Source of the DNA: Eledone cirrhosa
Taxonomy: Eukaryota
Reading direction: 5' to 3'
NCBI GenBank assembly: GCA_964016885.1
Contig: OZ024747.1
Location: forward strand, 72,974,001-73,038,000
Length of the DNA: 64,000 nt
Shown: positions 1 through 64,000 of the stretch, piece after piece
How positions within the stretch are numbered: the stretch's first letter is position 1
Layout of the letters: each line of letters opens with the position of its first letter
The notes under the pieces: model-generated
Told to the model about the DNA's origin: nothing
Seen by the model: the letters and a program-made list of their open reading frames with translations, nothing else
Databases searched by the model: none
Program-made: the position numbers and the translations under genes

Positions 1-1574
1 TGTAACTCTGCATTCAGCAGAGTTATGGGCCTAAAGTTACTTAAGTCGTCCCCCTTGCTCTCGTCCTTCCTCACTAGCGTGACCACGCCCTTGGTCACAG
101 AACAGGGAATTCTCCTGTTCTGTTGCCAGTTGCAATAGACAGCCTCGAGGAGTTCGGAGAACAAGACCGGCATAGCTAAATAAAATTCGTATGGTAGACC
201 ATCGAGACCCGGGGATTTGCCTCTGCTGCATTGGCTGAGCGCTTCCCCGATTTCAGTGGCTGTGATTGGCCTTTCGCAGCACTCCGCTTCGCCGCTCGAA
301 AGACGCGGTAGACCGTCGAGGTATGGACCGAAGTCCACATCCCCGTCCGGCCCACCGCCCCCTCCGAACAGTCGAGCAAAGTGCCTTTGAAAGGCCTCGC
401 ACATCCGCTCAGGTTCAAGGATCACCCGTCCATCCTGGTCTCGCAAAGACCGAATGGTGAATTTAATCCCACTCTTGGCTTCTGTCACGCGGGCCCAGCT
501 AACAGCTTTGGTCCCCTCGTTTCCTAAAGCACGTATTTTACTTCGGACAACGCAGCCTTCGTGCTTCGAGTCAAAGAACTGGCTCAATGCCGTTCTCGTC
601 GCTAACACTCTGGCTACGTCTCCGCTCCTAATCGCCTCTTCTAGTTTATCTGTTAACTCCCTTTCCCTCCTATTTCTATTCGCCGCTAGTTCCTTACTGT
701 AACCTATCGAACTTACTCTAATCTCTCTCTTTAGAGATATCCACCACCTACTGTTGACGATCGCTCCCGTCAACCGCATCTTAACTAAGCTACTAATCCG
801 GTTTCTGTAATCTTTCTTTGTCGGTAAGGACAAGTTCATCTTCCAGTAACCGGGACCCTGTCTATGCGTTCTATCAAGGTTGACCACGCAGGTCACTAAT
901 TTGTGATCTGAATAGCCAACCATGATCAGTTCTGGACAACTAAATACGTCCCTATCCTTACTCCTAACCAAAAACCTATCTAGGTACGATCTAGATTGTC
1001 CACTGCGGTTTGCCCAGGTCCAGGTTGGCGCAGTTGGACAATCTAGTCGAAATCTATCGACCAGGTCGAATCGATCGAGTAACCCCTTGAGGCTGCTACA
1101 CCCCCCTCTATCGGGACATGCCCCTGCATAGTCCCAACGCGCATCTAGGATTCCATTCCAGTCCCCCACTAAAAGCAGGGAACGCGACGTTCCTAGAAAA
1201 GTCTCCAGACGCTGGAAGAAGTCGGCTCTTTCCGCCCCGAAGGGAGCATAAAGACCGACCAGTCTGAAAGCCCCGCCTTCACCGCCTCCGACGTCCAGCA
1301 CCAGTAATCGACCCCCCGGGTCCGAGTGAACAATCTGTACGTCGAGAGTCAGACGTTTATCCAGTAGTACGGCAACTCCCCCCCCGCCTCCGGGTTGACA
1401 GAGAGATGCGTGCATCTCAAAGTCATCGAAGGCGGGCGCCAGCTGTCTCACGCTGCTGATCCGACTCTCGCAAACAACCATCACATCTATACTTTGTGAC
1501 CTGAGGTCACTTACAAGCTTTGCTTGCTTCCAAGCTGAGCCCAGGCCACGCGCGTTCAAACAGCCAACTCTCAA
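1..1574 (-). CDS. Copy 1 ORF2, N-terminal part (APE endonuclease and start of RT), runs off the window
   Basis: Aligns with 5679-7252 of copy 2 ORF2 at offset 5678; I saw substitutions only. Confidence 0.85.
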   Translation of the reverse strand, partial: MRVGCLNARGLGSAWKQAKLVSDLRSQSIDVMVVCESRISSVRQLAPAFDDFEMHASLCQPGGGGGVAVLLDKRLTLDVQIVHSDPGGRLLVLDVGGGEGGAFRLVGLYAPFGAERADFFQRLETFLGTSRSLLLVGDWNGILDARWDYAGACPDRGGCSSLKGLLDRFDLVDRFRLDCPTAPTWTWANRSGQSRSYLDRFLVRSKDRDVFSCPELIMVGYSDHKLVTCVVNLDRTHRQGPGYWKMNLSLPTKKDYRNRISSLVKMRLTGAIVNSRWWISLKREIRVSSIGYSKELAANRNRRERELTDKLEEAIRSGDVARVLATRTALSQFFDSKHEGCVVRSKIRALGNEGTKAVSWARVTEAKSGIKFTIRSLRDQDGRVILEPERMCEAFQRHFARLFGGGGGPDGDVDFGPYLDGLPRLSSGEAECCERPITATEIGEALSQCSRGKSPGLDGLPYEFYLAMPVLFSELLEAVYCNWQQNRRIPCSVTKGVVTLVRKDESKGDDLSNFRPITLLNAEL

Positions 1575-1579
1575 TTGAT

Positions 1580-3385
1580 CTATTTTGGTGTTGAAAGTGA
1601 AGAAAGAAAAGCACTTACCTCTCCGGGTTGCGTAATTTCCATGGCATCAGGTGTGTTGGGTGGAGGGATGTTTTGTGGTGGTGTGGGGGTACACGTGTGT
1701 AGTGGGGTTTGGGTATTTGGAGTTGTGTCAGGGAGAGGGGCGGTTATGGGGAAATCTTTCAAGAGGACGCGATTCAACGGTTTTAAACAAGGGGGGGCTC
1801 ACGTCCCGTCTAAATTGTTCTTTTAAGGAACGATAAAGGTCCAGAGGGACCTTTATCATTTTTAAATGGGTGAAGTTCTCTGTTGAGATAAAGTTTGGCC
1901 CTTCGGTCTGCACCATAGGGTTATTGTTTATTAATTTAACCAGTTTTTTGTTTTCTTTATTTATATATGTGTATTGCAACGTCTTTTTTTGTGATGCTGT
2001 CAATGTTTCGGAGAGGGGAGGCGCAGATTTATTTTTGTTTGTTGAGGGTGGGGTGTTTTTGATTGGAGTTGGTGTTTGTGTGTGGGTTATTTGTGGTGTG
2101 CTGGGTGTGTGTTTTCTTTTTTTTCTTTTAACTTGTCTGAAGGCTTCTCCTCCTTCTTCTTCAGAAGTTGGGGGAAACTCTTCAGCGCTAGGTGGGAGGG
2201 ACGTGTTGTGTGGTTGTTTTTTTTTGCGGGAGGGGTAGATTTGTTACTGTTTTTTTTATTATTTGTTTGGAATGGGTTTTGTGGTGGTGGTGGTAATGTT
2301 TGTGTCGTGCTTGTGGTTGGTGATGGTGGTGGTGATTTTTGTGTCGTGCTTGTGTTTGGTGCTGGTGGTGGTGATGTTTGTGTTGTGTTTGTGGTTGGTG
2401 GTGTCTGTATTTTGTTTGCTGTGTGTGGTATTAGTGTATTTTTGGAGGTGGGTGGTGTTGGTGTACTGTTTGTGGTGGGTGTGGGCAATAGTCCTTTTTG
2501 GGGGATACGTTTCGGGCAGTTAGCCTTAACGTGTCCCCTTTCCATGCATAAATAGCATGCTGGTCTTCTCCCCTCTACAATTATGTCTATTGGGTTAAGG
2601 TCATCCAGCCAGATGCGATCCGGGATTTGTGCTATTCTTTCGGGCCTCATTTGGACTAGTATGTCGAGGCCCATTCCCAGGAACGCATCTCCAGTTGCCT
2701 TCCCCATTGACAGCATAGTGTCTTCGCCCATATCAATGAAGCCAGCAATAGCCCACCAGAAGTCCATTGTGGGCAGCATTGTTTTTACTTTTACTCTCTG
2801 TGTTCTTCTACCCATGTAGGAGGGATAGAAGCTATATGTTGTCGACGAGAGTGGGCTTAGGGAAAGCTTCTCCGCCGTTTCTTTGTCTCTTGTTAGGACC
2901 GAAATGCTGCCATAGAGTCGGTCCTTTCGTATGAAGAGAATATTCTTCATATAGTCTTTTAGGACTAACTCTATTTCCATTTGGCTGGGCTGTGCTGGCT
3001 TTCTTGTCTGGTTCAGTATAGTTCTGTATAGAACTGTGTTTTCTGCTCTGGCTTTCTTGAATTCTGGGGGGGAGTTAATGGAAAACATTCCGTTCTCCCC
3101 CAAAACAATGTGTTTCTTTGCTTCGGCCAGTTTTTCTCTGGCAGCAGTTAGGTCAATTGGTGTGTATGTAATGGATTGTTTTGTTTTCTGGGCGAAAGTT
3201 GCCCTGTCGTTATTTGTATTATTTTCTGTTTGTTTGTTTTCTGTTTGCTCATTTTCCTTAACATTTGTTTTTTCATTTTGTTTGTTTGTTTCAATGTCTA
3301 ATTTTGTTGTAATTATTTTTTGTTCTTCAGACTTGGGGGGCGTGGCAGAGCTAATGGCAGACATGTCTGCCATCTTTTCCGCCAT
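1580..3385 (-). pseudogene. Copy 1 ORF1, frameshifted
   Basis: One A missing from the A-run near 2221 gives the 441-aa truncated ORF. There is also a 1-nt insertion near 1790 and a ~30-bp deletion in the Pro/Thr repeat relative to the 620-aa copies. Confidence 0.85.
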
Positions 3386-3823
3386 GCTGCCAAGAAAGAA
3401 ATTTTTCGGCAAAAATAGATATTTATTTTACCCCCTAAAAAGGGGGTAAATGCAAAAATGTTTCCCTAAATAACAGGGGTTAGTGTTCCAAATGTGTTGC
3501 ACTAAAAAATTTATCCGGTACTTACAATAGTAAGGGTAAATCCCGATGGAATAGCGGAGCCGATGCGAAGCGTGTCTTACTCTATCAAGATAAATTTCTA
3601 TTTATTTGCCACGAGGGCACAAAAGAAGGGGACATTTACACAGTGGGGGAGTTTACATAAATCGAGTAAAGAAAAAAGGAATAACAATAATAATATAACA
3701 ATAAAAGTCCTCAAAAGGGAGGGGGCGTGTTGGGGATTGCACATACCCCCGAAAAGTGTGCAACTCTTTTCGCGGGGGAAGCCCAGAGAGGAGGCGCTCC
3801 CCCTTTCCTCTTCACTTCTTCAC

Positions 3824-6800
3824 CTACAGAACAATGTAGAGAGAAGGCCCATTTACACGGGCCATTCTCGCTTCTTTCACCCACCTTTCATAAAACTGTC
3901 TGGGACCAAGCACTTCTCTCTCCATCCTGATTCTTCTTCCGAAGTGGTATCGGAAGAAGTAAACCAGGTGATGGCCGGAGAGAAAGTCACCCGACCTCAG
4001 ACCTTTCAGGCGCGTCCACCACACAACCTCTTTCATCATGGCTATTACGCACAGAAAGACCGCCTCTGCTTCATTTCTGAAGGGAGGAGGCGGCTTGATG
4101 TTCACCACAGACTCGGCGGTTAATCGAATCGGCGCCACACGCGACAGCAGTCGTTCGACGTAGCCCCACAGATCGGCAACGCCCGGGCAGTGTACCAGTG
4201 CATGCGCAACGGTTTCCTCGTCGCGCACGCATCTGGGACAGATCTTTATCGCGGGATCCCTGCCCGGGCGCCCGTGTCTGTAGAGCTTTTCTCGAACGGG
4301 CAGAGCCCCCCGGTAACACTGCCAGGCTAGGGACCTCTGGAAGTTGTCCATGGGTCCCGGGCCAAAAGTTCTACCGAACAGGCTGGCCAGTTCGTCCTCC
4401 TCCATGCCTAGCGACTCTCCAAGGGTGTCGTCGCCCCTGCTAGCCACCAACCCTCTATAGAATGTCGAGGTGGATTCTCCACTGACAGTCGGGTCCGCTT
4501 GCCAAATAGCCGTGAGCGCCTGGGCACACTCGGTGTGCCAGTTGCCCAGTTTTCTCGGTCTTTGCTTCACCCAGGATTGCAGTTCGGTGAGCGAGACGAG
4601 CTGTGGGAAGGCTCGCCTCACAAACGGGGCCCACACCGGCTGACCGTTGAGGAATACCTGTAGATGCCGTAGCCTCAATGCGTGCCTACGCATCAACAGC
4701 CACGGCATACCCAGCCCTCCTTTCGAAGGGTGCTGGCAGCAGATGGATCTCCTCACCATGGGAGGCCGCTTCTTCCAGAGGAACTGGAAGAGCATGCGTT
4801 CCATGATGGTGAGCTTTTCCTTGGGGCAAGGCACGACGGTCAGGCGGTAGTAGATGACGGACGCTATGTAAGCGTTCGTCACCTCCGCCCGACCTTTCAG
4901 TGATAGTTTGCACGTGGCCCACTTCTGGGTCAGCGCAAACACCCTGCTCGTCACCTCGCCCCAATTCTTCTCCACCTGGAGGTCCGGTCCGAACCAGACC
5001 CCGAGCAGCTTCACCGGGCCCTCCGTCCACCGCCCGACGACACCGTCTAACGGCATCGGTTTGCCCCTCCACGTTCCGAGTTGCAAACCGACTGACTTGT
5101 CCTGGTTCAGCTTAGCCCCCGTCAGCCTTTCGTATTCCTCCAGTAGGGTGGCGATCGCCCCGATTTCCGAGGCGTCCGCCACCATTACTGTTACGTCGTC
5201 GGCATAGGCCGAGACCGCTTTGTGCAATCCCGGTTCCAGGGGTATGCCCCGCAGCAACTCCAACTTCCGCAGCAGTGGCTCGAGAGTCAATACGTACAGA
5301 AGGGAGGAGAGGGGGCACCCCTGTCTGATGGATCGGGTGATTTGAAACGGCTCCGAGAGGTAGCCGTTTACTTTAATCCTAGAGTAGATGTTGCCACTGT
5401 GCATGGCAGAAATCCAGCCCCTGAAAACGGGTCCGAAGCCCGCCGCCGCTAGCACCGCATCCAGGTAACCATGGTCGACCCTATCGAACGCCTTAGATTG
5501 ATCCAAGTTGATCAGGGCCCCACCAAAGCCGGGTTCGTAGCCAACCCTCTCTATGATGTATCGCATGAGGTGGAGGTTGTCGTGAATGGACCTGGACGGG
5601 ATAGCGCATGTCTGCGCGTCTCCCACCAAACCACCCACCACAAGCGCCAACCTCTTCGCCAACACCTTGGCCAAAATCTGTAACTCTGCATTCAGCAGAG
5701 TTATGGGCCTAAAGTTACTTAAGTCGTCCCCCTTGCTCTCGTCCTTCCTCACTAGCGTGACCACGCCCTTGGTCACAGAACAGGGAATTCTCCCGTTCTG
5801 TTGCCAGTTGCAATAGACAGCCTCGAGGAGTTCGGAGAACAAGACCGGCATAGCTAAATAAAGTTCGTATGGTAGACCATCGAGACCCGGGGATTTGCGT
5901 CTGCTGCATTGGCTGAGCGCTTCCCCGATTTCAGTGGCTGTGATTGGCCCTTCGCAGCACTCCGCTTCGCCGCTCGAAAGACGCGGTAGACCGTCGAGGT
6001 ATGGACCGAAGTCCACATCCCCGTCCGGCCCCCCGCCACCTCCGAACAGTCGAGCAAAGTGCCTTTGAAAGGTCTCGCACATTCGCTCAGGTTCAAGGAT
6101 CACCCGTCCATCCTGGTCTCGCAAAGACCGAATGGTGGATTTAATCCCACTCTTGGCTTCTGTCACGCGGGCCCAGCTAACAGCTTTGGTCCCCTCGTTT
6201 CCTAAAGCACGTATTTTACTTCGGACAACGCAGCCTTCGTGCTTCGAGTCAAAGAACTGGCTCAATGCCGTTCTCGTCGCTAACACTCTGGCTACGTCTC
6301 CGCTCCTAATCGCCTCTTCTAGTTTATCTGTTAACTCCCTTTCCCTCCTATTTCTATTCGCCGCTAGTTCCTTACTGTAACCTATCGAACTTACTCTAAT
6401 CTCTCTCTTTAGAGATATCCACCACCTACTGTTGACGATCGCTCCCGTCAACCGCATCTTAACTAAGCTACTAATCCGGTTTCTGTAATCTTTCTTTGTC
6501 GGTAAGGACAAGTTCATCTTCCAGTAACCGGGACCCTGTCTATGCGTTCTATCAAGGTTGACCACGCAGGTCACTAATTTGTGATCTGAATAGCCAACCA
6601 TGATCAGTTCAGGACAACTAAATACGTCCCTATCCTTACTCCTAACCAAAAACCTATCTAGGTACGATCTAGATTGTCCACTGCGGTTTGCCCAGGTCCA
6701 GGTTGGCGCAGTTGGACAATCTAGTCGAAATCTATCGACCAGGTCGAATCGATCGAGTAACCCCTTGAGGCTGCTACACCCCCCTCTATCGGGACATGCC

Positions 6801-7252
6801 CCTGCATAGTCCCAACGCGCATCTAGGATTCCATTCCAGTCCCCCACTAAAAGCAGGGAACGCGACGTTCCTAGAAAAGTCTCCAGACGTTGGAAGAAGT
6901 CGGCTCTTTCCGCCCCGAAGGGAGCATAAAGACCGACCAGTCTGAAAGCCCCGCCTTCACCGCCTCCGACGTCCAGCACCAGTAATCGACCCCCCGGGTC
7001 CGAGTGAACAATCTGTACGTCGAGAGTCAGACGTTTATCCAGTAGTACGGCAACTCCCCCCCCGCCTCCGGGTTGACAGAGAGATGCGTGCATCTCAAAG
7101 TCATCGAAGGCGGGCGCCAGCTGTCTCACGCTGCTGATCCGACTCTCGCAAACAACCATCACATCTATACTTTGTGACCTGAGGTCACTTACAAGCTTTG
7201 CTTGCTTCCAAGCTGAGCCCAGGCCACGCGCGTTCAAACAGCCAACTCTCAA
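3824..7252 (-). CDS. Copy 2 ORF2, intact 1142 aa: APE endonuclease, reverse transcriptase, C-terminal CCHC
   Basis: APE motifs LNARGL, VCESR, LYAP, GDWN, SYLDRFL, SDH. L1/Tx1-type GPGYWKMN and KGGLG. RT motifs KSPGLDG, FRPITLLN, KAFDRV, QGCPLS, YADD. Zinc motif CPRC-x8-H-x4-C. Begins at TTG. Confidence 0.96.
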   Translation of the reverse strand: MRVGCLNARGLGSAWKQAKLVSDLRSQSIDVMVVCESRISSVRQLAPAFDDFEMHASLCQPGGGGGVAVLLDKRLTLDVQIVHSDPGGRLLVLDVGGGEGGAFRLVGLYAPFGAERADFFQRLETFLGTSRSLLLVGDWNGILDARWDYAGACPDRGGCSSLKGLLDRFDLVDRFRLDCPTAPTWTWANRSGQSRSYLDRFLVRSKDRDVFSCPELIMVGYSDHKLVTCVVNLDRTHRQGPGYWKMNLSLPTKKDYRNRISSLVKMRLTGAIVNSRWWISLKREIRVSSIGYSKELAANRNRRERELTDKLEEAIRSGDVARVLATRTALSQFFDSKHEGCVVRSKIRALGNEGTKAVSWARVTEAKSGIKSTIRSLRDQDGRVILEPERMCETFQRHFARLFGGGGGPDGDVDFGPYLDGLPRLSSGEAECCEGPITATEIGEALSQCSRRKSPGLDGLPYELYLAMPVLFSELLEAVYCNWQQNGRIPCSVTKGVVTLVRKDESKGDDLSNFRPITLLNAELQILAKVLAKRLALVVGGLVGDAQTCAIPSRSIHDNLHLMRYIIERVGYEPGFGGALINLDQSKAFDRVDHGYLDAVLAAAGFGPVFRGWISAMHSGNIYSRIKVNGYLSEPFQITRSIRQGCPLSSLLYVLTLEPLLRKLELLRGIPLEPGLHKAVSAYADDVTVMVADASEIGAIATLLEEYERLTGAKLNQDKSVGLQLGTWRGKPMPLDGVVGRWTEGPVKLLGVWFGPDLQVEKNWGEVTSRVFALTQKWATCKLSLKGRAEVTNAYIASVIYYRLTVVPCPKEKLTIMERMLFQFLWKKRPPMVRRSICCQHPSKGGLGMPWLLMRRHALRLRHLQVFLNGQPVWAPFVRRAFPQLVSLTELQSWVKQRPRKLGNWHTECAQALTAIWQADPTVSGESTSTFYRGLVASRGDDTLGESLGMEEDELASLFGRTFGPGPMDNFQRSLAWQCYRGALPVREKLYRHGRPGRDPAIKICPRCVRDEETVAHALVHCPGVADLWGYVERLLSRVAPIRLTAESVVNIKPPPPFRNEAEAVFLCVIAMMKEVVWWTRLKGLRSGDFLSGHHLVYFFRYHFGRRIRMEREVLGPRQFYERWVKEARMARVNGPSLYIVL

Positions 7253-7257
7253 TTGAT

Positions 7258-9063
7258 CTATTTTGGTGTTGAAAGTGAAGAAAGAAAAGCACTTACCTCT
7301 CCGGGTTGCGTAATTTCCATGGCATCAGGTGTGTTGGGTGGAGGGATGTTTTGTGGTGGTGTGGGGGTACACGTGTGTAGTGGGGTTTGGGTATTTGGAG
7401 TTGTGTCAGGGAGAGGGGCGGTTATGGGGAAATCTTTCAAGAGGACGCGATTCAACGGTTTTAAACAAGGGGGGGCTCACGTCCCGTCTAAATTGTTCTT
7501 TTAAGGAACGATAAAGGTCCAGAGGGACCTTTATCATTTTTAAATGGGTGAAGTTCTCTGTTGAGATAAAGTTTGGCCCTTCGGTCTGCACCATAGGGTT
7601 ATTGTTTATTAATTTAACCAGTTTTTTGTTTTCTTTATTTATATATGTGTATTGCAACGTCTTTTTTTGTGATGCTGTCAATGTTTCGGAGAGGGGAGGC
7701 GCAGATTTATTTTTGTTTGTTGAGGGTGGGGTGTTTTTGATTGGAGTTGGTGTTTGTGTGTGGGTTATTTGTGGTGTGCTGGGTGTGTGTTTTCTTTTTT
7801 TTCTTTTAACTTGTCTGAAGGCTTCTCCTCCTTCTTCTTCAGAAGTTGGGGGAAACTCTTCAGCGCTAGGTGGGAGGGACGTGTTGTGTGGTTGTTTTTT
7901 TTTGCGGGAGGGGTAGATTTGTTACTGTTTTTTTTATTATTTGTTTGGAATGGGTTTTGTGGTGGTGGTGGTAATGTTTGTGTCGTGCTTGTGGTTGGTG
8001 ATGGTGGTGGTGATTTTTGTGTCGTGCTTGTGTTTGGTGCTGGTGGTGGTGATGTTTGTGTTGTGTTTGTGGTTGGTGGTGTCTGTATTTTGTTTGCTGT
8101 GTGTGGTATTAGTGTATTTTTGGAGGTGGGTGGTGTTGGTGTACTGTTTGTGGTGGGTGTGGGCAATAGTCCTTTTTGGGGGATACGTTTCGGGCAGTTA
8201 GCCTTAACGTGTCCCCTTTCCATGCATAAATAGCATGCTGGTCTTCTCCCCTCTACAATTATGTCTATTGGGTTAAGGTCATCCAGCCAGATGCGATCCG
8301 GGATTTGTGCTATTCTTTCGGGCCTCATTTGGACTAGTATGTCGAGGCCCATTCCCAGGAACGCATCTCCAGTTGCCTTCCCCATTGACAGCATAGTGTC
8401 TTCGCCCATATCAATGAAGCCAGCAATAGCCCACCAGAAGTCCATTGTGGGCAGCATTGTTTTTACTTTTACTCTCTGTGTTCTTCTACCCATGTAGGAG
8501 GGATAGAAGCTATATGTTGTCGACGAGAGTGGGCTTAGGGAAAGCTTCTCCGCCGTTTCTTTGTCTCTTGTTAGGACCGAAATGCTGCCATAGAGTCGGT
8601 CCTTTCGTATGAAGAGAATATTCTTCATATAGTCTTTTAGGACTAACTCTATTTCCATTTGGCTGGGCTGTGCTGGCTTTCTTGTCTGGTTCAGTATAGT
8701 TCTGTATAGAACTGTGTTTTCTGCTCTGGCTTTCTTGAATTCTGGGGGGGAGTTAATGGAAAACATTCCGTTCTCCCCCAAAACAATGTGTTTCTTTGCT
8801 TCGGCCAGTTTTTCTCTGGCAGCAGTTAGGTCAATTGGTGTGTATGTAATGGATTGTTTTGTTTTCTGGGCGAAAGTTGCCCTGTCGTTATTTGTATTAT
8901 TTTCTGTTTGTTTGTTTTCTGTTTGCTCATTTTCCTTAACATTTGTTTTTTCATTTTGTTTGTTTGTTTCAATGTCTAATTTTGTTGTAATTATTTTTTG
9001 TTCTTCAGACTTGGGGGGCGTGGCAGAGCTAATGGCAGACATGTCTGCCATCTTTTCCGCCAT
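7258..9063 (-). pseudogene. Copy 2 ORF1, frameshifted (same lesions as copy 1)
   Basis: Its 441-aa truncated ORF is identical to that of copy 1. Confidence 0.85.
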
Positions 9064-9501
9064 GCTGCCAAGAAAGAAATTTTTCGGCAAAAATAGATAT
9101 TTATTTTACCCCCTAAAAAGGGGGTAAATGCAAAAATGTTTCCCTAAATAACAGGGGTTAGTGTTCCAAATGTGTTGCACTAAAAAATTTATCCGGTACT
9201 TACAATAGTAAGGGTAAATCCCGATGGAATAGCGGAGCCGATGCGAAGCGTGTCTTACTCTATCAAGATAAATTTCTATTTATTTGCCACGAGGGCACAA
9301 AAGAAGGGGACATTTACACAGTGGGGGAGTTTACATAAATCGAGTAAAGAAAAAAGGAATAACAATAATAATATAACAATAAAAGTCCTCAAAAGGGAGG
9401 GGGCGTGTTGGGGATTGCACATACCCCCGAAAAGTGTGCAACTCTTTTCGCGGGGGAAGCCCAGAGAGGAGGCGCTCCCCCTTTCCTCTTCACTTCTTCA
9501 C

Positions 9502-12500
9502 CTACAGAACAATGTAGAGAGAAGGCCCATTTACACGGGCCATTCTCGCTTCTTTCACCCACCTTTCATAAAACTGTCTGGGACCAAGCACTTCTCTCTC
9601 CATCCTGATTCTTCTTCCGAAGTGGTATCGGAAGAAGTAAACCAGGTGATGGCCGGAGAGAAAGTCACCCGACCTCAGACCTTTCAGGCGCGTCCACCAC
9701 ACAACCTCTTTCATCATGGCTATTACGCACAGAAAGACCGCCTCTGCTTCATTTCTGAAGGGAGGAGGCGGCTTGATGTTCACCACAGACTCGGCGGTTA
9801 ATCGAATCGGCGCCACACGCGACAGCAGTCGTTCGACGTAGCCCCACAGATCGGCAACGCCCGGGCAGTGTACCAGTGCATGCGCAACGGTTTCCTCGTC
9901 GCGCACGCATCTGGGACAGATCTTTATCGCGGGATCCCTGCCCGGGCGCCCGTGTCTGTAGAGCTTTTCTCGAACGGGCAGAGCCCCCCGGTAACACTGC
10001 CAGGCTAGGGACCTCTGGAAGTTGTCCATGGGTCCCGGGCCAAAAGTTCTACCGAACAGGCTGGCCAGTTCGTCTTCCTCCATGCCTAGCGACTCTCCAA
10101 GGGTGTCGTCGCCCCTGCTAGCCACCAACCCTCTATAGAATGTCGAGGTGGATTCTCCACTGACAGTCGGGTCCGCTTGCCAAATAGCCGTGAGCGCCTG
10201 GGCACACTCGGTGTGCCAGTTGCCCAGTTTTCTCGGTCTTTGCTTCACCCAGGATTGCAGTTCGGTGAGCGAGACGAGCTGTGGGAAGGCTCGCCTCACA
10301 AACGGGGCCCACACCGGCTGACCGTTGAGGAATACCTGTAGATGCCGTAGCCTCAATGCGTGCCTACGCATCAACAGCCACGGCATACCCAGCCCTCCTT
10401 TCGAAGGGTGCTGGCAGCAGATGGATCTCCTCACCATGGGAGGCCGCTTCTTCCAGAGGAACTGGAAGAGCATGCGTTCCATGATGGTGAGCTTTTCCTT
10501 GGGGCAAGGCACGACGGTCAGGCGGTAGTAGATGACGGACGCTATGTAAGCGTTCGTCACCTCCGCCCGACCTTTCAGTGATAGTTTGCACGTGGCCCAC
10601 TTCTGGGTCAGCGCAAACACCCTGCTCGTCACCTCGCCCCAATTCTTCTCCACCTGGAGGTCCGGTCCGAACCAGACCCCGAGCAGCTTCACCGGGCCCT
10701 CCGTCCACCGCCCGACGACACCGTCTAACGGCATCGGTTTGCCCCTCCACGTTCCGAGTTGCAAACCGACTGACTTGTCCTGGTTCAGCTTAGCCCCCGT
10801 CAGCCTTTCGTATTCCTCCAGTAGGGTGGCGATCGCCCCGATTTCCGAGGCGTCCGCCACCATTACTGTTACGTCGTCGGCATAGGCCGAGACCGCTTTG
10901 TGCAATCCCGGTTCCAGGGGTATGCCCCGCAGCAACTCCAACTTCCGCAGCAGTGGCTCGAGAGTCAATACGTACAGAAGGGAGGAGAGGGGGCACCCCT
11001 GTCTGATGGATCGGGTGATTTGAAACGGCTCCGAGAGGTAGCCGTTTACTTTAATCCTAGAGTAGATGTTGCCACTGTGCATGGCAGAAATCCAGCCCCT
11101 GAAAACGGGTCCGAAGCCCGCCGCCGCTAGCACCGCATCCAGGTAACCATGGTCGACCCTATCGAACGCCTTAGATTGATCCAAGTTGATCAGGGCCCCA
11201 CCAAAGCCGGGTTCGTAGCCAACCCTCTCTATGATGTATCGCATGAGGTGGAGGTTGTCGTGAATGGACCTGGACGGGATAGCGCATGTCTGCGCGTCTC
11301 CCACCAAACCACCCACCACAAGCGCCAACCTCTTCGCCAACACCTTGGCCAAAATCTGTAACTCTGCATTCAGCAGAGTTATGGGCCTAAAGTTACTTAA
11401 GTCGTCCCCCTTGCTCTCGTCCTTCCTCACTAGCGTGACCACGCCCTTGGTCACAGAACAGGGAATTCTCCCGTTCTGTTGCCAGTTGCAATAGACAGCC
11501 TCGAGGAGTTCGGAGAACAAGACCGGCATAGCTAAATAAAGTTCGTATGGTAGACCATCGAGACCCGGGGATTTGCGTCTGCTGCATTGGCTGAGCGCTT
11601 CCCCGATTTCAGTGGCTGTGATTGGCCCTTCGCAGCACTCCGCTTCGCCGCTCGAAAGACGCGGTAGACCGTCGAGGTATGGACCGAAGTCCACATCCCC
11701 GTCCGGCCCCCCGCCACCTCCGAACAGTCGAGCAAAGTGCCTTTGAAAGGTCTCGCACATTCGCTCAGGTTCAAGGATCACCCGTCCATCCTGGTCTCGC
11801 AAAGACCGAATGGTGGATTTAATCCCACTCTTGGCTTCTGTCACGCGGGCCCAGCTAACAGCTTTGGTCCCCTCGTTTCCTAAAGCACGTATTTTACTTC
11901 GGACAACGCAGCCTTCGTGCTTCGAGTCAAAGAACTGGCTCAATGCCGTTCTCGTCGCTAACACTCTGGCTACGTCTCCGCTCCTAATCGCCTCTTCTAG
12001 TTTATCTGTTAACTCCCTTTCCCTCCTATTTCTATTCGCCGCTAGTTCCTTACTGTAACCTATCGAACTTACTCTAATCTCTCTACTGTTGACGATCGCT
12101 CCCGTCAACCGCATCTTAACTAAGCTACTAATCCGGTTTCTGTAATCTTTCTTTGTCGGTAAGGACAAGTTCATCTTCCAGTAACCGGGACCCTGTCTAT
12201 GCGTTCTATCAAGGTTGACCACGCAGGTCACTAATTTGTGATCTGAATAGCCAACCATGATCAGTTCAGGACAACTAAATACGTCCCTATCCTTACTCCT
12301 AACCAAAAACCTATCTAGGTACGATCTAGATTGTCCACTGCGGTTTGCCCAGGTCCAGGTTGGCGCAGTTGGACAATCTAGTCGAAATCTATCGACCAGG
12401 TCGAATCGATCGAGTAACCCCTTGAGGCTGCTACACCCCCCTCTATCGGGACATGCCCCTGCATAGTCCCAACGCGCATCTAGGATTCCATTCCAGTCCC

Positions 12501-12909
12501 CCACTAAAAGCAGGGAACGCGACGTTCCTAGAAAAGTCTCCAGACGTTGGAAGAAGTCGGCTCTTTCCGCCCCGAAGGGAGCATAAAGACCGACCAGTCT
12601 GAAAGCCCCGCCTTCACCGCCTCCGACGTCCAGCACCAGTAATCGACCCCCCGGGTCCGAGTGAACAATCTGTACGTCGAGAGTCAGACGTTTATCCAGC
12701 AGTACGGCAACTCCCCCCCCGCCTCCGGGTTGACAGAGAGATGCGTGCATCTCAAAGTCATCGAAGGCGGGCGCCAGCTGTCTCACGCTGCTGATCCGAC
12801 TCTCGCAAACAACCATCACATCTATACTTTGTGACCTGAGGTCACTTAGAAGCTTTGCTTGCTTCCAAGCTGAGCCCAGGCCACGCGCGTTCAAACAGCC
12901 AACTCTCAA
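9502..12909 (-). CDS. Copy 3 ORF2, 1135 aa, with a 21-bp in-frame deletion
   Basis: Same motifs as copy 2; seven residues (WWISLKR) missing near 12083. Confidence 0.93.
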   Translation of the reverse strand: MRVGCLNARGLGSAWKQAKLLSDLRSQSIDVMVVCESRISSVRQLAPAFDDFEMHASLCQPGGGGGVAVLLDKRLTLDVQIVHSDPGGRLLVLDVGGGEGGAFRLVGLYAPFGAERADFFQRLETFLGTSRSLLLVGDWNGILDARWDYAGACPDRGGCSSLKGLLDRFDLVDRFRLDCPTAPTWTWANRSGQSRSYLDRFLVRSKDRDVFSCPELIMVGYSDHKLVTCVVNLDRTHRQGPGYWKMNLSLPTKKDYRNRISSLVKMRLTGAIVNSREIRVSSIGYSKELAANRNRRERELTDKLEEAIRSGDVARVLATRTALSQFFDSKHEGCVVRSKIRALGNEGTKAVSWARVTEAKSGIKSTIRSLRDQDGRVILEPERMCETFQRHFARLFGGGGGPDGDVDFGPYLDGLPRLSSGEAECCEGPITATEIGEALSQCSRRKSPGLDGLPYELYLAMPVLFSELLEAVYCNWQQNGRIPCSVTKGVVTLVRKDESKGDDLSNFRPITLLNAELQILAKVLAKRLALVVGGLVGDAQTCAIPSRSIHDNLHLMRYIIERVGYEPGFGGALINLDQSKAFDRVDHGYLDAVLAAAGFGPVFRGWISAMHSGNIYSRIKVNGYLSEPFQITRSIRQGCPLSSLLYVLTLEPLLRKLELLRGIPLEPGLHKAVSAYADDVTVMVADASEIGAIATLLEEYERLTGAKLNQDKSVGLQLGTWRGKPMPLDGVVGRWTEGPVKLLGVWFGPDLQVEKNWGEVTSRVFALTQKWATCKLSLKGRAEVTNAYIASVIYYRLTVVPCPKEKLTIMERMLFQFLWKKRPPMVRRSICCQHPSKGGLGMPWLLMRRHALRLRHLQVFLNGQPVWAPFVRRAFPQLVSLTELQSWVKQRPRKLGNWHTECAQALTAIWQADPTVSGESTSTFYRGLVASRGDDTLGESLGMEEDELASLFGRTFGPGPMDNFQRSLAWQCYRGALPVREKLYRHGRPGRDPAIKICPRCVRDEETVAHALVHCPGVADLWGYVERLLSRVAPIRLTAESVVNIKPPPPFRNEAEAVFLCVIAMMKEVVWWTRLKGLRSGDFLSGHHLVYFFRYHFGRRIRMEREVLGPRQFYERWVKEARMARVNGPSLYIVL

Positions 12910-12914
12910 TTGAT

Positions 12915-14750
12915 CTATTTTGGTGTTGAAAGTGAAGAAAGAAAAGCACTTACCTCTCCGGGTTGCGTAATTTCCATGGCATCAGGTGTGTTGGGTGGAG
13001 GGATGTTTTGTGGTGGTGTGGGGGTACACGTGTGTGGTGGGGTTGGGGTATTTGGAGTTGTGTCAGGGAGAGGGGCGGTTATGGGGAAATCTTTCAAGAG
13101 GACGCGATTCAACGGTTTTAAACAGGGGGGGCTCACGTCCCGTCTAAATTGTTCTTTTAAGGAACGATAAAGGTCCAGAGGGACCTTTATCATTTTTAAA
13201 TGGGTGAAGTTCTCTGTTGAGATAAAGTTTGGCCCTTCAGTCTGCACCATAGGGTTATTGTTTATTAATTTAACCAGTTTTTTGTTTTCTTTATTTATAT
13301 ATGTGTATTGCAACGTCTTTTTTTGTGATGCTGTCAATGTTTCGGAGAGGGGAGGCGCAGATTTATTTTTGTTTGTTGAGGGTGGGGTGTTTTTGATTGG
13401 AGTTGGTGTTTGTGTGTGGGTTATTTGTGGTGTGCTGGGTGTGCGTTTTCTTTTTTTTCTTTTAACTTGTCTGAAGGCTTCTCCTCCTTCTTCTTCAGAA
13501 GTTGGGGGAAACTCTTCAGCGCTAGGTGGGAGGGACGTGTTGTGTGGTTGTTTTTTTTTTGCGGGAGGGGTAGATTTGTTACTGTTTTTTTTATTATTTG
13601 TTTGGAATGGGTTTTGTGGTGGTGGTGGTGGTAATGTTTGTGTCGTGCTTGTGGTTGGTGATGGTGGTGGTGATGTTTGTGTTGTGGTTGGTGGTGGTGA
13701 TTTTTGTGTCGTGCTTGTGTTTGGTGCTGGTGGTGGTGATGTTTGTGTTGTGTTTGTGGTTGGTGGTGTCTGTATTTTGTTTGCTGTGTGTGGTATTAGT
13801 GTATTTTTGGAGGTGGGTGGTGCTGGTGTACTCTTTGTGGTGGGTGTGGGCAATAGCCCTTTTTGGGGGATACGTTTCGGGCAGTTAGCCTTAACGTGTC
13901 CCCTTTCCATGCATAAATAGCATGCTGGTCTTCTCCCCTCTACAATTATGTCTATTGGGGTAAGGTCATCCAGCCAGATGCGATCCGGGATTTGTGCTAT
14001 TCTTTCGGGCCTCATTTGGACTAGTATGTCGAGGCCCATTCCCAGGAACGCATCTCCAGTTGCCTTCCCCATTGACAGCATAGTGTCTTCGCCCATATCA
14101 ATGAAGCCAGCAATAGCCCACCAGAAGTCCATTGTGGGCAGCATTGTTTTTACTTTTACTCTCTGTGTTCTTCTACCCATGTAGGAGGGATAGAAGCTAT
14201 ATGTTGTCGACGAGAGTGGGCTTAGGGAAAGCTTCTCCGCCGTTTCTTTGTCTCTTGTTAGGACCGAAATGCTGCCATAGAGTCGGTCCTTTCGTATGAA
14301 GAGAATATTCTTCATATAGTCTTTTAGGACTAACTCTATTTCCATTTGGCTGGGCTGTGCTGGCTTTCTTGTCTGGTTCAGTATAGTTCTGTATAGAACT
14401 GTGTTTTCTGCTCTGGCTTTCTTGAATTCTGGGGGGGAGTTAATGGAAAACATTCCGTTCTCCCCCAAAACAATGTGTTTCTTTGCTTCGGCCAGTTTTT
14501 CTCTGGCGGCAGTTAGGTCAATTGGTGTGTATGTAATGGATTGTTTTGTTTTCTGGGCGAAAGTTGCCCTGTCGTTATTTGTATTATTTTCTGTTTGTTT
14601 GTTTTCTGTTTGCTCATTTTCCTTAACATTTGTTTTTTCATTTTGTTTGTTTGTTTCAATGTCTAATTTTGTTGTAATTATTTTTTGTTCTTCAGACTTG
14701 GGGGGCGTGGCAGAGCTAATGGCAGACATGTCTGCCATCTTTTCCGCCAT
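12915..14750 (-). CDS. Copy 3 ORF1 (nucleic-acid-binding, CCHC knuckle), open
   Basis: Likely ATG at MAEKMADMS. CYLCMERGHVKANC fits CX2CX4HX4C. Pro/Thr-rich region and basic KRKKRK. Confidence 0.9.
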   Translation of the reverse strand: MAEKMADMSAISSATPPKSEEQKIITTKLDIETNKQNEKTNVKENEQTENKQTENNTNNDRATFAQKTKQSITYTPIDLTAAREKLAEAKKHIVLGENGMFSINSPPEFKKARAENTVLYRTILNQTRKPAQPSQMEIELVLKDYMKNILFIRKDRLYGSISVLTRDKETAEKLSLSPLSSTTYSFYPSYMGRRTQRVKVKTMLPTMDFWWAIAGFIDMGEDTMLSMGKATGDAFLGMGLDILVQMRPERIAQIPDRIWLDDLTPIDIIVEGRRPACYLCMERGHVKANCPKRIPQKGLLPTPTTKSTPAPPTSKNTLIPHTANKIQTPPTTNTTQTSPPPAPNTSTTQKSPPPTTTQTSPPPSPTTSTTQTLPPPPPQNPFQTNNKKNSNKSTPPAKKKQPHNTSLPPSAEEFPPTSEEEGGEAFRQVKRKKRKRTPSTPQITHTQTPTPIKNTPPSTNKNKSAPPLSETLTASQKKTLQYTYINKENKKLVKLINNNPMVQTEGPNFISTENFTHLKMIKVPLDLYRSLKEQFRRDVSPPCLKPLNRVLLKDFPITAPLPDTTPNTPTPPHTCTPTPPQNIPPPNTPDAMEITQPGEVSAFLSSLSTPK

Positions 14751-15199
14751 GCTGCCAAGAAAGAAATTTTTCGGCAAAAATAGATATTTATTTTACCCCC
14801 TAAAAAGGGGGTAAATGCAAAAATGTTTCCCTAAATAACAGGGGTTAGTGTTCCAAATGTGTTGCACTAAAAAATTTATCCGGTACTTACAATAGTAAGG
14901 GTAAATCCCGATGGATAGCGGAGCCGATGCGAAGCGTGTCTTATTCTATCAAGATAGATAGATAGATAAATTTCTATTTATTTGCCACGAGGACACAAAA
15001 GAAGGGGACATTTACACAGTGGGGGAGTTTACATAAATCGAGTAAAGAAAAAAGGAATAACAATAATAATATAACAATAAAAGTCCTCAAAAGGGAGGGG
15101 GCGTGTTGGGGATTGCACATACCCCCGAAAAGTGTGCAACTCTTTTCGCGGGGGAAGCCCAGAGAGGAGGCGCTCCCCCTTTCCTCTTCACTTCTTCAC

Positions 15200-18100
15200 C
15201 TACAGAACAATGTAGAGAGAAGGCCCATTTACACGGGCCATTCTCGCTTCTTTCACCCACCTTTCATAAAACTGTCTGGGACCAAGCACTTCTCTCTCCA
15301 TCCTGATTCTTCTTCCGAAGTGGTATCGGAAGAAGTAAACCAGGTGATGGCCGGAGAGAAAGTCACCCGACCTCAGACCTTTCAGGCGCGTCCACCACAC
15401 AACCTCTTTCATCATGGCTATTACGCACAGAAAGACCGCCTCTGCTTCATTTCTGAAGGGAGGAGGTGGCTTGATGTTCACCACAGACTCGGCGGTTAAT
15501 CGAATCGGCGCCACACGCGACAGCAGTCGTTCGACGTAGCCCCACAGATCGGCAACGCCCGGGCAGTGTACCAGTGCATGCGCAACGGTTTCCTCGTCGC
15601 GCACGCATCTGGGACAGATCTTTTTCGCGGGATCCCTGCCCGGGCGCCCGTGTCTGTAGAGCTTTTCTCGAACGGGCAGAGCCCCCCGGTAACACTGCCA
15701 GGCTAGGGACCTCTGGAAGTTGTCCATGGGTCCCGGGCCGAAAGTTCTACCGAACAGGCTGGCCAGTTCGTCCTCCTCCATGCCTAGCGACTCTCCAAGG
15801 GTGTCGTCGCCCCTGCTAGCCACCAACCCTCTATAGAATGTCGAGGTGGATTCTCCACTGACAGTCGGGTCCGCTTGCCAGATAGCCGTGAGCGCCTGGG
15901 CACACTCAGTGTGCCAGTTGCCCAGTTTTCTCGGTCTTTGCTTCACCCAGGATTGCAGTTCGGTGAGCGAGACGAGCTGTGGGAAGGCTCGCCTCACAAA
16001 CGGGGCCCACACCGGCTGACCGTTGAGGAATACCTGTAGATGCCGTAGCCTCAATGCGTGCCTACGCATCAACAGCCACGGCATACCCAGCCCTCCTTTC
16101 GAAGGGTGCTGGCAGCAGATGGATCTCCTCACCATGGGAGGCCGCTTCTTCCAGAGGAACTGGAAGAGCATGCGTTCCATGATGGTGAGCTTTTCCTTGG
16201 GGCAAGGCACGACGGTCAGGCGGTAGTAGATGACGGACGCTATGTAAGCGTTCGTCACCTCCGCCCGACCTTTCAGTGATAGTTTGCACTTGGCCCACTT
16301 CTGGGTCAGCGCAAACACCCTGCTCGTCACCTCGCCCCAATTCTTCTCCACCTGGAGGTCCGGTCCGAACCAGACCCCGAGCAGCTTCACCGGGCCCTCC
16401 GTCCACCGCCCGACGACACCGTCTAACGGCATCGGTTTGCCCCTCCACGTTCCGAGTTGCAAACCGACTGACTTGTCCTGGTTCAGCTTAGCCCCCGTCA
16501 GCCTTTCGTATTCCTCCAGTAGGGTGGCGATCGCTCCGATTTCCGAGGCGTCCGCCACCATTACTGTTACGTCGTCGGCATAGGCCGAGACCGCTTTGTG
16601 CAATCCCGGTTCCAGGGGTATGCCCCGCAGCAACTCCAACTTCCGCAGCAGTGGCTCGAGAGTCAATACGTACAGAAGGGAGGAGAGGGGGCACCCCTGT
16701 CTGATGGATCGGGTGATTTGAAACGGCTCCGAGAGGTAGCCGTTTACTTTAATCCTAGAGTAGATGTTGCCACTGTGCATGGCAGAAATCCAGCCCCTGA
16801 AAACGGGTCCGAAGCCCGCCGCCGCTAGCACCGCATCCAGGTAACCATGGTCGACCCTATCGAACGCCTTAGATTGATCCAAGTTGATCAGGGCCCCACC
16901 AAAGCCGGGTTCGTAGCCAACCCTCTCTATGATGTATCGCATGAGGTGGAGGTTGTCGTGAATGGACCTGGACGGGATAGCGCATGTCTGCGCGTCTCCC
17001 ACCAAACCACCCACCACAAGCGCCAACCTCTTCGCCAACACCTTGGCCAAAATCTGTAACTCTGCATTCAGCAGAGTTATGGGCCTAAAGTTACTTAAGT
17101 CGTCCCCCTTGCTCTCGTCCTTCCTCACTAGCGTGACCACGCCCTTGGTCACAGAACAGGGAATTCTCCCGTTCTGTTGCCAGTTGCAATAGACAGCCTC
17201 GAGGAGTTCGGAGAACAAGACCGGCATAGCTAAATAAAGTTCGTATGGTAGACCATCGAGACCCGGGGATTTGCGTCTGCTGCATTGGCTGAGCGCTTCC
17301 CCGATTTCAGTGGCTGTGATTGGCCCTTCGCAGCACTCCGCTTCGCCGCTCGAAAGACGCGGTAGACCGTCGAGGTATGGACCGAAGTCCACATCCCCGT
17401 CCGGCCCCCCGCCACCTCCGAACAGTCGAGCAAAGTGCCTTTGAAAGGTCTCGCACATTCGCTCAGGTTCAAGGATCACCCGTCCATCCTGGTCTCGCAA
17501 AGACCGAATGGTGGATTTAATCCCACTCTTGGCTTCTGTCACGCGGGCCCAGCTAACAGCTTTGGTCCCCTCGTTTCCTAAAGCACGTATTTTACTTCGG
17601 ACAACGCAGCCTTCGTGCTTCGCGTCAAAGAACTGGCTCAATGCCGTTCTCGTCGCTAACACTCTGGCTACGTCTCCGCTCCTAATCGCCTCTTCTAGTT
17701 TATCTGTTAACTCCCTTTCCCTCCTATTTCTATTCGCCGCTAGTTCCTTACTGTAACCTATCGAACTTACTCTAATCTCTCTCTTTAGAGATATCCACCA
17801 CCTACTGTTGACGATCGCCCCCGTCAACCGCATCTTAACTAAGCTACTAATCCGGTTTCTGTAATCTTTCTTTGTCGGTAAGGACAAGTTCATCTTCCAG
17901 TAACCGGGACCCTGTCTATGCGTTCTATCAAGGTTGACCACGCAGGTCACTAATTTGTGATCTGAATAGCCAACCATGATCAGTTCTGGACAACTAAATA
18001 CGTCCCTATCCTTACTCCTAACCAAAAACCTATCTAGGTACGATCTAGATTGTCCACTGCGGTTTGCCCAGGTCCAGGTTGGCGCAGTTGGACAATCTAG

Positions 18101-18632
18101 TCGAAATCTATCGACCAGGTCGAATCGATCGAGTAACCCCTTGAGGCTGCTACACCCCCCTCTATCGGGACATGCCCCTGCATAGTCCCAACGCGCATCT
18201 AGGATTCCATTCCAGTCCCCCACTAAAAGCAGGGAACGCGACGTTCCTAGAAAAGTCTCCAGACGTTGGAAGAAGTCGGCTCTCTCCGCCCCGAAGGGAG
18301 CATAAAGACCGACCAGTCTGAAAGCCCCGCCTTCACCACCTCCGACGTCCAGCACCAGTAATCGACCCCCCGGGTCCGAGTGAACAATCTGTACGTCGAG
18401 AGTCAGACGTTTATCCAGCAGTACGGCAACTCCCCCCCCCCCCGCCTCCGGGTTGACAGAGAGATGCGTGCATCTCAAAGTCATCGAAGGCGGGCGCCAG
18501 CTGTCTCACGCTGCTGATCCGACTCTCGCAAACAACCATCACATCTATACTTTGTGACCTGAGGTCACTTAGAAGCTTTGCTTGCTTCCAAGCTGAGCTC
18601 AGGCCACGCGCGTTCAAACAGCCAACTCTCAA
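15200..18632 (-). pseudogene. Copy 4 ORF2, frameshifted at a G12 tract
   Basis: C12 at 18432-18443 versus C8 in intact copies splits ORF2 into the 73-aa and 1094-aa ORFs. Could be a sequencing error. Confidence 0.8.
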
Positions 18633-18637
18633 TTGAT

Positions 18638-20473
18638 CTATTTTGGTGTTGAAAGTGAAGAAAGAAAAGCACTTACCTCTCCGGGTTGCGTAATTTCCAT
18701 GGCATCAGGTGTGTTGGGTGGAGGGATGTTTTGTGGTGGTGTGGGGGTACACGTGTGTGGTGGGGTTGGGGTATTTGGAGTTGTGTCAGGGAGAGGGGCG
18801 GTTATGGGGAAATCTTTCAAGAGGACGCGATTCAACGGTTTTAAACAGGGGGGGCTCACGTCCCGTCTAAATTGTTCTTTTAAGGAACGATAAAGGTCCA
18901 GAGGGACCTTTATCATTTTTAAATGGGTGAAGTTCTCTGTTGAGATAAAGTTTGGCCCTTCGGTCTGCACCATAGGGTTATTGTTTATTAATTTAACCAG
19001 TTTTTTGTTTTCTTTATTTATATATGTGTATTGCAACGTCTTTTTTTGTGATGCTGTCAATGTTTCGGAGAGGGGAGGCGCAGATTTATTTTTGTTTGTT
19101 GAGGGTGGGGTGTTTTTGATTGGAGTTGGTGTTTGTGTGTGGGTTATTTGTGGTGTGCTGGGTGTGTGTTTTCTTTTTTTTCTTTTAACTTGTCTGAAGG
19201 CTTCTCCTCCTTCTTCTTCAGAAGTTGGGGGAAACTCTTCAGCGCTAGGTGGGAGGGACGTGTTGTGTGGTTGTTTTTTTTTTGCGGGAGGGGTAGATTT
19301 GTTACTGTTTTTTTTATTATTTGTTTGGGATGGGTTTTGTGGTGGTGGTGGTGGTAATGTTTGTGTCGTGCTTGTGGTTGGTGATGGTGGTGGTGATGTT
19401 TGTGTTGTGGTTGGTGGTGGTGATTTTTGTGTCGTGCTTGTGTTTGGTGCTGGTGGTGGTGATGTTTGTGTTGTGTTTGTGGTTGGTGGTGTCTGTATTT
19501 TGTTTGCTGTGTGTGGTATTAGTGTATTTTTGGAGGTGGGTGGTGCTGGTGTACTGTTTGTGGTGGGTGTGGGCAATAGTCCTTTTTGGGGGATACGTTT
19601 CGGGCAGTTAGCCTTAACGTGTCCCCTTTCCATGCATAAATAGCATGCTGGTCTTCTCCCCTCTACAATTATGTCTATTGGGGTAAGGTCATCCAGCCAG
19701 ATGCGATCCGGGATTTGTGCTATTCTTTCGGGCCTCATTTGGACTAGTATGTCGAGGCCCATTCCCAGGAACGCATCTCCAGTTGCCTTCCCCATTGACA
19801 GCATAGTGTCTTCGCCCATATCAATGAAGCCAGCAATAGCCCACCAGAAGTCCATTGTGGGCAGCATTGTTTTTACTTTTACTCTCTGTGTTCTTCTACC
19901 CATGTAGGAGGGATAGAAGCTATATGTTGTCGACGAGAGTGGGCTTAGGGAAAGCTTCTCCGCCGTTTCTTTGTCTCTTGTTAGGACCGAAATGCTGCCA
20001 TAGAGTCGGTCCTTTCGTATGAAGAGAATATTCTTCATATAGTCTTTTAGGACTAACTCTATTTCCATTTGGCTGAGCTGTGCTGGCTTTCTTGTCTGGT
20101 TCAGTATAGTTCTGTATAGAACTGTGTTTTCTGCTCTGGCTTTCTTGAATTCTGGGGGGGAGTTAATGGAAAACATTCCGTTCTGCCCCAAAACAATATG
20201 TTTCTTTGCTTCGGCCAGTTTTTCTCTGGCGGCAGTTAGATCAATTGGTGTGTATGTAATGGATTGTTTTGTTTTCTGGGCGAAAGTTGCCCTGTCGTTA
20301 TTTGTATTATTTTCTGTTTGTTTGTTTTCTGTTTGCTCATTTTCCTTAACATTTGTTTTTTCATTTTGTTTGTTTGTTTCAATGTCTAATTTTGTTGTAA
20401 TTATTTTTTGTTCTTCAGACTTGGGGGGCGTGGCAGAGCTAATGGCAGACATGTCTGCCATCTTTTCCGCCAT
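18638..20473 (-). CDS. Copy 4 ORF1, open
   Basis: 620-aa ORF (611 aa from ATG) with CCHC knuckle. Confidence 0.9.
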   Translation of the reverse strand: MAEKMADMSAISSATPPKSEEQKIITTKLDIETNKQNEKTNVKENEQTENKQTENNTNNDRATFAQKTKQSITYTPIDLTAAREKLAEAKKHIVLGQNGMFSINSPPEFKKARAENTVLYRTILNQTRKPAQLSQMEIELVLKDYMKNILFIRKDRLYGSISVLTRDKETAEKLSLSPLSSTTYSFYPSYMGRRTQRVKVKTMLPTMDFWWAIAGFIDMGEDTMLSMGKATGDAFLGMGLDILVQMRPERIAQIPDRIWLDDLTPIDIIVEGRRPACYLCMERGHVKANCPKRIPQKGLLPTPTTNSTPAPPTSKNTLIPHTANKIQTPPTTNTTQTSPPPAPNTSTTQKSPPPTTTQTSPPPSPTTSTTQTLPPPPPQNPSQTNNKKNSNKSTPPAKKKQPHNTSLPPSAEEFPPTSEEEGGEAFRQVKRKKRKHTPSTPQITHTQTPTPIKNTPPSTNKNKSAPPLSETLTASQKKTLQYTYINKENKKLVKLINNNPMVQTEGPNFISTENFTHLKMIKVPLDLYRSLKEQFRRDVSPPCLKPLNRVLLKDFPITAPLPDTTPNTPTPPHTCTPTPPQNIPPPNTPDAMEITQPGEVSAFLSSLSTPK

Positions 20474-20675
20474 GCTGCCAAGAAAGAAATTTTTCGGCAA
20501 AAATAGATATTTATTTTACCCCCTAAAAAGGGGGTAAATGCAAAAATGTTTCCCTAAATAACAGGGGTTAGTGTTTCAAATGTGTTGCACTAAAAAATGT
20601 ATCCGGTACTTACAATAGTAAGGGTAAATCCCGATGGAATAGCGGAGCCGATGCGAAGCGTGTCTCACTCTATCA

Positions 20676-20714
<39 letters not shown>

Positions 20715-20958
20715 AAGAGATAGATAAATTTCTATTTATTTGCCACGAGGGCACAAAAGAAGGGGACATTTACACAGTGGGGGAGTTTACATAAATCGAG
20801 TAAAGAAAAAAGGAATAACAATAATAATATAACAATAAAAAGTCCTCAAAAGGGAGGGGGCGTGTTGGGGATTGCACATACCCCCGAAAAGTGTGCAACT
20901 CTTTTCGCGGGGGAAGCCCAGAGAGGAGGCGCTCCTCCTTTCCTCTTCACTTCTTCAC

Positions 20959-23900
20959 CTACAGAACAATGTAGAGAGAAGGCCCATTTACACGGGCCAT
21001 TCTCGCTTCTTTCACCCACCTTTCATAAAACTGTCTGGGACCAAGCACTTCTCTCTCCATCCTGATTCTTCTTCCGAAGTGGTATCGGAAGAAGTAAACC
21101 AGGTGATGGCCGGAGAGAAAGTCACCCGACCTCAGACCTTTCAGGCGCGTCCACCACACAACCTCTTTCATCATGGCTATTACGCACAGAAAGACCGCCT
21201 CTGCTTCATTTCTGAAGGGAGGAGGCGGCTTGATGTTCACCACAGACTCGGCGGTTAATCGAATCGGCGCCACACGCGACAGCAGTCGTTCGACGTAGCC
21301 CCACAGATCGGCAACGCCCGGGCAGTGTACCAGTGCATGCGCAACGGTTTCCTCGTCGCGCACGCATCTGGGACAGATCTTTTTCGCGGGATCCCTGCCC
21401 GGGCGCCCGTGTCTGTAGAGCTTTTCTCGAACGGGCAGAGCCCCCCGGTAACACTGCCAGGCTAGGGACCTCTGGAAGTTGTCCATGGGTCCCGGGCCGA
21501 AAGTTCTACCGAACAGGCTGGCCAGTTCGTCCTCCTCCATGCCTAGCGACTCTCCAAGGGTGTCGTCGCCCCTGCTAGCCACCAACCCTCTATAGAATGT
21601 CGAGGTGGATTCTCCACTGACAGTCGGGTCCGCTTGCCAGATAGCCGTGAGCGCCTGGGCACACTCAGTGTGCCAGTTGCCCAGTTTTCTCGGTCTTTGC
21701 TTCACCCAGGATTGCAGTTCGGTGAGCGAGACGAGCTGTGGGAAGGCTCGCCTCACAAACGGGGCCCACACCGGCTGACCGTTGAGGAATACCTGTAGAT
21801 GCCGTAGCCTCAATGCGTGCCTACGCATCAACAGCCACGGCATACCCAGCCCTCCTTTCGAAGGGTGCTGGCAGCAGATGGATCTCCTCACCATGGGAGG
21901 CCGCTTCTTCCAGAGGAACTGGAAGAGCATGCGTTCCATGATGGTGAGCTTTTCCTTGGGGCAAGGCACGACGGTCAGGCGGTAGTAGATGACGGACGCT
22001 ATGTAAGCGTTCGTCACCTCCGCCCGACCTTTCAGTGATAGTTTGCACTTGGCCCACTTCTGGGTCAGCGCAAACACCCTGCTCGTCACCTCGCCCCAAT
22101 TCTTCTCCACCTGGAGGTCCGGTCCGAACCAGACCCCGAGCAGCTTCACCGGGCCCTCCGTCCACCGCCCGACGACACCGTCTAACGGCATCGGTTTGCC
22201 CCTCCACGTTCCGAGTTGCAAACCGACTGACTTGTCCTGGTTCAGCTTAGCCCCCGTCAGCCTTTCGTATTCCTCCAGTAGGGTGGCGATCGCCCCGATT
22301 TCCGAGGCGTCCGCCACCATTACTGTTACGTCGTCGGCATAGGCCGAGACCGCTTTGTGCAATCCCGGTTCCAGGGGTATGCCCCGCAGCAACTCCAACT
22401 TCCGCAGCATTGGCTCGAGAGTCAATACGTACAGAAGGGAGGAGAGGGGGCACCCCTGTCTGATGGATCGGGTGATTTGAAACGGCTCCGAGAGGTAGCC
22501 GTTTACTTTAAACCTAGAGTAGATGTTGCCACTGTGCATGGCAGAAATCCAGCCCCTGAAAACGGGTCCGAAGCCCGCCGCCGCTAGCACCGCATCCAGG
22601 TAACCATGGTCGACCCTATCGAACGCCTTAGATTGATCCAAGTTGATCAGGGCCCCACCAAAGCCGGGTTCGTAGCCAACCCTCTCTATGATGTATCGCA
22701 TGAGGTGGAGGTTGTCGTGAATGGACCTGGACGGGATAGCGCATGTCTGCGCGTCTCCCACCAAACCACCCACCACAAGCGCCAACCTCTTCGCCAACAC
22801 CTTGGCCAAAATCTGTAACTCTGCATTCAGCAGAGTTATGGGCCTAAAGTTACTTAAGTCGTCCCCCTTGCTCTCGTCCTTCCTCACTAGCGTGACCACG
22901 CCCTTGGTCACAGAACAGGGAATTCTCCCGTTCTGTTGCCAGTTGCAATAGACAGCCTCGAGGAGTTCGGAGAACAAGACCGGCATAGCTAAATAAAGTT
23001 CGTATGGTAGACCATCGAGACCCGGGGATTTGCGTCTGCTGCATTGGCTGAGCGCTTCCCCGATTTCAGTGGCTGTGATTGGCCCTTCGCAGCACTCCGC
23101 TTCTCCGCTCGAAAGACGCGGTAGACCGTCGAGGTATGGACCGAAGTCCACATCCCCGTCCGGCCCCCCGCCACCTCCGAACAGTCGAGCAAAGTGCCTT
23201 TGAAAGGTCTCGCACATTCGCTCAGGTTCAAGGATCACCCGTCCATCCTGGTCTCGCAAAGACCGAATGGTGGATTTAATCCCACTCTTGGCTTCTGTCA
23301 CGCGGGCCCAGCTAACAGCTTTGGTCCCCTCGTTTCCTAAAGCACGTATTTTACTTCGGACAACGCAGCCTTCGTGCTTCGCGTCAAAGAACTGGCTCAA
23401 TGCCGTTCTCGTCGCTAACACTCTGGCTACGTCTCCGCTCCTAATCGCCTCTTCTAGTTTATCTGTTAACTCCCTTTCCCTCCTATTTCTATTCGCCGCT
23501 AGTTCCTTACTGTAACCTATCGAACTTACTCTAATCTCTCTCTTTAGAGATATCCACCACCTACTGTTGACGATCGCTCCCGTCAACCGCATCTTAACTA
23601 AGCTACTAATCCGGTTTCTGTAATCTTTCTTTGTCGGTAAGGACAAGTTCATCTTCCAGTAACCGGGACCCTGTCTATGCGTTCTATCAAGGTTGACCAC
23701 GCAGGTCACTAATTTGTGATCTGAATAGCCAACCATGATCAGTTCTGGACAACTAAATACGTCCCTATCCTTACTCCTAACCAAAAACCTATCTAGGTAC
23801 GATCTAGATTGTCCACTGCGGTTTGCCCAGGTCCAGGTTGGCGCAGTTGGACAATCTAGTCGAAATCTATCGACCAGGTCGAATCGATCGAGTAACCCCT

Positions 23901-24387
23901 TGAGGCTGCTACACCCCCCTCTATCGGGACATGCCCCTGCATAGTCCCAACGCGCATCTAGGATTCCATTCCAGTCCCCCACTAAAAGCAGGGAACGCGA
24001 CGTTCCTAGAAAAGTCTCCAGACGTTGGAAGAAGTCGGCTCTCTCCGCCCCGAAGGGAGCATAAAGACCGACCAGTCTGAAAGCCCCGCCTTCACCACCT
24101 CCGACGTCCAGCACCAGTAATCGACCCCCCGGGTCCGAGTGAACAATCTGTACGTCGAGAGTCAGACGTTTATCCAGCAGTACGGCAACTCCCCCCCCGC
24201 CTCCGGGTTGACAGAGAGATGCGTGCATCTCAAAGTCATCGAAGGCGGGCGCCAGCTGTCTCACGCTGCTGATCCGACTCTCGCAAACAACCATCACATC
24301 TATACTTTGTGACCTGAGGTCACTTAGAAGCTTTGCTTGCTTCCAAGCTGAGCTCAGGCCACGCGCGTTCAAACAGCCAACTCTCAA
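20959..24387 (-). CDS. Copy 5 ORF2, intact APE-RT-CCHC
   Basis: 1142 aa with all the motifs listed for copy 2. Confidence 0.96.
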   Translation of the reverse strand: MRVGCLNARGLSSAWKQAKLLSDLRSQSIDVMVVCESRISSVRQLAPAFDDFEMHASLCQPGGGGGVAVLLDKRLTLDVQIVHSDPGGRLLVLDVGGGEGGAFRLVGLYAPFGAERADFFQRLETFLGTSRSLLLVGDWNGILDARWDYAGACPDRGGCSSLKGLLDRFDLVDRFRLDCPTAPTWTWANRSGQSRSYLDRFLVRSKDRDVFSCPELIMVGYSDHKLVTCVVNLDRTHRQGPGYWKMNLSLPTKKDYRNRISSLVKMRLTGAIVNSRWWISLKREIRVSSIGYSKELAANRNRRERELTDKLEEAIRSGDVARVLATRTALSQFFDAKHEGCVVRSKIRALGNEGTKAVSWARVTEAKSGIKSTIRSLRDQDGRVILEPERMCETFQRHFARLFGGGGGPDGDVDFGPYLDGLPRLSSGEAECCEGPITATEIGEALSQCSRRKSPGLDGLPYELYLAMPVLFSELLEAVYCNWQQNGRIPCSVTKGVVTLVRKDESKGDDLSNFRPITLLNAELQILAKVLAKRLALVVGGLVGDAQTCAIPSRSIHDNLHLMRYIIERVGYEPGFGGALINLDQSKAFDRVDHGYLDAVLAAAGFGPVFRGWISAMHSGNIYSRFKVNGYLSEPFQITRSIRQGCPLSSLLYVLTLEPMLRKLELLRGIPLEPGLHKAVSAYADDVTVMVADASEIGAIATLLEEYERLTGAKLNQDKSVGLQLGTWRGKPMPLDGVVGRWTEGPVKLLGVWFGPDLQVEKNWGEVTSRVFALTQKWAKCKLSLKGRAEVTNAYIASVIYYRLTVVPCPKEKLTIMERMLFQFLWKKRPPMVRRSICCQHPSKGGLGMPWLLMRRHALRLRHLQVFLNGQPVWAPFVRRAFPQLVSLTELQSWVKQRPRKLGNWHTECAQALTAIWQADPTVSGESTSTFYRGLVASRGDDTLGESLGMEEDELASLFGRTFGPGPMDNFQRSLAWQCYRGALPVREKLYRHGRPGRDPAKKICPRCVRDEETVAHALVHCPGVADLWGYVERLLSRVAPIRLTAESVVNIKPPPPFRNEAEAVFLCVIAMMKEVVWWTRLKGLRSGDFLSGHHLVYFFRYHFGRRIRMEREVLGPRQFYERWVKEARMARVNGPSLYIVL

Positions 24388-24392
24388 TTGAT

Positions 24393-26234
24393 CTATTTTG
24401 GTGTTGAAAGTGAAGAAAGAAAAGCACTTACCTCTCCGGGTTGCGTAATTTCCATGGCATCAGGTGTGTTGGGTGGAGGGATGTTTTGTGGTGGTGTGGG
24501 GGTACACGTGTGTGGTGGGGTTGGGGTATTTGGAGTTGTGTCAGGGAGAGGGGCGGTTATGGGGAAATCTTTCAAGAGGACGCGATTCAACGGTTTTAAA
24601 CAGGGGGGGCTCACGTCCCGTCTAAATTGTTCTTTTAAGGAACGATAAAGGTCCAGAGGGACCTTTATCATTTTTAAATGGGTGAAGTTCTCTGTTGAGA
24701 TAAAGTTTGGCCCTTCGGTCTGCACCATAGGGTTATTGTTTATTAATTTAACCAGTTTTTTGTTTTCTTTATTTATATATGTGTATTGCAACGTCTTTTT
24801 TTGTGATGCTGTCAATGTTTCGGAGAGGGGAGGCGCAGATTTATTTTTGTTTGTTGAGGGTGGGGTGTTTTTGATTGGAGTTGGTGTTTGTGTGTGGGTT
24901 ATTTGTGGTGTGCTGGGTGTGTGTTTTCTTTTTTTTCTTTTAACTTGTCTGAAGGCTTCTCCTCCTTCTTCTTCAGAAGTTGGGGGAAACTCTTCAGCGC
25001 TAGGTGGGAGGGACGTGTTGTGTGGTTGTTTTTTTTTTGCGGGAGGGGTAGATTTGTTACTGTTTTTTTTATTATTTGTTTGGGATGGGTTTTGTGGTGG
25101 TGGTGGTGGTAATGTTTGTGTCGTGCTTGTGGTTGGTGATGGTGGTGGTGATGTTTGTGTTGTGGTTGGTGGTGGTGATTTTTGTGTCGTGCTTGTGTTT
25201 GGTGCTGGTGGTGGTGATGTTTGTGTTGTGTTTGTGGTTGGTGGTGTCTGTATTTTGTTTGCTGTGTGTGGTATTAGTGTATTTTTGGAGGTGGGTGGTG
25301 CTGGTGTACTGTTTGTGGTGGGTGTGGGCAATAGTCCTTTTTGGGGGATACGTTTCGGGCAGTTAGCCTTAACGTGTCCCCTTTCCATGCATAAATAGCA
25401 TGCTGGTCTTCTCCCCTCTACAATTATGTCTATTGGGGTAAGGTCATCCAGCCAGATGCGATCCGGGATTTGTGCTATTCTTTCGGGCCTCATTTGGACT
25501 AGTATGTCGAGGCCCATTCCCAGGAACGCATCTCCAGTTGCCTTCCCCATTGACAGCATAGTGTCTTCGCCCATATCAATGAAGCCAGCAATAGCCCACC
25601 AGAAGTCCATTGTGGGCAGCATTGTTTTTACTTTTACTCTCTGTGTTCTTCTACCCATGTAGGAGGGATAGAAGCTATATGTTGTCGACGAGAGTGGGCT
25701 TAGGGAAAGCTTCTCCGCCGTTTCTTTGTCTCTTGTTAGGACCGAAATGCTGCCATAGAGTCGGTCCTTTCGTATGAAGAGAATATTCTTCATATAGTCT
25801 TTTAGGACTAACTCTATTTCCATTTGGCTGGGCTGTGCTGGCTTTCTTGTCTGGTTCAGTATAGTTCTGTATATAACTGTGTTTTCTGCTCTGGCTTTCT
25901 TGAATTCTGGGGGGGGGGGGGAGTTAATGGAAAACATTCTGTTCTCCCCCAAAACAATATGTTTCTTTGCTTCGGCCAGTTTTTCTCTGGCGGCAGTTAG
26001 GTCAATTGGTGTGTATGTAATGGATTGCTTTGTTTTCTGGGCGAAAGTTGCCCTGTCGTTATTTGTATTATTTTCTGTTTGTTTGTTTTCTGTTTGCTCA
26101 TTTTCCTTAACATTTGTTTTTTCATTTTGTTTGTTTGTTTCAATGTCTAATTTTGTTGTAATTATTTTTTGTTCTTCAGACTTGGGGGGCGTGGCAGAGC
26201 TAATGGCAGACATGTCTGCCATCTTTTCCGCCAT
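24393..26234 (-). CDS. Copy 5 ORF1, open (2 extra Pro from a C-tract expansion)
   Basis: 622-aa ORF; reads SPPPPE where other copies read SPPE. Confidence 0.9.
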   Translation of the reverse strand: MAEKMADMSAISSATPPKSEEQKIITTKLDIETNKQNEKTNVKENEQTENKQTENNTNNDRATFAQKTKQSITYTPIDLTAAREKLAEAKKHIVLGENRMFSINSPPPPEFKKARAENTVIYRTILNQTRKPAQPSQMEIELVLKDYMKNILFIRKDRLYGSISVLTRDKETAEKLSLSPLSSTTYSFYPSYMGRRTQRVKVKTMLPTMDFWWAIAGFIDMGEDTMLSMGKATGDAFLGMGLDILVQMRPERIAQIPDRIWLDDLTPIDIIVEGRRPACYLCMERGHVKANCPKRIPQKGLLPTPTTNSTPAPPTSKNTLIPHTANKIQTPPTTNTTQTSPPPAPNTSTTQKSPPPTTTQTSPPPSPTTSTTQTLPPPPPQNPSQTNNKKNSNKSTPPAKKKQPHNTSLPPSAEEFPPTSEEEGGEAFRQVKRKKRKHTPSTPQITHTQTPTPIKNTPPSTNKNKSAPPLSETLTASQKKTLQYTYINKENKKLVKLINNNPMVQTEGPNFISTENFTHLKMIKVPLDLYRSLKEQFRRDVSPPCLKPLNRVLLKDFPITAPLPDTTPNTPTPPHTCTPTPPQNIPPPNTPDAMEITQPGEVSAFLSSLSTPK

Positions 26235-26493
26235 GCTGCCAAGAAAGAAATTTTTCGGCAAAAATAGATATTTATTTTACCCCCTAAAAGGGGGTAAATG
26301 CAAAAATGTTTCCCTAAATAACAGGGGTTAGTGTTCCAAATGTGTTGCACTAAAAAATTTATCCGGTACTTACAATAGTAAGGGTAAATCCCGATGGAAT
26401 AGCGGAGCCGATGCGAAGCGTGTCTTACTCTATCAAGATAGATAGATAGAGATAAAGAGGAGTATTCAACAATTTAGAGTAGAAGCCAGTTTT

Positions 26494-27283
26494 ACAGGTG
26501 AACTACCTTTACAGGTGAACTAACTCTAAGGTGAACTAATCCTACAGGTGAACTACCTCTACAGGTGAACTACCTGTACAGGTGAACTACCTGTATAGTT
26601 GAACTACCTCTACAGGTGAACTACCTCTAAAGTTGAACTACTTTTACAGTTGAACTACCTGTACAGTTGAACTACCTGTACAGTTGAACTAACTGTAAGT
26701 TGAACTACCTGTACAGGGGAACTACCTGTACAGTTGAACTACCTGTAAGTTGAACTACCTGTACAGTTGAACTACCTGTACAGTTGAACTAACTGTAAGT
26801 TGAACTACCTGTACAATTGAACTACCTGTAAGTTGAACTACCTGTAAGTTGAACTAACTCTACAGGTGAACTACCTGTACAGTTGAACTACCTGTACAGT
26901 TGAACTACCTGTAAGTTGAACTACCTGTACAGTTGAACTACCTGTAAGTTGAACTAACTCTACAGGTGAACTACCTGTACAAGGGAACTACCTGTACAAG
27001 GGAACTACCTGTACAGTTGAACTACGCCTACAGGTGAACTACCTCTACAGGTGAACTACCTCTACAGTTGAACTACCTGTACTGAACTACCTGTACAGGT
27101 GAACTACCTCTACAGTTGAACTACCTGTACTGAACTACCTCTACAGGTGAACTACCTGTACAGGTGAACTACCTGTACAGGTCAACTACCTCTACAGGTG
27201 AACTACCTGTACAGGTAAACTACCTGTACAGGTGAACTACCTGTAGAGGTGAACTACCTGTACAGGTGAACTACCTCTACAGT
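26494..27283. repeat. Minisatellite of ~17-bp unit ACAGGTGAACTACCTGT (roughly 45-50 units)
   Basis: Tandem units visible directly, with variants such as ACAGTTGAAC and CCTCTAC and occasional shorter units. Confidence 0.95.
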
Positions 27284-27386
27284 TATATTTATATTTGGTA
27301 ATAGAAACCATATTTTAAATAGATTTCAAAAACAACATTGAATTGTTAAAACATATTTAAAATAAAATACTTGTACTTGTGGCCAG

Positions 27387-30300
27387 ATAGACACACACAT
27401 AGACACAGACATAGACACAGACATAGACACAGACATAGACACAGACATAGACACAGACATAGACACACACATAGACACAGACATAGACACACACATAGAC
27501 ACAGACATAGACACAGACATAGACACAGACATAGACACACACATAGACACAGACATAGACACAGACATAGACACAGACATAGACACACACATAGTCACAG
27601 ACATAGACACACACATAGACACAGACATAGACACAGACATAGACACACACATAGACACAGACATAGACACACACATAAACACACACATAGACACAGACAT
27701 AGACACAGACATAGACACAGACATAGACACAGACATAGACACAGACATAGACACACACATAGACACAGACATAGACACACACATAGACACACACATAGAC
27801 ACACACATAGACACAGACATAGACACAGACATAGACACACACATAGACACACACATAGACACACACATAGACACACACATAGACACAGACATAGACACAA
27901 ACATAGACACAGACATAGACACAGACATAGACACAGACATATACACAGACAGACACAGACATAGACACAGACATAGACACAGACATAGACACAGGCATAG
28001 ACACAGACATAGACACACACATAGACACAGACATAGACACAGACACAGACACATACATAGACACACACATAGACACACACATAGACACAGACATAGACAC
28101 AGATATAGACACAGACATAGACACAGACATAGACACAGACATAGAGACACACATAGACACAGACATAGACACAGACGTAGACACAGACATAGACACACAC
28201 ATAGACACACACATAGACACAGACATAGACACAGACATATACACACACATAGACACATACATAGACACACACATAGACACAGACATAGACACAGACATAG
28301 ACACAGACATAGACACAGACATAGACACAGACATAGACACAGGCATAGACACAGACATAGACACAGACATATACACAGGCAGAGACACAGACATAGACAC
28401 AGACATAGACACAGACATAGACACACGCATAGACACACACATAGACACAGACATAGACACAGACATAGACACAGACATAGACACACACATAGACACACAC
28501 ATAGACACAGACATAGACACACACATAGACACAGACATAGACACAGACATAGACACACACATAGACACACACATGGACACAGACATAGACACAGACATAG
28601 ACACAGACATAGACACAGACATAGACACACACATAGACACACACATAGACACAGACATAGACACAGACATAGACACAGACATAGACACAGACATAGACAC
28701 AGACATAGACACAGACATAGACACACACATAGACACAGACATAGACACAGACACAGACACAGACATAGACACACACATAGACACACACATAGACACAGAC
28801 ATAGACACAGACATAGACACAGACATAGACACAGACATAGACACAGACATAGACACAGACATAGAGACAGACATAGACACAGGCATAGACACAGACATAG
28901 ACACACACATAGACACAGACATAGACACAGACGTAGACACAGACATAGACACAGACATAGACACACACATAGACACAGACATAGACACAGACATATACAC
29001 ACACATAGACACATACATAGACACACACATAGATACAGACATAGACACACACATAGACACAGACATAGACACAGACATAGACACAGACATAGACACAGGC
29101 ATAGACACAGACATAGACACAGACATAGACACACGCATAGACACAGACATAGACACAGACATACACACAGACATAGACACAGACATAGACACACACATAG
29201 ACACATACATAGACACACACATAGACACACACATAGACACAGACATAGACACAGACATATACACACACATAGACACATACATAAACACACACATAGATAC
29301 AGACATAGACACACACATAGACACAGACATAGACACAGACATAGACACAGACATAGACACAGACATAGACACACACATAGACACAGACATAGACACACAC
29401 ATAGACACAGACATAGACACACACATAGACACACACATGGACACAGACATACACACAGACATAGACACACACATAGACACACACATAGACACATACATAG
29501 ACACACACATAGACACAGACATAGACGCACACATAGACACAGACATCGACACAGAAATAGACACAGACATAGACACACACATAGACACACACATAGACAC
29601 ACACATAGACACACACATAGACACAGACATAGACACAGACATAGACACAGACATAGACACAGACATAGACACAGACATAGACACACACATAGACACACAC
29701 ATAGACACACACATAGACACAGACATAGACACAGACATAGACACAGACATAGACACACACATAGACACACACATAGACACACACATAGACACAGACATAG
29801 ACACAGACATAGACACACACATAGACACAGACATAGACACACACATAGACACACACATAGACACAGACATAGACACAGACACAGACACAGACATAGACAC
29901 GCACATAGACACACACATAGACACAGACATAGACACAGACATAGACACAGACACAGACACAGACATAGACACACACATAGACACAGACATAGACAGACAC
30001 ATAGACACAGACATAGACACAGACATAGACACAGACATAGACACAGACATAGACACACACATAGACACAGACATAGACACAGACACAGACACAGACATAG
30101 ACACACACATAGACACACACATAGACACAGACATAGACACAGACATAAACACACACATAGACACAGACATAGACACACACATAGACACAGACATAGACAC
30201 AGACATAGACACAGACACAGACACAGACATAGACACACACAGACACACACATAGACACAGACATAGACAGACACATAGACACAGACATAGACACAGACAT

Positions 30301-32470
30301 AGACACAGACATAGACACAGACATAGACACAGACATAGACACAGACATAGACACAGACATAGACACAGACATAGAGACAGACATAGACACAGACATAGAC
30401 ACACACATAGGCACAGACATAGACACAGACATAGACACATACATAGACACAGACATAGACACAGACATAGACACACACATAGACACAGACATAGACACAG
30501 ACACAGACACAGACATAGACACACACATAGACACACACATAGACACATACATAGACACAGACATAGACACAGACATAGACACAGACATAAACACACACAT
30601 AGACACAGACATAGACACACACATAGACACAGACATAGACACAGACATAGACACAGACATAGACACAGACATAGACACAGACATAGAGACAGACATAGAC
30701 ACAGGCATAGACACACGCATAGACACAGACATAGACACAGACATAGACACAGACATAAACACACACATAGACACAGACATAGACACACACATAGACACAG
30801 ACATAGACACAGACATAGACACAGACATAGACACAGACATAGACACAGACATAGAGACAGACATAGACACAGACATAGACACACACATAGACACAGACAT
30901 AGACACAGACATAGACACATACATAGACACAGACATAGACACAGACATAGACACAGACATAGACACAGACATAGACACAGACATAGACACACACATAGAC
31001 ACAGACATAGACACACACATAGACACAGACATAGACACAGACATAGACACAGACATAGAGACAGACATAGACACAGACATAGACACAGACATAGACACAG
31101 ACATAGACACAGGCATAGACACACACATAGACACAGACATAGACACAGACATAGACACAGACATAGACACACACATAGACACAGACATAGACACAGACAT
31201 AGACACAGACATAGACACAGACATAGACACAGACATAGAGACAGACATAGACACAGACATAGACACAGACATAGACACAGACATAGACACAGACATAGAC
31301 ACAGACATAGACACAGACATAGACACAGACATAGACACAGACATAGACACAGACATAGACACAGACATAGACACAGACATAGACACAGACATAGACACAG
31401 ACATAGACACAGACATAGACACATACATAGACACAGACATAGACACAGACATAGACACACACATAGACACAGACATAGACACACACATAGACACAGACAT
31501 AGACACAGACATAGACACAGACATAGAGACAGACATAGACACAGACATAGACACAGACATAGACACAGACATAGACACAGACATAGACACACACATAGAC
31601 ACAGACATAGACACAGACATAGACACAGACATAGACACACACATAGACACAGACATAGACACAGACATAGACACAGACATAGACACAGACATAGACACAG
31701 ACATAGAGACAGACATAGACACAGACATAGACACAGACATAGACACAGACATAGACACAGACATAGACACAGACATAGACACACACATAGACACAGACAT
31801 AGACACAGACATAGACACAGACATAGACACAGACATAGACACAGACATAGAGACAGACATAGACACAGACATAGACACAGACATAGACACAGACATAGAC
31901 ACAGACATAGACACACACATAGACACAGACATAGACACACACATAGACACACACATAGACACAGACATAGACACAGACACAGACACAGACATAGACACAC
32001 ACATAGACACACACATAGACACAGACATAGACACAGACATAGACACAGACATATACACAGACATAGACACAGACATAGACACAGACATAGACACACACAT
32101 AGACACAGACATAGACACAGACATAGACACAGACATAGACACAGACATAGACACAGACATAGACACAGACATAGACACAGACATAGACACAGACACAGAC
32201 ATAGACACAGGCATAGACACAGACATAGACACAGACATATACACAGACATAGACACAGACATAGACACAGACATAGACACACACATAGACACAGACATAG
32301 ACACAGACATAGACACACACATAGACACACATATAGACACAGACATAGACACAGACATAGACACAGACATAGACACACACATAAGCACATACACAGGCAT
32401 AGACACACCTGTATGTACACACACAGACATAGACACACACACATAAGCACACACACACTGGCATAGACAC
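27387..32470. repeat. ~5.1-kb satellite of 12-bp unit ACATAGACACAG / ACATAGACACAC
   Basis: Continuous 12-bp periodicity with sporadic variant units; it produces the 1300-1700 aa low-complexity ORFs. Confidence 0.98.
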
Positions 32471-33197
32471 ATATATATATACGTATGCACAAATGAAACA
32501 GAAATAACAAAGCAAACGACACATTGCATTGAAGAAATATATTAGTTTATCGCTTGTTATAGTAGTAAAAAAAGTCTTGACGTTTCAGATACTAGTCTTT
32601 CATCACAAGATAGAATGAGAAATAACAGATAAAATAGAAAGAGAGAGAGAGAGAGAGAGAAGAGGAAGGAACAGAAAAAACACGTGTGTATCCAATCATA
32701 TTTGTGTTTAATCGATACATATAAAATATATATTATGTATCTCAATAGAACATTAGTTCAGAGCAATCAATTATACAACATACATAATTGGTGATTCTAA
32801 TTACTAAGATCAATGGTGTACATCTTATCTTGGGGTTTCATCTCTCTAAGGTATTATAGGCTTTGTTACCATCTTGAAGTATATTTACTTACACATTAAT
32901 TGCTCTGTATAGATGTACAAAATACTAGTTTCTCTATTGATATGCATCTTTTTTACATATCGTTTAAACTTGTATATCTATCTATCTATCTATCTTGATA
33001 GAGTAAGACACGCTTCGCATCGGCTCCGCTATTCCATTGGGATTTACCCTTACTATTGTAAGTACAGGATAAATTTTTTAGTGCAACACATTTGGAACAC
33101 TAACCCCTGTTATTTAGGGAAACATTTTTGCATTTACCCCCTTTTTAGGGGGTAAAATAAATATCTATTTTTGCCGAAAAATTTCTTTCTTGGCAGC

Positions 33198-35033
33198 ATG
33201 GCGGAAAAGATGGCAGACATGTCTGCCATTAGCTCTGCCACGCCCCCCAAGTCTGAAGAACAAAAAATAATTACAACAAAATTAGACATTGAAACAAACA
33301 AACAAAATGAAAAAACAAATGTTAAGGAAAATGAGCAAACAGAAAACAAACAAACAGAAAATAATACAAATAACGACAGGGCAACTTTCGCCCAGAAAAC
33401 AAAACAATCCATTACATACACACCAATTGACCTAACTGCCGCCAGAGAAAAACTGGCAGAAGCAAAGAAACATATTGTTTTGGGGGAGAACGGAATGTTT
33501 TCCATTAACTCCCCCCCAGAATTCAAGAAAGCCAGAGCAGAAAACACAGTTCTATACAGAACTATACTGAACCAGACAAGAAAGCCAGCACAGCCCAGCC
33601 AAATGGAAATAGAGTTAGTCCTAAAAGACTATATGAAGAATATTCTCTTCATACGAAAGGACCGACTCTATGGCAGCATTTCGGTCCTAACAAGAGACAA
33701 AGAAACGGCGGAGAAGCTTTCCCTAAGCCCACTCTCGTCGACAACATATAGCTTCTATCCCTCCTACATGGGTAGAAGAACACAGAGAGTAAAAGTAAAA
33801 ACAATGCTGCCCACAATGGACTTCTGGTGGGCTATTGCTGGCTTCATTGATATGGGCGAAGACACTATGCTGTCAATGGGGAAGGCAACTGGAGATGCGT
33901 TCCTGGGAATGGGCCTCGACATACTAGTCCAAATGAGGCCCGAAAGAATAGCACAAATCCCGGATCGCATCTGGCTGGATGACCTTACCCCAATAGACAT
34001 AATTGTAGAGGGGAGAAGACCAGCATGCTATTTATGCATGGAAAGGGGACACGTTAAGGCTAACTGCCCGAAACGTATCCCCCAAAAAGGACTATTGCCC
34101 ACACCCACCACAAACAGTACACCAGCACGACCCACCTCCAAAAATACACTAATACCACACACAGCAAACAAAATACAGACACCACCAACCACAAACACAA
34201 CACAAACATCACCACCACCAGCACCAAACACAAGCACGACACAAAAATCACCACCACCAACCACAACACAAACATCACCACCACCATCACCAACCACAAG
34301 CACGACACAAACATTACCACCACCACCACCACAAAACCCATTCCAAACAAATAATAAAAAAAACAGTAACAAATCTACCCCTCCCGCAAAAAAAAAACAA
34401 CCACACAACACGTCCCTCCCACCTAGCGCTGAAGAGTTTCCCCCAACTTCTGAAGAAGAAGGAGGAGAAGCCTTCAGACAAGTTAAAAGAAAAAAAAGAA
34501 AACACACACCCAGCACACCACAAATAACCCACACACAAACACCAACTCCAATCAAAAACACCCCACCCTCAACAAACAAAAATAAATCTGCGCCTCCCCT
34601 CTCCGAAACATTGACAGCATCACAAAAAAAGACGTTGCAATACACATATATAAATAAAGAAAACAAAAAACTGGTTAAATTAATAAACAATAACCCTATG
34701 GTGCAGACCGAAGGGCCAAACTTTATCTCAACAGAGAACTTCACCCATTTAAAAATGATAAAGGTCCCTCTGGACCTTTATCGTTCCTTAAAAGAACAAT
34801 TTAGACGGGACGTGAGCCCCCCCTGTTTAAAACCGTTGAATCGCGTCCTCTTGAAAGATTTCCCCATAACCGCCCCTCTCCCTGACACAACTCCAAATAC
34901 CCCAACCCCACCACACACGTGTACCCCCACACCACCACAAAACATCCCTCCACCCAACACACCTGATGCCATGGAAATTACGCAACCCGGAGAGGTAAGT
35001 GCTTTTCTTTCTTCACTTTCAACACCAAAATAG
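33198..35033 (+). CDS. Copy 6 ORF1, open (611 aa from ATG)
   Basis: First ATG at 33198, CCHC knuckle, TAG at 35031-35033. Confidence 0.9.
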   Translation: MAEKMADMSAISSATPPKSEEQKIITTKLDIETNKQNEKTNVKENEQTENKQTENNTNNDRATFAQKTKQSITYTPIDLTAAREKLAEAKKHIVLGENGMFSINSPPEFKKARAENTVLYRTILNQTRKPAQPSQMEIELVLKDYMKNILFIRKDRLYGSISVLTRDKETAEKLSLSPLSSTTYSFYPSYMGRRTQRVKVKTMLPTMDFWWAIAGFIDMGEDTMLSMGKATGDAFLGMGLDILVQMRPERIAQIPDRIWLDDLTPIDIIVEGRRPACYLCMERGHVKANCPKRIPQKGLLPTPTTNSTPARPTSKNTLIPHTANKIQTPPTTNTTQTSPPPAPNTSTTQKSPPPTTTQTSPPPSPTTSTTQTLPPPPPQNPFQTNNKKNSNKSTPPAKKKQPHNTSLPPSAEEFPPTSEEEGGEAFRQVKRKKRKHTPSTPQITHTQTPTPIKNTPPSTNKNKSAPPLSETLTASQKKTLQYTYINKENKKLVKLINNNPMVQTEGPNFISTENFTHLKMIKVPLDLYRSLKEQFRRDVSPPCLKPLNRVLLKDFPITAPLPDTTPNTPTPPHTCTPTPPQNIPPPNTPDAMEITQPGEVSAFLSSLSTPK

Positions 35034-35038
35034 ATCAA

Positions 35039-38000
35039 TTGAGAGTTGGCTGTTTGAACGCGCGTGGCCTGAGCTCAGCTTGGAAGCAAGCAAAGCTTCT
35101 AAGTGACCTCAGGTCACAAAGTATAGATGTGATGGTTGTTTGCGAGAGTCGGATCAGCAGCGTGAGACAGCTGGCGCCCGCCTTCGATGACTTTGAGATG
35201 CACGCATCTCTCTGTCAACCCGGAGGCGGGGGGGGGGAGTTGCCGTACTGCTGGATAAACGTCTGACTCTCGACGTACAGATTGTTCACTCGGACCCGGG
35301 GCGTCGATTACTGGTGCTGGACGTCGGAGGTGGTGAAGGCGGGGCTTTCAGACTGGTCGGACTTTATGCTCCCTTCGGGGCGGAAAGAGCCGACTTCTTC
35401 CAACGTCTGGAGACTTTTCTAGGAACGTCGCGTTCCCTGCTTTTAGTGGGGGACTGGAATGGAATCCTAGATGCGCGTTGGGACTATGCAGGGGCATGTC
35501 CCGATAGAGGGGGGTGTAGCAGCCTCAAGGGGTTACTCGATCGATTCGACCTGGTCGATAGATTTCGACTAGATTGTCCAACTGCGCCAACCTGGACCTG
35601 GGCAAACCGCAGTGGACAATCTAGATCGTACCTAGATAGGTTTTTGGTTAGGAGTAAGGATAGGGACGTATTTAGTTGTCCAGAACTGATCATGGTTGGC
35701 TATTCAGATCACAAATTAGTGACCTGCGTGGTCAACCTTGATAGAACGCATAGACAGGGTCCCGGTTACTGGAAGATGAACTTGTCCTTACCGACAAAGA
35801 AAGATTACAGAAACCGGATTAGTAGCTTAGTTAAGATGCGGTTGACGGGAGCGATCGTCAACAGTAGGTGGTGGATATCTCTAAAGAGAGAGATTAGAGT
35901 AAGTTCGATAGGTTACAGTAAGGAACTAGCGGCGAATAGAAATAGGAGGGAAAGGGAGTTAACAGATAAACTAGAAGAGGCGATTAGGAGCGGAGACGTA
36001 GCCAGAGTGTTAGCGACGAGAACGGCATTGAGCCAGTTCTTTGACGCGAAGCACGAAGGCTGCGTTGTCCGAAGTAAAATACGTGCTTTAGGAAACGAGG
36101 GGACCAAAGCTGTTAGCTGGGCCCGCGTGACAGAAGCCAAGAGTGGGATTAAATCCACCATTCGGTCTTTGCGAGACCAGGATGGACGGGTGATCCTTGA
36201 ACCTGAGCGAATGTGCGAGACCTTTCAAAGGCACTTTGCTCGACTGTTCGGAGGTGGCGGGGGGCCGGACGGGGATGTGGACTTCGGTCCATACCTCGAC
36301 GGTCTACCGCGTCTTTCGAGCGGCGAAGCGGAGTGCTGCGAAGGGCCAATCACAGCCACTGAAATCGGGGAAGCGCTCAGCCAATGCAGCAGACGCAAAT
36401 CCCCGGGTCTCGATGGTCTACCATACGAACTTTATTTAGCTATGCCGGTCTTGTTCTCCGAACTCCTCGAGGCTGTCTATTGCAACTGGCAACAGAACGG
36501 GAGAACTCCCTGTTCTGTGACCAAGGGCGTGGTCACGCTAGTGAGGAAGGACGAGAGCAAGGGGGACGACTTAAGTAACTTTAGGCCCATAACTCTGCTG
36601 AATGCAGAGTTACAGATTTTGGCCAAGGTGTTGGCGAAGAGGTTGGCGCTTGTGGTGGGTGGTTTGGCGGGAGACGCGCAGACATGCGCTATCCCGTCCA
36701 GGTCCATTCACGACAACCTCCACCTCATGCGATACATCATAGAGAGGGTTGGCTACGAACCCGGCTTTGGTGGGGCCCTGATCAACTTGGATCAATCTAA
36801 GGCGTTCGATAGGGTCGACCATGGTTACCTGGATGCGGTGCTAGCGGCGGCAGGCTTCGGACCCGTTTTCAGGGGCTGGATTTCTGCCGTGCACAGTGGC
36901 AACATCTACTCTAGGATTAAAGTAAACGGCTACCTCTCGGAGCCGTTTCAAATCACCCGATCCATCAGACAGGGGTGCCCCCTCTCCTCCCTTCTGTACG
37001 TATTGACTCTCGAGCCACTGCTGCGGAAGTTGGAGTTGCTGCGGGGAATACCCCTGGAACCGGGATTGCACAAAGCGGTCTCGGCCTATGCCGACGACGT
37101 AACAGTAATGGTGGCGGACGCCTCGGAAATCGGGGCGATCGCCACCCTACTGGAGGAATACGAAAGGCTGACGGGGGCTAAGCTGAACCAGGACAAGTCA
37201 GTCGGTTTGCAACTCGGAACGTGGAGGGGCAAACCGATGCCGTTAGACGGTGTCGTCGGGCGGTGGACGGAGGGCCCGGTGAAGCTGCTCGGGGTCTGGT
37301 TCGGACCGGACCTCCAGGTGGAGAAGAATTGGGGCGAGGTGACGAGCAGGGTGTTTGCGCTGACCCAGAAGTGGGCCAAGTGCAAACTATCACTGAAAGG
37401 TCGGGCGGAGGTGACGAACGCTTACATAGCGTCCGTCATCTACTACCGCCTGACCGTCGTGCCTTGCCCCAAGGAAAAGCTCACCATCATGGAACGCATG
37501 CTCTTCCAGTTCCTCTGGAAGAAGCGGCCTCCCATGGTGAGGAGATCCATCTGCTGCCAGCACCCTTCGAAAGGAGGGCTGGGTATGCCGTGGCTGTTGA
37601 TGCGTAGGCACGCATTGAGGCTACGGCATCTACAGGTATTCCTCAACGGTCAGCCGGTGTGGGCCCCGTTTGTGAGGCGAGCCTTCCCACAGCTCGTCTC
37701 GCTCACCGAACTGCAATCCTGGGTGAAGCAAAGACCGAGAAAACTGGGCAACTGGCACACCGAGTGTGCCCAGGCGCTCACGGCTATCTGGCAAGCGGAC
37801 CCGACTGTCAGTGGAGAATCCACCTCGACATTCTATAGAGGGTTGGTGGCTAGCAGGGGCGACGACACCCTTGGAGAGTCGCTAGGCATGGAGGAGGACG
37901 AACTGGCCAGCCTGTTCGGTAGAACTTTCGGCCCGGGACCCATGGACAACTTCCAGAGGTCCCTAGCCTGGCAGTGTTACCGGGGGGCTCTGCCCGTTCG

Positions 38001-38469
38001 AGAAAAGCTCTACAGACACGGGCGCCCGGGCAGGGATCCAGCGAAAAAGATCTGTCCCAGATGCGTGCGCGACGAGGAAACCGTTGCGCATGCACTGGTA
38101 CGCTGCCCGGGCGTTGCCGATCTGTGGGGCTACGTCGAACGACTGCTGTCGCGTGTGGCGCCGATTCGATTAACCGCCGAGTCTGTGGTGAACATCAAGC
38201 CGCCGCCTCCCTTCAGAAACGAAGCAGAGGCGGTATTTCTGTGCGTAATAGCCATGATGAAAGAGGTTGTGTGGTGGACGCGCCTGAAAGGTCTGAGGTC
38301 GGGTGACTTTCTCTCCGGCCATCACCTGGTTTACTTCTTCCGATACCACTTCGGAAGAAGGATCAGGATGGAGAGAGAAGTGCTTGGCCCCAGACAGTTT
38401 TATGAAAGGTGGGTGAAAGAAGCGAGAATGGCTCGTGTAAATGGGCCTTCTCTCTACATTGTTCTGTAG
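35039..38469 (+). pseudogene. Copy 6 ORF2, frameshifted at a G10 tract; His of the C-terminal CCHC changed to Arg-adjacent variant (ALVRC)
   Basis: G10 at 35228-35237 versus G8 splits ORF2 into 75-aa and 1051-aa ORFs. Confidence 0.8.
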
Positions 38470-38715
38470 GTGAAGAAGTGAAAAGGAAAGGGGGAGCGCC
38501 TCCTCTCTGGGCTTCCCCCGCGAAAAGGGTTGCACACTTTTCGGGGGTATGTGCAATCCCGAACACGCCCCCTCCCTTTTGAGGACTTTTTATTATTATA
38601 TTATTATTGTTATTCCTTTTTCTTTACTCGATTTATGTAAACTCCCCCACTGTGTATTTGTCCCCTTCTTTTGTGCCCACGTGGCAAATAAATAGAAATT
38701 TATCTATCTATCTAT

Positions 38716-39564
38716 TGGTCCGCAGCAAGTGCGACGACACGCTTGGAGAAACTCTAAGCGTAGAGGAGGACGAACTGGCCAGTCTGTTCGGTAGGACCTT
38801 CCGCCCGCGACCAATGGACAACTTCCAAAAGTCCCTGGCCTGGCAGTGCTACCGAGGAGCTCTACCAGTTCGCGACAAGGTCTACAGACACGGGCGCCCG
38901 GGTAGGGACCCTTCGAAAAAGATCTGTCCGAGATGCGTGCGCGACGAGGAAACTGTCGCGCACGCATTTGTACACTGCCCGGGCGTTACCGACCCGTGGG
39001 GCTATGTAGAACGACTATTATCGCTGGTGGGACCAATCCGGTTGACCACCGAGTCCATTGTCATGATCAAACCGCCACCCTGCTTCAAAAACGAGGGAGA
39101 GGCGGTTTTCCTATGTGTTATGGCTATGGTGAAAGAGGTTATATGGTGGACGAGGTTAAAAGGGCTGAGGTCAGACACCTTTCTCTCCGACGAGCACTGA
39201 TTCGTTTTTTCAAATATCATTTTGGAAGAAGAATCAGGATGGAGAGAGAGGTGCTGTACCCCAGCAAATTTTATAAAAGGTGGGTGAATGTGGCAAAGAT
39301 GGCCCGAGAGGTTGGGCCTTCTCTCTATATAAGCCTGTAGTTGGAGGAAGAGAGGAAGGGAGTACTCACTCTTGGTGATCCTGGAGATGAGGGTTGTACA
39401 TTTTTTCGGGGTGTGTACAACCCCTGTGTAACACCTCCTCCTTATTGGGGATATCAATTGTTATTTGTTATTTTATTAATAGTTTTATTTTCATATACCT
39501 GTATGTAAACTCCCCATTTGTATTTGTCCCCTTCTTTTGTGCCCTTGTGGCTAATAAAGAAATT
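38716..39564 (+). mobile_element. Family B: 5'-truncated, diverged sister element (ORF2 C-terminus and 3'UTR)
   Basis: Translates to DDTLGETLSVEEDELASLFGRTF..CPRCVRDEETVAHAFVHC, homologous to family A with many substitutions. Ends AATAAAGAAATT plus (TATC)3. Confidence 0.92.
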
Positions 39565-40021
39565 TATCTATCTATCTACATATATATGCATACATAAATA
39601 CACACAAACACAAACACACATATATGGGATGCTACAAGTTGCGACACGTTCTCCAGATTTAATTTATTCCACCCGGCCACAAATCCAGACAGCGCCACCT
39701 GTAACATAGAGGAGTGAAAGATAATCAGATATCGCCTGATTCTTTTTTGTTCTTATTGCCATGGAGATTTCTGGTGTCCTTAGTCTACTGACTGCCATTT
39801 TTCTCCGAAATATCAGGAGGAGTGTATGTCGTCTGAAGAAGAAACCTCATATATTTCCAATGGTTCATTTAAAGATGTCGCTGTCCTCTGTTGTAATGTT
39901 TTTGCCAAATTGTCTGCGAGGCACAGCTGAAATATTCCGATCAGCCAAGTCTTTTCTCCTTTTCTCTTTTAATTTAATTTTTTCTATCCCACCCCTTTTC
40001 TCTTTTTCTGTTTATCGATCT

Positions 40022-40160
40022 AAGTTCAAATCCAGCCGAAGTTAACTTTGTTTTTCTTCTTCACGAGTCCGATAAAATAAAACAATAGTAATGTACTGGG
40101 ATCGATTTAATCGATTTTCTCCTTTCCTAAAAATTGTAGTCCCTGTGCCTAAATCAGAAA
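40022..40160 (+). mobile_element. 5'-truncated tRNA-type SINE
   Basis: B-box-like GTTCAAATCC followed by the central block (..GATAAAATAAA..GTACTGGG..) shared with 40164, 57261 and 57428. Confidence 0.7.
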
Positions 40161-40163
40161 TCA

Positions 40164-40342
40164 TGGCAGTATCGGTAGAGGGTCGGGCGCCATGCTGTGA
40201 CGTATAGAGTTACGGTCCTTGCCATTCTGAGTTCAAATCCCGCCGAGGTTAACTTTGCCTTTCATCCTTACGGGGTCGATAAAATAAAGTACCAGTAATG
40301 CACTGGGTAATTGCTGGCCTTGTGTCAAAAGTAGAAACAATT
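40164..40342 (+). mobile_element. tRNA-derived SINE
   Basis: A-box-like TGGCAGTATCGG, B-box GAGTTCAAATCC, central GCCTTTCATCCTTACGGGGTCGATAAAATAAAGTACCAG. From memory this resembles Meta/Sauria-type SINE cores; unverified. Confidence 0.78.
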
Positions 40343-40450
40343 ATTTACATTAAAAAAAAATCATTATTGTATGCCATATATATATATATATATATAGATA
40401 TATATATAAATAAGAACGGAGAAAGAGATATAGAGAAAGAACCGAGCTAA

Positions 40451-40568
40451 GTACTAGATTGGTTCTTCTTTTGTCGTCATCGAATGGATGAAAGGAAAAA
40501 TTGACCTCGGCGGGATTTGAACTTATAGCAAAGGTTCAATGTGACGTTCCAACGACCTCGCCGTTAGC
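40451..40568 (-). mobile_element. Decayed copy of the same SINE, inverted
   Basis: GGATGAAAGG..GACCTCGGCGGGATTTGAACT is the reverse complement of the B-box and central block at 40229-40270. Confidence 0.65.
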
Positions 40569-41005
40569 TATGGACATTCTTCTAGTTTCTTTTTATGTTA
40601 TATAAAGATATTAGCTAAATTTTATTGTTACGGTTTTCTTTTGTATTTTCCTTTGCTTTTATGATTTTTACTTTCGTAACTTCCAGTTTTTTCACTCACA
40701 CACACACACATATATATATATACACACACTCACACACACACGCACGCACACACACATACACACATGATTTCTCTTTGATAATGGATGGTTAATCTGAAAA
40801 TGTTTGGGACTAATAAATTGCTAAGGTAACTTTCAGTCATTCCTTTTTTGCCCTTCTCACAGATTGCGCTGCTTTCTTTATCTCTCTCGCAATTCATTTC
40901 CAACTTGTTACCTTGGTAATTCTAACCCACTTCCATATTGTATATCTTTCTAAACACACCCACTTTTTATTTTCATATTCCACAATGTTGCAAGCAAAAC
41001 GACTA

Positions 41006-41008
<3 letters not shown>

Positions 41009-41077
<69 letters not shown>
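41009..41077. repeat. (TA)n microsatellite
   Basis: Seen directly. Confidence 0.97.
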
Positions 41078-41081
<4 letters not shown>

Positions 41082-43135
41082 ATACTTTGGGAGGGTCATG
41101 TTGCCATTAAGAAACACACGCACCAGTGGCTTTCACTTCAATTTATTATAATAAATTTATAAATTTAGGAATTTATAAATTTCTGGTTGGTTGGTTCCAC
41201 AACCAGATGATTGTTTATATATTGTCAAAGTTCTTTCGTCACACATTCTGTGACCTTTTCAGTGACTGGGGATTCTTTTCTTTGTTTTTGTGCCTCTCCT
41301 TTGTTCTGTCCTACGCCATCTTGTTTTTGTGTGTGTGTTGTATATATATATATATATATATATATGTTGTGTGTTGTATATATATATATATATCTGGTCG
41401 GAATTTTTTTTCACTCTCGTCTACGATTTCACAGAACTTATGTTTACCGAATTCGCAGACCAGACCCCTTCTTCCTCCCGTTAGACCTGTGTGAAATTCC
41501 TTCCTTGCTCACATTTCAACCAGGTTTGATGGTCTTTATTCTCTCGTTCACGATTTCACCGAACTTAAATTCATAGAAATCTGGGACTTGTCTCCTTTCC
41601 TCACTTTCTGTTGCCTCACCATTTTGTTTGTTTACCCTCGCGTCCCCTTTATTTACGTGTCCCAACGACTTTTTTTAGCCGTTGCTCGCACCAACCGGAG
41701 GTATATGGTCTTTAAAGCGATGAAATGCCTATGATAGTTGGAAGATCACTGATGAAGGACAAACTTTTTTCATATGTAACCCATTTGCAACTCCGCAGTG
41801 CCCTTATTATCATATATATATATATATATATAAAATCCTCAACATATAAGAGTCGAAGCTTAATATACCTTGTGCCAATATACGGATTATGATGCTGAAC
41901 CCACAATTGTAGCTTACTCCTGTTTGTAGACCAACAATACTCTTTATGGCTACAATATTAAGAATCTGATGTACTACTCTTATAGTCTTGTAAGTTTCCA
42001 CAACCTTGTTTTCACCTTTTCACCCTTTAAACAATTTAACCCTAATTAATATTCGTTCCTATCATTAATTCTCATTTGTGTTGTATTGTATTGAACTATA
42101 AATGTAATTTGTATTCTGCTTAAATTTATTTGTATTTTAATTAATTCATGTTGTATTGTATATTTATCTTCCATTTTTTTTTTACAAAATTATCTTAGCA
42201 TTTTTATCTTGTTAAAGTTTTTCACATTTGTATTTCATTGTATTGATAATTGTAATTTAGCGTGAATAAATATGAAATATCCAGGAGCGCTGCAAGGATA
42301 TGATAGTATCAAGCCTTTAGCTGCACAATAGAAACTGAAGACGAGTAGGGAATGAAATGAAAGAATGTGAGATTGTATTATGAGAGATTCAATGTGACAA
42401 TTATGATGTGTTGCTGTGAGGAGAGGGCCGAGGTTTTTGTTTGTTTCAAGTAGGACTGAATTGTAGTTTCGGCAGATCGTTTTATATCTAAGTATACATC
42501 GTTAACATCGACAAAATTTCATTTCACACCGGTTATTTATATTTTAATGAAAAGTTGTGACGAAGTCGATGGAATTGAGGAAAAGTATCATATAATTTCT
42601 AGTAATGTACCCCAGGCTAGAACTTGACAAACAAAAGAAAATGTTGAAAAAAAAAAGATACAGAAGCAAAGGAATAAGAAGATACTGAGGGAGTTCTGTT
42701 GGACTTAGCCAGAAAAGAGACTTAAGTTTAAACTGTATGTATGTATGTATGTATGCATGTATGCGCAGGGAGATGGAAATATTTGGTTTTGTGCCCGAGC
42801 GTGTGGTTAGCCTTGCGGGAGTGAGAGACCCTAGTTCTTATTAGGACATCGTTCAAGGATGTAAAACCTGCGCCTCCATAGCAACCAGTGATGTTGACCT
42901 ATTTGGCTTTTGAATAATTGCCGTCGTTGTTAAGGCAGTGCAAGGTCTTGCTCCACTTCAAAAAGCTTCAAAGACAGGCATCACTTGTTCTAAACGACAT
43001 TCCTATGTGTTGCACAATCCGACATGTTTACGAACATTTTGGTTATATATATAGTGTTTACGAAAATCTCAGAGAAGCAATTCAAGAAGTCTTTAGCTTC
43101 TAGTACACACACTCGCACACATACATAGATAGAGA

Positions 43136-43188
<53 letters not shown>

Positions 43189-43296
43189 GGAGAGAGGGAA
43201 GAGAGAAACAATGATTTAAGAAAATTTAACTTCTTTATACAAACTCTACTATACGTATTGATTACTACTTTTTGATTTGTTTCGCACGCCCCCCCC

Positions 43297-43358
<62 letters not shown>

Positions 43359-44027
43359 TAAATGGTACTGTAGATATGATATGACATAATGTTCTATGAA
43401 CATTACAACACGCAATATAGAATATATGAATTAATCAATTTTCCATTAGAAAATATTTCTATGGTGTTTTACATGCGCATCCTGTTTGTGACTATATTTC
43501 ATCTTTACTGAGACTGTAAAACTAGAAATGAATTCATTGTTTCGAAACGTTTTCTTGAAATCCTTCAACAACAATTAGCTATTTGTTGTCTTAATTTCTC
43601 TTTTGCAGTTCTTAGTAGACACTGAAGGTTTGCTGCTAAAATCCTGTTATTATTAGCTTCCATATTCACTCGCAACTTGTCTATACAGTTTCATTCTATA
43701 TTGATAATCTATAGATTTTTTTTCTGTTCAAATTTTCTTTAGTATACTTCGAAGTTACTCTTTGATTTTTGTTAAATATTTTCTTTTCTCCTCATTATGT
43801 TAACCAGTCTAGATTTATTTAGTTTTCTTGTAAATATTTAGAATAGCCTCGTTGAAGATTGTGGCTGTGACAACTACGTAAAACATGAAAAGTTTTGTCA
43901 CAGAAGAATGGAGTCGGATTACTTTATACATATCTGGACAATTGTTTTTCTGGAAACATCTCATCTGCATTGAATCAATATACAGTATAAAGTACTTAGT
44001 TTACATATATATCATTTAATTCGACAA

Positions 44028-44835
44028 ATTGCTCCCATCCTCCCATCCTCCCTCCTCCCATCCTCCCTCCTCCCATCCTCCCTCCTCCCATCCTCCCTCC
44101 TCCCATTCTCCCTCCTCCATATCCCCCCCCCCCCCTCCATATCCTCCCTCCTCCCATCCTCCCCTCCTCCCCTCCTCCCATCCTCCCTCCTCCCATCCTC
44201 CCGTCCTCCCCTCCTCCCACCCTCCCACCCTCCTGTACTCCCGTCCTCCCATCCTCCCGTCCTCCCGTCCTCCCCTCCTCCCGTACTCCCATCCTCCCAT
44301 CCGCCCGTCCTCCCATCCTCCCATCCTCCCGTACTTCTATCCTCCCGTCCTCCCATCCTCCCGTACTCCCATCCTCCCGTCCTCCCATCCTCCCGTCCTC
44401 CCGTCCTCCCATCCTCCCGTCCTCCCATCCTCCCATCCTCCCATCCTCCCGTCCTCCCGTCCTCCCCTCCTCCCGTACTCCCATCCTCCCATCCTCCCAC
44501 CCTCCCATCCTCCCGTCCTCCCGTCCTCCCCTCCTCCCGTACTCCCATCCTCCCATCCTCCCACCCTCCCATCCTCCCGTCCTCCCATCCTCCCACCCTC
44601 CCATCCTCCCGTCCTCCCATCCTCCCATCCTCCCGTCCTCCCGTCCTCCCCTCCTCCCGTACTCCCATCCTCCCATCCGCCCGTCCTCCCATCCTCCCAT
44701 CCTCCCGTACTTCTATCCTCCCGTCCTCCCATCCTCCCGTACTCCCATCCTCCCGTCCTCCCATCCTCCCGTCCTCCCGTCCTCCCATCCTCCCGTCCTC
44801 CCATCCTCCCATCCTCCCATCCTCCCCTCCTCCCA
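44028..44835. repeat. Pyrimidine-rich 8-bp minisatellite (CCTCCCAT/CCTCCCGT)n
   Basis: About 800 bp of 8-bp units with variants; source of the Gly/Glu/Asp-rich spurious ORFs. Confidence 0.95.
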
Positions 44836-45489
44836 GCCTCGTATCCATGTCTTGGGCAACTTGATAGTAGTCAACTATTATATTAGTTTATTGCAGATAT
44901 GAAACACAGACACATACAGACGCACACACACTGATATATAGAAACACATACACACACGTACACCATTCATAACACATAGCACACAAACACAAGCACACAC
45001 ACATATATATATATACAAACACACACTACATAGACACATATAAACATACATTGCTATACAAACATCCAAATATAACCCCCCCCCCCCACACACAATACAC
45101 ACAGATACCCCCCTCCCCCACTCCGAGCAATGAGTATTTACACTCAGTGCTTCGATAATGAAAAAAAGGTTTTTTCGTGCCAATCCAAAGAATTATTAAA
45201 TGAAGGAAGTAAAATAGAGACTTGCAGAGATGATAGTGGCCATAATGGTATTATGGTGATATCTTTACTGCTATGGCATATATTCAGACAATCTTACACA
45301 ATGGTATATTATACAAATACATACAAACATATATACATACATATATACATATATACATACATATATCTATACACATACACGCATAATACATACATGGTGG
45401 CTGCCAACTCGTTTTCAAGTACGGCCACTACTTTATATCCATGTAGGAGAACGCCTACCGATGCGCTGAACAAGTGTGACTTTTTAGTC

Positions 45490-46000
45490 TAGCCAGCGAC
45501 TTGAAAACTCTGGTACAAACACTACACCTGTGACAATTATTGACACATAGTGCTGGGCCCATGGTACCATGTGACGACAAGTGCAGAGAGATCTCCAGAT
45601 ATAAAGCAATGCCTGTGTCGTGAAGCTTTTATAGTGTGCAAAGGCACTGCACAAAGCCTGTCCCACTCTCTTAACCAAGATGATATTTACCAAAAAGAAG
45701 AACAAGTCAACATCATTGGATACCATCAGGGTTGCAGGTGTTATATCAGAGTTTTCCTTCTCCTAGAATTCTGCCTTGACAAAGGCTAAGGGGTCATCTC
45801 TCCCGGTGATTTTGGATGGCCATTGACTCTTAAGAGCTCCTTTGCCCTTTGACAGGTTTTGTTTTTAGTCCTGCAGGATGTCCAAAGTCACCCTCCTCAC
45901 CAAGAAACCTTCGTGGGGTTGCCAGTTTAGTCGCCAATTACCCGACCATGAGACAGGTTGTACTGGGATACATGTTACCAGTAGCACCAACTGGTGACCT
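45490..46000 (-). mobile_element. Probable decayed retroposon (RTE-associated or non-autonomous) with a structured 5' end
   Basis: Non-microsatellite island between CA/TA-rich tracts, with a hairpin-rich end at 45905-46000. The family assignment is from memory only. Confidence 0.35.
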
Positions 46001-46309
46001 GACATATAAAACATACATATATACATACATACCTGAATACATACATACATGCACACATACACCGACACATATATAACTCTAATATCTATCTATCTATCTA
46101 TCTATCTTGATAGAGTAAGACACGCTTCGCATCGGCTCCGCTATTCCATCGGGATTTACCCTTACTATTGTAAGTACCGGATAAATTTTTTAGTGCAACA
46201 CATTTGGAACACTAACCCGTGTTATTTAGGGAAACATTTTTGCATTTACCCCCTTTTTAGGGGGTAAAATAAATATCTATTTTTGCCGAAAAATTTCTTT
46301 CTTGGCAGC

Positions 46310-48130
46310 ATGGCGGAAAAGATGGCAGACATGTCTGCCATTAGCTCTGCCACGCCCCCCAAGTCTGAAGAACAAAAAATAATTACAACAAAATTAGACA
46401 TTGAAACAAACAAACAAAATGAAAAAACAAATGTTAAGGAAAATGAGCAAACAGAAAACAAACAAACAGAAAATAATACAAATAACGACAGGGCAACTTT
46501 CGCCCAGAAAACAAAACAATCCATTACATACACACCAATTGACCTAACTGCCGCCAGAGAAAAACTGGCCGAAGCAAAGAAACGCATTGTTTTGGGGGAG
46601 AACGGAATGTTTTCCATTAACTCCCCCCCAGAATTCAAGAAAGCCAGAGCAGAAAACACAGTTCTCTACAGAACTATACTGAACCAGACAAGAAAGCCAG
46701 CACAGCCCAGCCAAATGGAAATAGAGTTAGTCCTAAAAGACTATATGAAGAATATTCTCTTCATACGAAAGGACCGACTCTATGGCAGCATTTCAGTCCT
46801 AACAAGAGACAAAAAAACGGCGGAGAAGCTTTCCCTAAGCCCACTCTCATCGACAACATATAGCTTCTATCCCTCCTACATGGGTAGAAGAACACAGAGA
46901 GTAAAAGTAAAAACAATGCTGCCCACAATGGACTTCTGGTGGGCTATTGCTGGCTTCATTGATATGGGCGAAGACACAATGCTGTCAATGGGGAAGGCAA
47001 CTGGAGATGCGTTCCTGGGAATGGGCCTCGACATACTAGTCCAAATGAGGCCCGAAAGAATAGCACAAATCCCGGATCGCATCTGGCTGGATGACCTTAC
47101 CCCAATAGACATAATTGTAGAGGGGAGAAGACCAGCATGCTATTTATGCATGGAAAGGGGACACGTTAAGGCTAACTGCCCGAAACGTATACCCCAAAAA
47201 GGACTATTGCCCACACCCACCACAAACAGTACACCAACACCACGCACCTCCAAAAATACACTAATACCACACACAGCAAACAAAATACAGACACCACCAA
47301 CCACAAACACAACACAAACATCACCACCACCAGCACCAAACACAAGCACGACACAAAAATCACCACCACCAACCACAACACAAACACCACCATCACCAAG
47401 CACGACACAAACATTACCACCACCACCACAAAACCCATTCCAAACAAATAATAAAAAAAACAGTAACAAATCTACCCCTCCCGCAAAAAAAAACAACCAC
47501 ACAACACGTCCCTCCCACCTAGCGCTGAAGAGTTTCACCCAACTTCTGAAGAAGCAGGAGGAGAAGCCTTCAGAGAAGTTAAAAGAAAAAAAAGAAAACA
47601 CACACCCAGCACACCACAAATAACCCACACACAAACACCAACTCCAATCAAAAACACCCCACCCTCAACAAACAAAAATAAATCTGCGCCTCCCCTCTCC
47701 GAAACATTGACAGCATCACAAAAAAAGACGTTGCAATACACATATATAAATAAAGAAAACAAAAAAACTGGTTAAATTAATAAACAATAACCCTATGGTG
47801 CAGACCGAAGGGCCAAACTTTATCTCAACAGAGAACTTCACCCATTTAAAAATGATAAAGGTCCCTCTGGACCTTTATCGTTCCTTAAAAGAACAATTTA
47901 GACGGGACGTGAGCCCCCCCTGTTTAAAACCGTTGAATCGCGTCCTCTTGAAAGATTTCCCCATAACCGCCCCTCTCCCTGACACAACTCCAAATACCCC
48001 AACCCCACCACACACGTGTACCCCCACACCACCACAAAACATCCCTTCACCCAACACACCTGATGCCATGGAAATTACGCAACCCGGAGAGGTAAGTGCT
48101 TTTCTTTCTTCACTTTCAACACCAAAATAG
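46310..48130 (+). pseudogene. Copy 7 ORF1, frameshifted in A-runs
   Basis: Split into 446-aa and 111-aa pieces; A-run indels near 47490 and 47765. Confidence 0.82.
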
Positions 48131-48135
48131 ATCAA

Positions 48136-51100
48136 TTGAGAGTTGGCTGTTTGAACGCGCGTGGCCTGGGATCAGCTTGGAAGCAAGCAAAGCTTCTAAG
48201 TGACCTCAGGTCACAAAGTATAGATGTGATGGTTGTTTGCGAGAGTCGGATCAGCAGCGTGAGACAGCTGGCGCCCGCCTTCGATGACTTTGAGATGCAC
48301 GCATCTCTCTGTCAACCCGGAGGCGGGGGGGGGGGGGGAGTTGCCGTACTGCTGGATAAACGTCTGACTCTCGACGTACAGATTGTTCACTCGGACCCGG
48401 GGGGTCGATTACTGGTGCTGGACGTCGGAGGCGGTGAAGGCGGGGCTTTCAGACTGGTCGGTCTTTATGCTCCCTTCGGGGCGGAAAGAGCCGACTTCTT
48501 CCAGCGTCTGGAGACTTTTCTAGGAACGTTGCGTTCCCTGCTTTTAGTGGGGGACTGGAATGGAATCCTAGATGCGCGTTGGGACTATGCAGGGGCATGT
48601 CCCGATAGAGGGGGGGGGGTGTAGCAGCCTCAAGGGGTTACTCGATCGATTCGACCTGGTCGATAGATTTCGACTAGATTGTCCAACTGCGCCAACCTGG
48701 ACCTGGGCAAACCGCAGTGGACAATCTAGATCGTACCTAGATAGGTTTTTGGTTAGGAGTAAGGATAGGGACGTATTTAGTTGTCCAGAACTGATCATGG
48801 TTGGCTATTCAGATCACAAATTAGTGACCTGCGTGGTCAACCTTGATAGAACGCATAGACAGGGTCCCGGTTACTGGAAGATGAACTTGTCCTTACCGAC
48901 AAAGAAAGATTACAGAAACCGGATTAGTAGCTTAGTTAAGATGCGGTTGACGGGAGCGATCGTCAACAGTAGGTGGTGGATATCTCTAAAGAGAGAGATT
49001 AGAGTAAGTTCGATAGGTTACAGTAAGGAACTAGCGGCGAATAGAAATAGGAAGGAAAGGGAGTTAACAGATAAACTAGAAGAGGCGATTAGGAGCGGAG
49101 ACGTAGCCAGAGTGTTAGCAACGAGAACGGCATTGAGCCAGTTCTTTGACGCGAAGCACGAAGGCTGCGTTGTCCGAAGTAAAATACGTGCTTTAGGAAA
49201 CGAGGAGACCAAAGCTTTTAGCTGGGCCCGCGTGACAGAAGCCAAGAGTGGGATTAAATCCACCATTCGGTCTTTGCGAGACCAGGATGGACGGGTGATC
49301 CTTGAACCTGAGCGAATGTGCGAGACCTTTCAAAGGCACTTTGCTCGACTGTTCGGAGGTGGCGGGGGGCCGGACGGGGATGTGGACTTCGGTCCATACC
49401 TCGACGGTTTACCGCGTCTTTCGAGCGGCGAAGCGGAGTGCTGCGAAAGGCCAATCACAGCCACTGAAATCGGGGAAGCGCTCAGCCAATGCAGCAGACG
49501 CAAATCCCCGGGTCTCGATGGTCTACCATACGAACTTTATTTAGCTATGCCGGTCTTGTTCTCCGAACTCCTCGAGGCTGTCTATTGCAACTGGCAACAG
49601 AACGGGAGAATTCCCTGTTCTGTGACCAAGGGCGTGGTCACGCTAGTGAGGAAGGACGAGAGCAAGGGGGACGACTTAAGTAACTTTAGGCCCATAACTC
49701 TGCTGAATGCAGAGTTACAGATTTTGGCCAAGGTGCTGGCGAAGAGGTTGGCGCTTGTGGTGTGTGGTTTGGTGGGAGACGCGCAGACATGCGCTATCCC
49801 GTCCAGGTCCATTCACGACAACCTCCACCTCATGCGATACATCATAGAGAGGGTTGGCTACGAACCCGGCTTTGGTGGGGCCCTGATCAACTTGGATCAA
49901 TCTAAGGCGTTCGATAGGGTCGACCATGGTTACCTGGATGCGGTGCTAGCGGCGGCGGGCTTCGGACCCGTTTTCAGGGGCTGGATTTCTGCCATGCACA
50001 GTGGCAACATCTACTCTAGGATTAAAGTAAACGGCTACCTCTCGGAGCCGTTTCAAATCACCCGATCCATCAGACAGGGGTGCCCCCTCTCCTCCCTTCT
50101 GTACGTATTGACTCTCGAGCCACTGCTGCGGAAGTTGGAGTTGCTGCGGGGCATACCCCTGGAACCGGGATTGCACAAAGCGGTCTCGGCCTATGCCGAC
50201 GACGTAACAGTAATGGTGGCGGACGCCTCGGAAATCGGGGCGATCGCCACCCTACTGGAGGAATACGAAAGGCTGACGGGGGCTAAGCTGAACCAGGACA
50301 AGTCAGTCGGTTTGCAACTCGGAACGTGGAGGGGCAAACCGATGCCGTTAGACGGTGTCGTCGGGCGGTGGACGGAGGGCCCGGTGAAGCTGCTCGGGGT
50401 CTGGTTCGGACCGGACCTCCAGGTGGAGAAGAATTGGGGCGAGGTGACGAGCAGGGTGTTTGCGCTGACCCAGAAGTGGGCCAAGTGCAAACTATCACTG
50501 AAAGGTCGGGCGGAGGTGACGAACGCTTACATAGCGTCCGTCATCTACTACCGCCTGACCGTCGTGCCTTGCCCCAAGGAAAAGCTCACCATCATGGAAC
50601 GCATGCTCTTCCAATTCCTCTGGAAGAAGCGGCCTCCCATGGTGAGGAGATCCATCTGCTGCCAGCACCCTTCGAAAGGAGGGCTGGGTATGCCGTGGCT
50701 GTTGATGCGTAGGCACGCATTGAGGCTACGGCATCTACAGGTATTCCTCAACAGTCAGCCGGAGTGGGCCCCGTTTGTGAGGCGAGCCTTCCCACAGCTC
50801 GTCTCGCTCACCGAACTGCAATCCTGGGTGAAGCAAAGACCGAGAAAACTAGGCAACTGGCACACCGAGTGTGCCCAGGCGCTCACGGCTATCTGGCAAG
50901 CGGACCCGACTGTCAGTGGAGAATCCACCTCGACATTCTATAGAGGGTTGGTGGCTAGCAGGGGCGACGACACCCTTGGAGAGTCGCTAGGCATGGAGGA
51001 GGACGAACTGGCCAGCCTGTTCGGTAGAACTTTCGGCCCGGGACCCATGGACAACTTCCAGAGGTCCCTAGCCTGGCAGTGTTACCGGGGGGCTCTGCCC

Positions 51101-51573
51101 GTTCGAGAAAAGCTCTACAGACACGGGCGCCCGGGCAGGGATCCCGCGAAAAAGATCTGTCCCAGATGCGTGCGCGACGAGGAAACCGTTGCGCATGCAC
51201 TGGTACACTGCCCGGGCGTTGCCGATCTGTGGGGCTACGTCGAACGACTGCTGTCGCGTGTGGCGCCGATTCGATTAACCGCCGAGTCTGTGGTGAACAT
51301 CAAGCCGCCTCCTCCCTTCAGAAATGAAGCAGAGGCGGTCTTTCTGTGCGTAATAGCCATGATGAAAGAGGTTGTGTGGTGGACGCGCCTGAAAGGTCTG
51401 AGGTCGGGTGACTTTCTCTCCGGCCATCACCTGGTTTACTTCTTCCGATACCACTTCGGAAGAAGAATCAGGATGGAGAGAGAAGTGCTTGGTCCCAGAC
51501 AGTTTTATGAAAGGTGGGTGAAAAAGCGAGAATGGCCCGTGTAAATGGGCCTTCTCTCTACATTGTTCTGTAG
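48136..51573 (+). pseudogene. Copy 7 ORF2, frameshifted
   Basis: G14 tract (in frame), G10 versus G6 at 48610-48619 (frameshift), and a 1-nt deletion near 51523. Confidence 0.82.
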
Positions 51574-51825
51574 GTGAAGAAGTGAAGAGGAAAGGGGGAG
51601 CGCCTCCTCTCTGGGCTTCCCCCGCGAAAAGAGTTGCACACTTTTCGGGGGTATGTGCAATCCCCAACACGCCCCCTCCCTTTTGAGGACTTTTTATTGT
51701 TATATTATTATTGTTATTCCTTTTTTCTTTACTCGATTTATGTAAACTCCCCCACTGTGTAAATGTCCCCTTCTTTTGTGCCCTCGTGGCAAATAAATAG
51801 AAATTTATCTATCTATCTATCTATC

Positions 51826-52559
51826 AGGCTTGGCAGTGCTACCGAGGAGCTCTACCAGTTCGAGACAAGCTCTACAGACATGGGCGCCCGGGCAGGGACC
51901 CTTCGAAAAAGATCTGTCCGGGATGCGTGCGAGACTAAGAAACCGTCGCGCACGCATTCGTACACTGCCTGGGCGTTACCGACCTGTGGGGCAATGTAGA
52001 ACGACTATTGTCGCGGGTGGGACCAATCCGGTTGACCACCGAATCCATTGTCATGATCAAACCACCACCCTCCTTCAAAAACGAAGGAGAGGCGGTTTTC
52101 CTTTGTGTGATAGCTATGGCGAAAGAGGTTGTAGGGTGGACAAGGTTGAAAGGGCTGAGGTCAGACACCTTTCTCTCCGGCCAACAACTGATTCTTTTTT
52201 TCAAATACCACTTTGGAAGAAGAATCAGGATGGAGAGAGAGGTCCTGTACCCCAGAAATTTTTATGAAAGGTGGGTGAAAGTGGCGAGAATGGCCCGAGT
52301 GAATAGGCCTTCTCTATATCAGCCTGTAGGTTGAGGAAAAAGAGGAAGAGAGGAAAGGGGTACTCACTCTTCGTACTCCTGGAGATAAGGGTTGCACATT
52401 TTTTTTCGTGGGTATGCGTTACCCATATGTAATGTCTCCCCCTATCGATTAATTTTTAAATTGCATTTGTGATAGTATTTTACACGTTTTTATTGTATGT
52501 AAACTTCCCCCTTTGTATTTCTCTCCTTCTTTTGTGCCCCTGTGGCTAATAAAGAAACA
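51826..52559 (+). mobile_element. Family B second 5'-truncated copy
   Basis: Starts at the AWQCYRGALP-coding region with indels; 3'UTR resembles 39340-39564; ends AATAAAGAAACA plus (TATC)4. Confidence 0.9.
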
Positions 52560-52704
52560 TATCTATCTATCTATCAGTGCGTGGAGGAAGCAGACAGAGT
52601 GGTTGCACTCTTTCACGATCGCAACTTGCCCAGCGGGGGAAAGGCGCAGGAGATGACGTCACAATGAAAGTCCCCACCGTCAATAATGATGGGGACGAGA
52701 ATAA

Positions 52705-52912
52705 TACGATGGTCGGCTGAAAAGTTCATAGGTTGAAAAGTTCATGGGATGGCCAAGATACTCTCATGGAATGACCAAATGAGGTTTACCTTTCAACATA
52801 GTCCCTAGAAAGAAACAATGCAGTTATTAATAAGGAGAGTTGAAATTAATGATTTCACAGCTCTAGCGTCACTTCTTCAGAGTCAGCCCATGAGCTCTTC
52901 ACCCCACCATAG
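52705..52912. mobile_element. Tc1/mariner-derived MITE-like remnant
   Basis: Left end TACGATGGTCGGCTGAAAAGTTCATAGGTTGA and an imperfect inverted copy TCAGCCCATGAGCTCTTCACCCCACCATAG. Confidence 0.6.
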
Positions 52913-53110
52913 GGTGATATCCTGTTAGATAATTATGATTTCACAGCTCTAGCATCACTTCTTCAGAGTCAGCCCATGAGCTCTTCACCCCACCATAAGG
53001 TGATATCCTGTTAGATAATTATGATTTCACAGCTCTAGCATCACTTCTTCAGAGTCAGCCCATGAGCTCTTTACCCCACCATAAGGTGATATCCTGTTAG
53101 ATATGATTTC
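52849..53110. repeat. Three tandem copies of an 86-bp unit including the MITE right end
   Basis: ATGATTTCACAG recurs at 52849, 52935 and 53021, with a partial copy at 53103. Confidence 0.92.
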
Positions 53111-53461
53111 TGAATATTTTTGAGCTGAAGAAATTGAACCTTTTACATTTTATAGGCCAGAATGAGTTATTGAGTGTAGAAATATTAATAAGCGATCAAT
53201 TTTCGTTCATTTGCTACTGTATCGATATCAAAAGATATTCCACCCTTAATGTTTATATTGGAGTCATTTAGAAAATCAGAATATGATGGTATTGAGTGTG
53301 CAACGAACTTTATTGTATAGTGAATTAAATTGGAAAACGACCAGGATCTATAGACGTTGGTCGATACCTTTAATAGCTGTTAACCTCAAAGTAAAGCAAA
53401 ATCTTCCAAGTGGCAAATATTTCAGTTTATCAAAAATTCTAGTACAACACAAAACCTGCAT

Positions 53462-53521
<60 letters not shown>

Positions 53522-53595
53522 ACACCACTACTAACACTACTACTATAACATTACTACTATAATACTACTACTATATATAACACTACTACTACACC
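53462..53595. repeat. (CTA)n microsatellite, degenerate toward the 3' side
   Basis: Seen directly. Confidence 0.95.
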
Positions 53596-54622
53596 TAAAA
53601 GGGGGAAGAAGTAATGATTCAGCAATAGAGCACAACATTATATATAAAAAAATCCAAACAAATATGAAATACAATAGAACCAGATACTTCTTTGATGCTT
53701 TACTGCACTTGCTGTCATGTGTTGGTTATAGTTGATAAATAAATGTTTCAGATTATAGGTCCGGAGTCCTTTGAACTGTTTTTGGTACCACTATGTCGTG
53801 GCTTATTAAAACAATGACTTGATGCTGCTTGCTCTTCCGAAAATGACTATAAATAATATCTGATCTTATTAGTAACAAGCTTGGGGCTTCTCAGAGATAC
53901 GGTACTTGAAAGCATTTTGCATTTGATAGATTTAATTCCATCTCATTTCAAGTCTTTTTCTTTATTTGTTAGTGTACTAGATATACTATGCATACGTGAT
54001 CATAAACGTTGGCGATAACAATTTTCAAGACCTGTTAAATGAAATTTGGAAGAAGATAATTGAGAAAGAGGATAGTCGTAAGACATAGAAACAAAACAAA
54101 ACAAGTATCTGACAGAACTGCTTCCAACGAATTGTTTGTATTAGTATGCAGACCATGTTAAACAAGGCTTGTGATTGGCAGCATTCTATAGTAATTCACA
54201 GTACTTTAACAATGGAAACTCTCGCCATACTTACTTGAAGCAGAATAAATAGAACTGAAAAAGAAATATTCAATGGAATTTGGTAATTAACAAATGGTTT
54301 AGAGATTTATTGTGGCAGACATAATCCGTCTGAAGGTGATGTTAACATCCCCACCTGACCCTTGAATACTTTTAGCAGTGTTTACACTGTTTCAAACATT
54401 ATGGCTAAGTCTCCAGTCTAAAGACAACTTCTTCCCATCCTTCCACCAGTCACGGAGATTCTGAAACTGGCCACGAGAGCTGGTCTTTCTCTTCTGACTA
54501 CCCTTGACAGAAAATACTTTACCCATATTAAAATATATTAATAGTGACAAGTTGCATTCAAATTAATAACGAGAAAACTCTGGATATTATGATTAATATA
54601 ACACAAGTTATATGATGTGGTA

Positions 54623-54760
54623 TGGTTCCATAACTCCTGATGGAGTCGTAAGAGTACCGTATGGTCGTAAGAGTACCGTATTGACATACGGCATTTCTTG
54701 AGACATTTTCAATCTAGGCGGAGCCCATTTTTCTCCAAGTCTGAATGTAACAGATTTCTT
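54623..54760 (+). repeat. Unclassified dispersed repeat, related to 63880-64000
   Basis: Shared GGT(T/C)CCATAACTC..TAAG.GTACCGTATTGACATA..CTCCA.GTCTGAAT. Confidence 0.55.
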
Positions 54761-55844
54761 CCAGGGAAAGATATCTGTTACATTCAGTGTCCCAGGCCAG
54801 TGTCCCTCGCCAACAGAGTGCGGATGGTGCATAAACTATAATGTAAAATTATTTGTAAATCTAGACGTCGAAAAAGTATTAAACTTTCTAGAAATTTAGA
54901 AATATGTTACTGAAATATTGTATAAATCTAACTGGGTAAGTAATGTTAGACAAACTGGTTTGAATTTTAGAATACATATCTTCTTAAGTTTAACAACGCA
55001 ACTACCTTTAAGCTATTATATTTCGACCCGTGGTTAACCAATCGGTCAATAAACTTCAACTATGATCAGTAAAGGATATTTATGGAACGGTGGTATTTGA
55101 CTTGAGAAACGGAAAAGAAGAGTTAGTAATTTATGATTGACATGTTTTTGCAGCATTTCTTGTCCATAGAAAACTCGAAGGAAATCTATAACTCAACACG
55201 ACTATAATTACTAAAATGTCATATAGAGAAATAAATATAATTTTTTGACAAATATTTGTAAACGTCCTCTTTAAAAACTCTTTAGCATTTTGCAAACGTA
55301 TTTATAATTTGTTCCTTGAAAATAATTCATCATTTTATGTAATTGTTGCGTGAGAATCTTACAAATCTTTTATCTGGAGAAATACTTTTATCAAGAATTT
55401 AACTCTAAACTCACCAGTCCTGATGGAAAGAACGTTACATATGAATAAGTTGGGAAATAAATACACCAAAATATTTTGAATATAAAATGGAAAATACAAC
55501 ACAGACATACAAATATACACAAACATCTAAAACAAAGATGTATGGTTTTGTAATTGACGTCGAATGAAACGAATAATTTATATCCCAAGTTTCAATCATT
55601 TATGAGAAACATATGAAACAAAGAAGGTGATAATCCATGAACGATCCATCATGAATGGCTACTGAGACAGCTTGTTAAAGCAGAAGTCTCTCGAACCTAA
55701 TTATCCATCTATGATAAGTTAAGCATTACAGGTTTCCTCAGGTTAATTTGATATTTGAAATACCTTTTCCTTTTAAGAGTGTAGTTACTACCAGAAATAT
55801 GATAGTTTGGTGCAGAAAGGAATATTCTTGGCCGTATTCCATTC

Positions 55845-56186
55845 AATCGATAGAGTTCGTAGCTCGGAGATCAGAGAGTCGCTCTAGGTATAGTCGCTAC
55901 TTCTCCGAATTGAAAGATCACAACTCCGATACTATGGGCATGTGGTTAGAATGTCTTAGGAAAGAATCGCGGGACATATTTTAAGGAAAAAACCAATCGA
56001 CTGGAGACCCAGGAGTAGATTCAGAGTAAGATGGTTGGATAACATCCATGAGCTCGGTTGGTTTCACTTGGGGATCCAGCCGGATCAGTTTGAAACGGTT
56101 GCTTCTGACAGGAACTGGTGGAGGGAGTGATTGAGGACTCAACCCCACATCCCTCTCAGGAATAAGTCGGAGAAGAAGAAAAAGAA
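55845..56186 (+). mobile_element. 3' fragment of an RTE-clade LINE (Expander/Rex3-like), decayed
   Basis: Manual translation DRVRSSEIRESL*V*SLLLRIERSQLRYYGHVVRMS*ER..RPRSRFRVRWLDNIHELGWFHLGI..SDRNWW matches the RTE C-terminal pattern; AGA-repeat tail. Confidence 0.78.
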
Positions 56187-56314
56187 GTAGTAGTAGTAGT
56201 AACAGCAACAGTAGTAGTAATAGCAGAAGCAGTAGTAGTAGAAGTAACAGCAACAGTAGTAGTAATAGCAGAAGCAGTAGCAGTAGTAGTAGTAGTAATA
56301 GTAGTAGTAGTAGT
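56187..56314. repeat. (AGT/AGC)n trinucleotide repeat
   Basis: Seen directly; it gives the poly-Leu ORF on the minus strand. Confidence 0.95.
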
Positions 56315-56789
56315 CCATTCAAGATATTCAGTAGTGTATCGGACATTTGCAGATGAAATAAAACACTATTTTGTTTTAGGAAATGTTATTTGCATAGAAA
56401 ACATGGAAATAGTTGAAATTAGATGAAACTAATCAATCTCTGTTTTAACAGGTTCAAATAATAAACTACCGACAATGTTTCTGAAGGACAAATTAGTAAT
56501 CAGTTATTAAACAACTTGAAATTTAATTTATTCATATTATGGAAATGTGACATTACTGAAATTAAAATAAATCGAATGAGCCAAGGAAAATAACCCAAAC
56601 GAACCAATGGCAAGATTTTAGGCAGATATAATAAGAGACCTTCTGAATGACGTATGTAAAATGTTCTCAATCAATTGAAAGGTTCCTTTTAGTTGGTTAA
56701 AGAAAACAACTTTTAAAGAAAGGGAGAAATAATTTAAAGAAATTAAGATTTTATTTCACAAAATTAATTTACATAATTAGGAGCAGATC

Positions 56790-56952
56790 TGATCATTGTT
56801 TGCAGGCAATGGGGCAGCTACGGACGTGTTTCCATTTTATTGGATTTCATCAGCAAAGCATAATCGACTCAAACCTGCTTTGATCAATCCTCCACAGCTT
56901 TAGTATCACTCATTCATAGCTAGCCTATGAACTTTTCAGTCCATCCTCGTAC
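56790..56952. mobile_element. Mariner-like terminal fragment, same family as 52705
   Basis: Ends AGCCTATGAACTTTTCAGTCCATCCTCGTA, a near reverse complement of the 52705 end; the subterminal CACAGCT.TAG.ATCACT is also shared. Confidence 0.6.
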
Positions 56953-57260
56953 TGATCCAGTACTGTGCCGAAGTTGCGACTGCCAGATAATATCAGCAAT
57001 AAAAATACTACTGGAAACACTATTTCCTTGGTGTGATCTGACGACCGATTTTATTCCTCACCCCCTCTCATTCCTAATGTACCGAATTGAATTATTTAAT
57101 GGTTTAGAGCTATATCATTGAAACCTTTCCATCGAGTGTGTTGACACATTTTTTCACAATATCGTATTTGAAAGGAGATCAAGTTTTTATTCAATAACTG
57201 TCTCCTATATAAAAGTTCATGAGAAAATCAATATTTATTGCATAAAAAAGTGTCGTAGAT

Positions 57261-57410
57261 TGGCAGAATTGGTAGAGCGTTGGATAAAGTGCCTGGGTTT
57301 TTACATTCTGAGAGTTCAAATCCGGTTGAGAACAACTTTACCTTTCATCTTTCCGGTGTCGATAAAATAAATTACTAATGAAGGTTTGGGGTTGACTTAA
57401 TCAACTTTGT
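57261..57410 (+). mobile_element. tRNA-derived SINE
   Basis: TGGCAGAATTGG A-box, GAGTTCAAATCC B-box and the same central block as 40164. Confidence 0.75.
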
Positions 57411-57427
57411 CTGTCTTTTACTTAAAT

Positions 57428-57652
57428 TGGCAGTCTCGATAGAGCGTCGGACAACATGCTTCGAGGCATATAGTTACGTCCCTTTACATTGTGATTTCAA
57501 ATCCCACCGCCGAGGTTAGCTTTGCCTTCCATCTTTATGGGGTGGGGGGTGAGGGTCGATAAAATAAAGTACCAGTAACGTACTGGGGGTCGATTTAATC
57601 GATTTCCCCTCCACCAAATATTGTTGGTTTTGTGCCTACATCAGAAACGATT
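57428..57652 (+). mobile_element. tRNA-derived SINE, in tandem with the previous one
   Basis: TGGCAGTCTCGATAGAGCG..TTCAAATCCC..GTCGATAAAATAAAGTACCAGT..TGTGCCTACATCAGAAAC. Confidence 0.75.
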
Positions 57653-59519
57653 ATATTTACTCACACACAGACCACACACACACACACACCACATACACAC
57701 ACATACCATATACACATACTCAACACACTCCACACACCACACACACACCATATACACCCCCACGTACCTGTATATATTATCATACACCTATGCCCTTTTC
57801 AGGATTATTCCCTAATACTTAGACAGTTTGCTTCTTACGTCTCTGTATTCCAGAACTCAAGGTTAACAGAATTTATAGATTAAAATATATAACTATTGAA
57901 GTATTGATTATTTCGATTTTCTCTTTCCATAATTCCCAGTAAACTCAAGTAGATTTCTATCAAAAATGAGAATTCTATGTTATTTAGGTGGCAATTGTTT
58001 AAGAAACATTAAAATTCTAGTTGGTAATATCAAAGAGAATTTTAATTTTGAGAACAACAGTATGGTTCCAGACAGCTTTCTCAGTTAGGAGAAACATTTA
58101 ACCCCCACAGACCCATTAAAGATACATTTTAGTAAATTCGTTTATCGAGTGATTTATAATTTCATTATTCAGCTGGTAACCAATTGAAACACTTTTTTTT
58201 ATATTGAAATTTGTAAAATAATCATTGTTGTATTTCAGCTTTTGATACTTGTACAATTTCTCACTTAATTTCGTACCCTTTTGAGAAGTTTTATTTTCTT
58301 AATCGATCTACTTCATAGTAACTTAAGTAAAAGGTGTTCAGAGCATAACGGAATTCCACTGATCATAAAAAAGTATTTGATTTTTAAGACACTAAAATGT
58401 TATGCACTTTAGCTAAACGACTACTCTACTGTTGAAAACGGTAATATAAATATAATTATACTATGATGAGCTAAAGGAAGTCAATACTTACAGACATAGA
58501 CACCAATAAAGTAAATCCAAATTTAGACACGAATGAATACTTTAACTACAGTCAGACGATTATAAACTCTCTGGCTTCATTCACTTGTAGTGTTGAACTT
58601 CTGTTCTTTGTAGAGAAGAGATGCAAAATGTTACTACAAGCACAATTTTATGTTGTTGGTATCAGAAAGTAATTTTATGAAGCACCTGAAATATACTTTA
58701 CGGTCTCTGATCTGAATAACACGGAAACCAACTCATTTATCTTCATACAATGCTTGTAAATTGAAATTTTAAATATAGGCCTATCTCTCTAAACGATATT
58801 TTAGCTATTTCATTTGATGATCTTACTGTCAAGAGGGGTTAATTGCTTGGAAATCGCACAAAACTATCATAAAATTCATAGTAGATGGTAGTGAAGGCGT
58901 TAATATCTAAATGAATAAATTAAGTTTGATAACTGGTATCACTAAGCGATGAAACCCTTTTATACTGTGAATAGCAGAAATACTCACTCTGGATACCCCT
59001 GTAGGAAGTTTCACGAGGTATAAATAGTCAAATTGGAATCTCTTTAATTGTCCTTAGTCAGAAGAAAAAAAGTAGCTCATATGGCCCTTTTCAGGACTTC
59101 TCTGTGACAAGTGAGTTGAAGTTATCTTCAGATTGGAAACCTGTGGTGGTGGTGGTGGTGGGGGTTTTAAACTAGGCGCCGCATTAATTTATCACCAATA
59201 ATAAAAAAAGAGCAATTCTCTCGACGGGTTTCCACTCACAAGATTTAAAACTGTTTGTATGGGCCGTAAATGACTGTATCATTCTAAGAGATTACGCATT
59301 TGTATTTGTCACTCATCTTAAGTTCTGCAACAAACAATATGCAGGAATCCACGCACCCCACCCCCACCCAACCTTAGAACCCATGAAATTTGAAACGTCT
59401 TCTCAATCCCTGAGTTCTATTCCCATACTAAGACAACTTACTCATATCCAATATATTGATAGATTATTAGGAGGAGGGCCTACTTATTCTACAGAATATA
59501 TCTAACGATACAGTTAGAA

Positions 59520-59835
59520 AGTGCGTGGTTAAAGCGTTGAATCAGAATCGCAAGATTGTGAGTTAGAATCCCAGACCACACGGCGAGTTGAACTAGACAC
59601 TTTAGTTTACATTGCTCCAGTTCACTCAGTTGTATAAATGAGTTGCGACCTCACTGATGTCAATTTATATCGGTCCAATGCCTTTCCCTTGGACAACATT
59701 GGTGATGTAGAGAGAGAGAAGACTGCTAGAGATGAGCGACTGTTGGTCTTCCATAAACACACCTTGCCCAGGCTTGTGCCTCAGAGGGTAACTTTCCAAG
59801 TTCAAAACCATGGTCATTCGCGACCAAAGGAGACC
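59520..59835 (+). mobile_element. Second SINE-like family, decayed
   Basis: tRNA-like head (GTGGTTAAAGCG..GAGTTAGAATCCC), then CATTGCTCCAGTTCACTCAG.TGTATAAATG resembling a conserved SINE core. Confidence 0.5.
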
Positions 59836-60743
59836 TACTACAGGAAGCGAAACTACTTTTTCTACAGAATAAACCATACATCTAATGATATAGAAAAAAC
59901 AACTATATAATTAATTGGATAAGCGTTAAGAGAAAAGAAACGTACGCACACAAACACTTTCTAATCCATATTCTCGCTCCATTTTTATCTCCTAATTTCT
60001 GGTCTCTTTCTTTTAATACGCTGCATCGTATATCAAAACCAATGGAACACACCCATTTTTGTTTTTCATTAATTATATATTCTTAAATGTCCAGTATATA
60101 AAAGCTAACACTTTCCCTTTATTGTAGCATCTGTGAGGCGTCATTATAACATAACGGACTCACTGACATGCTATGAAGAGCTAGCACATAATAGAAACAA
60201 ACATAAAAAGCCACATAATCTATTCGAAAGAAAGCAACAGGATCTGTTGGGCATGTATAAGTATTAACTTACTGAATGTTCATGAAAGAAACGAAAGAAT
60301 TATCATTACATTTAGAAGTATCAGGTTTTCGTGTGATTAGCCTCAGATCGTATATCGACCCGAATGACGCAAACAGAATAAACTATTGTTTCTTTAAAGA
60401 TTAATAAATTACATTATGACGCCTAAGCTGGAGATCGATAAATATGAAAGAGATATTGGCGTGCAGGAAAAGTGTTGTGATTCTGTTACAGACTATAAGA
60501 TTTGCACATAAAATTATATGGCAAACAATCGATCTTTTTTCTCTGTATCGTCTTTGTCTTCACATTTTCAGTCTTTCCCCAGTTATCTCCCCATAAATCT
60601 GGTGGTATACGAGAAGTGTTAGAAGAGCTGGAAAGCTATTGACTTATGGATCAGGCTACAAAATGCCAACACCAAATTGTTATTTAGTTATGTATGATGT
60701 ATATTGTATTCTATCGTCATTTTCCTCTATATTTAATATATAT

Positions 60744-60806
<63 letters not shown>

Positions 60807-60896
60807 CTATCTTAAGCACATACAGATATATACATACACGCAGTCATACAGATATATACAGTACATACGCTCACATACATCATACATATATACATA

Positions 60897-61950
60897 GAAA
60901 GCATTCGATCATGTCTTAGACATGGATCCTCAGGCAAAATTGCTCACCTTTGGCACCAACCGTCTTTTGAATCGGTTTCTTCTTACCGAATCGCTTCATC
61001 GCAGATTGTACAGATAGGTCCCTCTCTGAACCACATTCTATCAACACTGTTGTACCTCAAGCTTCACCTCTAGCAACGCGCAATTTTGAGCAGATGACAC
61101 GACGCTGTTTTCCTCTATAGTACCCCCTTCTCCTCGCCCAATCGTCATCACATGCAGCCTAGACCAAGTTTGTACTGCCTACTTTTACAGAAACGTGAAA
61201 ACCATTTACCAATAGGATTATTCCTCCTTCTCACCTGCTTCAACAGAACAAGGGCAATAATCATTACACACATCAAGAAAACAAATTTGTTACCTCACTA
61301 AATATCAACAGAACACAACTAGAAACCTCAAACCTTATGGTCACTTTAAATGATAGGTCTCACCATTTCTGAGGACATCTTCTGATAAACAGATATACTA
61401 ACGAGAGTAAAAACTGAAAAAGAACAAAAAACAAACAAACAAACAAACAACAAACAAAGATATAATTAATTGGATAAGCGCTATGAGAAAAGAAACGAAC
61501 ACAAACATTTTCCAATCCATATTCTCGCTCCATTTTTATCTCCTAATTTCTGGTCTCTTTCTTTTAATCAACGATTAACTCCTCAGAAACTCTGGTGAGA
61601 TCTATAATGGAGTACGGCTTCCGCATTTGAGATGATACTGCAGTTATATGCACAGACAACCTAGACTCTATTCCACCCCTCTCATTGGCATTGAGTCGCT
61701 CACCATCATATTCCAACATATGGCTTACAGACAAGCTGTCTCATCTCTTTGCCATTTCTACTGCTACTACATTGGCCGTTGCTTCTTGGAAATGGCTGAT
61801 CTCATGCCACCTCTACTCGTCTCAGACTCTGCATTAACTCTTACTCTCATTTCAGTTTTCTAGAATATCGTCTCTCTGGAATTCCTTCGCTACTCTATAT
61901 TTTTGTGTAGTTTTCAGTTTGCATCTATTGAAGAGGAACACAAACACCGC
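60897..61950 (+). mobile_element. Decayed CR1-group LINE RT remnant, interrupted at about 61420-61570
   Basis: Manual translation gives KAFDHV, NRFIADCTDRSLSEPHSINTVVPQASPL, ADDTT, IGLTISEDI, KTLVRSIMEY and RQAVSSLCHFYCYYIGRC in the expected order. Confidence 0.72.
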
Positions 61951-63124
61951 CAATCTTCCTGGTGGCCTATAGGTGAAACCCCTTTCTCCAGACCAGCCCA
62001 CTAAAAATACACACATACATTCACACATGTGTGCACACACATATATACACACAAACACACACACTGAAACTTTTTTATTTTAGACTCACTGATGAGGACA
62101 GTGGAATGCCTCGAGGCATCTGGAAATAATTCTGTTTACTTACATACATACATACGTAAACATACACACATCCCCATAATGTATTCTTAGTTATACTGTA
62201 TATATACACACACGCACACCCCCACACACACACGCTCACCCCCACACATATATGTATATATATAATCTCAGTGTCAATTGCAAACATACCTGCAAAATTA
62301 GAAGTAGAAAAAAATCAACTTATCTTGATATTAATTTGTAATTTTACCTTTCAATAATTATATTTTAAAATGATGTGGGTAATAAAGTAAAGTATAACTA
62401 ATGTAATTTAAAGTATTTTGAACATCTTTGCTTTATAAACTCATTAACTCATTTTCCCTTATAGCATGTCCTTTATATGTTGGTTTCATTTTTGATGAGA
62501 ATAAAAGCGCGCATGGCTTCTATTTAGGATAGCTAATAATAATAAAGGTAATTATTATGGTAATGATAATGATCTACCTTTCATGATGTTACATGCTAAA
62601 TGCTGATTTATATTTTTAAAGTCATCCAGAAGCAGAAAGCGAGAATGACTTTCTATATTAACATATTTCTTGATGCAATAAAACATTGATTAATGTTTGT
62701 GTTGTAGTTCTGTGAGGGGCACAACAGAGATATTTCACAGAGATATTTTACTGGGTTTTATTAAATGCTACATTTTCTGACAGATCCCATTATATTTCAT
62801 CAGGCTTTACAAAAAAAAAAAAAGAATTATTTATTTCAACGCTAATTTCAGAAAAGAAATTGAGAAAGATATTAAAGGCTCATTCAACCTTCGGAACAGG
62901 AGGTTATTGCTAGTTTTTATTAAGAACTAAGCTTAATATAAAAGGAAATCACGAAAGGAATGAAAGCAGCATCAAGAACCAAAACAAGAAAAAAGATCAA
63001 AAACAACAGCTCACCTTTCTATATTCTTCACTCGTTGGCGGCGTAAAAACAAAATATTACTCCGCCTTGAGGCAAGCTTCTAATATAGTCCTTATCAACA
63101 TATATAATGATCTTTGATGGCGTC

Positions 63125-63460
63125 ACACACAACACATACAAACAACACAGCATACACACACATACACACACAACACACACACACACACAGCACATATACA
63201 ACACATTCACATAACATATGCACACACACACAACACACATACACACAACGCCCACACAAAACACACACACAACAGACACAAACACAACACATACGCACAC
63301 ATATACACACATACGCACACATACACACACACACAACACACACACACAATATATGCACACACACAACAGACACACACAAACCACACCCAACACACACAAC
63401 ATACACACACGTACACACAGAACAGATGCACTCACACAACACATACACGCACACAACACC
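63125..63460. repeat. Degenerate (CA)-rich simple repeat
   Basis: Seen directly. Confidence 0.92.
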
Positions 63461-64000
63461 CCCCGACCGGCGCCATTTACAAGGTTCGATCTGGTATCAA
63501 TGAACAAATTGATTAATAATATTCACCTCTCATTTTATTTTTCAAAATTCTCTTTTTTCAGATGTTTCATAATTTTGAGAATTGTTTCGACTAAAACGCA
63601 TCGTTTTATTACATTTTGAATCATACTGAGAATATATTTTGTATGTGAATAACTATGAAGCTTATTCAATAGGCAATAAAATAAATTAGCAGATTTATGA
63701 TGGTAAGTATTGGCAAATGGTTTCAGAAACAAACCACGAGAATTTGAAATCAATCTATGGACGTTATCGAACAATTTAGCAAAGAAGGTTTCTTTCGACA
63801 ATACTTAAAATACGTTTTTAAATGGAGGTGTGAATATTGAAAAAATTCAAAAGTATCATGTAGATATGTATGAATGCATGGTCCCATAACTCATGAGGGA
63901 GTTTTAAGGGTACCGTATTGACATATGACGTTTCTAAGGCATATTTTGCTAAAACCTGGTAGAGATCATCTCCTCTCCATGTCTGAATACAGCAGGCTTC

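Follow-up and report, generated by a model that had tools for sequence, protein, structure and literature searches.

A young octopod LINE of the L1/Tx1 group lying in register inside (TATC)n microsatellites

The DNA analysed here, referred to as the window, is a stretch of 64,000 nt from Eledone cirrhosa (GCA_964016885.1, contig OZ024747.1, 72,974,001-73,038,000, forward strand). It contains seven near-identical 5.7-kb copies of a LINE, which we call family A (W1 to W7), and two truncated copies (B1 and B2), which represent two older subfamilies. The elements and the repeat units around them are, in window positions:

1-3588, minus strand: family A copy W1, 5' part; neither ORF intact, remainder extends left of the window
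3589-3592, minus strand: single TATC unit, W2/W1 junction
3593-9266, minus strand: family A copy W2, full length; ORF2 open, frameshift in ORF1
9267-9270, minus strand: single TATC unit, W3/W2 junction
9271-14952, minus strand: family A copy W3, full length; ORF1 and ORF2 open
14953-14968, minus strand: (TATC)4 spacer
14969-20676, minus strand: family A copy W4, full length; frameshift near ORF2 start
20677-20726, minus strand: spacer of (TATC)2, TC-rich stretch and (TATC)4
20727-26436, minus strand: family A copy W5, full length; ORF1 and ORF2 open
20959-24459, minus strand: ORF2 of W5, 1,166 codons between stops, encoding an AP-type endonuclease, a reverse transcriptase and a zinc finger at the C-terminus
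24393-26234, minus strand: ORF1 of W5, 613 aa; one CX2CX4HX4C knuckle
26437-26448, minus strand: (TATC)3 target flank, 5' end of locus 1
32975-32994, plus strand: (TATC)5 target flank, 5' end of locus 2
32995-38700, plus strand: family A copy W6, full length; frameshift near ORF2 start
38701-38712, plus strand: (TATC)3, W6/B1 junction
38716-39564, plus strand: B1, older subfamily, 5'-truncated; 77% to A, 85% to B2
39565-39576, plus strand: (TATC)3, 3' end of locus 2
46083-46106, plus strand: (TATC)6 target flank, 5' end of locus 3
46107-51805, plus strand: family A copy W7, full length; frameshifts in ORF1 and ORF2
51806-51825, plus strand: (TATC)5, W7/B2 junction
51826-52559, plus strand: B2, another older subfamily, 5'-truncated; 75% to A, 3' end GAAACA
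52560-52575, plus strand: (TATC)4, 3' end of locus 3

Locus 1 lies on the minus strand and consists of five A copies (W1-W5) arranged head to tail; the plus strand shows GATA units between and beside them (one each at 3589 and 9267, four at 14953, three at 26437, and at 20677 four units, a GA-rich stretch and two further units at 20719). Both other loci are on the plus strand and read (TATC)5, W6, (TATC)3, B1, (TATC)3 in locus 2 and (TATC)6, W7, (TATC)5, B2, (TATC)4 in locus 3. The original prediction, that the visible ends of all nine elements stand against TATC on the sense strand, holds for 17/17 ends, with three extra bases between TATC and the element at the 5' end of B1; the 18th end, the 3' end of W1, lies outside the window, 2,089 bases to its left, and has TATC units after it as well. 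A search of the window with a 3'-end profile gave eight matches, all at these elements. Other parts of the prediction have to be modified. TATC does come next and poly(A) is absent, but the 3' terminus proposed for all elements, GAAATT, is replaced by GAAACA in B2; the specificity is retained, in more than the two diverged subfamilies assumed; B1 and B2 share only 85% identity and fall into separate subfamilies; and the statement that no (TATC)3+ tract is free of an element is correct for the window (9/9 tracts touch one) and fails elsewhere, where element-free tracts are common (6/8 distinct (TATC)3+ tracts in 40 random 10-kb stretches). GATA tracts are reshaped by the elements; on a rough estimate, between a tenth and a quarter of these tracts may carry one. 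Among 69 full-length copies compared, W1-W3 are mutual nearest relatives, so that three copies in the window may be local duplicates and the nine copies may stand for fewer than nine independent insertions.

The ORF2 product aligns end to end with residues 9-875 of L1 ORF2p. Its endonuclease was recognised by Pfam (Exo_endo_phos, E 8e-9), retains the catalytic residues (N, E, Y, D-x-N, D and D-H motifs) and gives a structure model (pLDDT 93) whose best fold matches are LINE-1 endonucleases (TM 0.81-0.84, E 3e-19); between two subfamilies its dN/dS is 0.19, calculated over the first 242 codons only, as the partner copy contains a stop. The reverse transcriptase (RVT_1, E 4e-24) is accompanied by a zf-RVT match (E 3e-5; 25.1 bits, under the cut-off of 27.5), and the Pfam search found no other family in ORF2, RNase H included. 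Elements of the Tx1 clade carry a CCHC zinc knuckle in ORF1; such a CX2CX4HX4C knuckle can be read in the translation of ORF1, its Pfam match (zf-CCHC, E 0.019) lying below the cut-off. With endonuclease, reverse transcriptase and zinc finger all present, family A is a non-LTR retrotransposon of the L1/Tx1 group. Against human L1 the ORF2 product reaches 169 bits, compared with 385 for the best fish protein. In a reverse transcriptase tree A groups with fish proteins, one of them named YTX2, with an SH-aLRT of 93, under the 95 mark; this was a quick tree of 64/65 rows, rooted at the midpoint and made up of rows other than mammalian L1 or Repbase-labelled ones. The nearest protein relatives are an Argonauta protein (67%) and another at 70%, others reaching 40-45%. 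Two metagenome scans for outgroup targets brought up no sequence for a 43% relative; for A, all matches were at only 23-36%.

Copies of A differ by as little as 0.07-1% and are spread over many contigs. ORF2 starts with ATA in A and with ATG in its sister families; ATG is absent from this position in all 66 readable A copies, and A may therefore be moved by the protein of a sister. As to the 5' end, the search for a ribozyme or other RNA family gave only two microRNA matches at chance level; within the window, nothing reached the gathering score. A hairpin between upstream TCTATC and the GATAGA at the 5' end of A was considered and rejected, as a similar motif in the ATT sister family described below cannot pair with its flank; we would take GATAGA for a putative promoter-like motif.

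Exact counts over the whole genome show TATC before 557/566 exact 5' ends and directly after 544/552 exact 3' ends of A, at a chance rate of 0.40% of random positions. Tabulating genomic flanks had been named beforehand as the test that could refute a TATC target, and non-TATC 5' flanks are not the majority, TATC being more than a tail. According to the accessible text of PMC4494074, a Tx1 element counts as target-specific when one sequence type occurs in >20% of flanks, which A exceeds with ~98% of its junctions. In a more detailed set of 78 copies, which were retrieved as the 39+39 highest-scoring matches and are not a random sample, TATC stands directly 5' in 72/74 full-length copies and directly 3' in 77/78 copies, and none of the 78 3' ends carries poly(A). 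The perfect upstream run peaks at five units, or 20 bp (26/74 full-length copies), and the unit at the junction is TATC even where TC runs adjoin. Among the four A rows that are not full length, two (L131, L150) have no TATC at the 5' boundary detected, and the same is true of a partial row (L158).

It could be argued that TATC is solely a tail made by the element, the TATC-like 5' flanks resulting from stacking on such tails or from tandem duplication, and indeed 31/74 full-length copies lie directly behind the 3' end of another member, a view to which the close relationship of W1-W3 also lends itself. We regard this explanation as largely refuted and very improbable, since 41 of the other 43 full-length copies likewise have TATC 5', many of them where unique DNA or an old, decayed tract precedes. 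Truncated copies cannot carry a 5' flank of their own, yet five of them, chosen for having no member tail 5', all follow (TATC)5-15, with TATC adjoining truncated copies after unique DNA as well. Moreover, four informative A copies are bordered by target duplications of 8-20 bp that include non-TATC letters (variant units or unique flank), which implies that the tract predates the insertion: 20 bp in L114, 20 bp in L111 with three extra units between duplication and element, 8 bp in L157, and 12-16 bp, extending into unique flank, in the 188-bp truncated copy L345. Thus TATC is a target and more than a tail, and 5' truncation and target-site duplication, the marks of target-primed LINE insertion, are both present. 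It should be noted that among nine A copies with a single downstream TATC, six lack a duplication of unique letters beyond a few bases, so the duplication is often short, lost or hidden.

The B2-type copies give a less uniform picture. A TATC-like 5' flank was detected in 16/30 (against 0.33% of 20,000 random positions), at least six of these 16 following the tail of another member and hence not being independent. The remaining 14/30 fall below the 5'-flank threshold, including five whose boundary was set by a library edge or an indel and which show no TATC by eye either, and 6/30 are followed by TATA. The older subfamilies are accordingly looser in their target or decayed.

The elements discriminate between tracts. 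Genome-wide, 6,328 related 3' ends join (TATC)3 versus eight at (TGTC)3, and 400 kb contain 9 matches to TATC, 7 to TGTC, 67 to TATG and 1,986 to TA tracts; the far commoner TA and TATG tracts are unused by A. The 3'-end pattern employed revealed no dedicated TGTC family, the eight matches having 3' ends that resemble those of TATC subfamilies. Repeat-rich regions can gather insertions passively, as stated for Waldo-A/B in the portion of PMC3812793 available, and one might suppose that A inserts at random and survives only in TATC tracts, or that the pattern is an assembly artefact. Of all explanations weighed we give this one the least credence: copies differing by so little are too young for such sorting, orientation and register are single, the far commoner TA and TATG tracts are not used by A, and the copies differ from each other and reside on many contigs.

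A sister family, ~70% identical to A in ORF2, is bounded by (ATT)n at both ends in 20/20 copies, with target duplications of 15 and 18 bp. The TATC subfamilies group together in a single clade (SH-aLRT 99), which has the ATT family as its sister; endonuclease identity between the two is 57-60% and reverse transcriptase identity 81-82%, and the aligned endonuclease set contains only seven fixed differences. In 31/32 copies of a SINE whose 3' end is similar, ATTA comes next, and 10/32 (shuffled, 1.2%) have duplications of 10-19 bp that start at the ATTA motif, so the motif there comes from the target.

These observations bear on the question of what selects the site. The RNA might mainly do so, its terminal UAUC read-through pairing with a GATA strand that an endonuclease of loose specificity has nicked, such that only TATC sites prime. 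In favour of such a selection, TATC is the first unit downstream even in tracts that stop at once (one unit in 9/78 copies), long perfect runs of 14-20 units occur in 20/78 copies, L111 has its three additional units, and the 5' joints of full-length copies are exact. We nevertheless judge it improbable, because the eight related 3' ends at (TGTC)3 are joined without any TATC unit, L157 was joined at a TATA unit derived from the target, the ATTAT of the SINE falls within its duplication, and it is the endonuclease, more than the reverse transcriptase, that diverges between the TATC and ATT families.

Most probably, then, family A is a young two-ORF LINE which occupies (TATC)n in register and in a single orientation because its AP-type endonuclease nicks the GATA strand and thereby primes reverse transcription. 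Following the established biology of LINEs, i.e. target-primed reverse transcription, the first nick would fall between two units of the GATA strand, reverse transcription would be primed from it, and the second strand would be cut ~8-20 bases further on; the ensuing duplication would leave fresh TATC on both sides, so that later copies could insert there in turn, head to tail with the earlier ones. We propose that it is the endonuclease domain that decides between TATC and ATT; priming or 5' joining may be assisted by a few read-through repeat units on the RNA. Contigs of four runs were compared with one truncated copy in search of an empty allele; none joined the two sides of the insertion, and the left flank was uncovered. 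A bolder proposal, which we consider unlikely, holds that an octopod LINE lineage has been caught switching between TATC and ATT targets, that its landing site is set by RNA repeat units as much as by the endonuclease, and that A moves almost only as full-length 5.7-kb copies with no ORF2 AUG; if it were true, altering the RNA end would retarget the element.

The mechanism of microsatellite targeting is described as not well understood (PMC3812793, in the part available), and the TATC and ATT sister families form a natural pair for experiments on target choice: both are young and intact, and with ~81% identity in the reverse transcriptase core and seven fixed endonuclease differences, domain or residue swaps can test the determinant. 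Family A further appears to insert mostly full-length, which makes it of interest for site-directed gene insertion. While microsatellite targeting by Tx1 elements is already known (Kibi, Koshi, crocodilian Tx1), TATC/GATA and ATT join the short list of such targets, in an invertebrate and with genome-wide counts. No TATC/GATA-specific non-LTR element was found in the literature searched (Repbase and Dfam lay outside the search, and supplementary data to PMC4494074 and PMC13282606 could affect how new the target is), nor is such a target mentioned in the accessible parts of PMC8869645, PMC3706591 and PMC4758252.

Comparison with known systems sets family A apart from several types of LINE. Self-tailing LINEs of the L2/CR1/Rex type have a repeat at the 3' end only and unrelated 5' flanks, a pattern that A does not match, as its 5' flanks end in TATC. 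Human L1 ends in poly(A). Waldo and Mino belong to the R1 clade, and Dong, with a different endonuclease, to R4. Xenopus Tx1L, which targets a transposon, and L1, which targets TTTT/AA, share with A the endonuclease fold, whose beta-hairpin loop has been implicated in target choice (PMC1950540, in part); the poly(A) tail and TTTT/AA target of L1 proper are not found in A. Of the microsatellite-specific elements Dong (TAA)n, Waldo (ACAY)n and Mino (AC)n, all of other clades than A, none is listed for TATC/GATA in the part of PMC3812793 available, and Dong uses the same class of unit as the ATT sister family. Octopus vulgaris is reported to possess 13 recently active L1-Tx1 families, the main text of PMC13282606 containing neither 'target' nor 'GATA'. 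The (TC)n, (TTC)n, (TTCC)n and (TTTC)n targets of Kibi, Koshi and the crocodilian group are not those of A, although these elements are among the closest parallels. The crocodilian families at (TTCC)n/(TTTC)n (Tx1-1_Crp, Tx1-5_Crp, Tx1-6_Crp, Tx1-1_Gav, Tx1-2/3/5/8_AMi; PMC4494074, in part) are LINEs of the Tx1 clade that, like A, favour a four-base microsatellite; A differs in its unit, TATC, in its octopod host and in the share of junctions given above against the 20% threshold. Teleost Kibi and Koshi, at (TC)n and (TTC)n (Kojima and Fujiwara 2004) as cited in the available parts of PMC4494074 and PMC3812793, have other units, and the fish proteins found, none labelled Kibi or Koshi, are 34-38% identical to A in the reverse transcriptase region; like family A and its sister, they are AP-endonuclease LINEs that occupy a microsatellite with a pyrimidine-rich sense strand, related families being specialised on different units.

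Comparing the window with itself, we observed a unit of 5.7 kb in seven copies of 98-99% identity (family A, copies W1-W7) as well as two 3' fragments, B1 and B2, at 75-80%; on the minus strand, five units form a head-to-tail row, while the plus strand carries the other two, each 5' of one fragment. ORF1 encodes 611-613 amino acids with one zinc knuckle, ORF2 an AP-type endonuclease, a reverse transcriptase and a zinc finger, and both are open in W3 and W5 and in 9 of the 69 full-length family A copies examined. The structure model of the endonuclease (pLDDT 93) has its best fold matches in LINE-1 endonucleases; the nearest named protein to the family comes from Argonauta hians (67%), which points to an octopod as the likely host. 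Relatives exist in other species too: matched to L054:722-1925, contigs from two further organisms span the family's 3' part. The original prediction had counted nine elements: the number stands, but they may be fewer independent insertions, as W1-W3, mutual nearest relatives in the comparison of 69 full-length copies, may by their sequences be local duplicates of one another (W4-W7 show no clear sign of this). Likewise, the two B elements are present but do not form one subfamily, being only 85% identical and belonging to different ones. All visible element ends (17/17) indeed lie against sense-strand TATC, two of these junctions consisting of one single unit each, and the absence of poly(A) at the 3' ends was confirmed; the 3' end, given as GAAATT, is GAAACA in B2.

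The long ORFs over 27,300-32,500 and 44,000-44,850 are by-products of tandem arrays, of which the window contains:
26493-27282, tandem array of 17-bp units
27387-32471, tandem array of 12-bp units
44032-44840, tandem array of 8-bp units
52844-53103, tandem array of 86-bp units
Directly after the last (TATC)4, from 52576, follows a GC-rich stretch; a further element may begin here, and the stretch gave no match to the family A proteins.

In the 3.0-Gb genome, exact pattern counts, which take in only ends with an unaltered pattern and leave out copies with a change, gave TATC before 557 of 566 family A 5' ends and after 544 of 552 3' ends, compared with 0.40% at random positions; the possibility that most copies have other 5' flanks was thus decided in favour of TATC. 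Among the 78 best-scoring copies, fetched whole, TATC lies directly downstream in 77 and directly upstream in 72 of the 74 that reach the 5' end. Of these 74, 31 stand directly behind another member's tail, and 41 of the remaining 43 still have TATC directly 5'. Most family A copies are full length (exact 5' and 3' ends occur in equal numbers, 566 and 552; 35 of 39 copies chosen by 3' end extend to the 5' end, and 29 of 30 run at least 1.5 kb), whereas copies of the older subfamilies are mostly truncated.

TATC is the target and not just a tail, because target duplications contain non-TATC letters, truncated copies also lie in TATC, and similar tracts are discriminated. Duplications with non-TATC letters measure 20 bp in two fetched stretches (L114, and L111 with three extra units) and 8 bp in a third (L157), while that of a truncated copy (L345, 12-16 bp) extends into unique flank; longer matches in L108 and L110 lie inside tandem arrays, and that of L129 may be due to chance. 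The perfect TATC run upstream peaks at 20 bp (26/74 copies). Truncated B2-type copies have a TATC-like 5' flank in 16 of 30 cases (0.33% by chance), at least six of these having another member upstream. Five truncated copies, selected because no member precedes them, all follow (TATC)5-15. Related 3' ends number 6,328 at (TATC)3 and 8 at (TGTC)3, although both tracts are about equally common in a random genome sample; the eight at (TGTC)3 (L315-L322), 3' ends of TATC-type subfamilies joined directly to the tract, are infrequent off-target cases in a repeat related to TATC. Against a clean picture, however, six of nine copies with one downstream TATC unit have no longer duplication, 14 of the 30 B2-type copies lack the 5' signal, and six have TATA directly downstream. 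No empty allele was seen in contigs matched to one truncated copy, whose left flank had no cover. That no (TATC)3+ tract is without an element holds in the window only; in 400 kb of random genome, six of eight distinct tracts are empty. Downstream perfect runs (L091-L168) are two-peaked, at 1-9 units and, in 20 of 78, at 14-20, and tracts may lengthen at or after insertion. Altogether, the junction counts, duplications and truncated copies strongly support a real TATC specificity, with firm counts.

The junctions and duplications are observed; for the nick, its priming and the part played by the RNA's 3' end, established LINE biology suggests a scheme. The ORF2 protein would nick the strand carrying GATA where two units meet, the RNA would be copied from its GAAAUU end, perhaps with read-through repeat units, and the second strand would be cut 8-20 bases further on before the cDNA is joined. 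The duplication would put TATC on both sides of the new copy, so that later copies would stack in one orientation. How ORF2 is expressed deserves attention: none of 66 readable family A copies has ATG at its start, where five sister copies have one in good context; instead, ATA overlaps the ORF1 stop (W5, about 24390-24400, minus strand), and the first in-frame ATG lies beyond the first catalytic strand. Family A would have to start ORF2 at AUA, shift frame at the ORF1 stop that overlaps it, or borrow the protein of a sister. Splice-like motifs were also seen: donor-like GGTAAG, GGTAGG or GGTTAG near the ORF1 end in all seven copies inspected (A, B and ATT families; W5 about 24430), CTGTAG, resembling an acceptor, at the stop of ORF2 in 6 of the 10 tested (a pattern search in which some rows end too early; W5 20959), donor-like GTAAGT in the 5' UTR of A with similar motifs in four sisters, and, in A only, an acceptor-like stretch immediately 5' of the ORF1 ATG (for the 5' UTR of W6, about 33058 and 33195).

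Random stretches yielded a young relative (L201, 4188-9978, and L205; further copies in L195 and L291-L310), about 70% identical to A over most of ORF2, with copies 98-99% identical to each other. In all 20 copies fetched whole, ATT units border the element on either side, and two copies show a duplication (15 and 18 bp) that includes a variant unit; ATT runs adjoin 30/30 5' and 30/30 3' ends, one 3' end being one base off, and its 3' end has 2,354 first-look candidates in the genome. A quick 64-row tree places the nine TATC-side rows in one clade (SH-aLRT 99), sister to this ATT family. Compared with A, the ATT copies are 55-60% identical over the endonuclease and 75-82% over the reverse transcriptase core; seven positions of the endonuclease alignment show fixed differences between eight TATC-side and three ATT rows, the hairpin tip being S or T in the former and I in the latter. 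An abundant SINE-like repeat with a 3' end like that of the A lineage (40165-40339, a further copy near 57,300-57,640), which presumably resembles described octopus SINEs, has ATTA directly downstream in 31 of 32 copies, with duplications of 10-19 bp starting at this motif in 10 of the 32, and is a candidate partner of the ATT branch. If the lineage mobilises it, as the shared 3' end suggests, a short motif read in DNA and a staggered cut would suffice, an argument for the endonuclease, rather than an RNA guide, as what sets the target. In L1 chimeras, according to one report, the endonuclease hairpin loop affects target choice, yet a grafted loop did not transfer specificity (PMC1950540). The pair of young sister families offers a direct way to test how the target is recognised.

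Our literature search, which did not extend to Repbase and Dfam, found no paper on a TATC/GATA-targeted element; that those databases already record this target seems unlikely, though well within reason. Membership of A in Tx1 would rest on its anatomy and on a tree without labelled reference sequences. Microsatellite elements described for this clade use (TC)n (Kibi), (TTC)n (Koshi) and, in crocodilian families, (TTCC)n/(TTTC)n (PMC4494074), and elements of other clades ACAY, AC and TAA (PMC3812793); TATC/GATA is absent from the lists in these two papers. Microsatellite targeting is a known habit, to which TATC is probably a new addition: family A works like Kibi and Koshi, but its unit, TATC, is not the target of either.

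Follow-up and report, generated by a model that had tools for sequence, protein, structure and literature searches.

The window, the whole stretch of 64,000 nt that we analysed, adds a TATC-specific LINE family that stacks at retained targets, with one unit of its large array probably made by exchange. An earlier note on this DNA had proposed that new copies insert preferentially into the TATC tract at the head of a resident element, so that an array would preserve the sequence of insertions, with the oldest copy at 3' and the youngest at 5'; overall, its observations were confirmed in part and its interpretation is partly supported.

Family A, a 5.7-kb element, is present in the window seven times (Table 1). 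Five of the copies lie head to tail on the minus strand, where the window edge truncates copy 1, and the remaining two are on the plus strand. Copies 3 to 7 differ from one another by 0.30 to 1.05%. The coding set consists of an ORF1 with a CCHC knuckle (C-x2-C-x4-H-x4-C at residue 277) and an ORF2 with an APE endonuclease, a reverse transcriptase (RT), and a weak zf-RVT match. Pfam gave no match for either of the two ORF1s scanned. For ORF2, PF03372 (APE endonuclease; E = 8e-9) and PF00078 (RT; E = 4e-24) were above the cut-off, and the C-terminal zinc-binding PF13966 (E = 3e-5, 25.1 bits) fell under its cut-off of 27.5. The best solved relative of the full ORF2 frame in a PDB search was human L1 ORF2p (E = 1e-48 over residues 26 to 876), with R2 at E = 3e-22; the 14 matches were L1-derived and R2 proteins only, and this ranking covers those two groups. 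A PDB search with a shortened endonuclease piece returned three matches, all of them spurious designed-repeat proteins, and a homologue search returned 67 proteins, the best at 68%. By its predicted proteins, family A is probably an L1-group LINE. A separate ORF1 with a CCHC knuckle is typical of Tx1, and we call the family Tx1-like as our own reading of its anatomy and target habit rather than of a tree. There is no tRNA within the window.

Table 1. Positions of family A copies, family B pieces, and the tracts and junctions beside them (window coordinates)
Feature	Position	Strand	Remarks
A copy 1	1..3588	-	cut by window edge; ORF1 frameshift, 1-bp loss in A-run common to copies 2 and 7
Copy 1 tract	116..460	-	8 private substitutions (5 nonsynonymous, 3 synonymous) + 1 common to copy 7
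Junction copy 2/copy 1	3589..3592	-	single TATC, identical to copy 3/copy 2 junction
A copy 2	3593..9266	-	mosaic of copies 1 and 3 by substitution pattern
Inferred copy 1/copy 3 crossover interval in copy 2	6890..7043	-	columns 2268-2421 via copy 1/copy 2 offset
Junction copy 3/copy 2	9267..9270	-	single TATC
A copy 3	9271..14952	-	both frames open; 21-bp in-frame deletion in ORF2
Junction copy 4/copy 3	14953..14968	-	(TATC)4
A copy 4	14969..20676	-	ORF2 frameshift: G-run 12 instead of 8
Compound junction copy 5/copy 4	20677..20726	-	(TATC)2, ~26 bp (TC)n, (TATC)4
A copy 5	20727..26436	-	C-run 13 instead of 7, in frame
Copy 5 ORF1	24393-26234	-	CCHC knuckle
Copy 5 ORF2 frame	20959-24459	-	APE endonuclease, RT, zf-RVT
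Tract 5' of copy 5	26437..26448	-	(TATC)3, preceded by TATCTC
Tract 5' of copy 6	32975..32994	+	(TATC)5
A copy 6	32995..38700	+	ORF2 frameshift, G-run 10 instead of 8; 15 private substitutions in last ~720 columns
Junction copy 6/B6	38701..38715	+	(TATC)3+TAT
B6	38716..39564	+	5'-truncated family B, 76% to A, one frameshift (1 bp)
B6 tail tract	39565..39576	+	(TATC)3, unoccupied
Tract 5' of copy 7	46083..46106	+	(TATC)6
A copy 7	46107..51805	+	ORF1 frameshift common to copies 1 and 2; ORF2: two G-run expansions + 1-bp loss
Junction copy 7/B7	51806..51825	+	(TATC)5
B7	51826..52559	+	5'-truncated family B, 75% to A, one premature stop
B7 tail tract	52560..52575	+	(TATC)4, unoccupied

All 29 matches to TATCTATC in the window fall in 10 runs, every one of which adjoins the end of an A element or of a piece of a second family (family B); shuffled sequence gave a mean of 1.56 expected matches, and none of 100 shuffles reached 29. 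In this one window, TATC adjoins 6/6 visible A heads, 6/6 A tails, and 2/2 B tails, and five of the six internal junctions are pure TATC, the sixth (copy 5/copy 4) holding a (TC)n spacer. The association of A and B ends with TATC is beyond chance. The flanks of the elements are microsatellite and low-complexity DNA, unlike the 28S rDNA target of the R1 clade proper, and the elements are not 28S rDNA insertions; Rfam gave no match in the part of the window scanned (38600-64000). In alignment, the A and B tails are closely alike over their last ~45 nt, and both end in AATAAA, 6 to 8 nt, and then TATC; poly(A) is absent, which fits priming on a read-through repeat. The shared tail pattern had no match in metagenome contigs or in viral contigs.

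At both plus-strand loci, copies 6 and 7 end in (TATC)3-5 followed by a decayed family B piece, and the junction coordinates and tract lengths in the earlier note proved correct. Its statement that the two B pieces differ in truncation point and sequence also holds: they start ~120 nt apart, at ORF2 residue ~905 versus ~945 in element coordinates, and are 86.5% identical to each other (620/717), with both 75 to 76% identical to A. Given this identity, the different starts, and a frame lesion in each, B6 and B7 are probably separate pieces older than A. The changes between them are about half synonymous (24 synonymous, 23 nonsynonymous), and therefore part of their distance would lie between B sublineages and predate insertion, so that it overstates the age of B. 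A search of four flanking regions turned up no more sequence like A or B. On the simplest reading, an older B was already resident at both loci when A inserted into the TATC tract at the B head, because the B pieces carry stops or frameshifts and are 13.5% apart, whereas the A copies are only 0.3 to 1.05% apart. For the same reasons, we rejected the B pieces as younger insertions into an A tail.

The A-then-B order occurs at two of two loci, as the earlier note had it, but this is no more than chance would give (p = 0.25 one-sided, p = 0.5 two-sided). The tracts available to A were at least 5 and 6 units long 5' of B, and at most ~9 and 11, versus 3 and 4 units 3' of B; with these longer 5' tracts, two upstream choices would have a chance of 0.38 to 0.55 if choice follows tract length. 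At each A-B locus, successive tracts become shorter in the 5'-to-3' direction (5 > 3.75 > 3 and 6 > 5 > 4), as we noted post hoc. A biased nick would give the same pattern.

Target-primed reverse transcription is the established mechanism of LINE insertion, and from it, alongside the domains, target motif, and junction sequences observed directly, we infer insertion steps in which the endonuclease would nick inside a TATC tract, with priming there. Each insertion would leave TATC on both sides, and both sides would still be usable targets; retained targets would thus lead to stacking, and direction needs an additional asymmetry. The repeat would also mask any target site duplication. In our best explanation, which as a whole we give about an even chance, A and B represent two sister families of one L1-group LINE that targets (TATC)n. 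Family B would have inserted first and then decayed, and A would later have entered the tract on the 5' side of B at both loci, most simply as the longer target. In the large array, re-insertion may have given a few independent copies (5, 4, 3, and 1), with a distinct tract of a compound microsatellite as the site of one of these. Copy 2 may then have arisen between copies 1 and 3 through unequal exchange of these two, and the divergent tracts may stem from conversion or template switching. We hold with middling confidence that chance set by tract length, together with exchange, accounts for the pattern; the stacking is real, but array position gives no insertion order.

A real head-side polarity as in R1 is possible, and we rate it clearly lower. 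A nick near the 3' end of the tract would need a long or intact upstream tract, later copies would stack upstream in what is left of it, and the array would have been ordered and later partly scrambled. Both A-B loci are in the predicted order with tracts that shorten 5' to 3', and the 5' tract is longer than the 3' tract for copies 5, 6, and 7 (3/2, 5/3.75, and 6/5, also post hoc). Against this, copy 5 skipped the free (TATC)4 at the head of copy 4 and lies outside that tract, with the (TC)n stretch and two more TATC units between. This arrangement suggests that copies 5 and 4 inserted separately, each into its own tract of a single compound microsatellite, with a transduced tail as the alternative. 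The outer flank of copy 5 is also TC-rich.

The age markers on which an ordered array would rely do not hold up. Copy 5 had been described as the only fully intact copy, a claim that fails because the frames of copy 3 are also open (625 and 1159 codons stop to stop, versus 627 and 1166). Copy 5 itself has lesions, namely, a C homopolymer expansion of +6 that is in frame by chance and two private ORF2 changes, both at columns where 10/10 relatives agree. The ORF2 frameshifts in copies 4 and 6 are changes in G-run length, the same kind of change as in the C-run of copy 5. Copy 7, 40 kb away, carries the same ORF1 frameshift as copies 1 and 2, so that this lesion was inherited or converted rather than acquired by decay in place. 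The cluster of private substitutions that the earlier note reported in copy 1 is real, with one further change common to copy 7, and its concentration in 345 bp is beyond uniform placement (P = 0.0006). Copy 6 has 10 private substitutions in an interval of the same size (0/5000 simulations). Simple decay was rejected for the copy 1 tract, in which the changes are clustered, one matches 7/10 relatives, and another breaks a column invariant in 10/10. Conversion of the copy 6 tail by B6 was also rejected: 6 of its 15 private alleles match a B piece, and these are non-contiguous. The divergent tracts of copies 1 and 6 look like sequence from other sublineages. Copies 6 and 7 have 4.5 and 4.9 private sites per kb, above every array copy, and the array copies are mutually closer (0.30 to 0.49%) than they are to copies 6 and 7 (0.63 to 0.83%), so that private counts follow relatedness and not age. 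Open frames and private-substitution counts are therefore poor age markers in such arrays.

Divergence set against array position, as the earlier note had asked, showed in this array a weak 5'-to-3' rise that comes largely from the copy 1 tract. For copies 5, 4, 3, and 1, the distance to the majority was 6, 9, 7, and 18 (rho = 0.8, p = 0.17), private sites on shared columns numbered 4, 7, 6, and 14 (p = 0.17), and private sites per kb over all visible sequence were 1.22, 1.75, 1.92, and 3.85 (rho = 1.0, p = 0.042). These three measures (p = 0.04 to 0.17) are consistent with head-side polarity, but without the copy 1 tract the shared-column counts became 3, 7, 6, and 6 (rho = 0.32, p = 0.5) and the per-kb values 1.22, 1.75, 1.92, and 1.82 (p = 0.17). 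The main versions leave out copy 2; with it kept, rho was 0.3 (p = 0.34). Copies 5, 4, and 3 were indistinguishable (7, 10, and 11; p = 0.63), and one of the seven versions of the test reached p < 0.05. Without copy 2, divergence was lowest in copy 5 and highest in copy 1 by most measures.

The precedent for head-side polarity is R1, whose tandems, according to the available text of PMC2718515, form when a new copy inserts into the target site duplication (TSD) at the 5' end of a resident R1; in Drosophila ananassae the same text places all R1A tandems upstream of R1B. The head-side re-insertion rule is thus already published for Drosophila R1. As far as that text describes them, the Drosophila arrays resemble the A/B loci in being formed by a site-specific APE-type LINE, with target-derived sequence between copies and one family upstream of another. 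They differ in that R1 uses a single, unique and non-repetitive 28S rDNA site at which the two junctions differ and on which its polarity would rest, whereas A and B keep the same microsatellite on both sides, so that polarity, seen here at two loci only, would not be automatic. Doubtful, though worth stating, is the more general claim that a LINE with a symmetric repeat target still stacks one way, through a nick near the 3' end of the tract that leaves the upstream remainder usable, and that at TATC sites genome-wide successive families lie in order of age, the old ones 3' and the young ones 5'. If a genome-wide head-side bias were true, the R1 rule would also apply to a symmetric microsatellite target, the endonuclease nick could be located, and LINE families could be ordered in time; if the polarity were true, insertion order would be readable wherever exchange has not scrambled arrays.

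The A-B pairs might instead have moved as units by 3' transduction, with A reading through a weak poly(A) signal into a downstream B, which we consider improbable. The B tail, resembling the A tail as described above, would be used for priming, and a B upstream of A would go untranscribed, so that A-then-B would be enriched without any insertion preference. Such transduction is described for L1 in the available text of PMC3812793. It would need two different source loci, each still formed in A-then-B order, and there is no second copy of either A/B junction in the window.

Within the array, the pattern of copy 2 is directly visible. Over alignment columns 1 to 2268, it has no substitution relative to copy 1 and 12 relative to copy 3, and over the remaining columns one substitution and one deletion separate it from copy 3. 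Of the substitution sites, the first 12 agree with copy 1 and the next 11 with copy 3, a perfect sorting (P = 1.5e-6, which applies to these 23 substitution sites alone); with indels included, 28/29 sites are sorted, the exception being a private deletion of copy 3. Both junctions flanking copy 2 are the same single TATC, and incompatible pairs of informative sites number 22/120 with copy 2 and 3/36 without it. This substitution pattern marks copy 2 as a recombinant or duplicate of copies 1 and 3, between which it lies. Unequal crossover between these predicts just such a mosaic, with copy 1 in the 5' 2.3 kb and copy 3 after it, and a duplicated junction, and an internal mosaic unit with a duplicated junction, as expected of an array grown by exchange, is what we found. 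Of the sorted sites, many are changes found in copy 3 alone or in copy 1 alone, and other recombination histories for copies 1 to 3 are therefore possible. As a mosaic, copy 2 would be the latest-formed unit and yet lies inside the array; in each alternative history, it is internal or unreal.

The unreal case, in which copy 2 and some homopolymer frameshifts are artefacts of assembly or consensus and a false unit was built from reads of copies 1 and 3, seems to us a slim prospect. With copy 1 counted, no substitution is private to copy 2, 13 of the 17 listed indel rows are, by our reading, in or beside homopolymer or short-repeat runs, and G-run lengths vary (8, 8, 8, 12, 8, 10, and 14), but copy 2 lacks the 21-bp deletion and one substitution of copy 3 and so is no letter-for-letter splice. 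An artefact would remove the recombination event, yield no evidence for an age ladder, and leave the A-B order unchanged. That arrays record insertion order is contradicted in this array, in which copy 2 is a mosaic, copy 5 is not in the TATC tract at the head of copy 4, and the age markers are no clocks. The window is a clear small example of LINE array growth by re-insertion and unequal exchange.

On the head side of copy 5 lie satellites, more A loci, and other DNA as far as the window end, and the array is not a telomeric HTT-type array with 5' ends facing the chromosome terminus. In HeT-A, TART, and TAHRE, the newest copy is at the 5' end by terminal addition. Those elements resemble this array in their head-to-tail LINE copies, as the available text of bioRxiv 10.1101/782904 describes, but they add to chromosome ends, whereas this array has >37 kb of other DNA beyond its 5' end, which excludes terminal addition as the mechanism. 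The closer parallel in expansion is with McGurk and Barbash (PMC5932611), whose available text describes double insertion at a retained target followed by unequal exchange, with identical junctions marking expansion, as around copy 2; theirs is a population survey in Drosophila, whereas ours concerns one assembled haplotype.

Microsatellite targets of Tx1, R1, and other clades, with tandem insertions mentioned, are covered in the available texts of PMC4494074, PMC3812793, and PMC4640811. According to the first two, Kibi, Koshi, and crocodilian Tx1 elements are like family A in having APE and RT, two ORFs, and strict placement in a single-motif microsatellite. The targets listed there are TC, TTC, TTCC/TTTC, ACAY, AC, TAA, and TG, in contrast to (TATC)n for family A, and TATC/GATA is absent from the targets that the available parts of all three sources name. 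Our literature search, which left most subscription journals and Repbase outside its scope and so leaves absence unproven, found no report of a TATC-targeting LINE and, within the same limits, none of polarity at a microsatellite target. (TATC)n would be a LINE target absent from the literature searched. For an octopus genome, the available text of PMC13282606 reports 13 recently active L1-Tx1 families, with targets not given.

An alignment search with ORF2 kept 80 of 89 confirmed loci, with best segments of 22 to 51% identity, and these have no bearing on the polarity question. None of the 80 has (TATC)3 or more, none resembles the A or B tail at the DNA level, and one of the 80 has a second RT-like piece, on the opposite strand.

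The young 5.7-kb L1-group (Tx1-like) elements (family A) of the window appear to carry traces of more than one sublineage. Copies 1, 2, and 7 have in common an ORF1 frameshift, a 3-bp deletion, and a substitution, all within alignment columns 1137 to 1400, and these changes occur in A copies at separate loci. The resulting ORF1 frame is shortened to 446 to 451 codons, with the zinc knuckle lying upstream of the break. This shortened-ORF1 sublineage seems to have spread or to have been converted. Copy 6 differs from the other copies by 15 private substitutions in its last ~720 alignment columns (about 37980 to 38700). When these were scored against the older sister family B, 6 of the 15 matched a B allele, which suggests that the copy 6 tail derives from an older A sublineage.

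All six visible A heads start with TTGATAGAG, and therefore a small inverted repeat, TCTATC-TT-GATAGA, arises from the head and the target together in 6/6 cases (32985 to 33003 among them). This repeat could influence how the 5' end is joined, or whether A heads are cut again.

In copy 5, the ORF2 frame stays open for 55 codons before its first ATG (24294 to 24459, minus strand). This stretch overlaps the end of ORF1, and the L1 match of ORF2 starts within it; ORF2 probably starts without an ATG of its own.

Among the 67 homologs, P0005, P0010, P0022, and P0025 (40 to 45% identity) belong to clusters of 109 to 732 members on long contigs. They mark a related family that is present in many copies in another genome.

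Short dispersed repeats at 40019 to 40307 and 57428 to 57647 matched nothing in Rfam (38600 to 64000 scanned) or in a tRNA search of the window. They are 75 to 80% alike and look like SINE pieces, presumably resembling octopus SINEs. Satellites adjoin the LINE loci, and the long "ORFs" across them are repeat artefacts.

Satellites adjoining the LINE loci
Unit (bp)	Copies	Window position
17	47	26493-27282
12	419	27387-32405
8	102	44032-44840
86	3	52844-53103
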